Of a stretch of 50,538 bases of DNA, positions 1 to 50,538 are shown one piece after another. The DNA is from Rhodanobacteraceae bacterium (lineage in GTDB: Bacteria > Pseudomonadota > Gammaproteobacteria > Xanthomonadales > Rhodanobacteraceae). Each line of letters begins with the position of its first letter. The first letter of the stretch is position 1. Both the position numbers and the translations under genes were made by a program. The stretch covers positions 1-50,538 of the forward strand of contig JAICHS010000001.1 of assembly GCA_025924775.1 (NCBI GenBank), written 5' to 3'. The notes beneath the pieces are model-generated. The model did no database searches. It had not been told where the DNA came from and saw only the letters and a list, made by a program, of their open reading frames with translations.

Positions 1-408
1 CGCCACGCCGCAGTAGTGGTCGAGCAGGCGGAACATCGGGTGGCCACGCTGCAGGTCCTCGTGCACCTCGTCGGTGCACCACACCTGCAGCGGTTGGCGG
101 TGTTCGCGCAACATGCACAGGCCGGTGGTGTGGTCGATCTGGGCGTCGACCAACACGATCGCGGCGATGCCCGTGTCACGAATCGCGCGTGCGGGCTGGG
201 CGCCCGGAAACACGCGCAACTGGGTCAGGATGTCGGGCGACGCGTTGCAAAGCAGCCAGTTTTCTCCGTCACCCGTGACCGCAATGGATGACTGCGTGCG
301 CGGGCGCGCGTTGACGGTGCCATTGCGCACGCCGGCGCACAGGCGGCAGTTGCAGTTCCACTGCGGGAAGCCGCCGCCGGCCGAGGACCCGAGGACGTGG
401 ACGCGCAC
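1..408 (-). CDS. pqqB: Coenzyme PQQ biosynthesis protein B (PqqB), 5' part only; the gene runs off the left edge
   Basis: Own reverse translation; this frame is open at the window edge and so is absent from the ORF track. GTG at 408, with an in-frame TGA just upstream, gives [69 protein letters not shown]...[14 protein letters not shown]. The [15 protein letters not shown] and TQSSIAV / NASPDI blocks are PqqB hallmarks. It lies 67 nt downstream of pqqA. Confidence 0.85.
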
Positions 409-475
409 CGTTGCCAGCGCCGGTCAGTGCCGCGAAAGCGGAACGGCCGCGAACAGGCGGCCGTCCCACTGCGGT

Positions 476-550
476 TCACCGCACCGCCACGTACATGGTG
501 ATTTCAAAGCCAAGGCGATGATCGATCGCCTTCGGGGTTTCCCATTTCAT
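476..550 (-). CDS. pqqA: PQQ precursor peptide PqqA (24 aa)
   Basis: The last 24 codons of the spurious 202-aa ORF 476..1084 read MKWETPKAIDHRLGFEITMYVAVR, with ATG at 550 (plus strand cat 548..550). It contains the conserved E-x-x-x-Y (EITMY) from which PQQ is made. Size and position directly upstream of pqqB are canonical. Confidence 0.85.
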   Translation of the reverse strand: MKWETPKAIDHRLGFEITMYVAVR

Positions 551-865
551 GCTGCACCTCCTCGAGGAGTGCGGGCACCGGCCATGGATGACGATGCCTG
601 CGGGAACGTGACCCGGACGCCGTCCGGTTCCATGTCCTTCGAGTGTTGGCCTCGGCGTGCCCATGGGCATCCGGGTGTTCTGGATTCGATACTGGCGATT
701 TTCTTGATTTTTGCCCCGCGCCTTGCCACGACCCCGGCTTGTGCGGCTTGCGGGCGCGGGACACAATCCATGCCGATTGGCGACGCGGCGCACCGCGCGC
801 GTCGCCGGCGGATTCCGGGCGAGGAACCACATGTCGCAACTGCCAGTCATCACGTGGGGTGCGCA

Positions 866-2206
866 GTGAGCTTGCGCCTGCAGGTCAACCTGGTGCTGGC
901 CAGCGTGATCGCGGTGTTCGTGTGTGCGTTGCTGGCCTTGGGCGTCCTGAATACGCGGGCGAGCGTGGAGGCCGAGACGGTGGCGGCGCACAAGGTGGCC
1001 ACCTACCTGATAGAGAAGACCGCGGTGGTCTATCGCGGCGCCAGCCTGCCGTTGGTCGAATCCGAACTGCGGCGCCTTGGCCACGTCCGGTCCGCGGAAA
1101 TCACCCTGTACGGGCCGACCGGGGGGTTGTTGTATCGTTCTCCGCCTGCCACCTACAAGGCCGGCAGGTACGCGCCCGGCTGGTATTCGCGCCTGGTGGC
1201 GCCGGCGCCCATGACCAGCCGGATCAGCTTTGCCAATGCGACGGTGGTGATTCGCGCCGACGCCTCACGCGCGGTCCTGGACGGCTGGGACGAAAGTGTA
1301 GCGCTGCTGAAGATCGGGGTGGTGGTGCTGGTCATCGGCAACCTGCTGGTGTTCTGGCTGATCGGGCGCGCGACCCGCCCCTTCCGCACGATCGTGGGCG
1401 CGTTGGAAGGGATGGAGGCCGGCGACTACCACAGCCGCCTGCCCGACCTGCACGGCGGCGAGGCCGGCAAGATCGCGCACGCCTTCAACCGCGCCGCGCA
1501 GGCGATCGGCGACAACCTGTCGGCGCGCAACGAAGCGGCCGCCGCCACCCTGCGCGCCGAGTACCACCGCAGCCTCGCCGTCGCGGTGCAGGAGCGGCTG
1601 GACAATGAACGCCGCCGGTTTGCGCGCGAACTGCACGACGACACCAGCCAGTCGATCACCGCCATTCGCAGCATGGCGTTGGCGTTGACGCATGCCGATC
1701 CCGACGATCACGCCGGCACCCGCGAGACGGCCAGCCTGCTCGCGGCCACGGCTGGCGAATTGTATGCAGCCGTGCATGACCTGATTCCGCGCCTGGATGC
1801 GCCGGACCTCGACCAGCTGAGCCTGGCCGAAGCGATTGCCGAGCGGGTGCCGTACTGGCGGCGGGAATACCCGGGGGTGGCGATCACCACCTCGCTGTCG
1901 CTGCCCGTCGACGCCCTGGGCACCAGTTACGCGCTGGCGGCGTACCGCATCGTCCAGGAAGCCGTCGCCAACGCCTGTCGGCATGCGGGGGCGCGCACCA
2001 TCGACATCGTGATCGACCACGCGGACAAGTCGCTGCGGGTGCAGGTGTGCGACGATGGCCGTGGCCTTGCCGCGGACTGGCAGCGGCCCGGGCATTTCGG
2101 CGTGCGCGGGATGCGCGAACGGGCCGATGCGCTGGGCGGCTCCGTGGTCGTGGAAAATCGTACGGAGGGCGGGGTGCGCGTGCGCGCGGTCCTGCCATTG
2201 GAGTGA
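866..2206 (+). CDS. Two-component sensor histidine kinase (2 TM, HAMP, HisKA_3 H-box, HATPase_c; NarX/DesK-type)
   Basis: Frame of ORF 74..2206. The first ~260 codons are Arg/Pro-rich shadow overlapping pqqA/pqqB, so I trimmed to GTG 866 (alternative ATG 770). TM1 is VSLRLQVNLVLASVIAVFVCALLALGV and TM2 is VALLKIGVVVLVIGNLLVFWLIG, followed by a HAMP-like RPFRTIVGALEGMEAGDY. H-box is FARELHDDTSQSITAIRS. ATPase boxes are QEAVANACRHAGA, CDDGRGL and GVRGMRERADALGG. Confidence 0.8.
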   Translation: MSLRLQVNLVLASVIAVFVCALLALGVLNTRASVEAETVAAHKVATYLIEKTAVVYRGASLPLVESELRRLGHVRSAEITLYGPTGGLLYRSPPATYKAGRYAPGWYSRLVAPAPMTSRISFANATVVIRADASRAVLDGWDESVALLKIGVVVLVIGNLLVFWLIGRATRPFRTIVGALEGMEAGDYHSRLPDLHGGEAGKIAHAFNRAAQAIGDNLSARNEAAAATLRAEYHRSLAVAVQERLDNERRRFARELHDDTSQSITAIRSMALALTHADPDDHAGTRETASLLAATAGELYAAVHDLIPRLDAPDLDQLSLAEAIAERVPYWRREYPGVAITTSLSLPVDALGTSYALAAYRIVQEAVANACRHAGARTIDIVIDHADKSLRVQVCDDGRGLAADWQRPGHFGVRGMRERADALGGSVVVENRTEGGVRVRAVLPLE

Positions 2207-2856
2207 CCACGGATACCGATTCGACAGTGCGGGTGATGCTGGTGGACGATCACGCCATCGTACGGCGGGGCTTCCGCCTGCTGCTGGACGCCTGCGCCGA
2301 CGTGGAAGTCGTGGCCGAGGCCGGCGACGGCGAGCAGGCGATCGCCGGTTACGCGGCAGCCGCGCCGGATGTGGTGGTGATGGACTTGTCGATGCCGGGC
2401 ATGGGTGGACTGGAGGCGCTGCGCCGCCTGCTGTTGCGCTATCCGGACGCCAAGGTGCTGGTGCTGTCGGCGCACGAAAACGCCGCGTACGCACGGCGGG
2501 CCTTGAAGGCCGGTGCGTTGGGTTACCTGACCAAGCGGACCGCGCCGGAGGAACTGATCAAGGCACTCCCGGTCGCGGCTTCCGGGCGCCTGTTCCTGGA
2601 CCGGGAGATCGCCCAGCAGATGGTCGCGGGAACCCTGCAAGGCAATCCCGAGGCCATCGAAACGCTGTCGCGGCGCGAGTTCACGGTGTTCCTGGAGCTG
2701 GCGCGCGGGCGCAGCGTGAAACAAGTCGCGCAGGATCTTTCGGTTTCCGCCGGCACCGTCGGCACCCATCTTTACAACATCAAGCAGAAGCTCGGCGTCG
2801 GCAACCAGGCCGAGATGGCCTTGATCGCGGTGCGCAATGGCTTGATCGACCCGTAG
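2203..2856 (+). CDS. Response regulator, NarL/LuxR family (receiver + LuxR HTH)
   Basis: GTG 2203 overlaps the kinase stop (GTGA); the alternative start is ATG 2236. Receiver: VRVMLVDDHAIVRRGFRLLL ... DVVVMDLSMPGMGGLEAL ... VLVLSAHE. C-terminal HTH: LSRREFTVFLELARGRSVKQVAQDLSVSAGTVGTHLYNIKQKLGV. Confidence 0.85.
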   Translation: MTTDTDSTVRVMLVDDHAIVRRGFRLLLDACADVEVVAEAGDGEQAIAGYAAAAPDVVVMDLSMPGMGGLEALRRLLLRYPDAKVLVLSAHENAAYARRALKAGALGYLTKRTAPEELIKALPVAASGRLFLDREIAQQMVAGTLQGNPEAIETLSRREFTVFLELARGRSVKQVAQDLSVSAGTVGTHLYNIKQKLGVGNQAEMALIAVRNGLIDP

Positions 2857-2892
2857 CGGTGCGAACTGGTGGATTGCCCGCCGCGCGGCGAC

Positions 2893-3378
2893 TCAACGGT
2901 ACGGGTCGGCGATGCCGAGCGTCGCCAGGATCCGGGTTTCCAGTGCTTCCATCCGTTCCGCTTCGCGCGCCACCTGATGGTCGTAACCCAGCAGGTGCAA
3001 CACGCCGTGCACCGTCAGGTGGGCGTAGTGGTCGCGCAGCGGCTTGCCCTGTTCGCGCGCTTCGCGTGCCACCACCGGCGCGCAGATCGCAAGGTCGCCC
3101 AGCAACAGCGAAGCCACGCCGCGCGGCAGCTCGACGGGAAACGACAGTACGTTGGTGGCGTAATCCTTGCCGCGATACTGCCGGTTGAGCGCGCGGCCTT
3201 CGCGGGCGCCGACGATGCGGATCGAAAGTTCGGCCGGCCTGCGGTGGCGTGCGCCCCGCAACGCGGCCTCCACCCACTGCCGGAAGCTTGCGGGTGCGGG
3301 TACGCCGCGGCGCGGCGCGGCATAGCCCAAGTGGACGCACGCACCCGGTTGGTCGCGGCTGCCCGCGGCTTGGGTCAT
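2893..3378 (-). CDS. ybeY: Endoribonuclease YbeY (rRNA maturation metalloprotease)
   Basis: 161 aa with the zinc motif [19 protein letters not shown] overlap with the upstream phoH-like gene, in the classic miaB-phoH-ybeY order. Confidence 0.9.
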
Positions 3379-4406
3379 GGACGCGCGCCGTCGCGGGGCA
3401 TGCGCGTGCCGGAACCGGGCAGGCCGTCGCGATTGCCGTTGGCTTCCTCGGCCCTTTCGTAGGCGCGCACGATCTTGGCCACCAGCGGGTGCCGCACCAC
3501 GTCGCGCGCGGTGAAAAAGGTGAAGCTGATGCCTTCGACCCCGCGCAGCACTTCGATCACGTTGCGCAGGCCCGAGCGCGTGTTGTGTGGCAGGTCCACC
3601 TGCGTGACATCCCCGGTGACGACGGTGGTGGTGCCAAAACCGATGCGGGTCAGGAACATCTTCATCTGCTCGACGGTGCTGTTTTGCGCCTCGTCCAGGA
3701 TCACGAACGAATCGTTGAGCGTGCGCCCGCGCATGTAGGCCAGCGGCGCGATCTCGATCACGCTGCGTTCGATCAGGCGCGCCACCTTTTCGAAACCGAG
3801 CATTTCATACAGCGCGTCGTACAACGGGCGCAAGTACGGATCGACCTTCTGCGTCAGGTCGCCCGGCAGGAAACCCAGTTTTTCGCCGGCCTCGACCGCG
3901 GGGCGCACCAGGATCAGGCGCTGCACCCGGCCGTTTTCCAACGCTTCCACTGCGCTGGCGACCGCAAGATAGGTCTTGCCGGTGCCGGCCGGGCCGATGC
4001 CGAAGTTGATGTCGTGGGTGGCGATCGCGTGCAGGTAGCGCACCTGGTTGGGACCGCGCCCGCGCACGCTGCCGCGCTTCACCTTGATGGTGATTTCCTG
4101 CGCGCCCTCGGCCTGCTTTTCCGCCAGCGCGTCGACACCCGCTTCGGACAGGCGCACGTTGAGCACGCGCCCGTTGAGCGTTTCGTGTTCGGTCGCGGCG
4201 TACAGACTGCGCAGCACGCGTTCGCCCGATTTCACCGCTTCGCCTTCGCCGATCACGCGGAATACGTTGCCGCGGTTGCTGATCTCGACGCCCAGGCGCA
4301 GCTCGATCTGGCGCAGGTGCTCGTCGAACGGCCCGCACAGGTTGGCCAGCCGGTGGGTGTCGTCGGGCACGAGCGTGAAATCATGCTGGACGAGCGCTGC
4401 GGTCAT
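3375..4406 (-). CDS. phoH: PhoH-like ATPase (YbeZ)
   Basis: 343 aa with Walker [14 protein letters not shown], then [20 protein letters not shown] and FVILDEAQN. 4-nt overlaps with miaB upstream and ybeY downstream. Confidence 0.9.
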
Positions 4407-5764
4407 GCGGCTTCGGCGACGCGCGCGCGCAGTGAATTGGCCAGCGCGGCGGTGATCGTCACGTCGACGAACTGGCCGACCAGTCCGGCCTCGCCCGCAA
4501 AGTTCACCTGGCGCATGTTCTCGGTCTTGCCGGTCAGCTCGTTCGGATTTTTCTTCGACGGGCCGGTCACCAGGATGCGTTGGGTGGTGCCGACCATTGC
4601 CTCGCTGATTTTCGCAGCATGGAAGTTGATGACGTTCTGCAGTTGGGTGAGGCGCGCGTGCTTGACCGCGTCCGGCGTCGGATCGAACAGGTTGGCCGCG
4701 GGCGTGCCGGGGCGCTTGGAGAAAATGAAGGAGAAGCTTTGGTCGAAGCCGACGTCCTCGATCAGCTGCAGCGTGGCCGCGAAGTCGGCATCGGTCTCGC
4801 CCGGAAACCCCACGATGAAGTCGCTGGAGATGCAGATGTCGGGGCGCACCGCGCGCAGCTTGGCCATCTTTTCCTTGTACATCGCGGCGGTGTAGTTGCG
4901 CTTCATCAGCATCAGGATGCGGTCGGACCCCGATTGCACCGGCAGGTGCAGGAAGTTGGCCAGCTTGGGCACGTCGCGGTACGCCGCCACCAGTGAATCG
5001 GAGAACTCCAGCGGGTGCGAGGTGGTGAAGCGGATGCGGCCGATGCCGTCGATTTCCGCCACCGCGCGGATCAGCAGCGCAAGGTCGGCCGTGCCACCGC
5101 CGAACATCGGCCCGCGATACGCGTTGACGTTCTGGCCCAGCAGGTTGACCTCTTTCACGCCCTGTGCCGCCAGCGACGCCACTTCGGCCAGCACATCATC
5201 GAACGGCCGGCTGATTTCCTCGCCGCGGGTGTAGGGCACCACGCAGTACGAGCAGTATTTGCTGCAGCCTTCCATGATCGACACGAACGCGCTGGGACCT
5301 TCGGCGCGCGGTTCCGGCAGGCGGTCGAACTTCTCGATTTCGGGAAAGGAGATGTCCACCTGCGGCTTGCCGGTGGCGCGGCGGCGGTCAATCAGGTCGG
5401 GCAGGCGGTGCAGGGTCTGCGGGCCGAACACCAGGTCGACATAGGGCGCGCGCGCGAGGATGGCCGCGCCTTCCTGCGAGGCCACGCAGCCGCCGACGCC
5501 GATCAGCACGTCGGGGTTGGCCTGCTTGAATTCCTTCCAGCGACCCAGCTGCGAAAAGACCTTCTCCTGCGCCTTCTCGCGAATCGAACAGGTGTTCACC
5601 AGGATCACATCGGCTTCGGCCACGTCCTCGGTGCGCAGCATGCCGCGCTCGGCCGCGAGCACTTCCTCCATCTTGCGGGAGTCGTACTCGTTCATCTGGC
5701 AGCCGTGGGTCTGGATGAACAGTCTTTGCGGCCCGGACTTGGCGGGGGCGGGGGTGTCGGCCAT
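4403..5764 (-). CDS. miaB: tRNA-2-methylthio-N6-dimethylallyladenosine synthase MiaB (radical SAM methylthiotransferase)
   Basis: ORF 4403..5947 trimmed to ATG 5764 ([29 protein letters not shown], the typical MiaB N-terminus). Radical SAM cluster is [21 protein letters not shown]-terminal TRAM-like region is present. Confidence 0.9.
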
Positions 5765-5890
5765 CGTGGGCGGTGCTGCGGGCGGAAACCCGCATTGTAG
5801 CCGGCTGTGGCGGCGCAGGCCGCGTGGTGGCGTCGAAACCGTGAACGGGGCGCTTGGCAAGGCGCGCCGACAGGGGCACACTGCCGCCCC

Positions 5891-7096
5891 ATGAGTGCCA
5901 TTTCCTGCCCGGGGGCGCGCGGCGGCAGGCAGCACGGGCCGCGTCAAGCATCCAGTTCGCGCCGGTGGATCGGCTTGGCGTGCATGCTGTTGCTGGCCTC
6001 GGCGTGGGCCGGGCCGGCCGCTGCCAGCGTGCTGTACCGCTGCGTCGGGTCCGGTGGCGAGGCGGCCTACGTCAGCAACCCGGCGGGTTATCGGCAGTGC
6101 GTGAAACTAGGCCAGTGGCACACGCCGGCGGCGCATCGCGTCGAGGCCAGCCGGCACGTCGTGCAGAAACGCGAACAAGCCAGCGGCGCGCAGTTGCCGG
6201 GTACGCCGCCCCGTTCGGTCAAGGCCAACCCGGCCATCCTGAAGATCACGCCGCTCGGCAATGACGCCGCGCCGGTGGTGGCGCCGGCGCCGCCTGTCGC
6301 GCAGGCATGGCGGCCGTTCCCGATGGTGGCGCTGGATACGTTGGGGACCTGGGTGTTGCCACGCTTGCTGGGCGTCCAGCTGGCGCCGGCGCGCCCCGTG
6401 CCGGCACCGCCTGCGAGTGCGCCGGCGTCGGCAGCCAGCGCGCCCATTCCCCTGAGGGTGGCCACCGTCGCGGCGCCCACGCCGCCGCGCAAGGGCGCGG
6501 TGTATCGCGTGAAACTGAAGAACGGCACCGTGCTGTACACCAACGTCGCGTCGCTCACCAAGGGCCACGACACCAAGACGCTGTTTACCTACATCGAGGT
6601 CTGTTACGCGTGCAACCTGCATTCCAAGGTTGACTGGGGCACGGTGCCGCTGCAACTGGCTGCGTACCACGGCGACATCGTCGTGGCGGCGAAATTGACG
6701 GGCGTGGACGCCGCGTTGTTGCGTGCGGTGATCCATGCCGAGTCGGGGTTCAACCCGCGCGCGTTGTCGTACAAGGGCGCGCAGGGCCTGATGCAATTGA
6801 TGCCGGGTACCGCGTTCGAGTTGGGCGTGGGCAATGCCTTCGATCCCGCCCAGAACATTTCCGGCGGCGCACGCTACCTGGCCACGCTGCTGCACGCTTT
6901 CCATGGCGACGTCAGCCTGGCGGCGGCAGCCTACAACGCCGGCGCCGGCGCGGTGGCGAAGTACGGTGGCGTGCCGCCGTATGCGGAAACCCAGGTGTAC
7001 GTGAAGCGCGTCGCCTTGCTGTACCAGCGCTACCACAAGGCCTTGCTGGCGCGTCCGGCCGCAACGCTGGCGACGGCGGCCGCAGCTGCCGACTGA
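5891..7096 (+). CDS. Exported lytic transglycosylase (N-terminal DUF4124-like module + C-terminal SLT domain)
   Basis: ORF 5807..7096 trimmed to ATG 5891. Signal-like [20 protein letters not shown], then [27 protein letters not shown] catalytic block is [28 protein letters not shown], plus [26 protein letters not shown]. Confidence 0.8.
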
Positions 7097-7100
7097 CCGC

Positions 7101-7907
7101 TCAGCGCTTCAGCTCGGAAGTGAGCGACGGCCCGATCGCTTCCACGATCTGTCCGGCCAGCACGTGGTTGGCGGCCACCAGGTTGCCCGATTCCGGCAGG
7201 CCATCGACGCCAGCCATGTTGCAGTAGCGCCCGCCCGCTTCGCGCACGAGCAGGCAACCGGCGGCCATGTCCCAGATCTTGAGCCCGGTTTCGAAATAGC
7301 CGTCCACGCGCCCGGCCGCCGTCCATGCCAGATCCAGTGCGGCCGAACCGGTGCGCCGGATGTCCTCGGCGCGCTTCAGCAGTTCGCGGGTCATGCCCAG
7401 TTGCGCGTCCAGGTGCTGGCGTTCGCGGTACGGAAAGCCCGTGGCCAGCATCGCGCCGTCCAGCGATTCGCGCTTGTCGATGCGCAGCCGACGGTCGTTG
7501 AGGAACGCGCCGTCGCCCTTGCTGGCGGTGTAGATCTCGTTGCGCAGCGGGTCAAGGATCACGCCGTGGATCGGCTCGCCACGATCGAGTTGCGCAATCG
7601 ACACCGCGAAATGCGGAATGCCACGCAGGTAATTGTGGGTGCCATCCAGCGGATCGACCGCCCACGTGTAGCGCGCGCCGGCCTTGCCGGAAGCGCCGGT
7701 TTCCTCGCCGAGGATCGCGTGGTCGGGATAGGCCCGGCGCAACTCGCGCACGATCGTGGCCTCGGCCTCGCGGTCAACGTCCGACACGAAATCCAGATGG
7801 TGCTTCTCCATCACGGTCACGCTGTCGAGGCGATTCATGTAACGCAGGATCACGCTGCCGGCGGCGCGCGCGGCACGGATCGCGACGGTGACGATAGGTC
7901 GGGCCAT
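7101..7907 (-). CDS. suhB: Inositol monophosphatase family protein SuhB
   Basis: 268 aa with motifs ILGEETG, WAVDPLDGTHNY and WDMAAG. Divergent from trmJ, as in enterobacteria. Confidence 0.85.
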   Translation of the reverse strand: MARPIVTVAIRAARAAGSVILRYMNRLDSVTVMEKHHLDFVSDVDREAEATIVRELRRAYPDHAILGEETGASGKAGARYTWAVDPLDGTHNYLRGIPHFAVSIAQLDRGEPIHGVILDPLRNEIYTASKGDGAFLNDRRLRIDKRESLDGAMLATGFPYRERQHLDAQLGMTRELLKRAEDIRRTGSAALDLAWTAAGRVDGYFETGLKIWDMAAGCLLVREAGGRYCNMAGVDGLPESGNLVAANHVLAGQIVEAIGPSLTSELKR

Positions 7908-8001
7908 GGCGATAAGTACGGTCGATTGGAAAAAGAACGCGCCGCACGAAGCGGCGCGCCCGGCATTTTAGCAGCTCCGGGCGACGCGTTAATCTTGCGC
8001 G

Positions 8002-8775
8002 ATGAACCAGTCCACCGCATCCATTCCACCGGCGCCGCAGAGCATCCGCTTCGTGCTGGCGCGCACCTCGCATCCCGGCAACATCGGCTCGGCCGCGCGC
8101 GCCATCCGCACCATGGGTTTCTGGCGCCTGACTTTGGTCGCGCCGCACAAGTATCCCGATCCGCAGGTCAATGCTCTGGCTGCAGGCGCCGATGACGTAC
8201 TGGCCAACCTGGTCGTGGCCGACAGCCTGCCCGCGGCGGTGGCCGACTGCACCCGCGTGTATGGTCTGTCGGCGCGCCGGCGCGGCATCAACCTGCCCGA
8301 ACTCGACCCGCGCGGCGCGATGGCCGAGATCGTGCCACGGCTGCATGCGGGCGAGGAAGTGGCGCTGCTGTTCGGCAACGAGCGTTCGGGCCTCGACAAC
8401 GACGAGCTGTCGGTGTGCCACGCCATGGTCAAGATTCCCAGCGTCGATGATTTCCCGTCGCTCAACCTGTCACAGGCGGTGCAGGTGATGGCGTGGGAAC
8501 TGCGCATGGCCACGCTGGGCCACGTGCCCGCGCCGCCCGCCGCGCACGACGAAGCGGCGGCGGCGGAAGACCTGGAGCAGTTCTTCATCCACCTGTCCGC
8601 GACGCTGGACGCGATCGGCTTCCACAAGGGCCGCACCGCCAAGACCATCAGCCTGCGCCTGCGGCGGTTCTTCCACCGCGCCGCCCCGGACGCGCGCGAA
8701 CTGCGCATCCTGCACGGCATCCTCGCCGATGCCGAGCGCATGGCGAGGTTGGCGGGCGAGCGTGGCGTCGATTGA
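8002..8775 (+). CDS. trmJ: tRNA (cytidine/uridine-2'-O)-methyltransferase TrmJ (SpoU/TrmH class)
   Basis: 257 aa. IRFVLARTSHPGNIGSAARAIRTMG, LLFGNERSGLDNDEL and SLNLSQAVQVMAWELRMA align block by block with the E. coli TrmJ sequence as I recall it. Confidence 0.85.
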   Translation: MNQSTASIPPAPQSIRFVLARTSHPGNIGSAARAIRTMGFWRLTLVAPHKYPDPQVNALAAGADDVLANLVVADSLPAAVADCTRVYGLSARRRGINLPELDPRGAMAEIVPRLHAGEEVALLFGNERSGLDNDELSVCHAMVKIPSVDDFPSLNLSQAVQVMAWELRMATLGHVPAPPAAHDEAAAAEDLEQFFIHLSATLDAIGFHKGRTAKTISLRLRRFFHRAAPDARELRILHGILADAERMARLAGERGVD

Positions 8776-9110
8776 GGGGAGGGTGGTCTGCGATCGACCC
8801 GTTCAAGACATTCGCGGCCTCGCTCGTGTGGTCCCCAAGCTGCCCTTTGGCGTGGAGGCGACAGTGCCACATTCGCGAAATGGGTGCGACGCGCGACGCC
8901 GCGGACGACGTGCCCGCTACAGTTGCCGAGGGCACTTCGCCAAACCGGCCAGGGGCCGCCTGCAACGACCTCACCGCGTATGCGATGCACCATGCACTGC
9001 GTGTCGATTCGCGGTTCCGGCAACTCGCAGAAACACGGCTGCGCCTCTGGAATACGGCGGCTGCATTGCCCGATTGCGCGGGGTGCTGGAAGAACGCCAA
9101 ACGGCAATCC

Positions 9111-9851
9111 TTACTGAAAATACCGAATGCCCCCGTACATCGCGGCCGCGATCGCTGTCGCCGCGAGCCCCAGAATGATGTAGGCCCCTCGCGTCAATCC
9201 CTTGATGATCTGCTGGAATTGCGCGCGATCATTGACCCGTGGAAAGGGCGCTTCCGGCACCGGCACGCCGATGAAATCGCACAGCGGCTGCCAACCCTCG
9301 CTGACGGTGAACACCAGCAAGCGGTCCGGTGGCACCGCAGCCTGTACGTCGGCGATGTGCTGATGGTAGTCGGCGATGGCTTTTGCGCGATCGTTCATGG
9401 TGCCCCGGTGCGCGCGCTGCCAGATCAGCTTGTGGCACATGTCGCCCAGCTTGCGCCCGAACGGCGTGACGAGCTCGAGAACCTTGAACTGCCATAGTGA
9501 CTCGGTGAAATAGATGGTGGCCCGGGTACTTTCGTACCACGCGTCGGCGCCACCCGGATGCAGGGACAACAGGATCTTGGCGTCGGGGTAGGCGGCGACC
9601 AGTTCACGCCACACGCTGCTCGCGGGGTTGTCCACCGCGGCGGTGTACTTGGAGAACACGGTTTCCCAATCGTGTTGCTGGCCTGCAGGCTGGTTGGCGA
9701 CCATCCGCCAGAAACCGAGATGCGACTTGTTGTTCTTGTTCTCCAGGACTTCGAGCATGTGATAGCACGGGAACCCGAGTTGGTTGAGTGCAGTGCAGAT
9801 CGACATGGTGCCGGTGCGGCCGAAGCCGGCGCCGATGATCTTCAGGGGCAT
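9111..9851 (-). CDS. PAPS-type sulfotransferase family protein (Sulfotransfer_4-like) with a C-terminal transmembrane anchor
   Basis: 246 aa, ATG at 9851. N-terminal 5'-PSB-like loop is MPLKIIGAGFGRTGTMS. The C-terminal hydrophobic helix is GAYIILGLAATAIAAAMYGGI. Family assignment is from motif memory only. Confidence 0.65.
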   Translation of the reverse strand: MPLKIIGAGFGRTGTMSICTALNQLGFPCYHMLEVLENKNNKSHLGFWRMVANQPAGQQHDWETVFSKYTAAVDNPASSVWRELVAAYPDAKILLSLHPGGADAWYESTRATIYFTESLWQFKVLELVTPFGRKLGDMCHKLIWQRAHRGTMNDRAKAIADYHQHIADVQAAVPPDRLLVFTVSEGWQPLCDFIGVPVPEAPFPRVNDRAQFQQIIKGLTRGAYIILGLAATAIAAAMYGGIRYFQ

Positions 9852-10078
9852 TGCGCGCCTCCACGTTTTTCGTCAATACGGGACCGTCGCCCGCAGTTTG
9901 TATGCACGAGCGATGCCGGCGAGCTTCATCGCCGCGGCAGGAATCCACTTCATCACGCGCCATCCCCGCGCGTAGCGGGCGTCATTCTGGCACGGCGGGT
10001 GCGTGGCCGCAGGTCAAGCCCGCGGAGCGGGTCCCGGGGGCCGGAAAGCGGACTGTCGACACGGACAGGAACGAGCCG

Positions 10079-11443
10079 CTACCCCCCATCCTCTTCAATT
10101 GCATCGCTGGCGTCGTTGACCACAACCGGCGGCGTGATCAGCACCTTGTCGATGCGTGCACCGTCCAGGTCCACCACCTCGAACCTGAAGCCGCGCCAGG
10201 TGGTGCTTTCGCCTTCTGCCGGGATGTGCGCGAACAGCTCGATCAGCATCCCGGCGAGGGTGTAGTAGTCACCATCCTGCTCGTTGGGCAGTTCGTCCAG
10301 CGCCAGCAGTTCGCGCAGGTCGTCGGTGGCCATGGAGCCGGATACCAGCCAGCTGCCGTCCTCGCGATGCACGGCCATGGTTTCGCCCACGGGGCCGCCT
10401 TCGTGGTCGCCGGTGGGATGGCCGACCACGGCGGTCAGCACGTCGTTCAGGGTGACCAGACCCTCGATGTCACCGTATTCGTCCACCACCAGCGCGAACG
10501 GCGACTCGGCGTCGCGGAATTCATCCAGCAGGTCCAGCGCGCGGGTGGTGGCGGGCACGAACAGCGGCCGTGCCAGCTTGCGGAACAGGTCGAGCCGCGC
10601 GGGGGTCGACCCCTGGCTGGGGTCGGCGGCGACGGATTGCAGCAGGCGTTTGACCTCCAGCACACCCAGCACCTCGTCTTCGCTGCCGCGGTATACCGGG
10701 TAGCGGGAATAGGGCGTGGTGCGCATCACCGCCAGGTTTTCCGCCAGCGGTGCGGTGGCGTCCAGCCAGGCGATGCGCGGACGCGGCGTCATCACGCTGT
10801 CCACGCTGCGGTCGCCCAGGCGCAGCACCCGATACACCATGTTGCGTTCGTCGGAATCCAGCACACCCTGTTCGGCACCTTCGTTGACCAGCAGGCGGAT
10901 TTCCTCCTCGCTGACCTTCTCGCGGCTGAAGTGGTGCAGCCGCAGCAGGTGCAGCAGGCCGTCCGTGATGACGTCCAGCAACCACACGAACGGTGCCAGC
11001 AGCCACGACATCGCCTGCATCGGGAACGCAACGGCCTGGGCGATGCGTTCGGGCGCCACCAGCGCCGCGCGCTTGGGCGCCAGCTCGCCCACCGTGATGT
11101 TGATGATGGTGACCAACAGGAAGCCCAGCACCAGGCCCAGCGCGAGCGCCGCGTGTTGCGAGACGGGCAGCCCCAGCGTGATCACCCAGCGGCGGATGCT
11201 GTCGCCGATGGCGGTGCCGGTGGCGGCGCCGGTGACCAGGGTGATGATGGTGATGCCGACCTGGACCGTGGACAGGAACCTGTCGGGGCGCTGCGCCAGC
11301 CGCAGGGCCACCTGGGCGCGGGCGCTGGTGCGGGCCAGATAGCGCAGGCGGCTTTTGCGCGCCGCGATCAAGGCGATTTCGGTCAGCGCGAAAAAGGCGT
11401 TGCCCAGCGCCAACAGCAGCACCAGGCCAAGGTCGATCAGCAT
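10079..11443 (-). CDS. CNNM/TlyC-family membrane protein (DUF21 TM domain + CBS pair + CorC_HlyC)
   Basis: 454 aa. N-terminal multi-TM (MLIDLGLVLLLALGNAFFALTEIALI), then ELAPKR. CBS region is VMTPRPRIAWLD ... YSRYPVY. C-terminal transporter-associated domain is DGSWLVSGSMATDDL ... YYTLAGML. Confidence 0.85.
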   Translation of the reverse strand: MLIDLGLVLLLALGNAFFALTEIALIAARKSRLRYLARTSARAQVALRLAQRPDRFLSTVQVGITIITLVTGAATGTAIGDSIRRWVITLGLPVSQHAALALGLVLGFLLVTIINITVGELAPKRAALVAPERIAQAVAFPMQAMSWLLAPFVWLLDVITDGLLHLLRLHHFSREKVSEEEIRLLVNEGAEQGVLDSDERNMVYRVLRLGDRSVDSVMTPRPRIAWLDATAPLAENLAVMRTTPYSRYPVYRGSEDEVLGVLEVKRLLQSVAADPSQGSTPARLDLFRKLARPLFVPATTRALDLLDEFRDAESPFALVVDEYGDIEGLVTLNDVLTAVVGHPTGDHEGGPVGETMAVHREDGSWLVSGSMATDDLRELLALDELPNEQDGDYYTLAGMLIELFAHIPAEGESTTWRGFRFEVVDLDGARIDKVLITPPVVVNDASDAIEEDGG

Positions 11444-11551
11444 TCAGGGCTGCAAACGGTGGGTCATCCGCGGAGTTTAGCAAGCGCCGATGCTTCGGGC
11501 CGGGCGCGCGCTCGTGTACCATTTGCGCGGTCGGATTTCCGGGTGATCGCC

Positions 11552-12181
11552 ATGTTTTCGTTGCAGACCATGTTTGGCAAGGGGGATCGCTTCTACACCC
11601 TGCTGGAATCCAGTGCCGGCGCCGCGCGGGATGGCGCCAAGGCTTTGCAGGAGCTGCTGGTGGCGCATGGCGAGCCGATGCTGCTGGACAGTTTTCGCGC
11701 GGCGCGGCGGCGTGAGAAGGCATTGGCGGCGCAGATCAGCGAGGCGTTGATCAATACCTTCGTCACCGCGCTTGACCGCGAGGACATCGAGGCGATGTCC
11801 TCGGCGCTGTACCGCATTCCCAAGACCATCGAGAAATTCGCCGAACGCTACGTGATCGTGGCCGAGCGGGTCGAGGGCATCGATTTCGCCTCGCGCGCCG
11901 GCCTGCTGATGAGCGCCACGGAGGGCGTGGCCGAGATGGTGAGCGAACTGCGCAACGGCATGAGCATCGGGCGCATGCGCAAGCTGCAGGACCGGTTGCA
12001 AGCCACCGAGTCGGAAGCCGACCGGCTGCTGCTGGAGCCGTACCGCGACCTCTACCTCGGCAGCGACGACCCGATCCGCATGATGCTGGCCAAGGACCTG
12101 TTCGAGCTGCTGGAGAAAGCCATCGACCGCTGCCGCGACGTGGGCAACGTGATTTACTCGATCGTGTTGAAGAATTCGTGA
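11552..12181 (+). CDS. DUF47 / PhoU-like phosphate transport regulator (Pit accessory protein)
   Basis: ATG 11552 inside the long shadow ORF 9851..12181. MFSLQTMFGKGDRFYTLLESSAGAARDGAKALQELL ... DREDIEAMSSALYRIPKTIEKFAERY ... DRCRDVGNVIYSIVLKN. Lies upstream of a PiT transporter, the usual pairing. Confidence 0.8.
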   Translation: MFSLQTMFGKGDRFYTLLESSAGAARDGAKALQELLVAHGEPMLLDSFRAARRREKALAAQISEALINTFVTALDREDIEAMSSALYRIPKTIEKFAERYVIVAERVEGIDFASRAGLLMSATEGVAEMVSELRNGMSIGRMRKLQDRLQATESEADRLLLEPYRDLYLGSDDPIRMMLAKDLFELLEKAIDRCRDVGNVIYSIVLKNS

Positions 12182-12334
12182 GGATGGGCGCGGGGATGGG
12201 GGACGGCGGCGCAGCGATCGGGTGTGTGTGCGCCGATGAGGTGCTGTGGTGAATCCATGTGCCCTGCGTACCAGGAAAAATAGAGGAGTAACAGCCTTGC
12301 GCCCCCACTACCCACCGCCCGGCCCTGCGCGCGC

Positions 12335-13459
12335 ATGAGCCTTGGCCTGCTCACCCTCGTCATCCTGATCGCATTGGTGTTCGAGTACATCAATGGTTTT
12401 CACGATACCGCCAATTCCATCGCCACGGTGGTCGCGACCAAGGTGCTGACACCGGGGCAGGCGGTGGTGTTGGCGGCAGTGACCAATCTCGGCGGAGCGC
12501 TGGTCGGTTCGGCCGTAGCGGTGACGATCGCGACAGGACTGATCGACGCCGGCGTGTTGCGGGTGGGCGCCGAAGTGCTTGTGTGTGCGCTGCTGGGTGC
12601 CACCATCTGGGATCTGATCACCTGGTGGCTGGGTTTGCCGTCATCGTCATCGCACGCACTGATTGGTGGCTTGTGTGGCGCTGCGCTGGCTGCATCCAAT
12701 GGCAACCCGCAGGCGATCATCTGGATGTCCGACCCCAGCCACTGGTGGAAGGGTGGGGGTGTCATTCCCAAGGTGGTCGTACCGATGGTGGCCTCACCGA
12801 TTGCAGGCTTCGCGCTGGGTATCGCGGTGATGGGGGCGCTGCTGGCGCTGTTCGCGTGGTTCGGCAACCGTACCGGCATCCTGCGCCGGTTGGGGCGCAC
12901 GCCGTTCGTGAACGCCTTTTTCGGCAAGGCGCAACTGATCTCGGCTGCCGGGATGGGTGTGTCGCATGGCATGAACGATGCCCAGAAAACCATGGGCATC
13001 ATCGCGCTGGCGTTGGCCGGCGCCACCGCTGCGCATGATTTTGATCATCTGCCGGACTGGCTGGCTTTTCTGCGCGTGTCCGATGCCGGCGGGCATTTCA
13101 TGATTCCGGTATGGGTGAAGGTGATGTGTGCGCTCACGATGGCGGCGGGCACCGCCGCCGGCGGCTGGCGCATCATCAATACGCTGGGTCACAAGATGGT
13201 CAAGCTGCACCCGATCAACGGCTTTGCGGCCGAAACCAGTGGTGCTGCGGTGATCATCGTTTCATCCCTGTTTGGCATGCCGGTTTCGACCACCCATGTG
13301 ATCTCTTCCTCGATCATGGGGGTCGGTGCGTCCAAGCGCTTCAACGCGGTGCGCTGGACCGTGGTCGAACGCATGGCGTGGGCCTGGATCCTGACATTGC
13401 CCACCAGTGCGTTCATTGCCTGGTTGCTGGTGGAACTGTCCAAACCGATCTGGCCATGA
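12335..13459 (+). CDS. pit: Inorganic phosphate transporter, PiT family
   Basis: 374 aa, polytopic. Both PiT signature repeats are present: YINGFHDTANSIATVV and GVSHGMNDAQKTMGII. Confidence 0.9.
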   Translation: MSLGLLTLVILIALVFEYINGFHDTANSIATVVATKVLTPGQAVVLAAVTNLGGALVGSAVAVTIATGLIDAGVLRVGAEVLVCALLGATIWDLITWWLGLPSSSSHALIGGLCGAALAASNGNPQAIIWMSDPSHWWKGGGVIPKVVVPMVASPIAGFALGIAVMGALLALFAWFGNRTGILRRLGRTPFVNAFFGKAQLISAAGMGVSHGMNDAQKTMGIIALALAGATAAHDFDHLPDWLAFLRVSDAGGHFMIPVWVKVMCALTMAAGTAAGGWRIINTLGHKMVKLHPINGFAAETSGAAVIIVSSLFGMPVSTTHVISSSIMGVGASKRFNAVRWTVVERMAWAWILTLPTSAFIAWLLVELSKPIWP

Positions 13460-13480
13460 CGGTCGCGCTAGACTGCACGG

Positions 13481-14404
13481 ATGGCGGTGACAGGTTCGCA
13501 GGCGGGGGCAACGCGGGGCGGTGACAAGCTGGTCGTCGCGATTTCCTCGCGCGCATTGTTCGACCTGACCGAGTCGCACGCGCTGTTCGAGCGCGACGGC
13601 TTGGAGGCCTATCGCGTCTACCAGATCGCCCACGAGAACGACGTGCTGCAGCCGGGCGTCGCGTTTCCGGTGGTGAAAAAGTTGCTGGCGCTGAACCGGC
13701 CGGCGCCCGACGTGCCTTACGTCGAGGTGGTGCTGCTGTCGCGCAATTCGGGCGATACCGGGCTGCGCATCTTCAATTCCATCCAGCACTACGGACTGGC
13801 CATCACGCGCGCGGCCTTCACGTCGGGCGAGGCCACCAGCGAGTACATCCAGCCGTTCGGGGTGGACCTGTTGTTGTCAGCCAACGCCGAAAATGTCGCG
13901 CGCGCGCTGAACTCCGGGGTGGCCGCGGCGACGCTGCTGCCCTCGCAGGTACGCGATGCGCATCCCGAGCAATTGCGCATGGCGTTCGACGGCGACGCCG
14001 TGATCTTCGGCGACGAGTCCGAGCGCGTGTCGCAGGAACAAGGCCTCGACGCCTTCCACCGCAACGAATCGGAACACTGGAACGAACCGTTGTCGGGCGG
14101 CCCGTTCCGCAATTTCCTGGCGGCCTTGCACCGGCTGCAGGAAGCGTTTCCGCCAGAGGATTCGCCGATCCGCACCGCGCTGGTCACCGCGCGTTCGGCG
14201 CCCGCGCACAAGCGCGTGATCCTGACCCTGCGCAAGTGGGGTGTGCGCATCGACGAGGCGCTGTTCCTCGGCGGGCGCGACAAGGGGCCGTTCCTGGAAG
14301 CGTTCGGCGCGGACCTGTTTTTCGATGATTCGCCCGTCAACGTGGAATCCGCGCGCCATCACGTGGCGACGGGGCACGTGCCGCACGGGGTGAGTAACCG
14401 GTAG
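13481..14404 (+). CDS. 5'-nucleotidase family protein (cytosolic 5'-nucleotidase IA-like, HAD-related)
   Basis: 307 aa. [62 protein letters not shown] and [10 protein letters not shown] match my memory of the bacterial 5'-nucleotidase (PF06189-type) family. The exact start is uncertain. Confidence 0.65.
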
Positions 14405-14420
14405 CAAACGTACTCGCGTC

Positions 14421-14481
14421 CGGTCGCCGGCAGGCCGGCTCCTACAAAGGCTTCTTGTAGTGGCGCGCCTGCGCGCGACCA
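14421..14481. repeat. REP-like inverted pair between convergent genes
   Basis: 14423..14446 is the reverse complement of tgtaggagccggcctgccggcgac, the familiar GC-rich REP consensus of pseudomonads and xanthomonads. A degenerate inverted partner tgtagtggcgcgcctgcgcgcgac follows at about 14456..14479. Together they form a long hairpin (ctacaa / ttgtag core) between the 5'-nucleotidase and ABC gene ends. Confidence 0.45.
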
Positions 14482-14497
14482 CGTTGCCGATGTGTCG

Positions 14498-16276
14498 TCA
14501 CGCCACCGCGTGCAACGGTGCCGGTGCCGATTCCTTGCGTTTGCGCAGGTCGTCGGCGAACTCGTCATGCCGCGCCAGCCGCGCGAACAGGCCGTTGCGC
14601 AACAGCAGCTCCTCGTAGCGGCCTTGCTCGATGATGCGGCCGTGGTCCAGCACCAGGATGAGGTCGGCGTTGCGCACGGTGGACAACCGGTGCGCAATGA
14701 CGATGGTGGTGCGGCCGCGGCACACGGCATCCATCGCACGCTTGATGCGCGCCTCGGTCGCGTTGTCGAGCGCACTGGTGGCTTCGTCCAGGATCAGGAT
14801 CGGCGCGTCCTTCAACATCGCGCGTGCGATCGCGAGGCGCTGGCGTTCACCACCCGACAGCGAGCGTCCGCGTTCGCTGACGGCGGTGGCGTAACCTTCC
14901 GGCTTCCCGGCGATGAAAGCGTGCGCCTGCGCGGCGCGCGCGGCGGCTTCCATGTCTTCCGCGCCCGCAGCCGGATTGCCAATGCGCAGGTTCTCGGCGA
15001 TGCTGCGATGGAGCAGGCCGGGCTCCTGGAACACCACCCCGATGTTGCGGCGCAGCGAGTCCAGCGTGGCGTTGCGGATATCCACTCCGTCCACGGTGAT
15101 GCGTCCGCGCGCTGGATCGGCGGCACGGTACAGCAGGCTGAGTGCGGTGGTCTTGCCCGCGCCGGTCGGGCCCACCACCGCGACCTTGCTGCCGGCCGGG
15201 ATGCGGAAACTGAGGTCACTCAGGGCATCGCTGCCCGGCTCGTAGGCGAAGTCCACGTGCTCGAATGCGACCTCGCCGCGCACGCGCGGCAACTCGATCG
15301 CGTCGGCCGCCTCGGTGACCGCCGCGGGCGTGTCCATGACTTCGAAGAAATCACGCAGCGAGTTCGATTGGAAGAACAGGTTTGAAATGAATTGCGCGAA
15401 TTGCTCCAGCCGACCGATCAGCATCAGCGCGAAGCCGACGAAGCTGACGATGCCGCCGATGCTGATTTCGCCGCGGGCGTGCAGGGCGGCGCCCAGTGCG
15501 AAGATTGCCACTACCGACAGGGTGCTGGCGCCGCGCGAGAAGACGGACAACGTCGCCCAGCCGTTCAGTACCGGGTATTGCGCGGCCAGTGCCTGCGCCA
15601 TCAGTTGTTTCAGCCCGCGCACCTCCTCGTGGGTGCGTGTGAAGCTCTGCACCACCGTGACGTTGCCCAGCACATCGCCGACGCGGGTGGAAATCCGGTG
15701 GTGGTAATCCTGCACCCGGTCCTGCGCGCGGCGGGTGCGCCTGATCGTGATCGTGTTAAAGACCGCGAAACACAGCAGCAGCCCGATCATCAGCAGGCCC
15801 AGCTTCCAGTTCTTGGACAGCGCCAGCGGAATCATCACCAGGATCGCGAGCAGCGTGGTCAGGTGTTCCCGGAAGAAACCCAGCCACAACGCGGACAGGT
15901 TGTCCGACCCGATGTGCATGATGCGCAGCAGCTTGCCGGTGTGCTGTCGCGCGTGGAACGACAACGGCAGCTCGATCACGTGCTCGAAGTAGCCACGCAC
16001 CGCGGCCAGCCGACGCCGGTGCGCCATGCGGTCGGCGTGCAGCGACACCAGCGCGCCGACGACGACGCCAACGAAGCCGACCACGGCCCACGCCGCGATC
16101 AGCAGCCCCGCGTGCCCGTGCGGATGGCTGAGCGCGTCGATCACCCTGCCGAACAGTTCGGGTTCCATGAACAGTACGCCGGCCAATGCCAAGTTGGCGA
16201 TCGCCAGCAAGCTCGCGAGCGCGCGTTCTGGCGCAAGCAGTTCGAGCACGCGTAAATAGATGCGCAGGATGGACAT
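14498..16276 (-). CDS. ABC exporter, fused permease/ATPase (NdvA/ChvA-like, MsbA superfamily)
   Basis: ORF 14498..16468 trimmed to ATG 16276. [49 protein letters not shown] resembles the NdvA/ChvA N-terminus as I recall it. Walker A is GPTGAGKTT, signature is [14 protein letters not shown] and Walker B is [12 protein letters not shown]. Confidence 0.8.
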
Positions 16277-16528
16277 CGGATTTTTGCCGTGGAACGGAAC
16301 CACGCGCACTTCAGCACTTGCACGCTGGCATTGCGCTGAATGCGTCGGATTCGATTCAGGCGTCGTTGCGATGCCGCCCCCCGTGGTGTAAAAAAAACGT
16401 TGGGTGACGGATGCACGGCGCGGACGAGCGGAATACGGTTTCATCGACTTGCGGCCGATTCCCGCCACGGCGCGGGCGCCGCGATAACGCTACAATAACT
16501 GGCTTCACCGATTGCACGAGACGCCCGC

Positions 16529-17698
16529 ATGGCCGCCCGCTTGAACCCGCTCGACCTTTACGACGTCCGCGCGCTGCTGTCGGACGAAGAGCGCATGGTG
16601 CAGGATTCGGTGGCGCGCTTTGTCGATGGCAAGGTGCTGCCGATCATCGGCGACTGCTTCGACCAGGCGCGCTTTCCGACCGAGCTGATTCCGGAAATCG
16701 CGGGGTTGGGCCTGCTGGGTGCCACGCTTCCCGGCGAATACGGCGGCGCCGGCATGAACCAGGTCAGCTACGGCCTGATCTGCCAGGAACTGGAGCGTGG
16801 CGATTCCGGCCTGCGCAGCTTCGCGTCGGTGCAGTCGTCCCTGGTGATGTACCCGATCTTCGCGTTCGGCAGCGAGGAACAGAAACGCGAGTACCTGCCG
16901 CCGATGGCCGAGGGCAAGGTGATCGGCTGCTTCGGCTTGACCGAGCCGCATGGCGGTTCGGATCCTGCCAACATGAAGACCGTCGCGAAGAAAGATGGCG
17001 GCGACTGGGTGATCAACGGCGCCAAGATGTGGATCACCAACGGCAACCTCGCGCAGCTTGCGCTGGTGTGGGCCAAGACCGAGGACGGCATCCGCGGCTT
17101 CCTGGTGCCGACGTCCACCAAGGGTTTCAGTGCGCAGGAAATCCACAAGAAGATGAGCCTGCGCGCCTCGGTGACGAGCGCGCTGTTTTTCGACGAAGTG
17201 CGCGTACCCGAGTCCGCGATGCTGCCGAACGTGAAGGGTTTGCGCGGCCCGCTGAGTTGTCTCGATTCGGCGCGTTTCGGCATCAGCTGGGGCCCGATCG
17301 GCGCGGCGCAGGCATGCTTGCGCGAAGTGCTGGATTACGCCCAGGAACGCGTGTTGTTCAACCGCAAGCTGGCGGCCAACCAGGCTGTCCAGTTGAAGCT
17401 GGCCGACATTGCGCGGCGCCTTACCACCGCGCAACTGCTGGCGTTGCAGCTCGGTCGCGCCAAGGACGCGGGCACGCTGCAGCCAACCCAGATCTCGCTG
17501 GCCAAGTGGAACAACGTGCGCATGGCGCTGGATGTCGCGCGCGAGTGCCGCGACATCCTGGGTGGCGCCGGCATCACCACCGAACACGTCGCCATCCGCC
17601 ACGCGCTGAACCTGGAGTCGGTGGTGACCTACGAGGGCACGCAAACGGTGCACCAGTTGGTGGTCGGTAGGGAACTGACGGGTATCAATGCTTTTTAG
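16529..17698 (+). CDS. gcdH: Glutaryl-CoA dehydrogenase (acyl-CoA dehydrogenase family)
   Basis: 389 aa. LNPLDLYDVRALLSDEERMVQDSVARFV, GCFGLTEPHGGSDP, WITNG and the C-terminal YEGTQTVHQLVVGRELTGINAF are typical of GCDH. Confidence 0.85.
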   Translation: MAARLNPLDLYDVRALLSDEERMVQDSVARFVDGKVLPIIGDCFDQARFPTELIPEIAGLGLLGATLPGEYGGAGMNQVSYGLICQELERGDSGLRSFASVQSSLVMYPIFAFGSEEQKREYLPPMAEGKVIGCFGLTEPHGGSDPANMKTVAKKDGGDWVINGAKMWITNGNLAQLALVWAKTEDGIRGFLVPTSTKGFSAQEIHKKMSLRASVTSALFFDEVRVPESAMLPNVKGLRGPLSCLDSARFGISWGPIGAAQACLREVLDYAQERVLFNRKLAANQAVQLKLADIARRLTTAQLLALQLGRAKDAGTLQPTQISLAKWNNVRMALDVARECRDILGGAGITTEHVAIRHALNLESVVTYEGTQTVHQLVVGRELTGINAF

Positions 17699-17774
17699 CG
17701 TGATTGCCCATGATCACCGTATCTGCAAACGCGCGAGGATGAGATGGGCGTGTCGAGTTCACCAACATTGGAAC

Positions 17775-17797
17775 GGCCATCCATGGCCTGATTTTTC
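17775..17797 (+). terminator. Weak rho-independent terminator candidate after gcdH
   Basis: ggccatccatggcc (17775..17788) is a self-complementary stem, followed by tgattttt (T-run 17792..17796), about 77 nt after the gcdH stop. Confidence 0.35.
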
Positions 17798-17839
17798 ACG
17801 ACAGCCGCTTCGAATGGGGCAGAAGGGCGGGAGTTTCAT

Positions 17840-18277
17840 ATGAATCGTCGCAACAAATGGCTCGCGGGCATTGCAATGGGTGTCATGCTGGCTTCCGGTG
17901 GTGCGTTCGCCGCGGTCAACGTGAACGCCCTGCACATCGCCCTGACTTCGTTGAAGCTGGCGCTGGCGAAGATGGGTGTGGCCAATGCCATGCTGTCGAA
18001 CCCCACGCCGCCGGCCACCAATGCCGAAGCGCACCTGGCGGCGCCGGGGCAGCTCAGCGGCGAGGAAATCAGTTCCATCCTGGTAAGCGCGGGTGGCGTG
18101 ATCAACGTGTACTTGTCGCCGGCGGTGGGCGTGACTGGCGGCATCGTGCAGTTGGTACCCAGGGTCGTGACCGACAAGCAGGGCAAGCGCGGCGTGCGAT
18201 ACACCTGCTACAGCCCCAACATCCCGGACGTCGCGACCGCCGAGCCGGATTGCACCTACCACGCTTCGGCCAAGTGA
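17840..18277 (+). CDS. Secreted pilin-head-like protein with a Sec-type signal peptide (no G/FTLIE prepilin leader)
   Basis: 145 aa. MNRRNKWLAGIAMGVMLASGGAFA|AVNV is a classical signal peptide. The C-terminal half, LSGEEISSILVSAGGVINVYLSPAVGVTGGIVQLVPRVV...VRYTCYSPNIPDVATAEPDCTY, mirrors the type IVa pilin globular domain (GKYVSSV.V..GVIT....L.L.P....W.C......P..C), including the terminal Cys-Cys loop. Confidence 0.55.
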   Translation: MNRRNKWLAGIAMGVMLASGGAFAAVNVNALHIALTSLKLALAKMGVANAMLSNPTPPATNAEAHLAAPGQLSGEEISSILVSAGGVINVYLSPAVGVTGGIVQLVPRVVTDKQGKRGVRYTCYSPNIPDVATAEPDCTYHASAK

Positions 18278-18284
18278 CGCGGCG

Positions 18285-18851
18285 ATGACCGGCGCCGTGC
18301 CATCACCTGAGCCGGTACTAGAAACGAGCCGGTTGCTCCTGCGCCTGCCGCGCGCGGCGGACTTCGAGGGTTACGCGGAAATGCTGGGCGACGAGGAAAC
18401 CGCCCGCTACATCGGCGGCAGCTCGCCACGGGGAGCCGCCTGGCGGCGTTTCCTGCAGATGCCGGGTGCATGGATGTTGCAGGGGTTCGGCATGTTCGCG
18501 GTGACCGACAAGCGCACCGGCGAATGGCTGGGGCAGGCCGGCCCGTGGCAGCCGGAAGGTTGGCCCGGCACCGAGGTCGGCTGGTCACTGCGACGCAGTG
18601 CCTGGGGTCATGGCTACGCGTTCGAGGCGGCGACCGCCGCGATCGACTGGGCCTTCGCCACGCTCGGCTGGCGCCAGGTAATCCATTGCATCGATCCAGC
18701 CAACCGGCGCTCGTGCGCACTGGCCGGGCGCCTGGGTTCGCATCGGCTGCGCAGCGCACATCTGCCTGCGCCGTACGAGGCCGACCTCGTGGACGTCTGG
18801 GGCCAGACGCGCGCGGAATGGTTGGCGCGCCGCAACAACCGCAACGTTTGA
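18285..18851 (+). CDS. GNAT family N-acetyltransferase (RimJ/RimL-like)
   Basis: 188 aa. LETSRLLLRLPRAADFEGY, then WSLRRSAWGHGYAFEAATAAIDWAF (acetyl-CoA binding region). Confidence 0.8.
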   Translation: MTGAVPSPEPVLETSRLLLRLPRAADFEGYAEMLGDEETARYIGGSSPRGAAWRRFLQMPGAWMLQGFGMFAVTDKRTGEWLGQAGPWQPEGWPGTEVGWSLRRSAWGHGYAFEAATAAIDWAFATLGWRQVIHCIDPANRRSCALAGRLGSHRLRSAHLPAPYEADLVDVWGQTRAEWLARRNNRNV

Positions 18852-18861
18852 AGACACCCAC

Positions 18862-21141
18862 ATGAATGCCGTCAAGACTCCCATTCCCGCTCGCCAGAAG
18901 GGTTTCAACCGCGCCGAAATCGTCGATACGAACTTCGCTGAATTCGTGCGGGCGTGGCACGGCGATGCCCACGCGCGGCCGCGCGACGAGGCGCCGGTGC
19001 TGCCGGGCAGTGCGTGCACGGCGCGGGATTTTCGCGAGTTGCTGGAATCGCAGTTGATCTCGCGGCACCTGGATTTGATGGCGCGCGTGCTGCGCGTCCA
19101 GAACAAGGTGTTCTACACGATCGGCTCGTCGGGCCACGAAGGCAACGCGATGGTGGCGCGGCTGACGCGGCATACCGACCCGGCGTTCCTGCACTACCGC
19201 TCGGGCGCGTTCATGGCCGAGCGCTTCCGCAAGTTGCCGGGTATGGATCCGGTGATGGATTCCGCGCTGTCGTTCGCGGCCAGCAGCGAAGACCCGGCTT
19301 CCGGCGGTCGCCACAAGGTGTGGGGCAGCAAGCCGCTCTGGGTGTTGCCGCAGACTTCGACGATCGCTTCGCACTTGCCGAAGGCCCTGGGTACCGCGAT
19401 CGCGATCGAACAGGCGCAGCGCATCCACCACGCGTTGCCGGTGCCGGACGACTCCATCGTGATCTGTTCGTTCGGCGATGCATCCAGCAACCACGCGACC
19501 GCGCAGACCGCGTTCAACGCGGCCGGCTGGACGGCTTACCAGCGCCTGCCGGCGCCGGTGCTGTTCGTGTGCGAGGACAACGGCATCGGCATTTCGGTGA
19601 AGACGCCGTCGGGCTGGATCGCCCGCAATTTCGCCGGCCGCAAGGATCTGGACTACTTCTTTGCCGACGGACTCGATCTTGCCGAAGGTTATGCCGGGGT
19701 GCAGCGCGCGGTCGAACATTGCCGCACGACGCGCCGCCCGACCTTCCTGCACCTCAAGACCACGCGCCTGACCGGCCACGCCGGCACCGACTTCGAAATC
19801 GAGTGGCGCAGCTTCGAGGAACTGATGGCACTGGAGGCAACCGATCCGCTGCTGCGTTCGGCGTCGATCGCGCTGGAATCGGGCCTGTACACCCGGGCTG
19901 CATTGCTCGAGCTTTACGAAGCCACCCGCAAGCGCTGTTTCGATGCGGCCGAAGTCGCGGACCACCGGCCGAAACTCGCGTCGCTGCCGGAGGTGATGCG
20001 ACCGTTGGCGCCCTACACCCCGAAGGCGGTGCGTGCCGAGGCCGAACGCGCCGATTACGCCGACCGCCGCGCCGCGGCATTCGGCGGTGCGGACAAGTTG
20101 CCTGAAAGCCTGCCGCCACGGCACCTCGCGTTGCAGATCAATGCGGCGCTGCATGACTTCCTGGCCAAGTACCCCGAGTCACTGGTGTTCGGCGAGGACG
20201 TGGCGCAAAAGGGCGGCGTGTATACCGTTACGAAAGGCCTGTACAAGGCGTTCAAGGGCGCGCGCGTGTTCAACACGCTGCTGGACGAGACGACGATCCT
20301 GGGTCTGGCCCAGGGCTACGCCAACATGGGGATGTTGCCGATTCCGGAAATCCAGTACCTCGCGTACTTCCACAACGCCTGCGACCAGATCCGCGGCGAG
20401 GCGGCGTCGCTGCAGTTCTTCTCTAACGACCAGTACCGCAATCCGTTGCTGGTACGCATCGCGGCGCTGGGCTACCAGAAAGGCTTTGGCGGACACTTCC
20501 ACAACGACAACTCGATCGCCGCGTTGCGCGACGTCCCGGGCCTCGTGGTCGGGTGCCCGTCGCGCGGCGACGATGCCGCGACGATGCTGCGTACGCTGGC
20601 CGCGCTGGCCAGGGTCGATGGCCGCGTGTGCGCGTTCCTGGAACCCATCGCGCTGTACATGACGAAAGACCTGTACGCGCACGGCGATGGCCAGTGGCAG
20701 TTCGCGTACCCCGCGCCGGGCGCAGCGATGCCGCTGGGCGAGGGCCGCGTGTACAACCCGAAGGCCCGGGACCTGGTGATCTTCACCTTCGGCAATGGCG
20801 TGCCGATGGCCTTGCGCGCCGCGCGTGAAATCGAGCAACGCCACAAGTGGAAGGTGCGCGTGGTGGACTTGCGCTGGCTCGTGCCGCTCAACGACCCCTT
20901 CATCGTCGCCGAGGCGAAGACCGCCAAGCGCATCATCGTGCTGGACGAAGGCCGCAAGAGCGCGGGCGTGGGCGAGGGCATCATTACCGCGATCGTCGAA
21001 GGCGGCCTGGGCGCCACGCCCGTCGCGCGCGTGGTCGGGGCGGATACGTACACGCCGCTTGCGGGCGCCGCGCTGCTGGTGTTGCCAGGCGATGCCGACG
21101 TGGTGGCTGCCGCCGACAAGTTGTCGGGACGCGGGGCGTGA
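18862..21141 (+). CDS. TPP-dependent 2-oxoacid dehydrogenase E1 component, fused alpha/beta subunits
   Basis: 759 aa. N-terminal alpha-like (GSSGHEGNAMVA, ICSFGDASSNHATAQTAFNAA, LFVCEDNGIGISV). C-terminal beta/transketolase-like (VFGEDVAQKGGVYTVTKGL, RVFNTLLDETTILGLAQG, VVDLRWLVPLN). No E2 or E3 gene is adjacent. Confidence 0.85.
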   Translation: MNAVKTPIPARQKGFNRAEIVDTNFAEFVRAWHGDAHARPRDEAPVLPGSACTARDFRELLESQLISRHLDLMARVLRVQNKVFYTIGSSGHEGNAMVARLTRHTDPAFLHYRSGAFMAERFRKLPGMDPVMDSALSFAASSEDPASGGRHKVWGSKPLWVLPQTSTIASHLPKALGTAIAIEQAQRIHHALPVPDDSIVICSFGDASSNHATAQTAFNAAGWTAYQRLPAPVLFVCEDNGIGISVKTPSGWIARNFAGRKDLDYFFADGLDLAEGYAGVQRAVEHCRTTRRPTFLHLKTTRLTGHAGTDFEIEWRSFEELMALEATDPLLRSASIALESGLYTRAALLELYEATRKRCFDAAEVADHRPKLASLPEVMRPLAPYTPKAVRAEAERADYADRRAAAFGGADKLPESLPPRHLALQINAALHDFLAKYPESLVFGEDVAQKGGVYTVTKGLYKAFKGARVFNTLLDETTILGLAQGYANMGMLPIPEIQYLAYFHNACDQIRGEAASLQFFSNDQYRNPLLVRIAALGYQKGFGGHFHNDNSIAALRDVPGLVVGCPSRGDDAATMLRTLAALARVDGRVCAFLEPIALYMTKDLYAHGDGQWQFAYPAPGAAMPLGEGRVYNPKARDLVIFTFGNGVPMALRAAREIEQRHKWKVRVVDLRWLVPLNDPFIVAEAKTAKRIIVLDEGRKSAGVGEGIITAIVEGGLGATPVARVVGADTYTPLAGAALLVLPGDADVVAAADKLSGRGA

Positions 21142-21154
21142 CGCGCACGCACTG

Positions 21155-21343
21155 ATGAAACTGGCCGGCGTTGTGGCGCTGTGCGCGGCGACCGTCGCGT
21201 GTTCGAACAACCGGGGGGTGCGCCAGGCGCGAGTGTCCCGCCGGGGCTACGTCGAGCCCGCCACCAGCGACATCGGCGATCCCGATGCAGGCGTCGGGCG
21301 CGGGTGCCTCTGCCGCCGGGCGGGTGCCGTCGCCGCCGGCTGA
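21155..21343 (+). CDS. Possible small lipoprotein (lipobox only; body uncertain, possibly frameshifted)
   Basis: ATG 21155 gives MKLAGVVALCAATVAC|SNN, a good lipobox. The remaining 43 codons are Arg-rich. A different frame (to 21473) reads more protein-like (PSPPAEAPSLAISVQRPGFAQAFADMDGAAALPAWLQPADAS). Confidence 0.3.
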   Translation: MKLAGVVALCAATVACSNNRGVRQARVSRRGYVEPATSDIGDPDAGVGRGCLCRRAGAVAAG

Positions 21344-21626
21344 AGCTCCGTCGCTGGCGATCAGCGTGCAGCGCCCCGGTTTTGCGCAGGCATTCGCGGA
21401 CATGGACGGCGCAGCCGCATTGCCGGCGTGGTTGCAGCCGGCGGACGCCTCGCAGCCTTCCACCCGGGTGTAGCCGGATGACCGGATGCTGTGGCTCTCG
21501 CGCGTCGGTGCCGCGGGGCTGACCCGGGCGGCACGCGTAGGCAACAGGTCATGCAGACGGCGCGGTCGCGGGCTGCGATAATGTGCCGTCGGGTCGTGCG
21601 TATTCACGCGTGTCGTCCGATGTGAC

Positions 21627-22928
21627 TTGATGACCGCAGACGGAATGAATGTGAACGCAAGCACGCCGGATGCCGATGGCACCGCGCCGACCGTCGAAAC
21701 CACGAGCCGACCCGAAGCCCACACCCATCTGCCCACGCGCTACAGCGTGATCGGCGCGGTCAGCTTCGTGCACATGTTGAACGACATGATGCAGTCGGTG
21801 ATCGTGACGATCTATCCGCTGCTGAAGCACGAGTTTGCCCTCAGCTTCGTCCAGATCGGCCTGATCACGCTGACCTTCCAGTTGACGGCCTCGCTGCTGC
21901 AGCCGGTGGTCGGGATCGTCACCGACAAGAAGCCGTTGCCGTTCTCGCTGCCCATCGGCATGTGCTTCACCCTGTGCGGCCTGCTACTGCTATCGGTGGC
22001 GCCGTCGTATCCGATCCTGTTGCTGTCGGTCGCGCTGATCGGCTGCGGCTCGTCGGTGTTCCACCCGGAATCCTCGCGCGTGGCGCGCATGGCATCCGGG
22101 GGGCGCTATGGCCTCGCCCAATCGCTGTTCCAGATCGGCGGCAACACCGGCCAGGCGCTGGGGCCGTTGCTGGCCGCGGTGATCGTGCTGAAGCAGGGTC
22201 GCCCCGAGGCCGCGTGGTTCGGGCTGGCGGCGCTGCTGGCGATCGTCGTGCTGCTGCAGGTAAGCCGCTGGTACCGTGGCCACATCAACGAACGCGTCCG
22301 CAAGCGCGTGGCCACTGACCGACCGCTGTTCCCGGCGCACGTGGTGCGCCGCACGGTTGGCATCCTGTTCGCGCTGATGTTCTCGAAGTTTTTCTATCTC
22401 GCCAGCATCAGCAGCTACTACGAATTCTTCCTGATCCACCGCTTTGGCTTGTCGGTGCACGTGTCCGCGAACCTGCTGGCGGTATTCCTGTTCGCGGTCG
22501 CCATCGGCACCATGATCGGCGGGCCCCTGGGCGACCGCATCGGCCGCCGCCGGGTGATCTGGTTTTCGATCCTCGGCTGCGCGCCGTTCACGCTGGTGCT
22601 GCCGTACGTGGGGCTGGGCTGGACGGTGGGCCTGTCTGTGGTGATCGGGCTGATCCTGGCGTCGGCTTTCCCGGCCATCATCGTGTACGCACAGGACATG
22701 CTCACCCATCGCATCGGCATGGTGTCGGGGCTGTTCTACGGTTTCAGCTTCGGCCTGGGTGGCCTGGGTGCTGCGGTGCTGGGCCTGATCGCCGACCACT
22801 TCGGCATCGTGTTCGTCTACCAGGTCTGCGCGTTCCTGCCGCTGCTCGGGCTGCTTGCGGTATTCCTGCCCGACGTGCGCCCACCCGACCAGCAGCAATC
22901 GGTGGCCGCGGCGCCCGCCCACGGCTGA
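21627..22928 (+). CDS. fsr: MFS transporter, fosmidomycin resistance protein (Fsr) family
   Basis: 433 aa. It is collinear with E. coli Fsr as I recall it: HMLNDMMQSVIVTIYPLLKHEFALSFVQIGLITLTFQLTASLLQPVVG, LPIGMCFTL, GSSVFHPESSRVARMASGGRYGLAQSLFQIGGN, FSKFFYLASISSYYEFFL, ILASAFPAIIVYAQ and GAAVLGLIADHFGI..VYQVCAFLPLLGLL. Start may be ATG 21627, 21630 or 21645. Confidence 0.85.
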   Translation: MMTADGMNVNASTPDADGTAPTVETTSRPEAHTHLPTRYSVIGAVSFVHMLNDMMQSVIVTIYPLLKHEFALSFVQIGLITLTFQLTASLLQPVVGIVTDKKPLPFSLPIGMCFTLCGLLLLSVAPSYPILLLSVALIGCGSSVFHPESSRVARMASGGRYGLAQSLFQIGGNTGQALGPLLAAVIVLKQGRPEAAWFGLAALLAIVVLLQVSRWYRGHINERVRKRVATDRPLFPAHVVRRTVGILFALMFSKFFYLASISSYYEFFLIHRFGLSVHVSANLLAVFLFAVAIGTMIGGPLGDRIGRRRVIWFSILGCAPFTLVLPYVGLGWTVGLSVVIGLILASAFPAIIVYAQDMLTHRIGMVSGLFYGFSFGLGGLGAAVLGLIADHFGIVFVYQVCAFLPLLGLLAVFLPDVRPPDQQQSVAAAPAHG

Positions 22929-23104
22929 ACTTGCCGGACGGCGGGCGGCGGGTCGCGCCTTATTTGCCGGCGTTGCAAAGCCGGAACTCCAGCGTGGCGC
23001 GCACGGTCTGAATTGCCGCGGGCGACAGCGTGGCGGCAACGCCGCGTACCCGCTAAAGTTGCCGGGAAATCACCCCGCATTCCACGGATCCAGAGAGAAC
23101 ACCC

Positions 23105-23869
23105 ATGGCCCTGCGTACCAACAACCCCGTGCTGCGCGACAAGACCTTCCAGAATCTCGCCGCCACGTCCGGCGAGCCGATGACCGTCAATGGCACCATC
23201 GCACGTACCGGCCTGCTGCTGGTGCTGATGCTGATCACCGGTGCGTGGACGTGGCATCGTTTCATGCTGGCCGGCGGCACCCTGAACCCGGCTGCGGGCA
23301 TGGCCGCGGTGCAGCCGTTCCTGTGGGGCGGCATGATCGTCGGCTTCATCCTCGCGTTGGCGAGCGCATTCAAGCCCACCTGGTCGCCCGTGACCGCACC
23401 CCTGTACGCGTTGGCGGAAGGCACCTTCCTGGGCGGCATTTCGGCGATGTTCGAGGTGCAATACCACGGCATCGTGCTGCAGGCGATCATGGCTTCGGTC
23501 GGCGTGCTGGTGGTGATGCTGGTGCTGTATCGCAGCGGCATCATCAAGGTTACCCAGAAGTTCCGGATGGGTGTATTTGCCGCGACCGGCGGGATCCTTT
23601 TGTTGTACCTGGTGTCGTGGGGGCTGTCCGCGTTCACCAGCGTCAACACTTCGATCTTGTTCGGTGGTGGCACCCTCAGCATCTTGATCAGCGTCTTCGT
23701 GGTGTGCATTGCAGCGTTGAACCTGGTGCTGGATTTCGACTTGATCGAACGCGGCGTGGCGCAGGGCGCACCCCGGTACATGGAGTGGTACTGCGCGTTC
23801 GCATTGATGGTGACGCTGGTGTGGCTGTACCTGGAATTGCTGCGCTTGCTGGGCAATTCGCGCCGCTGA
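23105..23869 (+). CDS. Bax inhibitor-1-like / YccA-related integral membrane protein
   Basis: 254 aa. MALRTNNPVLRDKTF N-terminus followed by about 7 hydrophobic helices. Resembles the BaxI_1 family from memory. Confidence 0.7.
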   Translation: MALRTNNPVLRDKTFQNLAATSGEPMTVNGTIARTGLLLVLMLITGAWTWHRFMLAGGTLNPAAGMAAVQPFLWGGMIVGFILALASAFKPTWSPVTAPLYALAEGTFLGGISAMFEVQYHGIVLQAIMASVGVLVVMLVLYRSGIIKVTQKFRMGVFAATGGILLLYLVSWGLSAFTSVNTSILFGGGTLSILISVFVVCIAALNLVLDFDLIERGVAQGAPRYMEWYCAFALMVTLVWLYLELLRLLGNSRR

Positions 23870-23892
23870 CGCCGGCGCGACGCCCGCCGCGG

Positions 23893-24945
23893 TCAGGCCG
23901 CGCCGATGACCCGCGGCTCGGGCTCCAGCTCGATGCCGAAGCGCTGGCGCACGCCCGCGCGGATCCGTTGGGCAAAAGCCCATAGTTGCGGGCCGGTGGC
24001 GTGGCCGTGGTTGACCAGCACCAGGGCGTGCCGGTTCGAAATGCCCGCATCGCCTTCGCGCAAGCCTTTGAATCCACACGCATCGATCAGCCATGCCGCA
24101 GACAGTTTCGAGGTGCTGCCGGCGGCCGGCCAGCAGGGCAACAACGGGTGCTCGGCACGCAGTGCGTCGGCTTGCGCGGCGGGTACCAGCGGATTCTTGA
24201 AGAAGCTGCCGGCATTGCCGATGACGTTGGGGTCGGGCAATTTGCGGGTGCGCAGATTCACCACGGCGTCGGCGACGTGGAAGGGCGCGGGCCGGTCGAT
24301 GCCCATGCGCTGAAGTTCGTCGCGCACCCCCGTGTATTCGACGCGCGGCGTCCACACGTGTGGTAGCCGCAGCGTGACGGCCGTGATCAGCCAGCGGTCG
24401 GGGTGGTGCTTGAACAGGGAGTCGCGGTAGCCGAATTCGCATGCGGCATGGCTGAAGCTGGTGAAACGCCGGTCGCGCAGGTCGAACGCGTCCACCGACT
24501 CGATGAACTCGCCGGCCTCCACGCCGTACGCGCCGATGTTTTGCATGGGCGCGGCACCCACGGTGCCGGGAATCAGGATCAGGTTTTCTAACCCCGGGTG
24601 GCCCTGCGCGAGCGTCCAGCGCACGCAGTCGTCCCAGCGTTCACCGGCCGCGACGCGTATCCGCGTGACGGTGCCATCGTCCTCGAGGTCTTCCACGCCG
24701 CGGGTCGCAAGCGTCACCACCGCCCCGTCGAAGTCGCCCGCGAACAGCACGTTCGAACCTTCGCCCAGCAGCAATGTCGGGCGTCCGCGCAGCGCGGGAA
24801 GCGCCAACAGTTCGGGAATCGTCGCGACATCGTAAACATCGGCCAGCAGCGCCGCGTGCGCCGCGACCCGTAAGGTGTTGCGGTGGAGCAGCGATGCGTT
24901 TTCGGTGAGCAGGTAACCGGCGGCGCCAGGTTGGTCATTCGTCAT
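23893..24945 (-). CDS. murB: UDP-N-acetylenolpyruvoylglucosamine reductase MurB
   Basis: 350 aa. [47 protein letters not shown] and [13 protein letters not shown] are MurB blocks. Confidence 0.9.
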
Positions 24946-25975
24946 GCGCCGCGCCCCGCTGTCGCCTGATTTCCTCGACGCATTCTGTCAGCAGCCAAGG
25001 GCCGCGGTAGATCAGGCCGGAATAGATCTGCACCAGTGTCGCACCGGCCGCCAGCTTGTCGGCCGCATCGCTGCCCGCCAGCACCCCGCCCACGCCGACC
25101 AGTGGAATCGCGCCGCCCAGCCGCTGTGCCATGCCGCGCAGCACCGCGGTGGATTTTTCGAACAGGGGTTTGCCGGACAGGCCGCCGGGTTCGCCGGCGT
25201 TGGCCGCGCCGGCGACGGCCTCGCGATCGATCGTGGTATTGGTGCAGATCAGGCCATCGACGCCGGAACCCGCCAGCGCTGCCGCGATCGCGTCCATCTG
25301 CGCGGCGTCAAGGTCGGGCGCGATTTTCAGCAGCATCGGCTTGCGTGCGGCGTGCTGGCCCGACAGTCTTTCGCGCGCGTCCGCCAACTGCCCGATCAGG
25401 CGCCGCAGCGATTCGCCTTGCTGCAGGTCGCGCAGGCCCGGCGTGTTCGGCGACGAAACGTTGACCGTGATGTAGCCCGCCAGCGGATACACGCGTTCCA
25501 GGCATGCAAGGTAGTCGTCGGCGGCGCGCTCGTTGGGCGTGTCCTTGTTCTTGCCGATGTTGATGCCCAGCACGCCGCGCCAGTGCGATTGCTCGACGTT
25601 GCGCACCAGCGCGTCCACGCCATGGTTGTTGAAACCCATGCGGTTGATGATGGCCTCGTGGTCCGGCAGCCGAAACAGCCGGGGCCTGGGATTGCCCGGC
25701 TGCGGGCGCAGCGTGATCGTGCCGATTTCAATGAAGCCGAAACCCAGCGCACCCAGCGCATCGATGTGCGCACCGTCCTTGTCCAGTCCCGCCGCAAGCC
25801 CGACGGGGTTGGGAAAGTCGATGCCGAATGCACGCACCGGCAGGCCGGCGGGTGGCGGTTGCGCGACCAGGCGCATCAGGTTGCTGCGCTGGGCGACGCC
25901 CAATGCGTACAGCGTCAGGCCGTGCGCGGCTTCCGCGTCCAGCGCGAACAGCAGGGGTCGCAGCGTCGAATACAT
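24935..25975 (-). CDS. pyrD: Dihydroorotate dehydrogenase (quinone), class 2
   Basis: ORF 24935..26098 trimmed to ATG 25975 ([22 protein letters not shown]). [45 protein letters not shown] and GGLSGKPL are present. Confidence 0.9.
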
Positions 25976-25979
25976 CCGC

Positions 25980-26264
25980 TCAGCGGAAACCATTGAACGC
26001 GAGTGCACCGAACACCAGCAGGACCACGAACGCGATCGCAATGATCGCGAACGCCAGCTGGATCCAGCCCAATACCAGGCCGGCCACGGCCAAGCCATCG
26101 CCTTCGATGCTGCCCGGCGGCGCGCGGCGGATTTCCGAGCGCGCCGAATGGCCGCAGATCACGGCGACCAGCGCGCCGACGAAGGGCAGGAAGACGTAGG
26201 CGAGGATGCCGAAGATCAGGCTGGCGACCGCCATGGAACTGGTGCGAGGGTAGACGGTGTTCAT
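25980..26264 (-). CDS. Small membrane protein, DUF4190-like
   Basis: 94 aa with hydrophobic helices ([31 protein letters not shown] ... [30 protein letters not shown]). 4 nt upstream of pyrD. Confidence 0.6.
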
Positions 26265-26328
26265 GGTGGCGCCACTCCGGCTTCGGCCGGCCTATGTTCT
26301 CACGCCACGGCGGCCGTCGCAGCGGATT

Positions 26329-27096
26329 TCAGAAGCGCAGTGATTGTCCGCCATCCACCGCCACGATCTGGCCGGTGATCCAGCCCGCAAGCGGCGAGGC
26401 GATGAACAACGCCAGGTTGGCGACTTCCGCCGGCGTACCGAAGCGCCCGAAGGGAATCATGGCCAGCACCTTGGCGTACTGTTCGGGTTTTTCATGTTTG
26501 CAGCGATCCCACACGCCGTCGGGAAACTCGATGGAACCGGGCGCGATGGCGTTCACGCGGATGCGGTCGCCGGCCAGCGCCAGCGCCTGGGTGCGCGTGT
26601 AGTGGTTCAACGCGGCTTTCATCGCGGCGTAGGACGACCCCATCGTGCGCGGCCGGAAGGAGCCGATCGAACTGGTGTTGAGGATGCACGCGTGTTCGGA
26701 CCGCTTGAGGTGCGGCACCGCGAAGCGCGAGGCACGTACCGCGGCCATCAGGTCTACGTTGAAATCAGCCAGCCAGGATTCGTCGTCCTCGCGAAAGCCG
26801 TAGCCGGTGGCGTTGTTGACCAGCACGTCCAGGCCACCGAGCGCGGCGGCCGTGCCGGCGATCCAGGCTTCGATCTGATCGGGTTGCGCAAGGTCGCAAC
26901 GCTGCGTGTGCAGTCTGTCCGCATGCGCGTCCGCGTCGTGCCGCAGTGCGTCCAGGCCAGCCTGTCCGCGCGCGCACACCGCGACGCCCGCGCCCGCATC
27001 AAGGAATGCCAGGGCGATCGCGCGGCCGATGCCCTTGCTGCCGCCGGCGACGGCGATGCGGTAACCGCTGAAGTCAAAGGGGGTTGGGTCAGGCAT
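26329..27096 (-). CDS. Short-chain dehydrogenase/reductase (SDR)
   Basis: ORF 26329..27345 trimmed to ATG 27096 (MPDPTPFDFSGYRIAVAGGSKGIGRAIALAF). NNA, YAAMKAAL (YxxxK) and the C-terminal WITGQIVAVDGG are present. Confidence 0.8.
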   Translation of the reverse strand: MPDPTPFDFSGYRIAVAGGSKGIGRAIALAFLDAGAGVAVCARGQAGLDALRHDADAHADRLHTQRCDLAQPDQIEAWIAGTAAALGGLDVLVNNATGYGFREDDESWLADFNVDLMAAVRASRFAVPHLKRSEHACILNTSSIGSFRPRTMGSSYAAMKAALNHYTRTQALALAGDRIRVNAIAPGSIEFPDGVWDRCKHEKPEQYAKVLAMIPFGRFGTPAEVANLALFIASPLAGWITGQIVAVDGGQSLRF

Positions 27097-27119
27097 GACG
27101 TTGATCCCGCGTGCTCGAA

Positions 27120-27197
27120 CTCCCTCCCCCAAAGGCGATGAAGCCGCTTTGGGGAGAGGGGGCTGTGGATCCAGGGACTCGTGCTGTCCCCGGATCC
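27120..27197 (-). terminator. Two tandem strong stem-loops between the ALDH stop and the SDR start (terminator/REP-like; no clear U-run)
   Basis: Hairpin A spans 27167..27197: ggatccagggac / gtccccggatcc, a 12-bp stem with 1 mismatch and a 7-nt loop. Hairpin B spans 27120..27162: ctccctcccccaaag / ctttggggagaggggg, about 15 bp with one bulge and a 12-nt loop. Confidence 0.4.
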
Positions 27198-27199
27198 CG

Positions 27200-28732
27200 T
27201 CAGAGATCGAACTTGATGCCTTGCGCCAACGGCAGCGCGTCCGACCAGTTGATGGTGTTGGTCTGGCGACGCATGTAGGCCTTCCATGCGTCCGAGCCCG
27301 ACTCGCGACCGCCGCCGGTTTCCTTCTCGCCTCCGAACGCGCCACCGATCTCGGCGCCGGAGGTGCCGATGTTGACGTTGGAGATGCCGCAGTCGGAGCC
27401 CATGGATGATAAGTACTGCTCGGCCGACTTGAGGCTTTGCGTAAAGATCGCCGATGACAGGCCCTGCGGCACGTCGTTCTGCATGTGGATGGCGTCTTCC
27501 AGCGTCTTGAACGCCATCACGTACAGGATGGGCGCGAAGGTTTCGGTCTGCACGATCTCGTCGGCGTTCTGCACGCCGGTGATGATGGTGGGTTCGACGA
27601 AGTTGCCCTTGCCGTTCAGCACCGAGCCGCCGCTGACGACGCGTGCGCCGCTGCTTTTGGCCGTCTTGACGGCGGTGGCGAACTGGTCGACTGCGGCCTT
27701 GCTGTTGAGCGGACCCATCAAGGTGTCTGCGAGGGTGGGGTCGCCGATCTTCTTTTCGACCTGCTGGTAGGCGTGGCGCAGCTTGCCCAGCACGTCGTCG
27801 ATGATCGATTCGTGCACGAACAGCCGGCGCGTGGTGGTGCAGCGCTGGCCCGCGGTGCCGACCGCGCCGAACACGATGGCCGGGATCGCCAGCGACAGGT
27901 CGGCCGAGCGGTCCAGGATGATTGCGTTGTTACCACCCAGCTCCAGCAGCGAACGGCCCATGCGCGCGGCCACGCGCTCGCCGATGGCGCGCCCGACTTT
28001 GGTGGAGCCGGTGAAGCTGATCAGCGCGACGCGCTTGTCGTCCACGAACTTCTTCGCCAGCTCGGTACCGGCGTCGTTGAACAGATAGAAGATTTCCGGG
28101 AAACCGCCAGACTTCAGGGCCGCGTTGCAGATGCGCACGGCGGCAATCGCGGACAACGGTACCTTGGGTGACGGTTTCCAGATGCACACGTTGCCGCACA
28201 CGGCGGCGATGAAGGCATTCCAGCTCCACACCGCCACCGGGAAATTGAACGCGCTGATGATGCCGACGATGCCCAGCGGGTGCCACTGCTCGTACATGCG
28301 ATGGCCGGGGCGTTCGGAGTGCATCGACAGGCCGTACAGCATGCGCGACTGCCCGACCGCAAGGTCGGCGATGTCGATCATCTCCTGCACTTCGCCATCG
28401 CCTTCGGGCTTGATCTTGCCCATTTCCAGCGCGACCAGCGAGCCCAGCGCATCCTTGTGCTCGCGCAGCGCGCGCGCGCACAGGCGGATCGCCTCACCGC
28501 GCTTGGGCGCCGGAACGGCCCGCCACTCCGCGAACGTCTTCTCGGCGTTGCCGATGACGGTTTCGTAATCGGCATCGCTGGCGGCGTACACCTTCGCCAA
28601 CGGTTCGTTGGTGGCGGGGTTCAACGGCTCCAGCGCGCCTGCGGCGGTGGTTTTGGACCACTCATCGTTGCCGAGAAAGGTGCCGGAATTGGTGTCGGCC
28701 AGACCGAGTGCGGAAAGGATGGCGTGGGACAT
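27200..28732 (-). CDS. Aldehyde dehydrogenase, ALDH7 (aminoadipate-semialdehyde / piperideine-6-carboxylate dehydrogenase)-like
   Basis: ORF 27200..28759 trimmed to ATG 28732 ([11 protein letters not shown]...). [36 protein letters not shown] (antiquitin-type block), [15 protein letters not shown] and GQRCTT (catalytic Cys) are present. Confidence 0.8.
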
Positions 28733-28936
28733 GCGGGCTCCATGATTCGTGCGTTGCAAGCAACGTGAAAGTAACTGCGCAGTTTAGCAGCGATGGCACC
28801 CCGTCGCCGATAGTCAGGCGGGCGCATCAAAGCGTGTGCGCGCAGTCCAATGGACGCGGCGGCGCGGTAATCCGGGATGACGGACAGAATCCGCGTCGTC
28901 ATGGTTGCCGCGCGGCGTGCGCAATGCCTGGGCGAT

Positions 28937-29013
28937 TGGCGACCCCGGCCCGATTCGAACGGGCGACCTTCCCCTTAGGAGGGGGACGCTCTATCCAGCT
29001 GAGCTACGGGGCC
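28937..29013 (-). tRNA. tRNA-Arg (anticodon CCT)
   Basis: Reverse complement is GGCCCCG TA GCTC AGCTGGATA GAGC G TCCCC CTCCTAA GGGGA AGGTC GCCCG TTCGAAT CGGGC CGGGGTC G CCA. This gives a full 77-nt cloverleaf with a 7-bp acceptor (one G-U), a TTCGAAT T-loop, an encoded CCA and anticodon loop CT-CCT-AA. Confidence 0.9.
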
Positions 29014-29129
29014 AGCATCGGGATTTTCGCATGAACCGTCCATGGTGGTGCGGTCCGGTCGGCATCCATGCCTCCCCGGTTGCGTTCGCGCGAGCGTCCA
29101 CTGGACGCTCGCAAGCGCTCGCGCAACCA

Positions 29130-29166
29130 CCAGCTGAGCTACGGGGCCAGCACCGGGATTTTCGCA
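29130..29166 (-). repeat. Duplicated tRNA-Arg leader + first 19 nt of the tRNA (truncated copy, 36/37 identical to 28995..29031)
   Basis: ccagctgagctacggggccagcaCcgggattttcgca (29130..29166) versus ccagctgagctacggggccagcaTcgggattttcgca (28995..29031). The copy diverges after tRNA position 19, so it is not a functional tRNA. Confidence 0.7.
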
Positions 29167-29249
29167 CGGTTGACGGTTTCGCGTGGCATTGACAGCCGCG
29201 CTGCGACGATCGGGCTCTCGCGGGCGTGCCGCCACAGAAGGGCAGTGGA

Positions 29250-30329
29250 ATGGGGCGACGAATCCTGTACGGCATCTATCACTGGGGCCTCGGGCATGCG
29301 ACGCGTAGCGTGGGCCTGATCCGCGCGTTGCTGGCGCGCGGTGATTCCGTGACCATCGTGGTGGCGCCGGGGCCGGGCATGTGCCTGCTGCAATCCGAGC
29401 TTGGCGACGCCTGCGAATTTTTCCCGTTCCGCGACACGCCGGCGCCCTTCAGCCGCTATCCCGCGATCTTCTACTTGCGCATGACCGCGGCGATGCCGTG
29501 GGTGCTGGCGGGTTACCGGCGCGAGCACCACCTCGCCGAAAAGCTGGTGGCCGAGCGACACTTCGACTGCGTGGTGTCCGACAGCCGGCTGGGACTGTGG
29601 TCGGCCGCGGTGCCGAGCTATTGCATCTTCCATTCGATCCACCAGCGCGTGCCGTTTTTCAGTGGGTTTACCGAACGCTTCGTGGAACGTGGGCAGCGCG
29701 ATCTGCTGCGCGGTTTCAGCAAGATCCTGGTCCCGGACGTTGCGGACAACGGCGGCCTGTCGGGCTGGCTGGGCCACGACCCGGTTTTCGATTGGGGCGA
29801 GGGCAGGCTGGTTTACATCGGACCGCTGTCCAGCGTGCCGCGCATGGACGTGGTGCAGGACATCGATGTGTTCTTTTCGGTGTCGGGTATCGAGCCGCAG
29901 CGTGGTCTGCTGGAACGCCTGGTGCTGGCGGCCTTGCCGTACCTGTCCGGGCGGATCGTGGTAACGCTGGGGCGACCGCAGGACGTCGAGGCACGGCGAG
30001 ACATCGGAAGTGTCACGGTATATGGCTACCTCGACCGAAAGCGTCAGGCCGAGATGCTCAACCGCGCCAAGCTGGTGATGACGCGCTCGGGCTACACCAC
30101 GCTTATGGAACTGGCAGGGCTGGGTCGCAAGGCGTTGTTCGTGGCGACGCCGGGGCAGAGTGAGCAGGAATATCTTGCGTACTTCCACCACGAGCGCGGA
30201 CACGTGTGGGCGGTCGAACAAAAACATCTGGACATCCCGCGTGACCTCGAGCGTGCGCGCGCGACCGCCGGCATTCCCCGGATGGACGTCTCGGCGTCAA
30301 TCGGGAATTTTCTGTCCGTCATCGGATGA
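29250..30329 (+). CDS. GT-B fold glycosyltransferase (MurG / MJ1255-like)
   Basis: ORF 29226..30329 (GTG) trimmed to ATG 29250. MGRRILYGIYHWGLGHATRSVGLIRAL is the GxGH loop. The C-terminal nucleotide-sugar block is MTRSGYTTLMELAGLGRKALFVATPGQSEQEYLA. Its 3' end overlaps the convergent HpnL-like gene by 33 nt. Confidence 0.7.
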   Translation: MGRRILYGIYHWGLGHATRSVGLIRALLARGDSVTIVVAPGPGMCLLQSELGDACEFFPFRDTPAPFSRYPAIFYLRMTAAMPWVLAGYRREHHLAEKLVAERHFDCVVSDSRLGLWSAAVPSYCIFHSIHQRVPFFSGFTERFVERGQRDLLRGFSKILVPDVADNGGLSGWLGHDPVFDWGEGRLVYIGPLSSVPRMDVVQDIDVFFSVSGIEPQRGLLERLVLAALPYLSGRIVVTLGRPQDVEARRDIGSVTVYGYLDRKRQAEMLNRAKLVMTRSGYTTLMELAGLGRKALFVATPGQSEQEYLAYFHHERGHVWAVEQKHLDIPRDLERARATAGIPRMDVSASIGNFLSVIG

Positions 30330-31295
30330 GGCGGGTTGCCGGGACTTTGGCATCTCGCGCCACATCAGCCCCACGATCGGCAGGCACAACAGCCAGATGG
30401 CGGCCGTCCACACGATGCGGAAGCCGAGCATCAAGGCCAGTCCGTTGGTGTAGTCGATGCCCCATGCGTGCGCCGCCAGCATGCCCAGCAGCTCTACCGT
30501 GCCGATCTGGCTGAACAGGCCCGCGCCAACCAGAATCATCGCCAGCGAGAACAGGTAAATCGTCGCGGCGGTGAGGTAACCCAACTGGTGCGCATCCATG
30601 CCGCGCCCGACCAGCCAGAAGGCCAGCGTCAACGCACCCAGGTACACCGCCGCCAACACGATGCTGATGGCCAGCATCAAGGGCGTGGACAACTTGCGCA
30701 GGCCCCGCAGCATTTCCAGCCCCGTGTGGGCGCCACGGCGCATCCACGCGCGCGACAGCCTGGCGAGGTGTGGGTGCGCGCGTTCGCCGAACACCACCCC
30801 GCCCGCCAGCAGCAGCGCGAACAGCGCCAGCATGGCCACGGCGATCCAGCGCAGGTCCGGCCAACCGGGGATGCCGACCACCGCCAGAAACAGGTACACC
30901 GCTGCAATTTCGGCCAGCAGCATCATCACGGTCGCGGATGCGCTGCGGCCAATGTGCACGCGCCGCGACGCCGACAGCACCCAGTTTTGCGAAAACAATC
31001 CCAGCGGCAGCGTCACCGTCAACTCGCCGACCGCGAACGCCAGCCAGAACGGCCGCGGTGGAATCCGCACGTCGATCTGGTTGAGCATCAGCTTCAGCTG
31101 CGCGGCCTTGCACACGAGATAACCCGCCGCCGCCGCCAGCGACAGCCACAGCACGCGAGCGGGCAACCTGACGACGCGCGTGAGCACCAGGTGCACGTCG
31201 CCGAGGCTGAAAGCGAACGCCAGCAGCGCCACCGCCAGCAGGATCGGCAGGATCAGCGTCGGCTTCAGCAAGGCGTGCGCCACGGCTTTCAGCAT
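30297..31295 (-). CDS. Polytopic membrane protein, LPG-synthase-TM / UPF0104 family (HpnL-like)
   Basis: 332 aa with about 8 predicted helices (MLKAVAHALLKPTLILPILLAVALLAFAFSLG...). It is the last gene of the hpnH operon (7-nt overlap with the acyltransferase). The HpnL label is by family resemblance plus context, not a search. Confidence 0.6.
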   Translation of the reverse strand: MLKAVAHALLKPTLILPILLAVALLAFAFSLGDVHLVLTRVVRLPARVLWLSLAAAAGYLVCKAAQLKLMLNQIDVRIPPRPFWLAFAVGELTVTLPLGLFSQNWVLSASRRVHIGRSASATVMMLLAEIAAVYLFLAVVGIPGWPDLRWIAVAMLALFALLLAGGVVFGERAHPHLARLSRAWMRRGAHTGLEMLRGLRKLSTPLMLAISIVLAAVYLGALTLAFWLVGRGMDAHQLGYLTAATIYLFSLAMILVGAGLFSQIGTVELLGMLAAHAWGIDYTNGLALMLGFRIVWTAAIWLLCLPIVGLMWREMPKSRQPASSDDGQKIPD

Positions 31296-32593
31296 GGCAA
31301 TACCCGCGCGACGTCGGGTACGAGGTCCTCAAGATTGTTGTCGAGGTAACGCACAACGTTGGCGGGCGTGTGCCAGCCGGGCGGCGCATCGCGCGAGCAG
31401 GCGTTGCGGAAGCGATCGCCCTCGCGGATCAGGAGTTCGCGGCGCTCCAGCCAGCGCAAGCGGGTGTTGACGATGCGGGCGACGCCGGCGTGCGCGAACA
31501 GCGGGTCCAGGCAAGGATGCACGCTGTGCAGCGCCGCATGCGCGTGCACGCACCAGTCCACCAGTTCAGCGCGTGTGAACGCCGTGGGTCCGTGCAGCAA
31601 CCAGTGCGCCAGCAGATGGCTGGGCGTGACCGGCGCCAATCCGAGGATCGCGTGGCGCAGGCCGGCATCGAATGCACGCCGATCCAGCGTGGTATCGGCG
31701 CGAAAGCGTTCGCCGATGCGGATCACGACCCGCGAACGGCCCGGCGCCAGCGTGTCGTAGGCAAGCGCCATCGGCTGGATCCAGGGTGGTGCCGCGGCCA
31801 TGTGCACGAGCCGGAAGAAACCGGCGCGGACGCGGCAGAAATGGCCGTCCATGGAAATGGTGCCTTCGGGCGCGAAGTACACACAGCGTCCCTGGTCCAG
31901 TCGTTGCGCGAAGTGGTCCAGTTGCGTGGTAACGGTGGTCCGCAACCTCGTGGCGATGGCGCGCCGCGCCCCCGGCTGCAAGCGACGCAAACCCCACCAC
32001 CCGTCCAGCGTTGCAGGGGGTGCGCGCGCCAGGCCATCGGCCAGCGCGGCGTGGCGCACCGCAAGCTCGCGCAGGCCGCGCGCATTGAGTAGTTCAGCAC
32101 AATCGGTCTGGCCCAAGCCTGCGTTGCACAGTGCCTGCAGCGCTTCGCCCAGTGTGAATTCCCGCATCCGGCGCATCGGCTCGGCGCGGCCCAGCGGGAA
32201 AAACCAGGTCAGCGAGATGCGCCCAAGCAAGGCCGGCAGCGGTTTGGGCCAGTGCACGGTCAGGCGTGACAGGATGCCGGGGCGGAACAGGTCCTCGCGC
32301 GTGGCGAAGAACGGCAACGGCCATTCAAAGCGCAACCCGCGCCGCCGCACCAGCACGGTGCCCAGCATCGGTCCATCCACGTCGCGCTGGTGGTTGGATG
32401 CAATCATGGTTCCGGGCGCGGTATGGAACGCCTCGGGCAGGATGACGCTACGCCGGTAGAACGCGTCGATCCACAGGTCGAAGCCCAGCTCGAGCAGCCA
32501 GCTGCCGAGCGGATGCGGATCCAGCCCGGCGTCCGGCAGCCACGGGAAGGCCCGGCGCGTTGGGTTCGGCGCAGGGGCGGCGTGGCGTTGCAT
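31289..32593 (-). CDS. PlsC/LPLAT-type acyltransferase with a long C-terminal extension
   Basis: 434 aa. Motif I is IASNHQRDVDGP (HX4D), with FFATREDLF and motif III YFAPEGTIS. About 200 further residues have no motif I recognise. Zero-nt spacing after the GT2 gene. Confidence 0.65.
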   Translation of the reverse strand: MQRHAAPAPNPTRRAFPWLPDAGLDPHPLGSWLLELGFDLWIDAFYRRSVILPEAFHTAPGTMIASNHQRDVDGPMLGTVLVRRRGLRFEWPLPFFATREDLFRPGILSRLTVHWPKPLPALLGRISLTWFFPLGRAEPMRRMREFTLGEALQALCNAGLGQTDCAELLNARGLRELAVRHAALADGLARAPPATLDGWWGLRRLQPGARRAIATRLRTTVTTQLDHFAQRLDQGRCVYFAPEGTISMDGHFCRVRAGFFRLVHMAAAPPWIQPMALAYDTLAPGRSRVVIRIGERFRADTTLDRRAFDAGLRHAILGLAPVTPSHLLAHWLLHGPTAFTRAELVDWCVHAHAALHSVHPCLDPLFAHAGVARIVNTRLRWLERRELLIREGDRFRNACSRDAPPGWHTPANVVRYLDNNLEDLVPDVARVLPC

Positions 32594-33712
32594 TCATGCC
32601 CGTCCGCGCAGATAGCGCCGGCCCTTCCACACCGAGCGCGTGCCGGCGAGGCCGCGTCCCGCGGAATACCAGGTCGCGGCCAGGAAAAAGCCGGCGGCGA
32701 GCGGCAGCAGCAGCGCAGCCAACGGGTTGCGGCGGTAGTACATCAGCGTGGGCAGATAACACGCGAGCAACGCCAGCACGGCCAGCAGCCCGATGGCGGT
32801 GGTGGCCTCGTTGCGGCCGCAGGCAAGCGCCAGCACCGGGACCCAGAACGCCAGGACCAGCAGGACCGAGGCGGCGAGTACCCGCGCCAGCGATTCGTGC
32901 AGCTGCACGAACGCGGTGCGCGCCAGCATGTGCGCGATGTCGCGGAACCCCGCGCGGCGCTCACTGGTGGCGTCGCGGGTCAACCCGATCCAGCAGCGGT
33001 AGCCGGCGTGCTTGAGGTGCGCGGCGAGGGTGCAGTCGTCGATCACGGCGCCGCGCCATGCGGCGAAGCCGCCAACCGCCAGCAGCGCCTCACGCTCGAG
33101 CAGGACCACGCCGCCGGCCGCTGCGGCGACGCGCGATCCGGCGCGGTTGGCCAGCGCAAACGGGTACAGCAGCTTGAAGAAATACACGAACGCCGGCAGC
33201 AGCCAGCGCGCCGCGAGGCCGCGCCAGCATGGCTCGGCGCACAGCGACGCCAGCGCGCAACCTGCATCGACCCGGCGTTGTAGCGGCGCCAGGATTCCGG
33301 GCGCCAGACGGATGTCGGCATCGAGCAGCAACACGCGCGGGGTGGTGACGTGCGCAAGACCTTGTTGCAGCGCCCACAACTTGCCGGTCCACCCGCCAGG
33401 GGGTGGCGTGCCGCGAATGACGCGCAGGTGGCCCAGGCCGCTGGTGCGCGCGATGGCCGCAGTGTCGTCGCTGGATTCATCGTCGACCACGAGCACCGCC
33501 GCGTCCGGCGCGGCCCGTGCCAGCGCGCGCAAGGTCGGGCCGATCACCGCGGCCTCGTTGCGTGCCGGGATCAACACCGTGAAGTCATTGCGCGGCGGCA
33601 CCGCGGGCGCGTCGGCTTCCAGCTGTTCGCGGCACGCCCACGCGCGCCACGGCGCCAGCATTACAGCGATCCAGCCGGCAAGCGCGACAGCGGCAAGGAT
33701 CAGCAGCGGCAT
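32594..33712 (-). CDS. Family 2 glycosyltransferase, hopene-associated HpnB-like
   Basis: ORF 32594..33799 trimmed to ATG 33712 (MPLLILAAVALAGWIAVMLAPW, TM). GT-A core is FTVLIPARNEAAVIGPTLRAL ... VLVVDDESSDDT ... GGWTGKLWALQQG ... LLLDADI. C-terminal TM helices are present. 10 nt downstream of hpnH. Confidence 0.7.
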   Translation of the reverse strand: MPLLILAAVALAGWIAVMLAPWRAWACREQLEADAPAVPPRNDFTVLIPARNEAAVIGPTLRALARAAPDAAVLVVDDESSDDTAAIARTSGLGHLRVIRGTPPPGGWTGKLWALQQGLAHVTTPRVLLLDADIRLAPGILAPLQRRVDAGCALASLCAEPCWRGLAARWLLPAFVYFFKLLYPFALANRAGSRVAAAAGGVVLLEREALLAVGGFAAWRGAVIDDCTLAAHLKHAGYRCWIGLTRDATSERRAGFRDIAHMLARTAFVQLHESLARVLAASVLLVLAFWVPVLALACGRNEATTAIGLLAVLALLACYLPTLMYYRRNPLAALLLPLAAGFFLAATWYSAGRGLAGTRSVWKGRRYLRGRA

Positions 33713-33722
33713 GGCGTTTGCG

Positions 33723-34853
33723 TCAGTGCTGGATGCCGCCGAAGTGCGCGATCGGGACGTCGCTGTGCGGATGCATCGGCGGTGGTGGCGTCGCGTCATA
33801 CATCAGCGGCGGATCGGCGGCGAACGGGCCGGTGAGCTTGGGGCCGCGCAGGCTTGCCCACAATGCCTTCCACGGACGCGCGATCGAATCGGCGGCCGCG
33901 GTGCCCTCGAAACCACAGTGCGCCATGCAGTTGGCGCACTTGGGGTTGCGGCCGACGCCGTAGTGGTCCCAGTCGGTGTTGTCCAGCAGCGCCTGCCAGG
34001 TCGGCTCATAGCCTTCATCCACCAGCAGGTAGCACGGTTTCTGCCAGCCGAACACGTTGCGGCAGGGCATGCTCCACGCGGTGCACTGATAACCCTGGTT
34101 GCCGCACACGAAGTCGATGAACAGGCTCGACTGCGAGAGCGCCCACTTGCGGCGATGCTGCTGCCTGTTGGTGAAGATCTTGCGCATCAGTTCCTTCGAC
34201 TGCCGCCGGCCCATGAAGACGTCCTGGCGCGGTGCATGCTCGTAGGCAAAGCCGGGCGAGAAGGTGATGCCATCGACCTTCAGATCGTTCGTGGCCCAGC
34301 TGAAGAACTCGGCGACCTCATCCGGTTTGGCCGTCTGGAACAGCGTGGTGTTGATGTTGACCCGGAACCCGCGGCGCTTGGCCTCGCGAATGGCGGCGGT
34401 GGCGATGTCGAACACGCCCTCGCGGCCGACGCTTTCATCGTGGCGTTCGCGCATGCCGTCCAGGTGTACCGAAAATGTCAACTGGTCGGACGGCGTGAAC
34501 AGGTCGAGCTTCTGCTGCATCAGGATCGCGTTGGTGCACAGGTACACGTACTTGCCGCGCGCGATGAAGCCATCGACGATGGCCTTGATGTCCTTGTGGA
34601 TGAGAGGCTCGCCGCCAGCCAGCGACACCATCGGCGCACCGCACTCGTCCACCGCCTGCATGCATTCCTCGACCGTGAGGCGTTGCTTCAGGATGTGCGA
34701 GTCGTAGTCGATCTTGCCGCAGCCGGGGCAGGCCAGATTGCACTGGAACAGGGGTTCCAGCATCAGCGTCAGCGGATAGCGCTGAACGCCGCGCAGTTTG
34801 CGCCCGATGATGTAGCTGGCAACCTTGAGTTGCTGACGAATGGGAATGGACAT
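33723..34853 (-). CDS. hpnH: Adenosylhopane synthase, hopanoid-associated radical SAM protein HpnH
   Basis: 376 aa, ATG 34853 with a GGAGG RBS. MSIPIRQQLKVASYIIGRKLRG, then LMLEPLFQCNLACPGCGKIDY (CxxxCxxC) and SLAGGEPL. The C-terminal cysteine-rich tail is CANCMAHCGFEG. Confidence 0.9.
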   Translation of the reverse strand: MSIPIRQQLKVASYIIGRKLRGVQRYPLTLMLEPLFQCNLACPGCGKIDYDSHILKQRLTVEECMQAVDECGAPMVSLAGGEPLIHKDIKAIVDGFIARGKYVYLCTNAILMQQKLDLFTPSDQLTFSVHLDGMRERHDESVGREGVFDIATAAIREAKRRGFRVNINTTLFQTAKPDEVAEFFSWATNDLKVDGITFSPGFAYEHAPRQDVFMGRRQSKELMRKIFTNRQQHRRKWALSQSSLFIDFVCGNQGYQCTAWSMPCRNVFGWQKPCYLLVDEGYEPTWQALLDNTDWDHYGVGRNPKCANCMAHCGFEGTAAADSIARPWKALWASLRGPKLTGPFAADPPLMYDATPPPPMHPHSDVPIAHFGGIQH

Positions 34854-35071
34854 CGCTGCCTCCGCTTCGCGCGTGTGCGTCGAATATTACCGGTGCGCGA
34901 CGCACACCGGTGGGCCGCCGACGATGGTGGACCGGCGCGTGTCAACGCGGCGTTTAGGCGCTGCGCACGGCGGATTCGTTGGGTTTCAGGGCGGATGCGC
35001 CGCCCACCGTTGCTGCGTGCGGCTAGTGTATGCTGGCACGTGATTCCACGGATCGTCAGGAGGCCGTCGCC

Positions 35072-35497
35072 ATGGCTGCCATTGCCGAACGGACGCGGGT
35101 TGCATTGTTCCCCGTCAACGCCGTGCTCGTGGCCGGGGCCACGTCACTGTTCATCGGCGCGCTGCTGAGCGACATCGCCTACTTCCGCAGCTACCAGATC
35201 CAGTGGAACAATTTCTCGTCGTGGCTGCTGGCCGGCGGCCTCGTCATCACCGCACTGGCATTCCTGTGGTCGATCGTCGAGTTGTTCCGTGCCCGCTGGC
35301 GCACGTGGCCGGCCTGGGCCTATTCCGTGTTGCTGCTGGCGACCTGGATAGTCGGCTTCATCGATGCGCTGGTGCACGCCAAGGACGCGTGGGCGACCAT
35401 GCCAGCCAGCCTGGTGCTGTCGGCCATCGTCGTGGCACTGGCGTGCCTGTCACTGGCATTTGCCTGGGCCGGGCTGCGTGCGGGAAGTGCGCGATGA
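35072..35497 (+). CDS. DUF2231-like membrane protein (4 TM)
   Basis: ORF 35030..35497 trimmed to ATG 35072, with the RBS caggagg 8 nt upstream. FPVNAVLVAGATSLFIGALLSDIAYF ... WLLAGGLVITALAFLW. Its stop overlaps the next start (ATGA). Confidence 0.6.
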   Translation: MAAIAERTRVALFPVNAVLVAGATSLFIGALLSDIAYFRSYQIQWNNFSSWLLAGGLVITALAFLWSIVELFRARWRTWPAWAYSVLLLATWIVGFIDALVHAKDAWATMPASLVLSAIVVALACLSLAFAWAGLRAGSAR

Positions 35498-36903
35498 AAC
35501 GCATGAATCTGCTGGCCGTCACCGCCGCTGCGATCCTGCTTGCCGGTTGCAGCGGCGGCAATGCGCCGCCCGAGCAGTACGGCGCCAATCCACAACTCCC
35601 GACCCCGCAGCGCGGCCTGTTGCCCAACATGACGATCGCCAGGCCGGCGGCCTGGGGGGATCGGTTGCCGACGGTGCCGCAGGGTTACGCGGTCAAGGCG
35701 ATTGCGACCGATCTTCGCATTCCGCGCCAGACCCTGGTGCTGCCCAACGGCGACATCCTTGTAGCCGAAGGCCGTGGCGGCAATGCGCCGAAACTGAAAC
35801 CCAAGGATGTGATCGCCAGCTACATCAAGGCCAAGGGTACGAGTCCGGTCAAGGGCGGCAACCGCCTGACCCTGCTGCGCGATGCGAATGGCGATGGCAC
35901 CTACGAATTGAAGACCGTTTTTGCCGATCACCTCAATGCGCCGTACGGATTGGCACTGGTGGGCGACACGCTCTACGTCGCCGACCAGGATGCGCTGGTG
36001 AAGTTCCACTACACCGTCGGCCAGACCCATGCGGACGGCGCGCCGGTCAAAGTCACCGACCTGCCTTCGGCGATCAACCATCACTGGACCAAGGCGTTGG
36101 CCGCCAGCGCGGACGGGCGGTACCTGTACGTCGGCATCGGCTCGAACAGCAACATCACCGAACGCGGCATGACCGCCGAAGTTGATCGCGCGCGGATCTG
36201 GCAGGTCGATCCGCGAACTGGAATGCATCGTGCCTATGCGACCGGCTTGCGCAATCCCACCGCGCTCGCGATCCAGCCCGGCACGGGGGCGCTGTGGGCG
36301 GTGGTGAACGAGCGCGACGAAATCGGCCCAGGCTTGGTGCCCGATTACCTCACCTCGGTGCGCGCGGGCGGCTTCTACGGCTGGCCGTACAGCTACTGGG
36401 GACGACACGTGGACGCCCGCGCCCAGCCGCAGGATCCGCAAAAAGTCGCGTCGGCAATCGTCCCCGACTACAGCCTGGGCTCGCACGTGGCCGCGCTCGG
36501 AGTCGCGTTCTCCTTGCCCGCGATGGGCGCGAAGTTTGCCGACGGCGTGTTCGTCGGCGAGCACGGTAGCTGGAACCGCGCCCATCCGGTTGGCTACAAG
36601 GTAGTGTTCGTGCCGTTCCGCGACGGTCATCCCGCCGGCGATCCGATCGATTTCGTGACGGGCTTTCGTGGCAAGGATGGGTTGACCCGCGGCCGGCCGG
36701 TCGGCGTGAGCGTTGATCCGCGCGGCGCGCTGATCGTTGCCGACGACCTGTCCAACACGATCTGGCGGGTGACGCCCGTCAAACCGGCAGCCGCAGCCAA
36801 CCCGCCCGAGTCCATGCCGGCGCCCCGCGAGGCACCACCGGCGGCACCCGCGACCGCGCCTGCTGCGGCGACGCCCCGTGCGCCCGGCGTGCCACAGGCG
36901 TAA
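35494..36903 (+). CDS. PQQ-dependent sugar dehydrogenase (sorbosone / soluble aldose dehydrogenase family) lipoprotein
   Basis: ATG 35494 inside ORF 35203..36903. MKRMNLLAVTAAAILLAGC|SGG is a lipobox. Beta-propeller blocks are PRQTLVLPNGDILVAEGRG, APYGLALVGDTLYVADQDALV, HWTKALAASADGRYLYVGIGSNSN, GLRNPTALAIQP, GFYGWPY and GEHGSWNR. There is a Pro/Ala-rich C-tail. Confidence 0.8.
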   Translation: MKRMNLLAVTAAAILLAGCSGGNAPPEQYGANPQLPTPQRGLLPNMTIARPAAWGDRLPTVPQGYAVKAIATDLRIPRQTLVLPNGDILVAEGRGGNAPKLKPKDVIASYIKAKGTSPVKGGNRLTLLRDANGDGTYELKTVFADHLNAPYGLALVGDTLYVADQDALVKFHYTVGQTHADGAPVKVTDLPSAINHHWTKALAASADGRYLYVGIGSNSNITERGMTAEVDRARIWQVDPRTGMHRAYATGLRNPTALAIQPGTGALWAVVNERDEIGPGLVPDYLTSVRAGGFYGWPYSYWGRHVDARAQPQDPQKVASAIVPDYSLGSHVAALGVAFSLPAMGAKFADGVFVGEHGSWNRAHPVGYKVVFVPFRDGHPAGDPIDFVTGFRGKDGLTRGRPVGVSVDPRGALIVADDLSNTIWRVTPVKPAAAANPPESMPAPREAPPAAPATAPAAATPRAPGVPQA

Positions 36904-37114
36904 ATACGACGCCATGCCGGGATTTGTGGAAGGCGCGTGCCGTCTCTCTCGTGGGCGTGGCCTGGTCGGGCCAGGTGCGCGAGCCGAGTGGGGACGCGTT
37001 CGGCTCGATGGCGATGGTTGCGCCTGATCTGCCGCGCGCCGATTGTGGTCGCGCAGCAACCGCAACATCGCGGGGAAAACGTAGGAAGCTTGGGTGTGGC
37101 GCGCCGCTTTCGAC

Positions 37115-37714
37115 TCAGGCTTCGCGCTGGCGCGGCGACGCCGCGGTGGCGCCCGGCAAGCGTGACACGAACTCGCCACGCAGGCGCTGCCATTCCATTT
37201 TCAGCCAGGGCGTGAAGCGCTCGGGCGTGTCGGCGATCTCGCGATCCAGTGCTGCGGGTTTGACGTAGCGCCATGCGGCGATTTCGGTGGGGTTGACGTG
37301 CACGGGCGCATCGGACCGGCCGACGTACACCCAGCACAGTTCGGTTTCCGAACCCGCGTCGCCGAACTCGGCGTGGTACTGGAACTTGTAGATGAACTCG
37401 AGTGGGCAGGCGAAACCCAGCTCTTCGCTCAGGCGCCGCTGCGTCGCAGTGTCCATGTCTTCGCCGCCGCGCGGGTGGCTGCAGCAACTGTTGGCCCAGT
37501 AACCGGGCCACAACGGCTTGCCGGGCGCGCGTTGCTGCAGCAGCAATTCGCCCGCCGGATTGAATACGAACAGCGAAAACGCGCGGTGCAGGATGCCGCG
37601 GCCCGCGTGTGCGTCGGCCTTGGAGGCGTGGCCAACCTCGCGGTCGTCCGCATCCACCAGGATCAATCGCTCGGAGTCGAACGAGACGACACGGTTGTCT
37701 TGTTGCTCAGCCAA
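37115..37714 (-). CDS. idi: Isopentenyl-diphosphate delta-isomerase, type 1 (Nudix)
   Basis: 199 aa. LHRAFSLFVFNPAGELLLQQRAPGKPLWPGYWANSCCSHP ... SETELCWVY aligns with E. coli Idi. The start is TTG 37714 (GGAGA RBS 6 nt upstream), overlapping the upstream stop by 8 nt. There is no ATG alternative; internal TTG and GTG starts are possible. Confidence 0.85.
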   Translation of the reverse strand: MAEQQDNRVVSFDSERLILVDADDREVGHASKADAHAGRGILHRAFSLFVFNPAGELLLQQRAPGKPLWPGYWANSCCSHPRGGEDMDTATQRRLSEELGFACPLEFIYKFQYHAEFGDAGSETELCWVYVGRSDAPVHVNPTEIAAWRYVKPAALDREIADTPERFTPWLKMEWQRLRGEFVSRLPGATAASPRQREA

Positions 37715-39965
37715 TGCTGGTCTCCATCGCCTGATAACCCGCCTGCTGCAACGCGCGCGCGACGCGGCCCGGATCGTCCGGGCACAGCGCGATCATCGCG
37801 CCGCCGCCACCACCGCCGGTGAGCTTGGCGCCCACCGCGCCGTTGGCGCGCGCGACCTGGATCATTTCTTCCAATTCCCAACTGGATACCTGCAAGGCGT
37901 TCAACTGGCCCTGGCAAATATTCATCAACTCGCCGAACTGTACGAGGTCCCAGGCATCCAGTGCCTTGATGCCTTGCATCGCCAGCGAATCGATTTCGTC
38001 GAAGATGCGTTCGTACAGCGCCTTGTTGCGCTGCCACGCCTCGCGCACGCGCCGCACGGTGCGTGCGGTCAGGCTTTCCACGCCGGACAGGCCGATCACC
38101 ATCGGCAGCGGTTTGACGAAGTGCAGCGGTTCGACCACCGGCGGTTCACCGCGCTGGAACAGCAGCGGCTGGCCGTACGTGGCCACCGTGTTGTCGATGC
38201 CCGAAGGCGTGCCGTGCGCAACGCGCTCGCACTCGTAGGCCAACGCACATACCTGCTGGTCGGTCAGGCCGAGCTCGCAGTGCCGGTCCAGCGCGCGGAT
38301 CACCGCGACCGCCAGCGCCGCCGAACCGCCAAGGCCATTGGCACGCGGCAGGCTGGGGTACACTTGGATGCGCAACGGGCGATCGCTGAGATCAAGCTTG
38401 GCCAGGATCAGTTCCAGCGATTGCAGGAACGAACCCGGATGCTTGGTGCCCGGATGCAGGCGTGATTCGACGCCCCAGCGCGGGATGATGAGTTGGGTTC
38501 CGTCCTTCGATTCCTCGGCGCGCGCGCGGATTGCCATCGGCACCGGCACCGCGAGCGCGTGGCGGCCGTACACCACGGCGTGCTCGCCCAAAAGGATCGC
38601 CTTGCCGTAACCGGTGGCGTATTCGGCTTCGTCCAGCGGCTCGAAACCCTGGGCCACCGTCTTGGCTTCCGGCTGCACCTGGGTGCGCACCTCGGCGATG
38701 ATTTCCTTGGCCTTCCACACCTTGATTTCGCCCGAATCCAGCAGGCGTTCAACTACGGTGTCAAAGATTTCCGGCGTGGCGCCCGCGCTGACCGCGACCG
38801 AACGCGCGTGCAGCGTCATGTGGCCCTGCTGGATACCGTCGGTGACCAGTGCGCGCAGCGCCGAGAAGTTCTGCGCCAGCCCCACCGCGCCCATGATCTC
38901 GGCCAATTCACGGGCGGAGGCCACGTGCAGCAGGCGCAGGTTCAACGCGACGGTGGCGTTGGATTGCAGGTTGCCCCCGACGGTGCCGACCTTCATCGGC
39001 ATTTCGATGTTGCCGACCAGATTGCCGGCGTCGTCCTTGTACCAGCGCGTCAGCGAGCTGTAGTGCGCGCCACGCGCGGCGTAGGCGTGCGCGGCGGCTT
39101 CCAGTGCACGCCAGTCGTTGCCGGTTGCCAGCGCCACCGCATCCACGCCGTTCATGATGCCCTTGTTGTGGGTGGCGGCGCGGTAGGGGTCGCACACCGC
39201 AAGGTCGTTGGCCAGGATGATGCCGTCGCGCACCTGCTCGCCGTCGTAGCCCTTGCCCGCCAGCAGCGCGGTCGGGATCACGGCCTTGGCCCACACCAGC
39301 GCGCGGTCGGTGAGGTTGGAAAGGATCCGCAGGAACACCTTGCCGCCGGTGATGCCTTCCACCAGCGGCGCGACGCCTTCGCACATGGTGTTGACCATGT
39401 TGGCGCCCATCGCGTCGCAGGTGTTCACCAGCAGGTGCAGCACGACCATGTCGCGGCGCCCGTCCGCGGCCGGGTGGATGCGCACCTCGATGTCCTTGGC
39501 GCCGCCACCGCGGGCCACCATCTTGGGGTGCAGGCTGTTGGCGAGGTTCAGGATCTCCTGCTTGCGTTGCAGCAACGCGGCCTGCGCGGTCGCCGAGTTG
39601 TCGATGTCGACGATCTGCACCTGGCCGATCAGGATCGGGTCGGTGCTGCGCGTGGTGAAGCCACCGGCTGCGCGCACCAGCTTCGCGGCGGACGAAAGTG
39701 CCGCGACGATCGAAGGTTCCTCGACCACCAGCGGCACCACGCGGTCCGCCCCGTTGATCGAAAAGTTGAGGCCAAGCCCCAGCGGCAGGCCCATCACGCC
39801 GATCACGTTTTCGATCATCTTGTCGGCGCGCGCGACGGTGAGCGTATGCGCGCCGCTGGACAGGGTCTGGAAATCCTCGCGTGAAAGCATCCCGCGCTCG
39901 CGCACGAGGTTCACGCGTTCGGACACCGACAACTTGTAGAAACCCGGAAATCTCGACTGATCCAT
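37707..39965 (-). CDS. Fusion protein: class II HMG-CoA reductase (aa 1 to ~427) + mevalonate kinase (aa ~449 to 752)
   Basis: 752 aa, one uninterrupted frame, ATG 39965. HMGR part: KMIENVIGVMGLPLGLGLNFSINGADRVVPLVVEEPSIVAA, CDAMGANMVNTM, ATHNKGIMNG and GTVGG (compare Pseudomonas mevalonii MvaA). The linker is about aa 428-448 (QVQPEAKTVAQGFEPLDEAEY). MVK part (GHMP): GYGKAILLGEHAVVYG, LPRANGLGGSAALAVAVIRAL, HGTPSGIDN and GAKLTGGGGGGAMIAL. Confidence 0.85.
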   Translation of the reverse strand: MDQSRFPGFYKLSVSERVNLVRERGMLSREDFQTLSSGAHTLTVARADKMIENVIGVMGLPLGLGLNFSINGADRVVPLVVEEPSIVAALSSAAKLVRAAGGFTTRSTDPILIGQVQIVDIDNSATAQAALLQRKQEILNLANSLHPKMVARGGGAKDIEVRIHPAADGRRDMVVLHLLVNTCDAMGANMVNTMCEGVAPLVEGITGGKVFLRILSNLTDRALVWAKAVIPTALLAGKGYDGEQVRDGIILANDLAVCDPYRAATHNKGIMNGVDAVALATGNDWRALEAAAHAYAARGAHYSSLTRWYKDDAGNLVGNIEMPMKVGTVGGNLQSNATVALNLRLLHVASARELAEIMGAVGLAQNFSALRALVTDGIQQGHMTLHARSVAVSAGATPEIFDTVVERLLDSGEIKVWKAKEIIAEVRTQVQPEAKTVAQGFEPLDEAEYATGYGKAILLGEHAVVYGRHALAVPVPMAIRARAEESKDGTQLIIPRWGVESRLHPGTKHPGSFLQSLELILAKLDLSDRPLRIQVYPSLPRANGLGGSAALAVAVIRALDRHCELGLTDQQVCALAYECERVAHGTPSGIDNTVATYGQPLLFQRGEPPVVEPLHFVKPLPMVIGLSGVESLTARTVRRVREAWQRNKALYERIFDEIDSLAMQGIKALDAWDLVQFGELMNICQGQLNALQVSSWELEEMIQVARANGAVGAKLTGGGGGGAMIALCPDDPGRVARALQQAGYQAMETSIG

Positions 39966-39983
39966 TTGTGTTCCCTGGAAGCC

Positions 39984-41009
39984 TCAAGCAACTGATGCAA
40001 CCGCCAGACCCGCGGGGTCCGTTGACAAATCGATCACGGGAAAACCCGCGCGCGACGCGCGCCTGGCAAACTCCCGCAACCGCCCATCTTCCACGCCCAA
40101 CGTGATGCCGACGTCACCGTTGCCCGCGCCGCAGCTTTTGTAGACGCAACCGCAATCCGCGGCGATCGCCGCGATGGCCCGATGCTCACGGCTGGCGATA
40201 TCCACGCCCGCGGACTCGCCGAAGCGGGCCAGGGCATCCGCGTAAGCATGGAAGCTGGACAGGAAGGCAGCGGCATCGCTGGCGGCCAAGGCGTTGATAC
40301 CGCGTGACGAAATTGTAGCGAGTTCGTGCATCCCTTGTGCGTAACCGGCAGGCTCACGTTCGCGCCAAGCCGCGACCGCGGCCAGCATCGCGCCGGTCGA
40401 GGCGGGCCTGCCGCTGTACACGCAGCGCCAGTGCAGGCCGGACGGCCACGCGAGCGGCGCGACATGCGCGGCATCGCCTTCCAGCTGGAAGCGCGACAGG
40501 CCACCGACAAGCGACGCCGCGATGTCGATACCGCTGCCGCGGCCGTGCTGGATGCCGCGATGGGCGGCGATGGCGGTGTCGAGAGAAACCGGCGGTCGGT
40601 TTGCGCGTGCGTGCAAGGCGCCCAGCAACGCGACCGTCAGGGCGGCGCTGGAGCCCAGGCCCAGCTTGGCGCGGGCACCCGCGTGTTCGAAGTAGAACGC
40701 ATTGCTTTCGAGTTCGACGCGGCAGGGCGGCAGGGCTTCGCCACGCCCGAACTCGCCCAGCAGTTGGGCAACCCATGCGAGTTCGCCCGGTACCCCCTCG
40801 CGCCGGGCGTCGACGTCACCGCGCGCTGGCAGGCACGCCGCAAGTTCGAGCGTGGGCGAGACGATTTCCCAGTCCCCGCCGACGCTGTCGGCAAGCCGCA
40901 CGTGCGCGCGGCGGTTCACCGCCAGCACCAGCGCAGGCGCGCCTTCCAGCACCGCGTATTCGCCCAGCAGCACCAGCTTGCCGGGTGCGCTGGCCGTGAT
41001 GCGCGTCAA
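39984..41009 (-). CDS. Phosphomevalonate kinase (GHMP, ERG8/MvaK2 type)
   Basis: The track ORF 39984..41477 overlaps mvaD for 470 nt, so I trimmed it to TTG 41009, which overlaps the mvaD stop (TTGA). (M)TRITASAPGKLVLLGEYAVLEGAPALVLAVN is the PMK N-terminal signature. The GHMP motif is GLGSSAALTVALLGAL. 341 aa. The non-ATG start is inferred. Confidence 0.7.
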   Translation of the reverse strand: MTRITASAPGKLVLLGEYAVLEGAPALVLAVNRRAHVRLADSVGGDWEIVSPTLELAACLPARGDVDARREGVPGELAWVAQLLGEFGRGEALPPCRVELESNAFYFEHAGARAKLGLGSSAALTVALLGALHARANRPPVSLDTAIAAHRGIQHGRGSGIDIAASLVGGLSRFQLEGDAAHVAPLAWPSGLHWRCVYSGRPASTGAMLAAVAAWREREPAGYAQGMHELATISSRGINALAASDAAAFLSSFHAYADALARFGESAGVDIASREHRAIAAIAADCGCVYKSCGAGNGDVGITLGVEDGRLREFARRASRAGFPVIDLSTDPAGLAVASVA

Positions 41010-42037
41010 GCGTCGGCCTCGACCACGCGCGCGCCCGCGCCGAGTCCGCTCGGCAACACGTCCTCGACGCCCGCGACGCCGCGCAATGCCTCGACCACGC
41101 GCGCGGCGTGGTCCGGCAGGCACACCGCCTTCACCTGCGGCCCCGCGTCGATGGTGAAGAACACCCCCGTGCCGCCGCGCTGCAACTCGCGAATGCACTG
41201 GATGCACCCGACGGTCGCGGCGTTCCAGTAGATGAGGCCGGGTCGCGCGGACAGCATCACCGCGTGCATCGCAAGGCAACTGGCTTCGCCGGTGCGCGCA
41301 AGGCTCTCGAAATCGCGCGAGCGCACCGCGGCGCGGGCGGCGGCGAGGTCGGCAGGCACGGCCGCGATCCAGTCGCGGTAGTAAGGCGAGGTCTGCCGGG
41401 TACGGTCCATGCCGGCGCGCGAGCTGACGGTCTTCTTTTCGCGCGCGGTGATTGCGATCACGACTTCCAGTGGCCACGCCGCGGCTTCCAGCAGCGGCGT
41501 CGCGAAGGCGTCTTCGCCGTCGTCGCGCGTGCCCGCGGCCATTTCCACGAAGCCGCCGAAGATTGAACGCGCGGCCGAGCCGGAACCGCGTCGTGCGAGG
41601 ATCGACAATTCCCGTTGGTCCAGGTTCAACCCCAGGGCGTGGTCCACCGCGATCGCCAGCGCCGCGAAACCGGACGCCGACGATGCCAGTCCCGCGCCGG
41701 TGGGAAAGTCATTGCCGGATTCGATGTGCGCGCGCGTCGTGATGCCCGCGCGTGCGCGGAACAGGTCAAGAAACGCGCCGAGCTTGCGGCTTTGCGTGGC
41801 GTCGTGCCGGCCATTCAACGCGATGTCGTCAGCGGTGAGTGTGTCGTCAAAGCGCACGTGCGTGCGGGTGTGCAGCGCATCCAGCGTGATCGACAACGAA
41901 CCCGCCGCCGGCAGGTTCAAGGCATCGTCGCGCTTGCCCCAGTACTTGACCAGCGCGATGTTGGGTTGGGCTGTCGCAGTGGCGTGCCGGATTGGCGTAG
42001 TCATCCGTCGTAATTCGTCTTCAGTCACAGGGTACAT
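41006..42037 (-). CDS. mvaD: Diphosphomevalonate decarboxylase
   Basis: 343 aa. ATAQPNIALVKYWGKRDDALNLPAAGSLSITL, NDFPTGAGLASSASGFAALA, RRGSGSAARSIFGGF and FFTIDAGPQV are present. The start may be ATG 42037 or ATG 42004. Confidence 0.85.
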   Translation of the reverse strand: MYPVTEDELRRMTTPIRHATATAQPNIALVKYWGKRDDALNLPAAGSLSITLDALHTRTHVRFDDTLTADDIALNGRHDATQSRKLGAFLDLFRARAGITTRAHIESGNDFPTGAGLASSASGFAALAIAVDHALGLNLDQRELSILARRGSGSAARSIFGGFVEMAAGTRDDGEDAFATPLLEAAAWPLEVVIAITAREKKTVSSRAGMDRTRQTSPYYRDWIAAVPADLAAARAAVRSRDFESLARTGEASCLAMHAVMLSARPGLIYWNAATVGCIQCIRELQRGGTGVFFTIDAGPQVKAVCLPDHAARVVEALRGVAGVEDVLPSGLGAGARVVEADA

Positions 42038-42050
42038 TTTTCTCTTCGTT

Positions 42051-42087
42051 ATTCCGGGGCTGCCCGCCTGCGGGCAGAACCCGGAAT
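42051..42087 (-). other. Strong intercistronic stem-loop between hpnA and mvaD
   Basis: attccgggg-ctgcccg-cctg-cgggcag-aa-cccggaat: 8 + 7 bp with a small internal loop and a 4-nt loop. It ends 14 nt before the mvaD ATG (42037). No U-run on the minus strand. Confidence 0.5.
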
Positions 42088-42186
42088 CCAGTTTCTCAAT
42101 GCGAAGAACCGATTCCGGGTTCCAGCGCCGATGGAGCGGCGATGGCCTCGGAATGACGATGGAAAATCATCGAATCTGGACCAAGA

Positions 42187-43179
42187 TCAGCGGAGGTATC
42201 CATTGTCCCGGAACCATTGTATTGCGTCGGCCAGTGCCTCCCGCGCCGGGCGCGCGTACCAGCCGAGTTCGGTTTCAGCCTGCCGGCTTGAAAAATACAT
42301 CCGGTGCCGCGACAGCTTCACGCCGGCGACGCTGATGGTCGGCGGATTGCCGCTTATGCGTGCCCACGCCTCGGCCACGTGGGCAATCGGCAACACCGCG
42401 GCATGCGGCAGCTTGAGCCAGGGCCCGTGGCGGTGGGTGAGTTCGGCAATCGTTTGCAGGATGGCGCGCAGGCTGAGGTTTTCGCCCCCCAGCACGTAAC
42501 GGCGGCCGCGCTGCCCGCGCTGGTATGCCAGCACGTGGCCTTCGGCGACGTCGTCCACGTGCACGATGCACAGGCCGGTGTCGACATAGGCCGGCATGCG
42601 CCCGCGCGCGGCGTCGAGGATGGTGCGCCCGGTCGGCGTGGGCTTGCGGTCGCGCGGGCCGACGGGCGCCGCCGGGTTCACGATCACGATGTCGCTGCCG
42701 GCACGCGCGCATCGGCGAACCAGCGCCTCGGACAGGAACTTGGAACGCTTGTAGGCGCCGACCATGTCGGCCAGGCGTGCCGGCGTGGCCTCGTCGGCGG
42801 GCGTGCCATCGTGGTTGAATCCCAGCGTCGCCACGCTGGACGTGTGCACGATGCGGGCCACGCTGGAGCGTCGTGCCGCCGCCAGGATGTTGTGGGTGCC
42901 GCGCACATTGGCGCGGTAAATCGCGTGCGGGTCGCGCGCCCACAGCCGGTAATCGGCGGCGACGTGGAACAGGCCGGTACAGCCTTGCAGCGCGCGCTCC
43001 AGCGAGGGCGGATCCAGCAGGTCGCCACGGGCGGTCTCGATGGCCAAGCCGTCGAGGCTGGTGGTATCGCTGCCGGCCCGCACCAATGCACGCACCGGAT
43101 AGCCGTGGCGCAACAGCGCGCGCACCACCGCCGAGCCCACGAATCCGTTGGCGCCACTGACCAGGATGCGCCCGCTCAT
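42187..43179 (-). CDS. hpnA: Hopanoid-associated NAD-dependent sugar epimerase/dehydratase-like protein HpnA
   Basis: The track ORF 42187..43794 overlaps hpnG, so I trimmed it to ATG 43179 (ATGA overlap with the hpnG stop). MSGRILVSGANGFVGSAVVRALLRHGYPVRALVR is the Rossmann GxxGxxG. FHVAADYRLW and YKRSKFLSE (YxxxK) are present. 330 aa. Confidence 0.8.
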   Translation of the reverse strand: MSGRILVSGANGFVGSAVVRALLRHGYPVRALVRAGSDTTSLDGLAIETARGDLLDPPSLERALQGCTGLFHVAADYRLWARDPHAIYRANVRGTHNILAAARRSSVARIVHTSSVATLGFNHDGTPADEATPARLADMVGAYKRSKFLSEALVRRCARAGSDIVIVNPAAPVGPRDRKPTPTGRTILDAARGRMPAYVDTGLCIVHVDDVAEGHVLAYQRGQRGRRYVLGGENLSLRAILQTIAELTHRHGPWLKLPHAAVLPIAHVAEAWARISGNPPTISVAGVKLSRHRMYFSSRQAETELGWYARPAREALADAIQWFRDNGYLR

Positions 43180-43892
43180 GCGGCCAGCGACGCGGCGGTC
43201 GCCAGCGTGCGCCGGGCGTGCGCGAAATCCCGCGCCAGCGCGCGTGCCGCGCGCCAAGTCGTGGGGCCGCCCAGGGCGATCGCCGCGAGCATACGCAGCG
43301 AAAACCCGCCATCGGCGCCGTCCAGGGCGTGCACGATGCTCGCGGGCAGTTCGCGCGCCAGCGGGTCGCAAATCGCCTTGACGGCCACGAACGGCAGCTT
43401 GGCGCGCAGCGCGACTGCCGCGATCGGCGCGGCTTCCATGTCCACCGCGACGGCACCGCTGTGCGTGGCCAGTGCCTGTTTCTCGGCCGCTGAGGCCACC
43501 GGTTGCGGGGTCGACCACAGCGCGCCGCGGTGTACCCGCAGGCTGCCGGACAGCGCGGCGGCCAGCTGCTCGCTTGCCAGCGCGTCGGTGGCGAACCCGG
43601 GGTCGTCGTGTGCGTAGCGGATGTGGTCGGGAATCAGCACGTCGCCAGGCGCAAACCCGGCATCCAGCGCACCAGCCACGCCCCAGTTCGCCAACCGGGT
43701 GACGCCGCAGGTCAGCAGGCGTTCGGCGGCGCGCATCGCGTTGTGCGGGCCAATGCCCGACACCGCGATCCAGCCGCGGTGCCAGCGCTTGCACTCGCCG
43801 GGGTGCAGGCCGTACACACCGAGGCTGTGCGCTTCCGCCGGAAGCGCCACCACCAAGCCCGTGCCCTCAGTGAAACTGCCCGGTGTGGACAT
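43176..43892 (-). CDS. hpnG: Hopanoid-associated phosphorylase/nucleosidase HpnG (PNP_UDP fold)
   Basis: 238 aa. GLVVALPAEAHSL, IAVSGIGPHNA, LANWGVAGAL, GDVLIPD, AVAVDMEAAPIA and AVKAICD are present. ATG 43892 would overlap shc by 26 nt. An alternative is TTG 43856, preceded by GAGGG. Confidence 0.75.
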   Translation of the reverse strand: MSTPGSFTEGTGLVVALPAEAHSLGVYGLHPGECKRWHRGWIAVSGIGPHNAMRAAERLLTCGVTRLANWGVAGALDAGFAPGDVLIPDHIRYAHDDPGFATDALASEQLAAALSGSLRVHRGALWSTPQPVASAAEKQALATHSGAVAVDMEAAPIAAVALRAKLPFVAVKAICDPLARELPASIVHALDGADGGFSLRMLAAIALGGPTTWRAARALARDFAHARRTLATAASLAA

Positions 43893-45807
43893 TGTGGAAG
43901 CGCACCAGCGCCCAGTAGGGAAAGTAACGGTTGTAGCCGTGGTATTTCAGGTAGAACACGCGCGGAAAACCCGGCGCGTTGAAACGCGAGTCGTGCCATT
44001 CGCCATCGACCTGCGTCTTCAGCAGGTATTCGATGCCACGCGCCACCGCGTGGCTGTCGGCCTCGCCGGCTTCCAGCAGCGCCAGCAGCGCCCACGCCGT
44101 CTGCGCCGGGCCACTGTGGGCGCCGCGTCCGCGCAGGTTTGGATCAAGGTAGCTGTCGTTGCCTTCGCCCCAGCCGCCGTCGGCCTGCTGCACCGATTCC
44201 AGCCAGGCCACCGCGCGGCGGACCGCGGGGGCATCGACGGCCATGCCGGCCCCGCGCAGCGCGACCAGTACCGACCACGTGCCGTACAGGTAATTGGTGC
44301 CCCAGCGGCCAAACCACGCGCCTTCGCCGGTTTGATCATCCAGCAGGAACTGCAGCACGCGCTGGCGCGCCTTGCGGTCCTGCGCGCGGTCGAGCATCGA
44401 CAACAGTGTCAACACGCGCCCGCTGACGTCGCTGGTGGGCGGATCCAGCAACGCGCCGTGGTCGGCGAACGGAATCTGGTTGAGCCACTGGTGGTTGTTG
44501 TCGGCGTCGAAGGCCGCGAAACCGCCGTTCTTCGATTGCATCCCGCACAACCAGTCGGCGGCGCGCGTGATGGCCTCGGCATGCTGCGCACGCTCGGGGG
44601 ATTGCTGCAGCGCGCGGGCGACCACCGCGGTGTCGTCGAGGTCGGGATACGCATCATTCCTGAACTGGAACGCCCAACCGCCACCGGCAAGCTGCGGGCG
44701 ATAGGCGCGCCAGTCACCCGGTTCATCGCGCAGCTGGCGTGCCACCAGCCACGCCAGCGCGCGGCGGGTGGCGCCCGCGGGCGCGGCGGGGTCCTCCTGC
44801 AGCGCGAGGCAGGCCAGGCCGGTATCCCACACCGGGGATACGCAGGGCTGGCACCATGCCGCGTGGTCGTGCACCACCAGCAGGTCGTCGATGGCCTTGC
44901 GGGTTTCGCGGCGTGCCGGGTGGTCGGCCGGCAGCCCCAGCAGTGCCAGGGCCTCGTAGGCGTTGACCATCGCGGGAAAGATCGCGCCCAGGCCGCCATC
45001 GCCGTTGCGGCGCGCGAGGATCCACGCCTTGGCGCGCTGCAGCGCATACGCACGCACGCGGCGCGGGATCAGGCCATCCAGGCGCCGCATGCCTGCCTCG
45101 CACAGGCACAGCGCGCGGTTCAGCAGCGAGCGCGGGCGGAAGTAATGTCGTTCCTGCCGCGGCGGCGTGGTGAACAGTTCCGCGACGTGCAGGCCGAGCG
45201 GGTTGGCGGCGCGCGGTTTCAGTGTCGTCAGCACCGACAACGGCACCATCACCGTGCGCGACCAGTACGACACCTTGCTGAGGTTGAAGGGGAACCAGCG
45301 CGGCAGCAGCACGATCTCGACCGGCAGGAACGGCACGCCGCGCCACGGCACGTCACCGAACAGGGCCAGCGTGATGCGGGTGAACACGTTGCTGCGCGCC
45401 GCGCCACCGCGCGCAAGGATGGCCGCACGGGCATGCAGCATGTGCGGCGCGTCGGCACGGTCGCCGGCCAGTTTCAGCGCGAAATAGCACTTCACGCTGC
45501 AACTGATGTCCAGCGCGCCGCCCGGGTACAGCGGCCAGCCGCCGTTGCGGCACTGGCGTTCGCGCAGGTACTCGGCGAGGCGCGATTCCAGCAGGCGGTC
45601 GGATTCACCGAGGTAGTGCAGCATCAGGATGTATTCGGCCGGGATCGTGCAGTCGGCTTCCAGTGGATACTGCCAATAGCCGTCCGCGTGCTGGTGTGCA
45701 AGGATGCGCGCGCGCGCCGCGGCGATGGCCGCGCCCAGGCGGTCGGTCGCGGCGGTCTGGCCCGGAACCGTGGTGCCTGTTTGCGGCATGCTGGAGTCGG
45801 GGGGCAT
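43867..45807 (-). CDS. shc: Squalene-hopene cyclase
   Basis: ORF 43867..45843; I prefer ATG 45807, which lies 4 nt after the sqs stop, with 45843 as the alternative. Catalytic YPDLDDTAVVARAL (DxDDTA). Repeated QW motifs (QCRNGGW, RRNGDGG, MQSKNGGF, QTGEGAWFGRWG, QQADGGWGE). GWAFQFRN. Confidence 0.9.
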   Translation of the reverse strand: MPPDSSMPQTGTTVPGQTAATDRLGAAIAAARARILAHQHADGYWQYPLEADCTIPAEYILMLHYLGESDRLLESRLAEYLRERQCRNGGWPLYPGGALDISCSVKCYFALKLAGDRADAPHMLHARAAILARGGAARSNVFTRITLALFGDVPWRGVPFLPVEIVLLPRWFPFNLSKVSYWSRTVMVPLSVLTTLKPRAANPLGLHVAELFTTPPRQERHYFRPRSLLNRALCLCEAGMRRLDGLIPRRVRAYALQRAKAWILARRNGDGGLGAIFPAMVNAYEALALLGLPADHPARRETRKAIDDLLVVHDHAAWCQPCVSPVWDTGLACLALQEDPAAPAGATRRALAWLVARQLRDEPGDWRAYRPQLAGGGWAFQFRNDAYPDLDDTAVVARALQQSPERAQHAEAITRAADWLCGMQSKNGGFAAFDADNNHQWLNQIPFADHGALLDPPTSDVSGRVLTLLSMLDRAQDRKARQRVLQFLLDDQTGEGAWFGRWGTNYLYGTWSVLVALRGAGMAVDAPAVRRAVAWLESVQQADGGWGEGNDSYLDPNLRGRGAHSGPAQTAWALLALLEAGEADSHAVARGIEYLLKTQVDGEWHDSRFNAPGFPRVFYLKYHGYNRYFPYWALVRFHNVHTGQFH

Positions 45808-45811
45808 GGCC

Positions 45812-46942
45812 TTACTTGAAGGCTTGGGCCGGTCCGCAGGCATCGCTGCGCGGCCAGGTGGAATGCGGGTCGGGCAGCAGCCCGCCCCAGTCGGAAGCCA
45901 GCGCCTGCAGCGGCAGGTCCTCCGCCATCCGACCGAACCAGCCGCGCAGCACCCGGCTGTAGCCGGCGAACAGCCGCGTGACGATGACGATCTTTTTCAC
46001 CACCTGCCGCGACACCTTCACCTGTGCGCCGGCGGTGAAGTCGGGCTTGGCCAGGATCGACGCCAGGGTCCGCATGGCCAGGCCCAGCGCGATCAGGCAG
46101 AAGCGGCGGATGCCGACTTCCCGTTCCGGAATCAGCAGGGTGTAGTCGAGCGCGTTGCGCAGGTGGCTGTGGGCGATACCGATCAGCTGCGCATAGGTGC
46201 GGCCAAATGCCGCCGGTTGCTGGCCGCGATGCACTTCTTCCAGTCGCACGCCGGCGCGCGCGAACAGGTCGTGCGGCAGCCAGCACACGCCGCGGTCGTG
46301 GTCCTCCCAGAAGTCCTTCAGGATGTTGGTCATCTGCAGGCCCTGTCCAAACGACACGTCGAGCGCGGCCATCGCGTCGCGGCGTTCAGCGATGCGGGGC
46401 GAGTAGTCGCAGAACAGGTCGGTGAGGGTCTGGCCGACGATGCCCGCGACGTAGTAGCAGTAGCGGTCCATCTCGCGCATGTTGGGGAGCCCGGCGACGC
46501 TGGCGCGGCGCTCGAAGCTGGGCATGCCGGTGCACATGACCTGCACGCAGCGCGCCAAAGCCTGGCGCTGCGCCAGGTTGAAGCCGTCGGTCACCTCGAT
46601 GATGGCCGGCGTGTGCGCCACCAGGTCAAGCTCCGCCGCCAGCGTGTTGCCGCGTAGCAGCGGTGCCAGGTCGCGGGCGAATGAAGCGGGATCTTCGGTT
46701 GCGGCGACCACCCGCGTGAAGCGGTCGTGGAACTCCTGCTTTACGTCGCTGGCCAAGGTCGCTTCGTCCTCGATGGTGTCCGCGATCCGGCACAACAGGT
46801 AGGCGTTGGCGATCACCCGGCGCAGGCGCGCGTCCAGTTGCGGAATCGTCAGCGCGAACGTGCGCGATACCGCGGGCAGGATGCGCGTTTGATAGGCTTC
46901 GGCGTCTCGTCGCGAAACGCTGGCGGAAGCTGTGGCGATCAT
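45812..46942 (-). CDS. sqs: Squalene synthase (single-enzyme farnesyl-diphosphate farnesyltransferase, Sqs type) with a C-terminal extension
   Basis: ORF 45812..47092 trimmed to ATG 46942 (AAGGAG RBS 9 nt upstream). AVSRTFALTIPQL, YLLCRIADTIEDE (first Asp-rich motif), YCYYVAGIVG and MTNILKDFWEDHDRG (second DxxED). At 376 aa it is longer than HpnC/HpnD-type enzymes. No hpnE-like oxidase is in the window. Confidence 0.75.
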   Translation of the reverse strand: MIATASASVSRRDAEAYQTRILPAVSRTFALTIPQLDARLRRVIANAYLLCRIADTIEDEATLASDVKQEFHDRFTRVVAATEDPASFARDLAPLLRGNTLAAELDLVAHTPAIIEVTDGFNLAQRQALARCVQVMCTGMPSFERRASVAGLPNMREMDRYCYYVAGIVGQTLTDLFCDYSPRIAERRDAMAALDVSFGQGLQMTNILKDFWEDHDRGVCWLPHDLFARAGVRLEEVHRGQQPAAFGRTYAQLIGIAHSHLRNALDYTLLIPEREVGIRRFCLIALGLAMRTLASILAKPDFTAGAQVKVSRQVVKKIVIVTRLFAGYSRVLRGWFGRMAEDLPLQALASDWGGLLPDPHSTWPRSDACGPAQAFK

Positions 46943-47032
46943 CCTGTGGGTCTCCTTCGGCGCGTCGCCGGCCGACGTTTTGATCCTACGCATTGTGCGT
47001 GAAGATGAGGTGGAAGTCGCGCGGAGGCTGCT

Positions 47033-47062
47033 TTGACAGGCATGCGGCGCCGTCGCTAGGCT
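47033..47062 (+). promoter_or_regulatory. Sigma70-like promoter candidate for ispA
   Basis: TTGACA (47033..47038), an 18-nt spacer, then TAGGCT (47057..47062), about 29 nt before the ispA ATG. By-eye match only. Confidence 0.25.
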
Positions 47063-47090
47063 CGCGGCGCGGCGGCGCGCGCCGCCTGAC

Positions 47091-47987
47091 ATGGGGAATG
47101 CGATGGCCTTTGCCGAACGCGTGGCGGGCTACGTTGAGCGGGTCGAACACGCGCTGGATGCGCGCCTGCCCGCGGTGGATACGCCGCCGGCCTCGTTGCA
47201 CGCGGCGATGCGCTACGCGGCGCTGGGCGGCGGCAAGCGCATGCGCCCCCTGCTGTGCTACGCCAGCGGCGAGGTGCTGGGTGTGCCGGCCGGGCAACTC
47301 GACGATGCCGCCTGCGCAGTCGAATGCGTGCACGTGTTTTCGCTGATCCACGATGACCTCCCGGCGATGGACGACGACGACCTGCGGCGCGGCAAGCCGT
47401 CCACACACAAGGCTTTCGGCGTGGCTACCGCGATCCTTGCCGGCGATGCCTTGCATACGCGCGCGTTTGAAATCCTGGCGGGTGATGGTACCCGCGATAC
47501 CGCCGCGCGCCTGGGTATGGTTGCGGTGCTGGCGGCGGCGGCCGGTTCCCGGGGCATGACCGGCGGGCAGGCCGTGGACCTGGAATCCGAGGGCAGGCAG
47601 CTGACGGCCGCCGACCTCGAGGCGCTGGACCGCGACAAGACCGGCAAGCTGATCCGCGCGGCGGTGTTGATGCCGTGCTGCGCGCTGCCGGATTTGCCGC
47701 GCGCATCGCGTGACGCCCTGGACCATTTCGCCGAATGCATGGGCCTGGCGTTCCAGATCAAGGACGACGTGCTGGATGTGGAAGGCGAGCAGGCGCTCAC
47801 CGGCAAGACCCACGGCGCCGACGCTGCGCGCGGCAAGGCAACCTATCCGTCGCTGCTGGGCCTGGACCACGCCAAGCAGCGTGCCGATGCGCTGTACAAC
47901 GAAGCCCTAGCCGCGCTGGACTGCTTCGGCGATGCCGCCGAACCGCTACGCTGGCTGGCGCGCTATATCGTGCAGCGCGACCGCTGA
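47091..47987 (+). CDS. ispA: Farnesyl diphosphate synthase (trans-prenyltransferase)
   Basis: 298 aa. GGKRMRP, FARM VHVFSLIHDDLPAMDDDDLRRGKPSTH, GKTGKLI and SARM FQIKDDVLD, GKATYPSLLGL. Divergent from sqs. No xseB or dxs flank it. Confidence 0.85.
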   Translation: MGNAMAFAERVAGYVERVEHALDARLPAVDTPPASLHAAMRYAALGGGKRMRPLLCYASGEVLGVPAGQLDDAACAVECVHVFSLIHDDLPAMDDDDLRRGKPSTHKAFGVATAILAGDALHTRAFEILAGDGTRDTAARLGMVAVLAAAAGSRGMTGGQAVDLESEGRQLTAADLEALDRDKTGKLIRAAVLMPCCALPDLPRASRDALDHFAECMGLAFQIKDDVLDVEGEQALTGKTHGADAARGKATYPSLLGLDHAKQRADALYNEALAALDCFGDAAEPLRWLARYIVQRDR

Positions 47988-48006
47988 CCGGCGTGCGCCG
48001 TGGGGT

Positions 48007-48480
48007 TCAGTGCGGCGCATTTGCGCAGACCCAGCCGTCCGGCATATGCGCGGCGGCCATCGCCGCCACCAGCGGCGCGTCGGGGTGCGCGGGCTCGTAG
48101 CGGTCGGCCGCGGCGTACACGATCTGCTCTTCCTTGGGGTTGTGCATCTTCAGCAGCATCAGCAGCTTGTCGGCATCCGCGCGCAGCGCGTCGCGCCCGG
48201 TGCCCGCCGCGCAGGCGGCTTCCAGGCCCGTGATCAGCGGCCACATCTGGCCATGCTCGCGCTGCATCACGAATACCGGCATCGCCAGGCCGGTCTTGGC
48301 CAGCGGTGGAAATAGCGCCGCCTCCTCGACGTACAGATGCTGGCGCAACAGCTGCAGCGCCGCCGCCAGCGCCGCCGCCAGTGCCGCCGGCGTGCCGCTG
48401 CCATCGACGATGCCAGCCACGCCCTGGTCGATCTGGTGGTGCTGGACGGCCAGCAGCTTGCTGGGAAGCGCCGTATCCAT
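48007..48480 (-). CDS. Hemerythrin (HHE cation-binding) domain protein
   Basis: ORF 48007..48606 trimmed to ATG 48480 (GGAGGG RBS). LLAVQHHQIDQG, LRQHLYVEEAALFP, MQREHGQMW and LLKMHNPKEEQIVY give the H/E ligand pattern of hemerythrin-like domains. Confidence 0.65.
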   Translation of the reverse strand: MDTALPSKLLAVQHHQIDQGVAGIVDGSGTPAALAAALAAALQLLRQHLYVEEAALFPPLAKTGLAMPVFVMQREHGQMWPLITGLEAACAAGTGRDALRADADKLLMLLKMHNPKEEQIVYAAADRYEPAHPDAPLVAAMAAAHMPDGWVCANAPH

Positions 48481-48560
48481 GTTCCGCCCTCCGATCATGC
48501 AAAGCGCCGATTGTGCACTGCGCGCGGCCGCCGTCTCCAGACGCAGGTCAAGGCTGGCGC

Positions 48561-49280
48561 TCAGAAGCGGTCCACCGCCGGGCGCAGGTCCTGCTCCAGC
48601 GTCCACGCCGTGCGCGGCTGCGTGTGCAGCTGCCAGTAGGTATCGGCGATCGCGGCGGGGTCAAGGAAACTGTCGGCTGCGCGGCCCGGATCGCGCTGGC
48701 GGGCCCTGGCCGAATCGATCTGGCCGTCGATGACGACGTGGGCCACGTGGATGCCCTGGGGGCCCAGCTCGCGTGCGAGGCTTTGCGCCAGCGCGCGCAA
48801 CCCGAACTTGCCGACCGCAAGGCCGGCGAACCGCGCGCCGCCGCGCAGGGCGGCCGTGGCCCCCGTGAACAGCAGCGTGCCGCGGCCGCGGTGCAGCATC
48901 GCGGGCACCACCGCCCGCGCCGACAGGAACCCACCGAGGCAGTTGACCCGCCACGCGGTTTCGAAATCTTCCACTCCGAGTTCCAGCAGGCCGCCGACCG
49001 CGAACATGCCGGCGTTGTAGATCAGCACGTCCGGGTCGCCCAGGCTCGCGCGTACCTGATCGAAGGCCGCCGCCACCGCTTCCGCGTTGCCGGCGTCGCA
49101 GGCAAAACCGTGCGCGCTGCCGCCATCGGCACGGATGCGTGCGACGACCGCGTCGCGGTGTTCGGCCGTGCGCGCCAGCAACGCGATGGTGTGGCCCGCG
49201 CGTGCAAAGCGCGTGGCCAGCGCCGCGCCCAGTCCCGGCCCGACGCCGACGATCGCGGTGCAAGGGTGTGTTTCCGCCAT
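48561..49280 (-). CDS. Short-chain dehydrogenase/reductase (SDR)
   Basis: ORF 48561..49301 trimmed to ATG 49280 (AGGAGG RBS). TAIVGVGPGLGAALATRFARAGH (TGxxxGxG-like), NAG and a FAGLAVGKFGLRAL-type active-site region. 239 aa. Confidence 0.75.
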   Translation of the reverse strand: MAETHPCTAIVGVGPGLGAALATRFARAGHTIALLARTAEHRDAVVARIRADGGSAHGFACDAGNAEAVAAAFDQVRASLGDPDVLIYNAGMFAVGGLLELGVEDFETAWRVNCLGGFLSARAVVPAMLHRGRGTLLFTGATAALRGGARFAGLAVGKFGLRALAQSLARELGPQGIHVAHVVIDGQIDSARARQRDPGRAADSFLDPAAIADTYWQLHTQPRTAWTLEQDLRPAVDRF

Positions 49281-49416
49281 GTGGAACCTCCTGTCGTGCA
49301 ATCACACCCGCCCACGCTATCAAGCCCAACGTTGCGCGCGCGTGCATGCGAACCCATATAGCAACAACGTGCCGCGCCTCTGCAAATACGCCGCCCAGCC
49401 ATTCGAGGAGAATTTG

Positions 49417-49956
49417 ATGTCCAGCCTTGCCCGTTACGTCACCGATCCCATGCACACTTGCGTCACGTTCGAGGTGAAGCATTTCGCCACGTCCACCTTG
49501 CGCGCGCGGTTTGGCAAGGTCCACGGCACGATCGATCTGGACATGGAGCATCATGCGGGCCACGCGGGCATCGACGTCGACACGGCGTCGATCAGTTCCG
49601 GCATTGCCGAATTCGACCAACACCTCAAGAGCGACGCATTCCTCGACGTGGCCACGCACCCGACCGCGCACTTCGTCGGCAGCGACTTTCGCTGGCAGGG
49701 CGAGCGTCTGGTCGCGGTGGCGGGCGCGTTGACGCTGCGCGGGCAAACGCACCCCGTGGTGCTCGATTGCCGCAACTTCAACCGCTACGACTCGCCCATC
49801 CACCACGCGCCCGTCGCGGGCGGTGACTTCGAAACCACCATCCAGCGCAGTCAGTGGGGTATCACCTGGGGCATCGACCTTGGCGTACCGGATGCCGTGC
49901 ACCTGGTCATTGCCATCGAGGCCGTGCAGCAGGTCGTGCCCGCGAAAGCCGCCTGA
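49417..49956 (+). CDS. YceI-like (polyisoprenoid-binding lipocalin-like) protein, no signal peptide
   Basis: ATG 49417 (GAGGAG RBS) inside ORF 49087..49956. YVTDPMHTCVTFEVKHFATSTLRARFGKVHGTIDLD, FDQHLKSDAFLDVATHPTAHF, AGALTLRGQTHPVVLD and RSQWGITWG are present. 179 aa with no N-terminal hydrophobic leader. Confidence 0.8.
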   Translation: MSSLARYVTDPMHTCVTFEVKHFATSTLRARFGKVHGTIDLDMEHHAGHAGIDVDTASISSGIAEFDQHLKSDAFLDVATHPTAHFVGSDFRWQGERLVAVAGALTLRGQTHPVVLDCRNFNRYDSPIHHAPVAGGDFETTIQRSQWGITWGIDLGVPDAVHLVIAIEAVQQVVPAKAA

Positions 49957-50128
49957 TCGCGGCTGGCTTCGAAGCGTGTCCACGTGTCTCCGCGGCAGAC
50001 TTGCGCTTGCAATGGGGTGTTGAAAGGCCGCGTACCCGCACGCCGCACTTGCATCGTGCCCCGCAAAGCCCGACACTTGCGCACATCTGGAGACCGGCCT
50101 GTTGCCGGTGGGAGTCGTGGGGCGCATA

Positions 50129-50538
50129 GTGACCACCCACGAGGGGCCGCCAGAAAAGCGCGGCATCGTCGCCGAACTCAGTTATCGCCATGTCTGGCGC
50201 GCCGCCGCGGTCTATGTCGGCGCGGTGTGGGCGCTCTCGCAAGGCATCGCGCAGTTGAGCGGGCCGTTCGGAATGCCGGACTGGGTGACCCGCTGGTTTG
50301 TAATTGCGTGTGCGATCGGATTTCCGTTCTGGGTCGCGTTCTCCTGGTACTACAAGCTGACGCCGGAAGGTTTCAAGCTTGAAACCGACCCCACGGTTCC
50401 GCACGACCAGGGCTTCCATCGCGCCACCGGCCGCAAACTGGACGTCTGGATCATCGGCGTCATGGCCGTCGCCATCGTGTTGTTGATCACCAACACATTC
50501 GTGCTGCATCGCGACGCTACCAGCGCCACGGACGCAGC
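50129..50538 (+). CDS. Membrane protein, N-terminal fragment (continues past the right edge)
   Basis: Own translation (frame open at the edge, open since the TGA at 50021): VTTHEGPPEKRGIVAELSYRHVWRAAAVYVGAVWALSQGIAQL...WFVIACAIGFPFWVAFSWYYKL...LDVWIIGVMAVAIVLLITNTF. Three hydrophobic helices. Candidate starts are GTG 50108, 50117 and 50129. Confidence 0.4.
   Translation, partial: MTTHEGPPEKRGIVAELSYRHVWRAAAVYVGAVWALSQGIAQLSGPFGMPDWVTRWFVIACAIGFPFWVAFSWYYKLTPEGFKLETDPTVPHDQGFHRATGRKLDVWIIGVMAVAIVLLITNTFVLHRDATSATDA

Follow-up and report, generated by a model that had tools for sequence, protein, structure and literature searches.

The mevalonate (MVA) genes in this stretch of DNA lie inside a hopanoid (hpn) cluster, and we consider it likely, at a probability of about 0.65, that together they form a long-inherited chromosomal supercluster serving the synthesis of both isoprenoid precursors and hopanoids, in which IPP most likely comes from the lower MVA pathway alone. 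The window, i.e. the whole 50,538-nucleotide stretch that was analysed, comes from a soil-type gammaproteobacterium of the family Rhodanobacteraceae, in agreement with the proteobacterial host proposed in the preliminary description of the sequence. On the minus strand the order of the genes is sqs, shc, hpnG, hpnA, mvaD, PMK, the HMGR::MVK fusion and idi, followed by hpnH, a HpnB-like GT2, an acyltransferase and a HpnL-like membrane protein, and the divergent ispA on the plus strand forms the right edge (Table 1). The layout is real and common to many relatives, and each enzyme taken singly is already known. Gene identities were tested by Pfam and NCBIfam profile searches, and for PMK and SQS also against the PDB; by these searches the gene list given earlier and its pathway logic, from HMG-CoA to adenosyl- and ribosylhopane, hold.

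Table 1. Features of the supercluster and its left flank (window coordinates; bit scores with the curated cut-offs in brackets).
Feature	Position	Strand	Evidence and remarks
tRNA-Arg(CCT)	28937..29013	-	ARAGORN; Rfam tRNA 63 bits; left-flank landmark, no functional part of the cluster
GT1/GT28-like (MurG-like) glycosyltransferase	29226..30329	+	Pfam Glyco_tran_28_C, Glyco_trans_1_3; weak NCBIfam MurG/MJ1255
HpnL-like integral membrane protein (LPG_synthase_TM / UPF0104)	30297..31295	-	PF03706 36.9 bits (33.4)
PlsC-type acyltransferase	31289..32593	-	PF01553 39.8 bits; conserved in relatives and L081
HpnB-like family-2 glycosyltransferase (GT2), probable start	32594..33712	-	TIGR03469 299 bits (379); Pfam GT2 families
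hpnH, radical-SAM adenosylhopane synthase	33723..34853	-	TIGR03470 505 bits (225); Radical_SAM, DUF3463
2.1-kb insertion, two plus-strand genes, splits idi from hpnH	34993..37111	+	only in this window
orf155 in the 2.1-kb insertion	35030-35497	+	
Lipoprotein with GSDH/NHL beta-propeller in the 2.1-kb insertion	about 35500-36903	+	Pfam GSDH, DUF7133
idi, type 1 (Nudix) IPP isomerase	37115..37714	-	NF002995 169 bits (127); TTG start
HMGR (class II)::MVK fusion, 752 aa	37707..39965	-	TIGR00532 416 bits and TIGR00549 233 bits in one ORF
PMK, GHMP kinase	39984..41009	-	TIGR01220 82 bits (166); TTG start
mvaD, diphosphomevalonate decarboxylase	41006..42037	-	TIGR01240 298 bits (171); MVD-like_N, MDD_C
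Palindromic insert in the hpnA-mvaD spacer	42047..42158	.	terminal inverted repeats CGTCATTCCGrGGC
hpnA, hopanoid-associated SDR/epimerase-like protein	42187..43179	-	TIGR03466 465 bits (368)
hpnG, hopanoid-associated nucleosidase/phosphorylase	43176..43892	-	TIGR03468 148 bits (187); PNP_UDP_1 102 bits
shc, squalene-hopene cyclase, 646 aa from the second ATG	43867..45807	-	TIGR01507 792 bits (431)
sqs, single-enzyme (eukaryote-type) squalene synthase, most likely start	45812..46942	-	Pfam SQS_PSY 176 bits; below NCBIfam cut-off
Divergent intergenic region sqs-ispA, 148 nt	46943..47090	.	given the revised sqs start
ispA, farnesyl diphosphate synthase	47091..47987	+	NF045485 331 bits (275); divergent from sqs

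In the fusion of class II HMGR with MVK both halves score over the curated cut-offs, and two consecutive steps of the pathway are thereby carried by one protein. Its catalytic residues E83, K268, D284 and H382 and the GHMP motifs are invariant, and the same three Pfam domains were found in 120/120 homologues among the matches listed. The neighbouring GHMP kinase is assigned as a putative phosphomevalonate kinase by position and elimination; its Pfam family fits, its score is below the NCBIfam cut-off, its top match in the PDB is 3k17 (2e-19), and its alignments to 46 loci begin at residue 1. Divergent ispA lies beside sqs in 26 loci. Neither HMG-CoA synthase nor thiolase was found within the 50.5-kb window by profile searches, and HMG-CoA synthase must be encoded elsewhere.

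The features by which hpn clusters are recognised are present, i.e. shc, a squalene synthesis gene adjoining it, hpnH and hpnG, of which HpnG scores below its cut-off and sits in the canonical slot after shc, the same slot as in all relatives. The sqs gene is directly upstream of shc and the HpnCDE trio is absent; in NCBIfam squal_synth ranks above HpnD and HpnC, and in the PDB the match to eukaryote-type SQS is 2e-19 against 3e-10 for CrtM. The called start codons of sqs and ispA collide at 47090-47093, and the start of sqs is most likely the ATG at 46942, which has the Shine-Dalgarno sequence AAGGAG before it. For shc the start at 45807 follows the public gene call (646 aa, P0121), and for the HpnB-like GT2 the probable start is the ATG at 33712, 10 nt past the hpnH stop, the longest ORF extending to 33799. 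As to the left block, the HpnL-like gene named in the preliminary description is there, but the leftmost gene is the GT1 on the plus strand, convergent with the block. The HpnL-like protein matches no NCBIfam model; in relatives, and also in the distant relative L081, its gene keeps its place behind the acyltransferase gene. The GT1 gene accompanies the cluster in 10 loci, though not at a fixed position, and is an accessory travelling with it. In the same family, Frateuria aurantia produces bacteriohopanetetrol (PMC3910546).

The enzymes can be ordered into a proposed pathway, in which HMGR::MVK, PMK, MDD and IDI would convert HMG-CoA to IPP and DMAPP, IspA would form FPP and the one-enzyme SQS squalene, which Shc would cyclise to hopene. 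HpnH would then attach adenosine and HpnG strip the adenine, giving ribosylhopane, the precursor of bacteriohopanetetrol. Modification or handling of the side chain is the probable task of HpnA, the HpnB-like GT2, the acyltransferase, the HpnL-like protein and GT1.

The overlaps that had been taken as signs of coupling are present in the sequence (ATGA at hpnG/hpnA, TTGA at mvaD/PMK and 8 nt between HMGR::MVK and idi), and the 8-nt overlap recurs in L081. In addition, hpnG overlaps the 3' end of shc by 26 nt, the ATG of the acyltransferase directly follows the GT2 stop (TGAATG), and the acyltransferase stop overlaps the start of the HpnL-like gene by 7 nt. The claim that the genes are packed with almost no spacer fails, however, because of the 2.1-kb insertion and a structured 149-nt insert (42038-42186). 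The insertion carries genes unrelated to the pathway, shows a frame switch in GC3, and its lipoprotein has a lipobox-like ILLAGC (sequence at 35533); it is missing in every related locus compared, where the gap between idi and hpnH is roughly 100-300 nt. What had been described as a hairpin between hpnA and mvaD is indeed structured (folding energy -67.9 kcal/mol, z = -3.85, T-run absent), but it is a palindromic insert, placed where the two genes abut or overlap in 10 close relatives, and its terminal repeats recur between these genes in L007 and L009. Judging by gene spacing alone, this genome would have two minus-strand transcription units, from sqs to idi and from hpnH to the HpnL-like gene, and the ancestral state was probably one near-seamless array. 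With the two inserts in place, read-through over those junctions would not be obligatory. The sqs-ispA intergenic region presumably holds promoters for both genes; no match to the sigma-70 consensus was found in it, and no promoter or terminator signals in the cluster were above chance.

The cassette is far from being restricted to this genome. At least 593 species genomes of several gammaproteobacterial orders carry the HMGR::MVK fusion (over 8000 protein clusters among the search results), so that MVA, which had been described as only sporadic, is here clade-wide and not distributed strain by strain. The full set from ispA to hpnH was present in 14 fetched species-level loci, and among the informative loci the cassette was linked to shc in 24/56 and to hpnH in 38/60. 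The Wenzhouxiangellaceae loci L066, L068, L072 and L075 share the linked order, shc and hpnH included, and the supercluster also occurs in a MAG named Casimicrobiaceae. Across taxa the identity of HMGR::MVK (95, 82, 77, 73 and 66%) and that of Shc (82, 70, 65, 64 and 57%) fall together, which fits joint inheritance. In the close relative L012 hpnH is not downstream of idi, and in Rhodanobacter proper the MVA cassette stands alone amid housekeeping genes (metH, aroE and similar) with no hopanoid genes nearby; several Wenzhouxiangella genomes also keep the cassette away from hopanoid genes. The preliminary description had considered the case that the linked architecture is both common and already characterised. 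Common it is, in the clade and beyond it (L081), but no paper characterising it was found: our literature search returned none on an MVA-hopanoid supercluster in Gammaproteobacteria and none on an HMGR::MVK fusion.

The preliminary description saw in the MVA genes a private supply for hopanoids beside a housekeeping MEP route, as in the terpenoid clusters of actinomycetes. Both pathways do coexist in some bacteria, such as Listeria and some Streptomyces, and here the MVA genes are physically within the hpn cluster, with hpnA next to mvaD and idi next to hpnH. In the Streptomyces-type cassette of actinomycetes the genes run MK-MDD-PMK-IDI(type 2)-HMGR(class I)-HMGS; this cassette is found alongside MEP and in certain strains only. 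It shares with the present locus the trait that MVA genes stand beside the terpenoid pathway they feed, whereas here IDI is of type 1, HMGR is of class II and fused to MVK, the gene order is another one, HMGS is absent from the locus and the cassette is clade-wide. Moreover, the persistence of the cassette away from hopanoid genes in Rhodanobacter and several Wenzhouxiangella speaks against a private supply, and together with the fusion in so many species genomes it favours a housekeeping role. In the rows compared in Table S1 of PMC10663253, Dyella caseinilytica scores positive for HMGS, HMGRII, MVK and DPMD and negative for IspF, IspG and IspH, as do for IspG and IspH 4/4 other genomes with HMGS, HMGR, MVK and DPMD, while a full MEP route and no MVA is recorded for eight relatives, among them Frateuria, Dokdonella, Ahniella, Aerosticca and two other Dyella; in the tabulated family members MVA and the final MEP steps thus exclude each other. 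The same table still lists Dxs, Dxr, IspD and IspE as present in D. caseinilytica, which can be counted for a private supply, and the direct data on MEP loss are those of this one Dyella species. Homologues of dxs, ispG and ispH were found neither in the window nor in 81 MVA-cassette loci (about 1.43 Mb in total). We therefore regard the private supply, and with it the actinomycete analogy, as rather unlikely. As the one Dyella with MVA is devoid of IspF, IspG and IspH and the relatives with MEP are devoid of MVA, the cassette is most likely the sole IPP route here. The MVA module has probably replaced MEP in the lineage, in which case it would supply every isoprenoid of the cell, quinones and undecaprenyl phosphate among them, and not hopanoids alone.

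The adjacency itself could be a historical accident, in which a housekeeping MVA operon came to lie beside a hopanoid operon with no shared regulation or selective linkage. The separation of the two sets in Rhodanobacter, the missing hpnH block in L012 and the tolerance of this window for inserts at two junctions fit such an accident; on the other hand, the start and stop codons of hpnA and mvaD abut or overlap not only in the 10 close relatives but also in L081, the interleaved hopanoid-MVA-hopanoid order is conserved over several orders, and the design has an MEP counterpart (L082, see below), making an accident distinctly improbable. We hold it highly improbable that the cluster is a recent genomic island integrated at tRNA-Arg. 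The tRNA-Arg(CCT) does abut the cluster, as had been noted earlier, a 37-nt partial copy of it lies 135 nt away, a tRNA-Ala is found beyond ispA in some relatives, and the Casimicrobiaceae MAG has the supercluster too, all of which fit an island. The repeat, however, matches the tRNA at its 5' end, and the cluster is not flanked by copies of it, and no integrase or mobility family was found among the ORFs scanned at 27-50 kb. The GC (0.64-0.71) and GC3 (0.81-0.87) of the cluster equal those of the flanks, the tRNA adjoins the GT1 gene also in L009 and L010, which share the aldehyde dehydrogenase (ALDH) gene on the left, and divergence tracks the flank (ALDH 86-87%, cluster genes 66-92%). With no integrase among the ORFs scanned, 3'-end direct repeats and deviant composition both wanting and a left flank common to relatives, the tRNA-integrated island was rejected, and the earlier view that the block is not a recent import is borne out. 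We tentatively entertain a bolder version of the long-inherited supercluster, namely that the sqs-to-hpnH array, MVA genes included, works as a self-sufficient unit, moved whole between gammaproteobacterial orders, possibly also to other phyla, and allowed repeated MEP loss, with hopanoids made from mevalonate and HMGR::MVK channelling mevalonate between its consecutive steps. Labelling of hopanoids was the route by which the MEP pathway itself was discovered.

The design has its counterpart in the MEP-type hpn cluster of locus L082, whose Shc is 66% identical to that of the window. In L082 dxs precedes sqs-shc-hpnG, ispH follows hpnH and ispG is nearby, and these slots are the ones that the MVA genes and idi occupy here, which makes the present cluster the MVA version of a known design. 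Zymomonas, Rhodopseudomonas, Burkholderia and Streptomyces coelicolor likewise have hpn clusters that contain paralogues of ispH, dxs and ispG. The principle of setting supply genes among sqs/shc/hpnG and hpnH/GT2 is the same, whereas MEP-type clusters carry single MEP paralogues as extra copies and here the whole lower MVA pathway is present, probably as the only copies. In hopanoid surveys, too, genes of the isoprenoid pathway are marked within hpn islands (PMC12583986). Two precedents found in the literature come nearest. The genome of the SD22 acidobacterium 'Mor1' is reported to lack MEP and to have shc, hpnH, a squalene synthase of SQS type and most of the MVA genes, and its authors state that BHPs are made 'in a completely different way' (PMC5462960); it is a single environmental genome of a different phylum, likened here by its gene content. 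In comparative genomics, MVA and squalene synthase have also been remarked on as specific to Wenzhouxiangella versus Marinicella, in a paper that discusses squalene and not hopanoids or linkage (PMC7691419).

The MVA genes are probably the main supply of building blocks of the cell and not a private extra. The hopanoid producers studied to date use MEP, including every alphaproteobacterium in a 2025 survey (PMC12583986). The HMGR::MVK fusion could serve as a compact part for pathway engineering. If our inference holds, mevalonate would be the source of the hopanoids, the quinones and the carrier lipids of the cell wall in a large clade of soil and saline gammaproteobacteria. This would bear on the reading of 13C and D/H in hopanoid biomarkers, on the predicted sensitivity to fosmidomycin and statins, and on how one isoprenoid pathway supplants another.

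The ORFs of the window, which has a GC content of about 67%, were picked by third-position GC and assigned to families with Pfam and NCBIfam. By these assignments the gene content of the preliminary description is borne out with corrections of detail, and its pathway logic, leading from HMG-CoA to a side-chain-extended hopanoid, holds. The overlaps that it reported (ATGA, TTGA and 8 nt) are all seen in the sequence, and the leftmost gene, which had been placed on the minus strand, is actually a plus-strand GT1/GT28-like gene. HMGR, MVK, MDD, IDI, IspA, Shc, HpnH and HpnA scored above the curated NCBIfam cut-offs; PMK, SQS, HpnG and HpnB scored below them, with fitting Pfam families and conserved positions, and the neighbours of PMK and SQS in the PDB also fit their assignments. 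Family profile scans found no HMG-CoA synthase, thiolase or MEP genes within the window. Roles assigned to the accessory genes are putative.

Features of the mevalonate and hopanoid cluster and its edges in the window
Feature	Coordinates	Strand	Position
sqs	45812-46942	-	right block, first gene in transcription order
shc	43867-45807	-	right block
hpnG	43176-43892	-	right block
hpnA	42187-43179	-	right block
structured spacer, 149 nt			between hpnA and mvaD
mvaD	41006-42037	-	right block
PMK (assigned; GHMP kinase)	39984-41009	-	right block
class II HMGR::MVK fusion, one ORF, 752 aa	37707-39965	-	right block
idi, type 1	37115-37714	-	right block, last gene
hpnH	33723-34853	-	left block, first gene, beyond a 2.1-kb interruption
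HpnB-like GT2	32594-33712	-	left block
PlsC-type acyltransferase	31289-32593	-	left block
LPG_synthase_TM-family membrane protein	30297-31295	-	left block
ispA	47091-47987		divergent, right edge of cluster
GT1/GT28-like gene	29226-30329	+	convergent, left edge
tRNA-Arg(CCT)	28937-29013

Two consecutive steps of the pathway are joined by the fusion of class II HMGR and MVK. The protein is 92-95% identical to those of Rhodanobacteraceae MAGs, and the same three-domain architecture was present in all of the 120 homologues listed. Relatives of the fusion were found in at least 8000 scored protein clusters in the protein search and in at least 593 genomes when one genome per species was scanned, and the carriers include Rhodanobacter, Dyella, Oleiagrimonas, Nevskia and Wenzhouxiangella together with MAGs named Salinisphaerales, Arenicellales and Natronospirales. 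Among the carriers in culture are Dyella monticola, D. flava, D. psychrodurans, Rhodanobacter lindaniclasticus and Wenzhouxiangella sediminis, and JAJPJT01, SCQS01 and CAVYUN01 are examples of MAGs closely related to the window. No paper on the fusion was found in the literature searched, and the sole name for it in the sources is 'HMG-CoA reductase, degradative'. A catabolic role was rejected, as the reductase is fused to MVK, with PMK, MDD and IDI then following, and is without an HMG-CoA lyase. Fusion genes 64-70% identical to that of the window were also seen in short contigs from bins of other phyla (a Thermoanaerobaculia MAG, L057; a Calditrichaceae MAG, L076; and a Dermatophilaceae MAG, P0066), resulting from either binning error or inter-phylum transfer.

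The conservation of the linkage was followed by comparing the window proteins with the best 80 loci by tblastn. The whole set from ispA to hpnH was found in the same order in 14 loci, shc was linked in 24 of the 56 loci having enough upstream sequence, and hpnH followed idi in 38 of the 60 having enough downstream sequence. Dyella and Nevskia retain mvaD-PMK-HMGR::MVK-idi-hpnH-GT2 with hpnA about 7 kb upstream, and Rhodanobacter proper has mvaD-PMK-HMGR::MVK-idi only, set between housekeeping genes (metH and aroE, for example). A soil metagenome locus reached by the Shc search (L081) has the same array without a break, down to the 8-nt overlap of MVK and idi, and its protein is also listed at NCBI from a MAG named Casimicrobiaceae. 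Across taxa, identity to the window drops in parallel for the mevalonate and the hopanoid genes; two of the related loci (L009 and L010) share synteny on the left flank, with tRNA-Arg and ALDH; and the composition of the cluster is that of its flanks. Judged from these sequence comparisons, the arrangement is of long standing, its genes have been inherited jointly, and it is no recent island; the preliminary description had likewise seen no obviously recent import.

In the close relative L012 (SCQU01000013.1; 92% identity in the fusion) the block from sqs to idi is present and hpnH and the accessory block are missing within 9 kb downstream of idi, and thus the left block is separable from the rest of the cluster. 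In the Dyella arrangement, as seen in Dyella monticola (L061), the stretch from hpnA to mvaD includes a B12-binding radical-SAM gene (4406-6034), which by its domain content could encode an HpnP-, HpnR- or HpnJ-like enzyme.

The hairpin that had been noted between hpnA and mvaD exists as a structured element, and is corrected here to a palindromic insert (42047-42158) with terminal repeats CGTCATTCCGrGGC and a strong fold (z = -3.85). It was rejected as a terminator or a known RNA because the palindrome has no T-run and no match in Rfam, and because it is variable or missing in relatives. L007 and L009 carry these terminal repeats at the corresponding junction, where other relatives have unrelated inserts, and no further copies of the repeats were found elsewhere in the window. 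As hpnA and mvaD abut or overlap in ten relatives, the ancestral junction of the hopanoid and mevalonate genes was seamless. At the other end of the right block, the longest sqs ORF and ispA, as called, start back to back at 47090-47093, which leaves no space for promoters. An AAGGAG precedes an in-frame sqs ATG at 46942, near which the alignments of distant homologues begin, and a start there gives a divergent region of 148 nt between sqs and ispA.

The interruption between idi and hpnH is a 2.1-kb insertion (34993-37111) containing orf155, without a family match, and a lipoprotein with a GSDH/NHL beta-propeller (glucose/sorbosone-dehydrogenase) and a lipobox-like ILLAGC. In every related locus compared the insertion is missing and the distance from idi to hpnH is roughly 100-300 nt; no repeats were seen flanking the insertion. 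Another insertion, about 2 kb in length, lies to the right of ispA (47990-50037) and contains a hemerythrin-like ORF together with genes for an SDR and for a protein of the YceI family, a polyisoprenoid-binding family; it is missing in L002 and L003, and in four other loci (L005, L009, L010 and L015) tRNA-Ala(CGC) adjoins ispA instead. On the left flank, a 37-nt direct repeat (97% identical; 28995-29031 and 29130-29166) consists of the first 19 nt of tRNA-Arg(CCT) and 18 nt of its leader, copied 135 nt upstream; the two copies are about 98 nt apart, and a nested hairpin lies in the gap. In L010 an intact tRNA aligns to the truncated copy of the window, and the repeat has the look of a short insertion or duplication within the 5' region of tRNA-Arg. 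The cluster as a genomic island at the tRNA was rejected.

The preliminary description saw in the mevalonate cassette a private supply for hopanoids, resembling those attached to terpenoid clusters in actinomycetes. Actinomycete cassettes have type 2 IDI, class I HMGR and HMGS and occur strain-specifically, in all of which they are unlike the cassette of the window. A private supply is probably not the case here, since the cassette is clade-wide and is kept where hopanoid genes are not nearby, and the published pattern of MVA and MEP genes points the same way. In the rows covered of Table S1 in PMC10663253, which are without Rhodanobacter, Nevskia and Wenzhouxiangella, Dyella caseinilytica is scored positive for HMGS, HMGRII, MVK and DPMD and negative for IspF, IspG and IspH, and IspG and IspH are missing in all four other genomes with HMGS, HMGR, MVK and DPMD. 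The full MEP route without MVA is scored there in Dyella telluris, D. thiooxydans, three Frateuria species, Dokdonella, Ahniella and Aerosticca. Dxs, Dxr, IspD and IspE are still scored positive in D. caseinilytica (PMC10663253 Table S1), which may reflect a truncated MEP remnant or a detection-threshold artefact. Homologues of dxs, ispG and ispH were found neither in the window nor in the 81 loci with the cassette; an E1-type dehydrogenase of the window (18682-21141) was rejected as Dxs due to its E1_dh domains and a dxs score of 49 bits against a cut-off of 466. Taken together, this indirect evidence from gene occurrence favours the cassette as the only IPP supply.

Isoprenoid genes have been coloured in the figures of hpn clusters in hopanoid surveys (PMC12583986). 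The nearest precedents in the literature searched are three: an acidobacterial genome of SD22 that has shc, hpnH, SQS and MVA genes and lacks MEP (PMC5462960), a published comment that Wenzhouxiangella is distinguished by MVA and SQS (PMC7691419), and a listing that counts gamma-proteobacteria as one of the principal groups of bacteria with MVA genes (PMC6107057). No description of this cluster in Rhodanobacteraceae was found in the literature searched. The preliminary description had envisaged that the exact linked architecture might turn out both common and already characterised in this clade; it is common, as seen in the best 80 loci, and without characterisation in the literature searched. 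The closest counterpart in design is a locus of bacterium BMS3Bbin12 (L082; BDTV01000069.1, 1-12776), in which ispG ... GT2-hpnH-ispH is followed divergently by dxs-sqs-shc-hpnG and Shc is 66% identical to that of the window. The scaffold is the same, and its MEP genes occupy the places of the MVA genes and idi of the window. Precursor genes inside hpn clusters are thus an established design, of which the cluster of the window, by its predicted gene content, is the mevalonate version.

Follow-up and report, generated by a model that had tools for sequence, protein, structure and literature searches.

A conserved acyltransferase, PF03706 membrane protein and GT-B glycosyltransferase trio linked to hopanoid genes in a Rhodanobacteraceae bacterium and other lineages

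The region described here covers positions 29250–34853 of a 50,538-nt stretch of DNA from a soil Rhodanobacteraceae bacterium (the window), and carries five genes, four on the minus strand and one on the plus strand. The minus-strand genes are, in order of reading, hpnH (33723–34853, 376 aa), encoding the radical-SAM adenosylhopane synthase; a glycosyltransferase gene, GT2 (32594–33712, 372 aa); an acyltransferase gene, AT (31289–32593, 434 aa), of the GPAT/PlsC superfamily; and the gene of a membrane protein of family PF03706 (30297–31295, 332 aa). The plus-strand gene, GT-B (29250–30329, 359 aa), codes for a GT1/GT28-like glycosyltransferase. hpnH and GT2 are separated by 10 nt (33713–33722) and GT2 and AT by 0 nt, the start of the PF03706 gene overlaps the stop of AT by 7 nt (31289–31295), and GT-B is convergent with the PF03706 gene, their 3′ ends overlapping by 33 nt (30297–30329). 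The ORF calls give these coordinates, and so do JGI gene calls made independently on near-identical contigs; both sets of calls bear out the five genes, the spacings and the convergent overlap reported in the initial annotation. As to expression, contigs from soil metatranscriptomes cover all five genes and cross the hpnH/GT2, GT2/AT and PF03706/GT-B junctions; the strand is not recorded in these data, and some of the contigs may stem from carried-over DNA.

The hpnH product scores 505.4 bits on TIGR03470 (cut-off 225) and matches both PF04055 (Radical_SAM) and PF11946 (DUF3463). The best family for GT2 is HpnB (TIGR03469), with a full-length score of 299.6 bits that lies under the curated cut-off of 379.25; the second best is CruG, a carotenoid 2′-O-glycosyltransferase, with 85 bits, and the Pfam GT2 and GT21 families match as well. 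GT2 has one N-terminal and three to four C-terminal transmembrane segments. It is 41% identical to HpnB of Burkholderia cenocepacia, a protein that reaches 595 bits on the HpnB model and whose gene also adjoins hpnH and hpnA. The two genes are thus an ordinary hpnH/hpnB pair, with a divergent hpnB-family member, located at the distal end of a hopanoid and mevalonate supercluster that contains genes for FPP synthase (FPPS), squalene synthase (SQS), squalene-hopene cyclase (SHC), an HpnG-like protein, HpnA, the mevalonate pathway and IDI. The upstream mevalonate block (37115–42004, all on the minus strand, assigned by NCBIfam and JGI/Pfam) comprises IDI (37115–37714), an HMG-CoA reductase/mevalonate kinase fusion (37707–39965), a phosphomevalonate-kinase-like gene (from 39984) and diphosphomevalonate decarboxylase (41006–42004). 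The hopanoid core block (42187–47987) contains, on the minus strand, HpnA (42187–43179; 467 bits, cut-off 368), an HpnG-like phosphorylase (43176–43946; 148 bits, under the cut-off of 187), SHC (open frame 43867–45996; 791 bits) and a eukaryote-type SQS (open frame 45812–47128; 112 bits, under the cut-off of 287) and, on the plus strand, FPPS (47037–47987; 331 bits).

The AT protein matches PF01553 with 39.8 bits (cut-off 23), the Pfam alignment being limited to residues 220–276. All four blocks of the superfamily can be located: HX4D at H68–D73 (block I), R99-E100-D101 (block II), P242-E243-G244-x-[V/I/L]-S247-x-D-G250 (block III) and P274..Y279-D280 (block IV). Residues H68, D73, P242, E243 and G244 are invariant across 41 diverse members of the family. 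At position 246, 35 of these members have V, I or L and the remaining six have N or T; none has R. In PlsB and PlsC, the arginine of the canonical block III (EG[TG]R) touches the substrate phosphate, so its absence from the AT family fits a non-phosphorylated acceptor. The protein is not PlsC proper (16.8 bits on TIGR00530, cut-off 103; no EG[TG]R arginine in the family), and source databases label it a lysophospholipid or 1-acyl-G3P acyltransferase. A Foldseek search of the PDB with the AF2 model (pLDDT 80.7) gave human GPAT1 as the best match (8e4y, E 1e-5), followed by PlsC (5kym, probability 0.97). No transmembrane segment was found in AT, suggesting a soluble or peripheral protein. The initial annotation described about 200 residues of unrecognized C-terminal sequence; the Pfam span, the model and the alignment reveal instead a family-specific helical insertion of about 100 aa (residues 140–235, approximately) between blocks II and III and a C-terminal domain of about 135 aa (residues 300–434, approximately). 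The family is small: at 50% identity, its members among 1.84 billion representative proteins fall into 235 clusters. Its place outside the standard hpn gene list, as first noted, agrees with the hopanoid literature. AT is fused to a PF03706 domain in some bacteria (P0241 and P0250), and in distant relatives the fusion partner is an MFS transporter (P0217, P0231, P0237, P0257 and P0264). The latter fusions resemble LplT/Aas re-acylation systems and suggest a glycerolipid acceptor and inward flipping.

The membrane protein matches PF03706 (LPG_synthase_TM, MprF-TM/AglD-like) over residues 15–298, with 36.9 bits (cut-off 33.4), and has about eight hydrophobic or transmembrane segments. The window protein and its orthologues at loci L067 and L070 have no NCBIfam match at E ≤ 1, including none to HpnL (TIGR03476), the release used holding neighbouring Hpn models and the presence of TIGR03476 in it being unconfirmed. 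The HpnL-like label given initially therefore stands at the level of the Pfam superfamily and not at that of the HpnL model, while profile scores from Pfam and NCBIfam uphold the family assignments of all five genes. The protein is not MprF either: it consists of the transmembrane region, with no aminoacyl-phosphatidylglycerol synthase domain and no other Pfam domain. AT and the PF03706 protein are translationally coupled, as the overlap in the window and the fused proteins elsewhere indicate.

GT-B is a soluble protein of the two-Rossmann GT-B fold that matches Glyco_tran_28_C (PF04101) with 31.4 bits (cut-off 22) and Glyco_trans_1_3 with 29.7 bits. GT1 natural-product enzymes or UGTs account for the best 40 PDB matches of its AF2 model (pLDDT 88.2) in Foldseek (E values of 1e-13 to 1e-10); the top ones, whose acceptors are lipophilic small molecules, are OleD (2iya), CalG1-4, YjiC/YojK and the sterol glucosyltransferase UGT51, and MurG is ranked lower. 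On the MurG model itself (TIGR01133), where the cut-off is 250, GT-B reaches 26.6 bits.

Comparison of genomic loci shows that AT, the PF03706 gene and the convergent GT-B form a trio, which is intact in 47 of the 49 non-redundant genome loci with at least 3.3 kb of downstream sequence, at AT identities as low as about 31%. The PF03706 gene lies directly after AT in all 47. Of the three, GT-B is conserved best (79–87% identity in the closest group of loci, against 58–69% for AT), and the initial listing of it as an addition to a four-gene chain must be revised, since it belongs to the core. The trio occurs in Rhodanobacteraceae, Nevskiaceae, Casimicrobiaceae/Burkholderiales, Ectothiorhodospiraceae and Thiohalorhabdus; many carriers are uncultured, and a cultured one is Thiohalorhabdus denitrificans (L067). 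The hpnH/GT2 pair is missing from many loci that retain the trio, and GT2 is found in only a subset of trio loci. GT2 is thus an accessory neighbour that travels with hpnH, and the single five-gene module proposed at first resolves into a separable pair and an invariant unit of three genes. The arrangement recurs in dozens of species and is thus more than a chance one. No description of the trio was found in the literature, and two hopanoid surveys (PMC12583986, PMC12324291) make no mention of the AT and GT-B partners. The trio is best read as an undescribed three-gene lipid-tailoring module, inherited as a block.

Hopanoid genes (SHC, SQS, HpnG, HpnA or HpnH) lie within 10 kb of the trio in 24 of the 31 loci flanked on both sides by 7 kb or more of sequence, counts that overstate the number of independent events because many loci come from related MAGs. 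By our own rough estimate, about 1% would be expected by chance for a genome of 3–4 Mb. The linked loci span AT identities of 31% to 69% and about ten arrangements: hpnH–GT2–AT; the same order with divergent SQS/SHC upstream; hpnH–AT without GT2 (L044 and L050); the trio adjoining FPPS, with SQS–SHC–HpnG–HpnA downstream (11 loci); GT2 and hpnH inverted and downstream (L027 and L089-91); the trio divergent from the hopanoid genes (L067, T. denitrificans); the trio embedded in the cluster, with GT-B and hpnA overlapping by 4 nt (L070); GT-B co-directional (L086); the trio divergent from an hpn block with GT2 among its genes (L087); and a tight dxs–ispA–hpnH–hpnG–hpnA–shc operon between AT and the PF03706 gene (L069, L076 and L081). 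At one locus (L072), a sulfotransferase takes the place of GT-B and adjoins SQS–SHC, again suggesting that a small lipid is modified at a hydroxyl. The other seven fully flanked loci (L023, L038, L040, L049, L052, L068 and L071) have no hopanoid gene within 10 kb, and several metagenome contigs likewise carry the trio without hopanoid neighbours; the genes found there are lpxB/rnhB and sugar-acid genes with GntR/LacI-type regulators. The linkage is therefore strong, although not obligatory at the level of the locus. This recurrent microsynteny with shc and hpnH across lineages is a positive outcome of the co-occurrence check suggested for AT, and supports the view of the region as hopanoid-linked and lipid-tailoring.

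Several known systems resemble the trio. In Methylobacterium extorquens, the GT2 enzyme META1p3663 and the lysophospholipid acyltransferase META1p3664 convert a squalene-derived terpenoid to its acyl-glucosyl ester (PMC10448405). In this C30 pathway, as for staphyloxanthin (CrtQ/CrtO) and acylated steryl or cholesteryl glycosides, glycosyltransferase and acyltransferase genes likewise lie beside genes for squalene-derived or sterol-like lipids, and by analogy the same logic may be expected, i.e. glycosylation of a lipid hydroxyl or carboxyl followed by formation of a fatty-acid ester on the sugar. The trio differs from the M. extorquens pathway in that its glycosyltransferase is a GT1-like GT-B and not a GT2, and from the terpenoid glycoside pathways in general by its 434-aa GPAT1-like acyltransferase with an extra insertion and C-terminal domain, by the PF03706 protein as an obligatory third member, and by neighbours that are hopanoid and not carotenoid genes.

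With MprF, the trio shares a PF03706-type transmembrane module coupled to a cytoplasmic lipid-modifying transferase, by overlap in the window and by fusion in P0241 and P0250, and also the logic of modification of a lipid in the inner leaflet followed by translocation. However, the trio lacks the DUF2156/GNAT-like aminoacyl-PG synthase domain, the partner being an HX4D acyltransferase, and its membrane protein, with only about eight transmembrane segments in 332 aa, does not belong to the MprF family. HpnL (TIGR03476) is also a PF03706/AglD-type membrane protein and is enriched near shc; the differences from HpnL and HpnB are the lack of any NCBIfam match for the membrane protein and the GT2 score below the HpnB cut-off. 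As the initial annotation stated, the literature assigns no function to either HpnB or HpnL (PMC12583986, PMC12324291). The HX4D/PEG fold is common to AT, LplT/Aas, PlsB/GPAT1 and PlsC, GPAT1 being the best structural match; LplT/Aas also pairs a lipid translocator with an acyltransferase, and the MFS fusions of distant AT relatives recall LplT-acyltransferase fusions. In contrast, the candidate translocator of the trio is a PF03706 and not an MFS protein, there is no acyl-ACP synthetase domain, the block III arginine is lost throughout the AT family, and the conserved GT-B partner and hopanoid context have no counterpart in these systems.

The gene identities, folds, catalytic motifs, conservation of the trio as a block and repeated hopanoid linkage are directly supported by these data. 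The trio probably makes an acylated, glycosylated membrane lipid. From gene context and folds, we lean modestly towards a region composed of two units, in which the trio would glycosylate, acylate and flip an extended hopanoid; we infer the predicted product, its acceptor, the order of the steps and the direction of flipping. All steps before flipping would occur on the cytoplasmic side of the inner membrane, where an extended hopanoid polyol, for example bacteriohopanetetrol, would be supplied by HpnH, HpnG and the enzymes that act after them. The GT1-like enzyme would move a sugar from an NDP-sugar onto a side-chain hydroxyl, and AT would esterify this sugar or a neighbouring hydroxyl, with acyl-ACP or acyl-CoA as the acyl donor. 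Finally, the PF03706 protein would present the substrate or flip the finished acyl-glycosyl hopanoid into the periplasmic leaflet, similarly to what the transmembrane domain of MprF does with lysyl-PG. Such a lipid would be to hopanoids what acylated steryl glycosides are to sterols and glycoside esters to carotenoids.

A possible, though rather improbable, alternative is that the trio serves the synthesis or repair of a membrane lipid other than a hopanoid, for example an acylated glyco-glycerolipid or a lysolipid returned inwards by the PF03706 protein and re-acylated as by LplT/Aas, the proximity to hopanoid genes being due only to clustering or co-regulation of envelope-lipid genes. The GPAT1 and PlsC folds, the database names of AT, the MFS fusions of its distant relatives and the trios that stand alone or adjoin lpxB in several lineages are consistent with such a role, as is the occurrence of diacylglycerol glycosyltransferases among GT28-type enzymes. 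However, the GT-B folds are nearest to GT1 small-molecule glycosyltransferases and not to MurG or MGDG-synthase types, the phosphate-contacting arginine is missing family-wide, and the hopanoid linkage recurs in about ten rearranged layouts, one of them with a hopanoid operon inserted between AT and the membrane protein gene.

Decoration of a squalene-derived C30 carotenoid to a glycosyl fatty-acid ester by a glycosyltransferase and an acyltransferase, as by META1p3663/3664 or CrtQ/CrtO, seems very unlikely: the experimental M. extorquens precedent (PMC10448405), the weak CruG match of GT2 and the squalene synthase of the cluster speak for it, but the HpnB score of GT2 far exceeds its CruG score, the recurring neighbours SHC, HpnG, HpnH and HpnA belong to the cyclized hopanoid branch, and no CrtN/CrtP-type desaturase/oxidase (Amino_oxidase) is present in eight Pfam-annotated neighbourhoods (L001, L004 and L067–L072) or in the scanned ORFs of the window. 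We equally disfavour, as highly improbable, a fortuitous juxtaposition of hpnH in this lineage with an unrelated conserved cassette. The lineages in which the trio has no hopanoid neighbours would fit this, but about three-quarters of the fully flanked loci (24/31) do have them, in many arrangements and over the whole range of AT identity, and one inherited accident does not account for inverted, divergent, embedded and split layouts.

A further and more tentative suggestion, which we consider possible rather than likely, is that the trio makes and exports a new composite class of hopanoids, fatty-acylated hopanoid glycosides, which the GT1-like enzyme and the GPAT-like acyltransferase, devoid of the phosphate-binding arginine, would assemble in the inner leaflet and an MprF-type transmembrane protein would flip. 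Were this true, hopanoid-associated PF03706 proteins in general, HpnL included, would act as one half of a two-component lipid-modifying machine, the half that translocates the lipid or presents the substrate, and abundant soil Rhodanobacteraceae would be the source of an unrecognized bacteriohopanepolyol biomarker. Thiohalorhabdus denitrificans, being cultured, makes the function of the trio testable.

The five genes of the region were delimited from an ORF listing and third-position G+C statistics, and match the genes that JGI called independently on soil contigs nearly identical to this one. On the minus strand, hpnH (33723–34853; TIGR03470, 505 bits) is followed by genes for a GT2 glycosyltransferase of the HpnB family (32594–33712; 299.6 bits, cut-off 379), a PF01553 acyltransferase of 434 aa, hereafter AT (31289–32593), and a PF03706 membrane protein (30297–31295), with successive spacings of 10 nt, 0 nt and a 7-nt overlap. 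On the plus strand, the gene for a GT28_C/GT1-like glycosyltransferase, GT-B (29250–30329), is convergent with the PF03706 gene, and their 3' ends overlap by 33 nt. The genes, spacings and overlap are exactly those of the initial annotation, and family scans recovered hpnH, an HpnB-type GT2, an acyltransferase, a PF03706 protein and a GT-B. The G+C content of the window is 64–71 per cent, and the nearest relatives of AT and GT-B, the proteins searched, come from Rhodanobacteraceae MAGs.

Upstream of hpnH, on the same strand, lie genes for IDI, a fusion of HMG-CoA reductase and mevalonate kinase, a phosphomevalonate-kinase-like protein and diphosphomevalonate decarboxylase, and further upstream those for a genuine HpnA (467 bits), a phosphorylase resembling HpnG, squalene–hopene cyclase (SHC, 791 bits) and a eukaryote-type squalene synthase (SQS). 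The FPP synthase (FPPS) of the cluster is divergent. Given these upstream genes, the five-gene region forms the distal end of a supercluster that is self-contained from precursor to hopanoid.

This gammaproteobacterial hopanoid cluster includes a mevalonate-pathway block (37115–42004); none of the window ORFs scanned was recognisable as an HMG-CoA synthase. The 752-aa fusion, with a reductase of the NAD 'degradative' type, shows the highest conservation of any gene here (86–95% identity in the closest Rhodanobacteraceae-type loci), and dxs and ispA take the place of the block in more distant lineages (L067 and L069). The HpnG-like phosphorylase (43176–43946; 148 bits) scores under the family cut-off of 187. 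The squalene source is the eukaryote-type SQS (45812–47128; TIGR01559, 112 bits), not HpnCDE, and a gene for a YceI-like protein of the polyisoprenoid-binding family (49060–49956, plus strand) is found about 1 kb past the FPPS gene. Between IDI and hpnH, an opposite-strand insertion (35030–36903, plus strand) carries DUF2231 and GSDH/DUF7133 genes (PVC-type haem-binding-like); the pair is present only in the near-identical contigs L001 and L002 and absent in all other loci searched. Downstream of the region are aldehyde dehydrogenase, SDR, pyrD and murB genes, which are housekeeping, as are the remaining window ORFs that were scanned; a stand-alone Sulfotransfer_4 (PF17784) gene (9111–9872, minus strand) lies amid housekeeping genes. 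The flanking genes, from aldehyde dehydrogenase to murB and the DUF2231 and GSDH-like pair, were rejected as module members, being housekeeping or lineage-specific.

A scan of GTDB species genomes gave 61 loci, all from MAGs, distributed among Rhodanobacteraceae, Nevskiaceae, Casimicrobiaceae/Burkholderiales, Ectothiorhodospiraceae and others. Six contexts of a distant AT clade (31–35% identity) and 23 metagenome contigs were added, and all loci were searched by tblastn with the window proteins. The order AT, PF03706 gene, convergent GT-B is intact in 47 of the 49 non-redundant loci whose downstream sequence is long enough, and these three genes are inherited as a block. hpnH and GT2 are inconstant partners. 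The five-gene unit proposed in the initial annotation was thus not borne out by the locus comparison: the conserved unit is the trio, which can do without the variable hpnH and GT2. Thiohalorhabdus denitrificans is the sole carrier found that is in culture.

Two loci depart from this order: L062, with a truncated AT, and L072, with a sulfotransferase in place of GT-B. At L062:10001–10636, hpnH lies immediately after an AT fragment (residues 19–228 only), in the same orientation, and neither a PF03706 nor a GT-B gene is present within 10 kb; this locus may be a decayed module. At L072:10001–16534, AT faces a sulfotransferase gene (PF00685/PF13469) and a PF03706 gene on the opposite strand, adjoining SQS and SHC, which hints at a product that is sulfated rather than glycosylated.

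The AT family comprises 235 clusters at 50 per cent identity among 1.84 billion representative proteins, and its architecture of about 430 aa is retained to about 25 per cent identity. All four acyltransferase blocks are present in AT; H68, D73, P242, E243, G244, S247 and G250 do not vary, and R99, E100, D101, P274, Y279 and D280 are nearly invariant. The Pfam alignment covers residues 220–276 only. AT does contain unrecognised sequence, as noted initially, but the alignment and the AF2 model indicate that it is not a single C-terminal tail: one part, of about 100 aa, is a helical insertion that separates blocks II and III, and the other is a conserved domain of about 135 aa at the C terminus. 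Human GPAT1 (E 1e-5) is the top PDB fold match of the model (pLDDT 80.7), ahead of T. maritima PlsC, and no TM segment was predicted. AT is accordingly described here as a predicted soluble, GPAT-like enzyme with intact catalytic motifs; PlsC proper was rejected as its identity. Sequence searches of PDB with AT and the PF03706 protein gave nothing meaningful.

In PlsB and PlsC, the arginine of the canonical block III motif EG[TG]R is part of the glycerol-phosphate acceptor binding. Of 41 aligned AT-family members, 35 have V, I or L at this position and none has Arg, a loss consistent with a putative non-phosphorylated acceptor. Among distant relatives of AT, the proteins P0217, P0231, P0237, P0257 and P0264 (about 810–856 aa) have an N-terminal MFS transporter, and P0241 (698 aa) and P0250 (525 aa) have a C-terminal PF03706 domain.

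The PF03706 protein, with about eight hydrophobic segments, is a polytopic MprF-TM-like protein coupled to AT and fused to it in other bacteria. It shares a Pfam superfamily with HpnL. Neither the window protein nor its orthologues in L067 and L070 have an NCBIfam match at E ≤ 1, and the window protein therefore falls outside the HpnL model. The B. cenocepacia hpn region searched for an HpnL to compare contained none, and yielded a canonical HpnB instead. Membership of the MprF or HpnL families was rejected.

GT-B has no sequence relative in PDB. The best matches of its AF2 model (pLDDT 88.2) are GT1 enzymes that attach sugars to lipophilic small molecules (OleD, CalG1-4, YjiC/YojK and the sterol glucosyltransferase UGT51); MurG ranks below them and was rejected as an identity for GT-B, which the model predicts to be a GT1-like small-molecule glycosyltransferase. 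For GT2, the PDB sequence search gave only a weak match to ArnC-type GT2 enzymes. It is 41 per cent identical to the B. cenocepacia gene adjoining hpnH and hpnA, which itself scores 595 bits on the HpnB model, and on this similarity is most plausibly a divergent member of the HpnB family. hpnH and GT2 are a canonical pair, and shift together as a unit where rearranged (L027, L087 and L089–91).

The position of the trio relative to hopanoid genes varies. The order hpnH–GT2–AT occurs in 23 loci, four of them with divergent SQS/SHC upstream, and hpnH–AT without GT2 in L044 and L050; in 11 loci the trio adjoins FPPS, with SQS–SHC–HpnG–HpnA downstream. GT2 and hpnH are inverted and downstream in L027 and L089–91. 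The trio is divergent from SHC–HpnG–HpnH–HpnA in L067 (T. denitrificans, contig LJCP01000010) and from an hpn block including GT2 in L087, GT-B is co-directional in L086, and in L070 the trio is embedded in the hopanoid cluster, with a 4-nt overlap of GT-B and hpnA. The hopanoid cluster beside the L070 trio also encodes, at L070:6283–9468, a 568-aa LytB(IspH)–UbiA fusion and a B12-binding radical-SAM protein with only weak matches to HpnJ (90 bits) and HpnR (63 bits). A tight dxs–ispA–hpnH–hpnG–hpnA–shc(–DUF116) operon splits AT from the PF03706/GT-B pair in L069 (10001–21269), L076 and L081; the small DUF116 gene, which has no NCBIfam match, fits closely into the space from shc to the PF03706 gene.

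In 24 of the 31 loci flanked by 7 kb or more on either side, the trio has one or more hopanoid genes within 10 kb, against a chance expectation of about 1 per cent, estimated for a single 10–15 kb hopanoid locus in a 3–4 Mb genome. The linkage of the trio to hopanoid genes is thus upheld by locus-level microsynteny in many arrangements; it is repeated and withstands rearrangement, and we consider a fortuitous linkage very improbable. Seven fully flanked loci (L023, L038, L040, L049, L052, L068 and L071) have no hopanoid gene within 10 kb, and several metagenome contigs likewise carry the trio without hopanoid neighbours. The neighbours scanned in L023, L038 and L040 are unrelated genes, for example lpxB/rnhB and GntR and LacI regulators.

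On balance, we lean towards a hopanoid as the substrate of the trio. GT-B would transfer a sugar onto a side-chain hydroxyl of an extended hopanoid at the cytoplasmic leaflet, AT would place a fatty-acid ester on the sugar or polyol, and the PF03706 protein would present or flip the resulting lipid. This specific product, an acylated glycosylated extended hopanoid, is proposed only tentatively. The isolated trios and the MFS–AT fusions speak instead for a system that makes a non-hopanoid glycolipid or re-acylates lysolipids, which we judge rather unlikely. The nearest experimental precedent is that of Methylobacterium extorquens, where a GT2 enzyme and a lysophospholipid acyltransferase produce an acyl-glucosyl ester of a squalene-derived C30 carotenoid (PMC10448405). 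A carotenoid glycoside ester is a scarcely probable product of the trio, and a carotenoid pathway was rejected since neither crtN nor crtP occurs nearby, in eight Pfam-annotated neighbourhoods and among the window ORFs scanned.

Of the sampled k-mers of positions 29250–34853, 91–94 per cent are present in each of more than 20 metagenome runs on soil and rhizosphere, which come from some ten studies and indicate that the organism is widespread. In soil metatranscriptome assemblies, all five genes are covered at low depth, with contigs spanning the hpnH/GT2 (33303–33752), GT2/AT (32472–32645) and PF03706/GT-B (30074–30460) junctions. These contigs, which are unstranded and may include DNA carry-over, fit co-transcription. 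The trio is mostly confined to uncultured Proteobacteria and is expressed in soil.

Hopanoids rank among the major membrane lipids of bacteria and serve as key biomarkers in geology. We know of no biosynthetic genes for many of the composite bacteriohopanepolyols detected by mass spectrometry. A 2025 survey of Alphaproteobacteria considers the functions of hpnA, hpnB and hpnL not established, in agreement with the initial annotation as to hpnB and hpnL, and reports no other obvious candidate genes near hpn clusters (PMC12583986). A 2025 preprint, which examined the microsynteny of shc in genomes across the bacteria, gives HpnL, HpnM, HpnS and HpnT as the uncharacterised neighbours and makes no mention of an acyltransferase (PMC12324291). 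The trio appears in neither survey, possibly because it is almost confined to uncultured Gamma- and Betaproteobacteria, and no description of it was found in the literature on hopanoid acyltransferases, lysyl-PG synthase, Thiohalorhabdus or acylated BHP glycosides.

The initial interpretation as a hopanoid-linked lipid-tailoring region is partly supported, and is narrowed from five genes to the trio. The lipid-tailoring logic (glycosylate, acylate, flip) is already known; what is new is the three-gene module. Tied to hopanoid clusters, this AT/flippase-like/GT1 module offers a concrete candidate where a tailoring pathway is missing, and its one cultured carrier, T. denitrificans, makes the hypothesis directly testable. 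If true, it would add a new class of hopanoids and hint at how PF03706 proteins act in hopanoid biology.

Follow-up and report, generated by a model that had tools for sequence, protein, structure and literature searches.

Within the 50,538-nucleotide stretch of Rhodanobacteraceae DNA that we analysed (the window; 67% G+C), one gene joins a class II HMG-CoA reductase (HMGR) to a mevalonate kinase (MVK). The fused gene, its parts and the three cistrons that accompany it are as follows.

37707..39965 (-), gene for a putative bifunctional HMG-CoA reductase/mevalonate kinase, 752 codons plus a TGA stop, predicted product 80.4 kDa
38685..39965 (-), class II HMG-CoA reductase domain, aa 1-427 (TIGR00532; 1QAX alignment)
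39510..39530 (-), cofactor-helix motif HPKMVAR, aa 146-152 (translation)
38685..38834 (-), HMGR C-terminal flap domain with the catalytic His382, aa 378-427 (1QAX residues ~377-426)
38622..38684 (-), interdomain linker of 21 aa, TQVQPEAKTVAQGFEPLDEAE, aa 428-448 (translation)
37710..38621 (-), GHMP mevalonate kinase domain, aa 449-752 (TIGR00549; solved relatives)
41006..42037 (-), diphosphomevalonate decarboxylase (MVD; TIGR01240, 297.8 bits vs cut-off 171; Pfam MVD-like_N and MDD_C)
39984..41009 (-), phosphomevalonate kinase (PMK)-like GHMP kinase, 341 aa (best solved relative 3K17)
37115..37714 (-), type 1 isopentenyl-diphosphate isomerase (IDI; NF002995, 168.7 bits, cut-off 127; TIGR02150, 152 bits, cut-off 106)

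The fused gene is a single unbroken ORF of 752 aa with an ATG start, as both the ORF list and the translation show, and its base composition (GC3 0.86, GC2 0.44) follows the pattern usual for real genes. An original prediction made from this DNA had described such a 752-codon ORF, encoding one chain in which an entire class II HMGR is followed by an entire mevalonate kinase, the two catalysing consecutive steps. The ORF and both domains were recovered, and each half of the protein passes its curated NCBI cut-off, with domain E-values of 1e-107 and 5e-69 that lie far past chance. The domain limits proposed there (aa 1-~427 and ~449-752) fit the Pfam and NCBIfam models and the 1QAX alignment, all the motifs quoted there (ENVIG, EEPSIVAA, DAMGANMVNTM, GTVGG, GKAILLGEHAVVYG, GLGGSAALAVA and GAKLTGGGGGG) are present in the translation, and the interval given for the linker, 38622..38684, translates on the minus strand to aa 428-448 exactly as listed above. 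The strand, left unstated there, is minus.

The fused gene is the third cistron of an operon with the order MVD-PMK-(HMGR-MVK)-IDI. The TTG start of the PMK-like gene overlaps the MVD stop by 4 nt, 18 nt lie between the PMK-like stop and the ATG of the fusion, and the TTG start of IDI overlaps the fusion stop by 8 nt. This order is kept in nearly all of 80 related loci, with a few contigs ending early. With MVD, PMK-like and IDI genes beside HMGR and MVK, the operon is of the classical (diphosphomevalonate) mevalonate type. Among the window's ORFs, and likewise in the flanks of four of these loci (L059, L065, L066 and L079), neither an HMG-CoA synthase nor a thiolase was found; both enzymes may be encoded elsewhere in the genome.

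The operon is flanked by genes associated with squalene and hopanoid synthesis.

32594..33799 (-), HpnB-like glycosyltransferase (TIGR03469, 299 bits, below the cut-off of 379)
33723..34853 (-), HpnH, adenosyl-hopene transferase of the radical SAM type (TIGR03470, 505.4 bits vs cut-off 225)
42187..43179 (-), HpnA, hopanoid-associated sugar epimerase, 330 aa, ATG at 43179 (TIGR03466, 464.9 bits vs cut-off 368)
43176..43892 (-), HpnG-like protein of the nucleoside phosphorylase family (Pfam PNP_UDP_1, 101.7 bits)
43867..45843 (-), squalene-hopene cyclase (TIGR01507, 791.5 bits vs cut-off 431; Pfam SQHop_cyclase_N and _C)
45812..47092 (-), squalene synthase-like enzyme of the SQS_PSY family (TIGR01559, 112 bits, below the cut-off of 287)
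47091..47987 (+), polyprenyl (farnesyl) diphosphate synthase, divergently oriented (Pfam polyprenyl_synt, 176.8 bits)

The three genes by which we recognised a hopanoid cluster, encoding squalene-hopene cyclase, HpnA and HpnH, are all present and above cut-off. We infer that 43176..43892 is HpnG, and for the squalene synthase-like protein the HpnD and HpnC models score under TIGR01559. The gap of ~700 nt from the cyclase to HpnA is kept in related loci. Hopanoid genes flank the operon in most Rhodanobacteraceae-type loci and are absent from Wenzhouxiangella-type loci. Because the MVD-PMK-fusion-IDI operon is embedded in this cluster, its gene neighbourhood points to hopanoid synthesis as the most likely destination of the operon product. 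In Zymomonas and Rhodopseudomonas, too, hpn clusters embed precursor-supply genes among shc and hpn genes, but those are MEP genes such as dxs or ispH, whereas here a mevalonate operon takes their place. No report of a mevalonate operon within a hopanoid cluster was found in the literature searched.

The N-terminal half of the fused protein matches Pfam HMG-CoA_red (PF00368) over aa 14-387 with 358 bits and TIGR00532 over aa 1-387 with 415.7 bits (cut-off 260), whereas the class I model TIGR00533 stops at 52 bits, well short of its cut-off of 442. Free-standing class II HMGRs of known structure (1QAX, Delftia acidovorans 6DIO/6EEU, Burkholderia cenocepacia 6P7K and S. pneumoniae 5WPJ) match this half over their full length with 345-411 bits, and the alignment with P. 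mevalonii 1QAX runs end to end (query 4-427, chain 5-426, 411 bits). In P. mevalonii numbering, the catalytic residues of class II enzymes are Glu83, Lys267, Asp283 and His381 (PMC12292504); E83, K268, D284 and H382 of the fused protein align with them in 1QAX. The flap domain, as defined in the same paper (PMC12292504), is also complete: the alignment extends to residue 426 of the 428-residue 1QAX chain, and the AF2 model places helices at residues 376-393, 398-411 and 416-428. Like the free-standing enzymes, the N-terminal 427 aa thus possess all four catalytic residues (Glu, Lys, Asp, His) and an intact flap, but here they are followed by a 325-residue C-terminal extension.

This extension starts with the linker, immediately behind the flap, and continues into the kinase, where Pfam GHMP_kinases_N covers aa 517-597 and GHMP_kinases_C aa 667-744. 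Free-standing mevalonate kinases from Leishmania major (2HFS, 145 bits), S. aureus (2X7I, 128 bits) and Methanosarcina mazei (6MDE, 125 bits; 4HAC) align with the full kinase length at 125-145 bits. We judged the active site by the GHMP motifs GKxILxGEHxVV (I), GLGxSAA (II) and KxTGxGGGG (III) and by the catalytic Asp in TPSGxD; the corresponding segments GKAILLGEHAVVYG, GLGGSAA, KLTGGGGGG and TPSGIDN align with their counterparts in 2HFS, 2X7I and 6MDE. As in the free-standing kinases, motifs I-III and the catalytic Asp are therefore intact in the C-terminal 304 aa; unlike those enzymes, the kinase here is a domain that lacks an initiator Met of its own and sits behind a disordered linker. 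The AF2 model (mean pLDDT 80.7, pTM 0.51) shows two confident domains and a disordered tether, with a pLDDT of ~30 in the linker and values below 50 over residues 431-445.

The explanation that best accounts for the locus, and that we hold to be very probably correct, is a true bifunctional HMGR/MVK in a mevalonate operon, with hopanoid supply as its most likely role. The N-terminal class II HMGR would spend two reducing equivalents, which NADPH is predicted to supply, on converting HMG-CoA to mevalonate, and the C-terminal GHMP kinase would use ATP to turn mevalonate into mevalonate 5-phosphate. The two catalytic modules would fold independently, joined by the ~20-residue disordered linker behind the mobile flap. 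The operon is probably translationally coupled, and its products together would lead from HMG-CoA to IPP and DMAPP. The fusion most likely originated when the stop codon and intergenic spacer between neighbouring hmgr and mvk cistrons were lost; the PMK-HMGR-MVK and HMGR-MVK-IDI proteins that exist in relatives would represent the same process taken further.

Fusion certainly imposes a 1:1 stoichiometry on the reductase and the first kinase and co-localises them, and kinetic channelling of mevalonate is a plausible further consequence. In the parent families, HMGR forms dimers or hexamers and mevalonate kinase forms dimers. Dimers are also reported in PMC13488460. A stronger form of channelling, in which the fused chains, should both interfaces persist, build closed or polymeric assemblies that constitute a true metabolon that passes mevalonate to the kinase without bulk equilibration and possibly couples kinase feedback to the reductase, appears unlikely to us. 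It would draw on the tethering of the kinase to the flap, which covers the reductase active site on closing, and on the occurrence of both domain orders, HMGR-MVK and the reversed MVK-HMGR of Myxococcota MAGs (P0145), with more neighbours joined in other lineages, a pattern that suggests repeated selection for physical linkage. However, the AF2 monomer, with its disordered linker and pTM of 0.51, has no fixed interdomain interface predicted, so nothing structural supports a tunnel; the linker sequence is unconserved; and fusions in operon order can also arise or persist neutrally or merely for co-expression. Doubtful, too, is the broader proposal that HMGR-MVK forms the core of an "operon-collapsing" fusion family (with MVK-HMGR, PMK-HMGR-MVK, HMGR-MVK-IDI, HMGR-FPPS-SQS and HMGR-SQS-epimerase), in which flap tethering was selected for self-assembling channelling metabolons, and that in Rhodanobacteraceae, for which both the MEP and the mevalonate pathway are reported, a self-contained supercluster running from HMG-CoA to bacteriohopanepolyol is a private hopanoid supply apart from MEP. 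If so, MEP would serve the essential isoprenoids, and HMG-CoA might derive from leucine catabolism instead of a dedicated synthase.

One of the two domains could instead be dead or regulatory, for example a GHMP domain that senses mevalonate or ATP while the real kinase is encoded elsewhere, but we consider this very unlikely. In its favour, motif II reads GLGGSAA and not the common GLGSSAA; the Leishmania mevalonate kinase, however, departs at the same position (GIGASAS). Moreover, over 119 fused homologues of 67-95% identity, every catalytic and nucleotide-binding position in either domain is invariant or at least 99% conserved: in the HMGR half N272 is invariant and E83, K268, D284 and H382 are retained in 118-119 of the 119, and in the MVK half K455, E461, S548 and D591 are invariant and E580 is at least 99% conserved. 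The roles of K455, E461, S548 and D591 are presumably those of their equivalents in rat and archaeal mevalonate kinases, from which we assigned them. The operon holds no other MVK candidate, the neighbouring kinase being PMK-like, and the fusion is carried by genera scored as mevalonate-only, where IPP would be reached solely through the fused enzyme; Table S1 of PMC13001223 places Wenzhouxiangella and Woeseia in this class and credits Rhodanobacter with both pathways.

It is highly improbable that the two GHMP kinases have exchanged roles, with the fused domain acting as PMK and the upstream free-standing gene encoding MVK. The idea arises from the free-standing protein, which scores 82 bits on the PMK model and 81 bits on the MVK model, both below cut-off. 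The fused domain, by contrast, reaches 232.8 bits on the mevalonate kinase model TIGR00549 (aa 454-727; cut-off 163) and only 37-40 bits on PMK models, and its best 11 solved relatives are all mevalonate kinases. The best solved relative of the free-standing protein is 3K17 Lin0012 (72.9 bits vs at most 39 bits for mevalonate kinases), which we take to be the PMK-position gene of the Listeria operon. Since this neighbour is closer to 3K17 than to any MVK, the fused domain is the operon's only MVK candidate. The predicted specificity of the fused kinase for mevalonate rather than phosphomevalonate is thus supported indirectly, by the model scores and by how closely the neighbour resembles a protein in the PMK position.

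The direction of the reductase raises a further alternative, namely that it works degradatively, from mevalonate to HMG-CoA, as in Pseudomonas mevalonii and as the database name "hydroxymethylglutaryl-CoA reductase, degradative" would have it. The closest solved relative is indeed that degradative, NAD-dependent enzyme (411 bits), and TIGR00532 and all named homologues carry the name. Characterised cofactor helices read Dx(V/L)xxxL in NADH enzymes and (H/Y)xSxxxR in NADPH enzymes (PMC13488460), and Asp at helix position 146 sets NADH preference, with His or Tyr there in NADPH enzymes (PMC12292504). HPKMVAR agrees with the NADPH motif in its first and seventh residues and is without the Asp that determines NADH preference. 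All 119 fused homologues have H146 and R152, whereas the nearest solved free-standing HMGRs have Asp at 146. The HMGR half is therefore predicted to be of the NADPH type; this preference stays a prediction because the third motif residue, Ser in characterised NADPH enzymes, varies among K, N, R, H and Q in the fused family. A degradative role is also at odds with the fusion of the reductase to a mevalonate-consuming kinase, with an operon that includes PMK, MVD and IDI inside a squalene/hopanoid cluster, and with the finding that no HMG-CoA lyase adjoins the fused gene. On this evidence it is extremely improbable, and the database name "degradative" is misleading because of the NADPH-type helix and the mevalonate operon inside a hopanoid cluster.

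An assembly or sequencing artefact confined to this window, in which separate hmgr and mvk genes were joined by a frameshift or lost stop, is almost inconceivable: although the linker is covered by no family model (Pfam, NCBIfam) and no PDB alignment, the junction is in frame and stop-free in all 80 related loci, independently assembled and each from another species' genome, despite linkers that differ in sequence and length (17-29 aa), and the best 120 database matches, of ~750 aa, all carry the same three Pfam domains. Carriers include contigs of up to 3.5 Mb and isolate genomes, with an intact junction in Rhodanobacter lindaniclasticus DSM 17932, Wenzhouxiangella sediminis XDB06 and Litchfieldella qijiaojingensis KCTC 22228. 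The reading as one gene thus holds against the refuting condition that the original prediction had set, a frameshift or stop in the linker.

The HMGR-MVK fusion is widespread and occurs in many Gammaproteobacteria, with ~20 clusters at 50% identity aligning end to end with the fused protein in an exhaustive search. The original prediction had suggested that an HMGR-MVK fusion was uncharacterised and had named MvaE as the known bacterial fusion of the pathway. A 2026 review agrees on the latter point, listing MvaE and IspDF as the sole pathway fusions and MvaE as the only one in the mevalonate pathway (PMC13001223). On the former, the domain-architecture search cuts both ways: the fusion is neither rare nor unique to the window, but no description of it, biochemical or other, was found in the full-text literature searched, and a 2026 survey of bacterial HMGRs, with 6,924 network nodes, nowhere mentions a natural fusion (PMC13488460). 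As the protein is not rare, its novelty lies in being unrecognised and uncharacterised rather than in being unique to the window; the fusion is real, under-annotated and apparently never studied.

MvaE of Enterococcus faecalis (thiolase/class II HMGR) is likewise a natural bacterial chain of two mevalonate-pathway enzymes. Its partner is an N-terminal thiolase, whereas that of the fused protein is a GHMP kinase placed C-terminally, behind the flap, and its two activities are separated by the HMG-CoA synthase step, whereas those of HMGR-MVK are consecutive. We rejected membership of the MvaE type and regard MvaE as an analogue only: the N-terminal acetoacetyl-CoA thiolase domain is absent, no thiolase family (Pfam, NCBIfam) matches the fused protein, and the HMGR begins at residue 1. 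IspDF is also a widespread natural bacterial fusion of two isoprenoid-precursor enzymes (PMC13001223), but it belongs to the MEP pathway and, unlike HMGR-MVK, joins unrelated folds that catalyse non-consecutive steps.

All named homologues among the best 120 matches are called only "hydroxymethylglutaryl-CoA reductase", with or without "degradative", so automated pathway reconstructions can miss the MVK and assign the wrong direction. This annotation gap affects a large set of Gammaproteobacteria from soils, sediments and saline habitats. For enzymology, the fusion indicates that the mobile flap of a class II HMGR tolerates a large C-terminal cargo, and it offers a natural test case for whether joining consecutive enzymes channels a small soluble intermediate. 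In engineered terpenoid pathways, HMGR and MVK are well-known sites of bottlenecks and feedback, and the naturally optimised fused enzyme, probably NADPH-type, and its triple-fusion relatives are ready-made parts for them. Of interest to physiology and geobiology, the placing of a mevalonate operon among hopanoid genes suggests a dedicated supply of hopanoid precursors in a genus for which both pathways are reported. Finally, the linker contains in-frame GTG codons, at which internal initiation may additionally yield a separate kinase.

The fusion is encoded by a single, ATG-started minus-strand ORF of 752 codons at 37707..39965, confirmed by both the ORF list and its translation; the original prediction had the coordinates right and gave no strand. 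The ORF has a GC3 of 0.86 and a GC2 of 0.44, as expected of a genuine coding frame in this window, where overall G+C is 67%. Pfam searches identified HMG-CoA_red at residues 14-387 (358 bits), GHMP_kinases_N at 517-597, and GHMP_kinases_C at 667-744, and the protein passes the curated NCBIfam equivalog cut-offs for both enzymes, scoring 415.7 bits with TIGR00532 (class II HMGR; cut-off 260) and 232.8 bits with TIGR00549 (mevalonate kinase, MVK; cut-off 163). Residues 4-427 match residues 5-426 of the 428-residue Pseudomonas mevalonii HMGR (PDB 1QAX) at 411 bits without large gaps, so the C-terminal flap domain is intact; other solved class II HMGRs align equally well. Residues 449-752 align over their full length with solved mevalonate kinases from L. 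major (2HFS, 145 bits), S. aureus (2X7I, 128 bits), and M. mazei (6MDE, 125 bits). Between the two halves, the minus strand of 38622..38684 encodes the linker, TQVQPEAKTVAQGFEPLDEAE (aa 428-448), just where it had been proposed. Every motif quoted in the original prediction is found in the translation, and the curated cut-offs and full-length alignments bear out its reading of a complete class II HMGR followed by a complete GHMP mevalonate kinase.

We aligned the fusion with 118 full-length fused homologues (67-95% identity; n = 119). The HMGR catalytic residues Glu83, Lys268, Asn272, Asp284, and His382 are kept in 118-119 of the 119 sequences; in the kinase half, Lys455, Glu461, Ser548, and Asp591 are invariant and Glu580 is present in 118. 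Judged from these residues and the alignments, both halves look complete and appear active. An AlphaFold2 model built on a 58-sequence alignment (mean pLDDT 80.7, pTM 0.51) is confident for both domains, with pLDDT falling to ≈30 over residues 431-445. In this model, the two modules fold independently and are linked by a flexible tether; no fixed interface between them is predicted. The tether starts directly after the final helix (residues 416-428) of the flap domain, which carries the catalytic His382 and shuts over the HMGR active site; a kinase attached behind the flap is one feature of interest to specialists.

That the junction might be an assembly artefact, a frameshift or lost stop having merged two genes, was a worry raised with the original prediction. 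We scanned for related loci using one genome per species and verified the best 80 of 588 relatives, a number that does not count fusions, the search patterns having drawn on both domains. In all 80 loci, from different species, HMGR and MVK lie in one frame with no intervening stop. The linker ranges from 17 to 29 residues across these loci and its sequence is barely conserved; that the frame stays open across so variable a segment indicates that the linker is translated through. Among 5.8 billion proteins, each of the best 120 matches has the same three Pfam domains, and nearly all are 745-805 aa long, the exceptions being a 736-aa partial sequence and a 1,131-aa triple fusion. The in-frame junctions and same-architecture matches together rule out an assembly artefact. 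The gene comprises one translated frame in which two complete, conserved catalytic modules are joined by a flexible linker.

Cultured carriers include Rhodanobacter lindaniclasticus DSM 17932, Wenzhouxiangella sediminis XDB06, Wenzhouxiangella sp. EGI_FJ10305, and Litchfieldella qijiaojingensis KCTC 22228. Many more are MAGs of the Rhodanobacteraceae, Arenicellales, Salinisphaerales, Natronospirales, and Woeseiaceae, with proteins from Rhodanobacteraceae MAGs reaching 95% identity to the fusion. When 1.84 billion representatives were searched exhaustively with HMMER, ≈20 clusters at 50% identity aligned end to end, the most distant of them being 36-41% identical. A few fused genes (loci L029, L039, and L075 and protein P0066) come from MAGs labeled Gemmatimonadaceae, Casimicrobiaceae, Thermoanaerobaculia, or Dermatophilaceae. 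Given their 70-81% identity, mis-binned gammaproteobacterial contigs or recent transfer seem more likely explanations than ancient presence.

The gene lies within an operon that supplies the rest of the route to IPP and DMAPP, in a hopanoid neighborhood, arranged as follows.

Gene content of the operon and its surroundings
47091-47987, divergent: polyprenyl synthase (FPP synthase)
45812-47092, minus: squalene synthase-like
43867-45843, minus: squalene-hopene cyclase (791 bits)
43176-43892, minus: PNP_UDP_1, HpnG-like
42187-43179, minus: HpnA (465 bits)
41006-42037, minus: MVD (298 bits)
39984-41009, minus: PMK-like
37707-39965, minus: HMGR-MVK
37115-37714, minus: IDI type 1 (169 bits)
35030-36903, plus: two unrelated genes, a DUF2231 membrane protein and a GSDH/DUF7133-like beta-propeller protein
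33723-34853, minus: HpnH (505 bits)
32594-33799, minus: HpnB-like
28940-29013, minus: tRNA (Rfam RF00005, 63.4 bits), bordering the hopanoid-related block

MVD and PMK overlap by 4 nt (stop of the first, start of the second), and the fusion and IDI overlap in like manner by 8 nt. Between PMK and the fusion there are 18 nt from stop to ATG, with AGGGAA ahead of this ATG. The order MVD-PMK-fusion-IDI recurs in essentially all 80 loci. Hopanoid genes flank the operon in most Rhodanobacteraceae-type loci and are absent from Wenzhouxiangella-type flanks. In the window, a hopanoid cluster of ≈18 kb within 28000..47987 encloses the mevalonate operon, an arrangement kept in most Rhodanobacteraceae-type loci, and the cluster includes further lipid-modifying genes downstream (acyltransferase, LPG_synthase_TM-like, and GT28-like). 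We found no report of such a mevalonate–hopanoid supercluster in the full-text literature searched, and it too should interest specialists. The plus-strand pair at 35030..36903 splits the cluster between IDI and HpnH; since this gap is only ≈100-250 nt in most related loci, the pair appears to have been inserted locally.

No HMG-CoA synthase or thiolase gene was found in the window or within 8 kb on either side of four related loci (L059, L065, L066, and L079); HMG-CoA may come from an unlinked mvaS or from leucine catabolism. In Table S1 of a 2026 review (PMC13001223), Rhodanobacter is scored for both pathways (MEP and MEV); for Wenzhouxiangella and Woeseia, MEV is the only one scored. Scanning the operon for promoters and terminators gave no sigma-70-like sites and fewer terminator-like sites than shuffled sequence, a result that is uninformative at this G+C. 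An Rfam scan of 28-50.5 kb gave the tRNA as its sole match, and neither a riboswitch nor a leader turned up near the operon.

The operon encodes two GHMP kinases, and swapped roles, with the fused domain acting as the PMK, are very unlikely given the model scores and PDB matches. The free-standing kinase has Lin0012 (3K17) as its top match at 72.9 bits and scores at most 39 bits with mevalonate kinases, which makes the fused domain the predicted mevalonate kinase of the operon.

Named homologues are all annotated as "hydroxymethylglutaryl-CoA reductase," some with the addition "degradative," a term inherited from TIGR00532; none is called bifunctional, and the kinase half goes unnamed. In the published consensus for the cofactor helix, NADH enzymes have Dx(V/L)xxxL, whereas NADPH enzymes have (H/Y)xSxxxR (Miller & Kung, as cited in PMC13488460). 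At the position of P. mevalonii Asp146, an Asp sets NADH preference, and NADPH enzymes have His or Tyr there (PMC12292504). The helix of the fusion reads H146-P-K-M-V-A-R152, with His146 and Arg152 invariant in all 119 fused sequences and Lys, Asn, Arg, His, or Gln at position 148. Because the helix agrees with the published NADPH type at His146 and Arg152, we predict from sequence a biosynthetic reductase that is NADPH-preferring or dual-cofactor, with the third motif position off the published consensus. This helix and the genomic context make a degradative role very unlikely. An NADPH-type helix inside a clade whose solved members use NADH is a further point for specialists.

We propose that the reductase half would convert HMG-CoA to mevalonate, probably with NADPH, and that the tethered kinase half would then phosphorylate it. 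Fusion would ensure equal amounts and proximity of the two activities, and in the Rhodanobacteraceae host, the output of the operon probably feeds squalene and hopanoid synthesis.

HMGR-MVK belongs to a family of operon-order fusions that may itself attract specialist interest. We identified PMK-HMGR-MVK (P0098, 1131 aa) in two Pseudomonadota MAGs, HMGR-MVK-IDI (P0122 and P0123) in Desulfobacterales and Pseudomonadota MAGs, and MVK-IDI (P0269). By BLASTP, the extra PMK and IDI domains in the multi-fusions are homologues of the window's own PMK and IDI. In all three architectures, the domain order is the gene order of the operon, which supports an origin through loss of the stop and spacer between neighboring cistrons. 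The reversed order, MVK-HMGR (P0145), occurs in Myxococcota MAGs on contigs of up to 486 kb; it clearly arose independently, so these two enzymes became fused on at least two occasions. In a neighbor-joining tree of HMGR domains, most HMGR-MVK representatives group with the query and five fall elsewhere; the branches of the tree are long and unsupported, and it is too poorly resolved to count fusion events in the HMGR-MVK order.

A search of representatives further revealed metagenomic proteins in which many downstream isoprenoid enzymes follow a class II HMGR at its C terminus (P0155, P0158, P0160, P0165, P0168, and P0179, with P0155 and P0168 being JGI/IMG records); the partners are polyprenyl synthase, SQS, HpnA-like epimerase, and SHC-like domains. 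Among these proteins are HMGR-polyprenyl synthase (786 aa), HMGR-polyprenyl synthase-SQS (1162 and 1453 aa), HMGR-SQS-HpnA-like epimerase (1253 aa, on at least 13 contigs), HMGR-epimerase (880 aa), and HMGR-SHC-like (932 aa). In P0163, the ≈330 aa that accompany HMGR gave no Pfam match.

Of the systems described so far, MvaE of E. faecalis, a thiolase-HMGR, comes closest. The original prediction had named MvaE as the known fusion, in agreement with the 2026 review, which lists it as the only mevalonate-pathway fusion, alongside IspDF for the MEP pathway (PMC13001223). A 2026 study of a 6,924-node bacterial HMGR network (PMC13488460) mentions no natural fusion, and the only remark by Hoshino & Gaucher (2018) is that fused partners were trimmed ahead of phylogeny. 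The portions consulted of PMC13001223, PMC6107057, PMC13488460, and PMC12292504 contain no description of an HMGR-MVK fusion. More broadly, the full-text literature searched, which leaves most subscription journals outside so that an earlier mention is possible, describes no such protein, in line with the original statement that no characterized example was known. Whether the architecture is widespread and already described had also been raised: it is widespread, and a description was not found in this literature. HMGR-MVK is a widespread, systematically under-annotated domain architecture of two very well known enzymes, apparently uncharacterized, and its novelty is narrower than that of a unique fusion. 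The finding is useful and mildly surprising to a specialist and overturns nothing.

Two other features of the window deserve mention. The HpnA–MVD intergenic gap (42038..42186) contains a perfect 12-bp inverted repeat at 42077..42122, GAACCCGGAATC / GATTCCGGGTTC, with 22 nt between the arms, that is unique in the window. A 7-bp G+C-rich hairpin, CTGCCCG-CAGG-CGGGCAG, follows the repeat in the direction of transcription, just upstream of MVD. Approximate copies occupy the same position in 2 of the 80 loci (L014 and L038), and in several loci, HpnA and MVD adjoin without a gap; the repeat may act as an operator, form an RNA hairpin, or represent a small inserted element. Elsewhere, a 759-aa plus-strand ORF at 18862..21141 is an apparent alpha–beta fusion of the 2-oxoacid dehydrogenase E1 component, with model matches at aa 52-371 (alpha subunit) and aa 426-754 (beta subunit) that both fall short of the cut-off; an acyl-CoA dehydrogenase gene (16529..17698) lies nearby.
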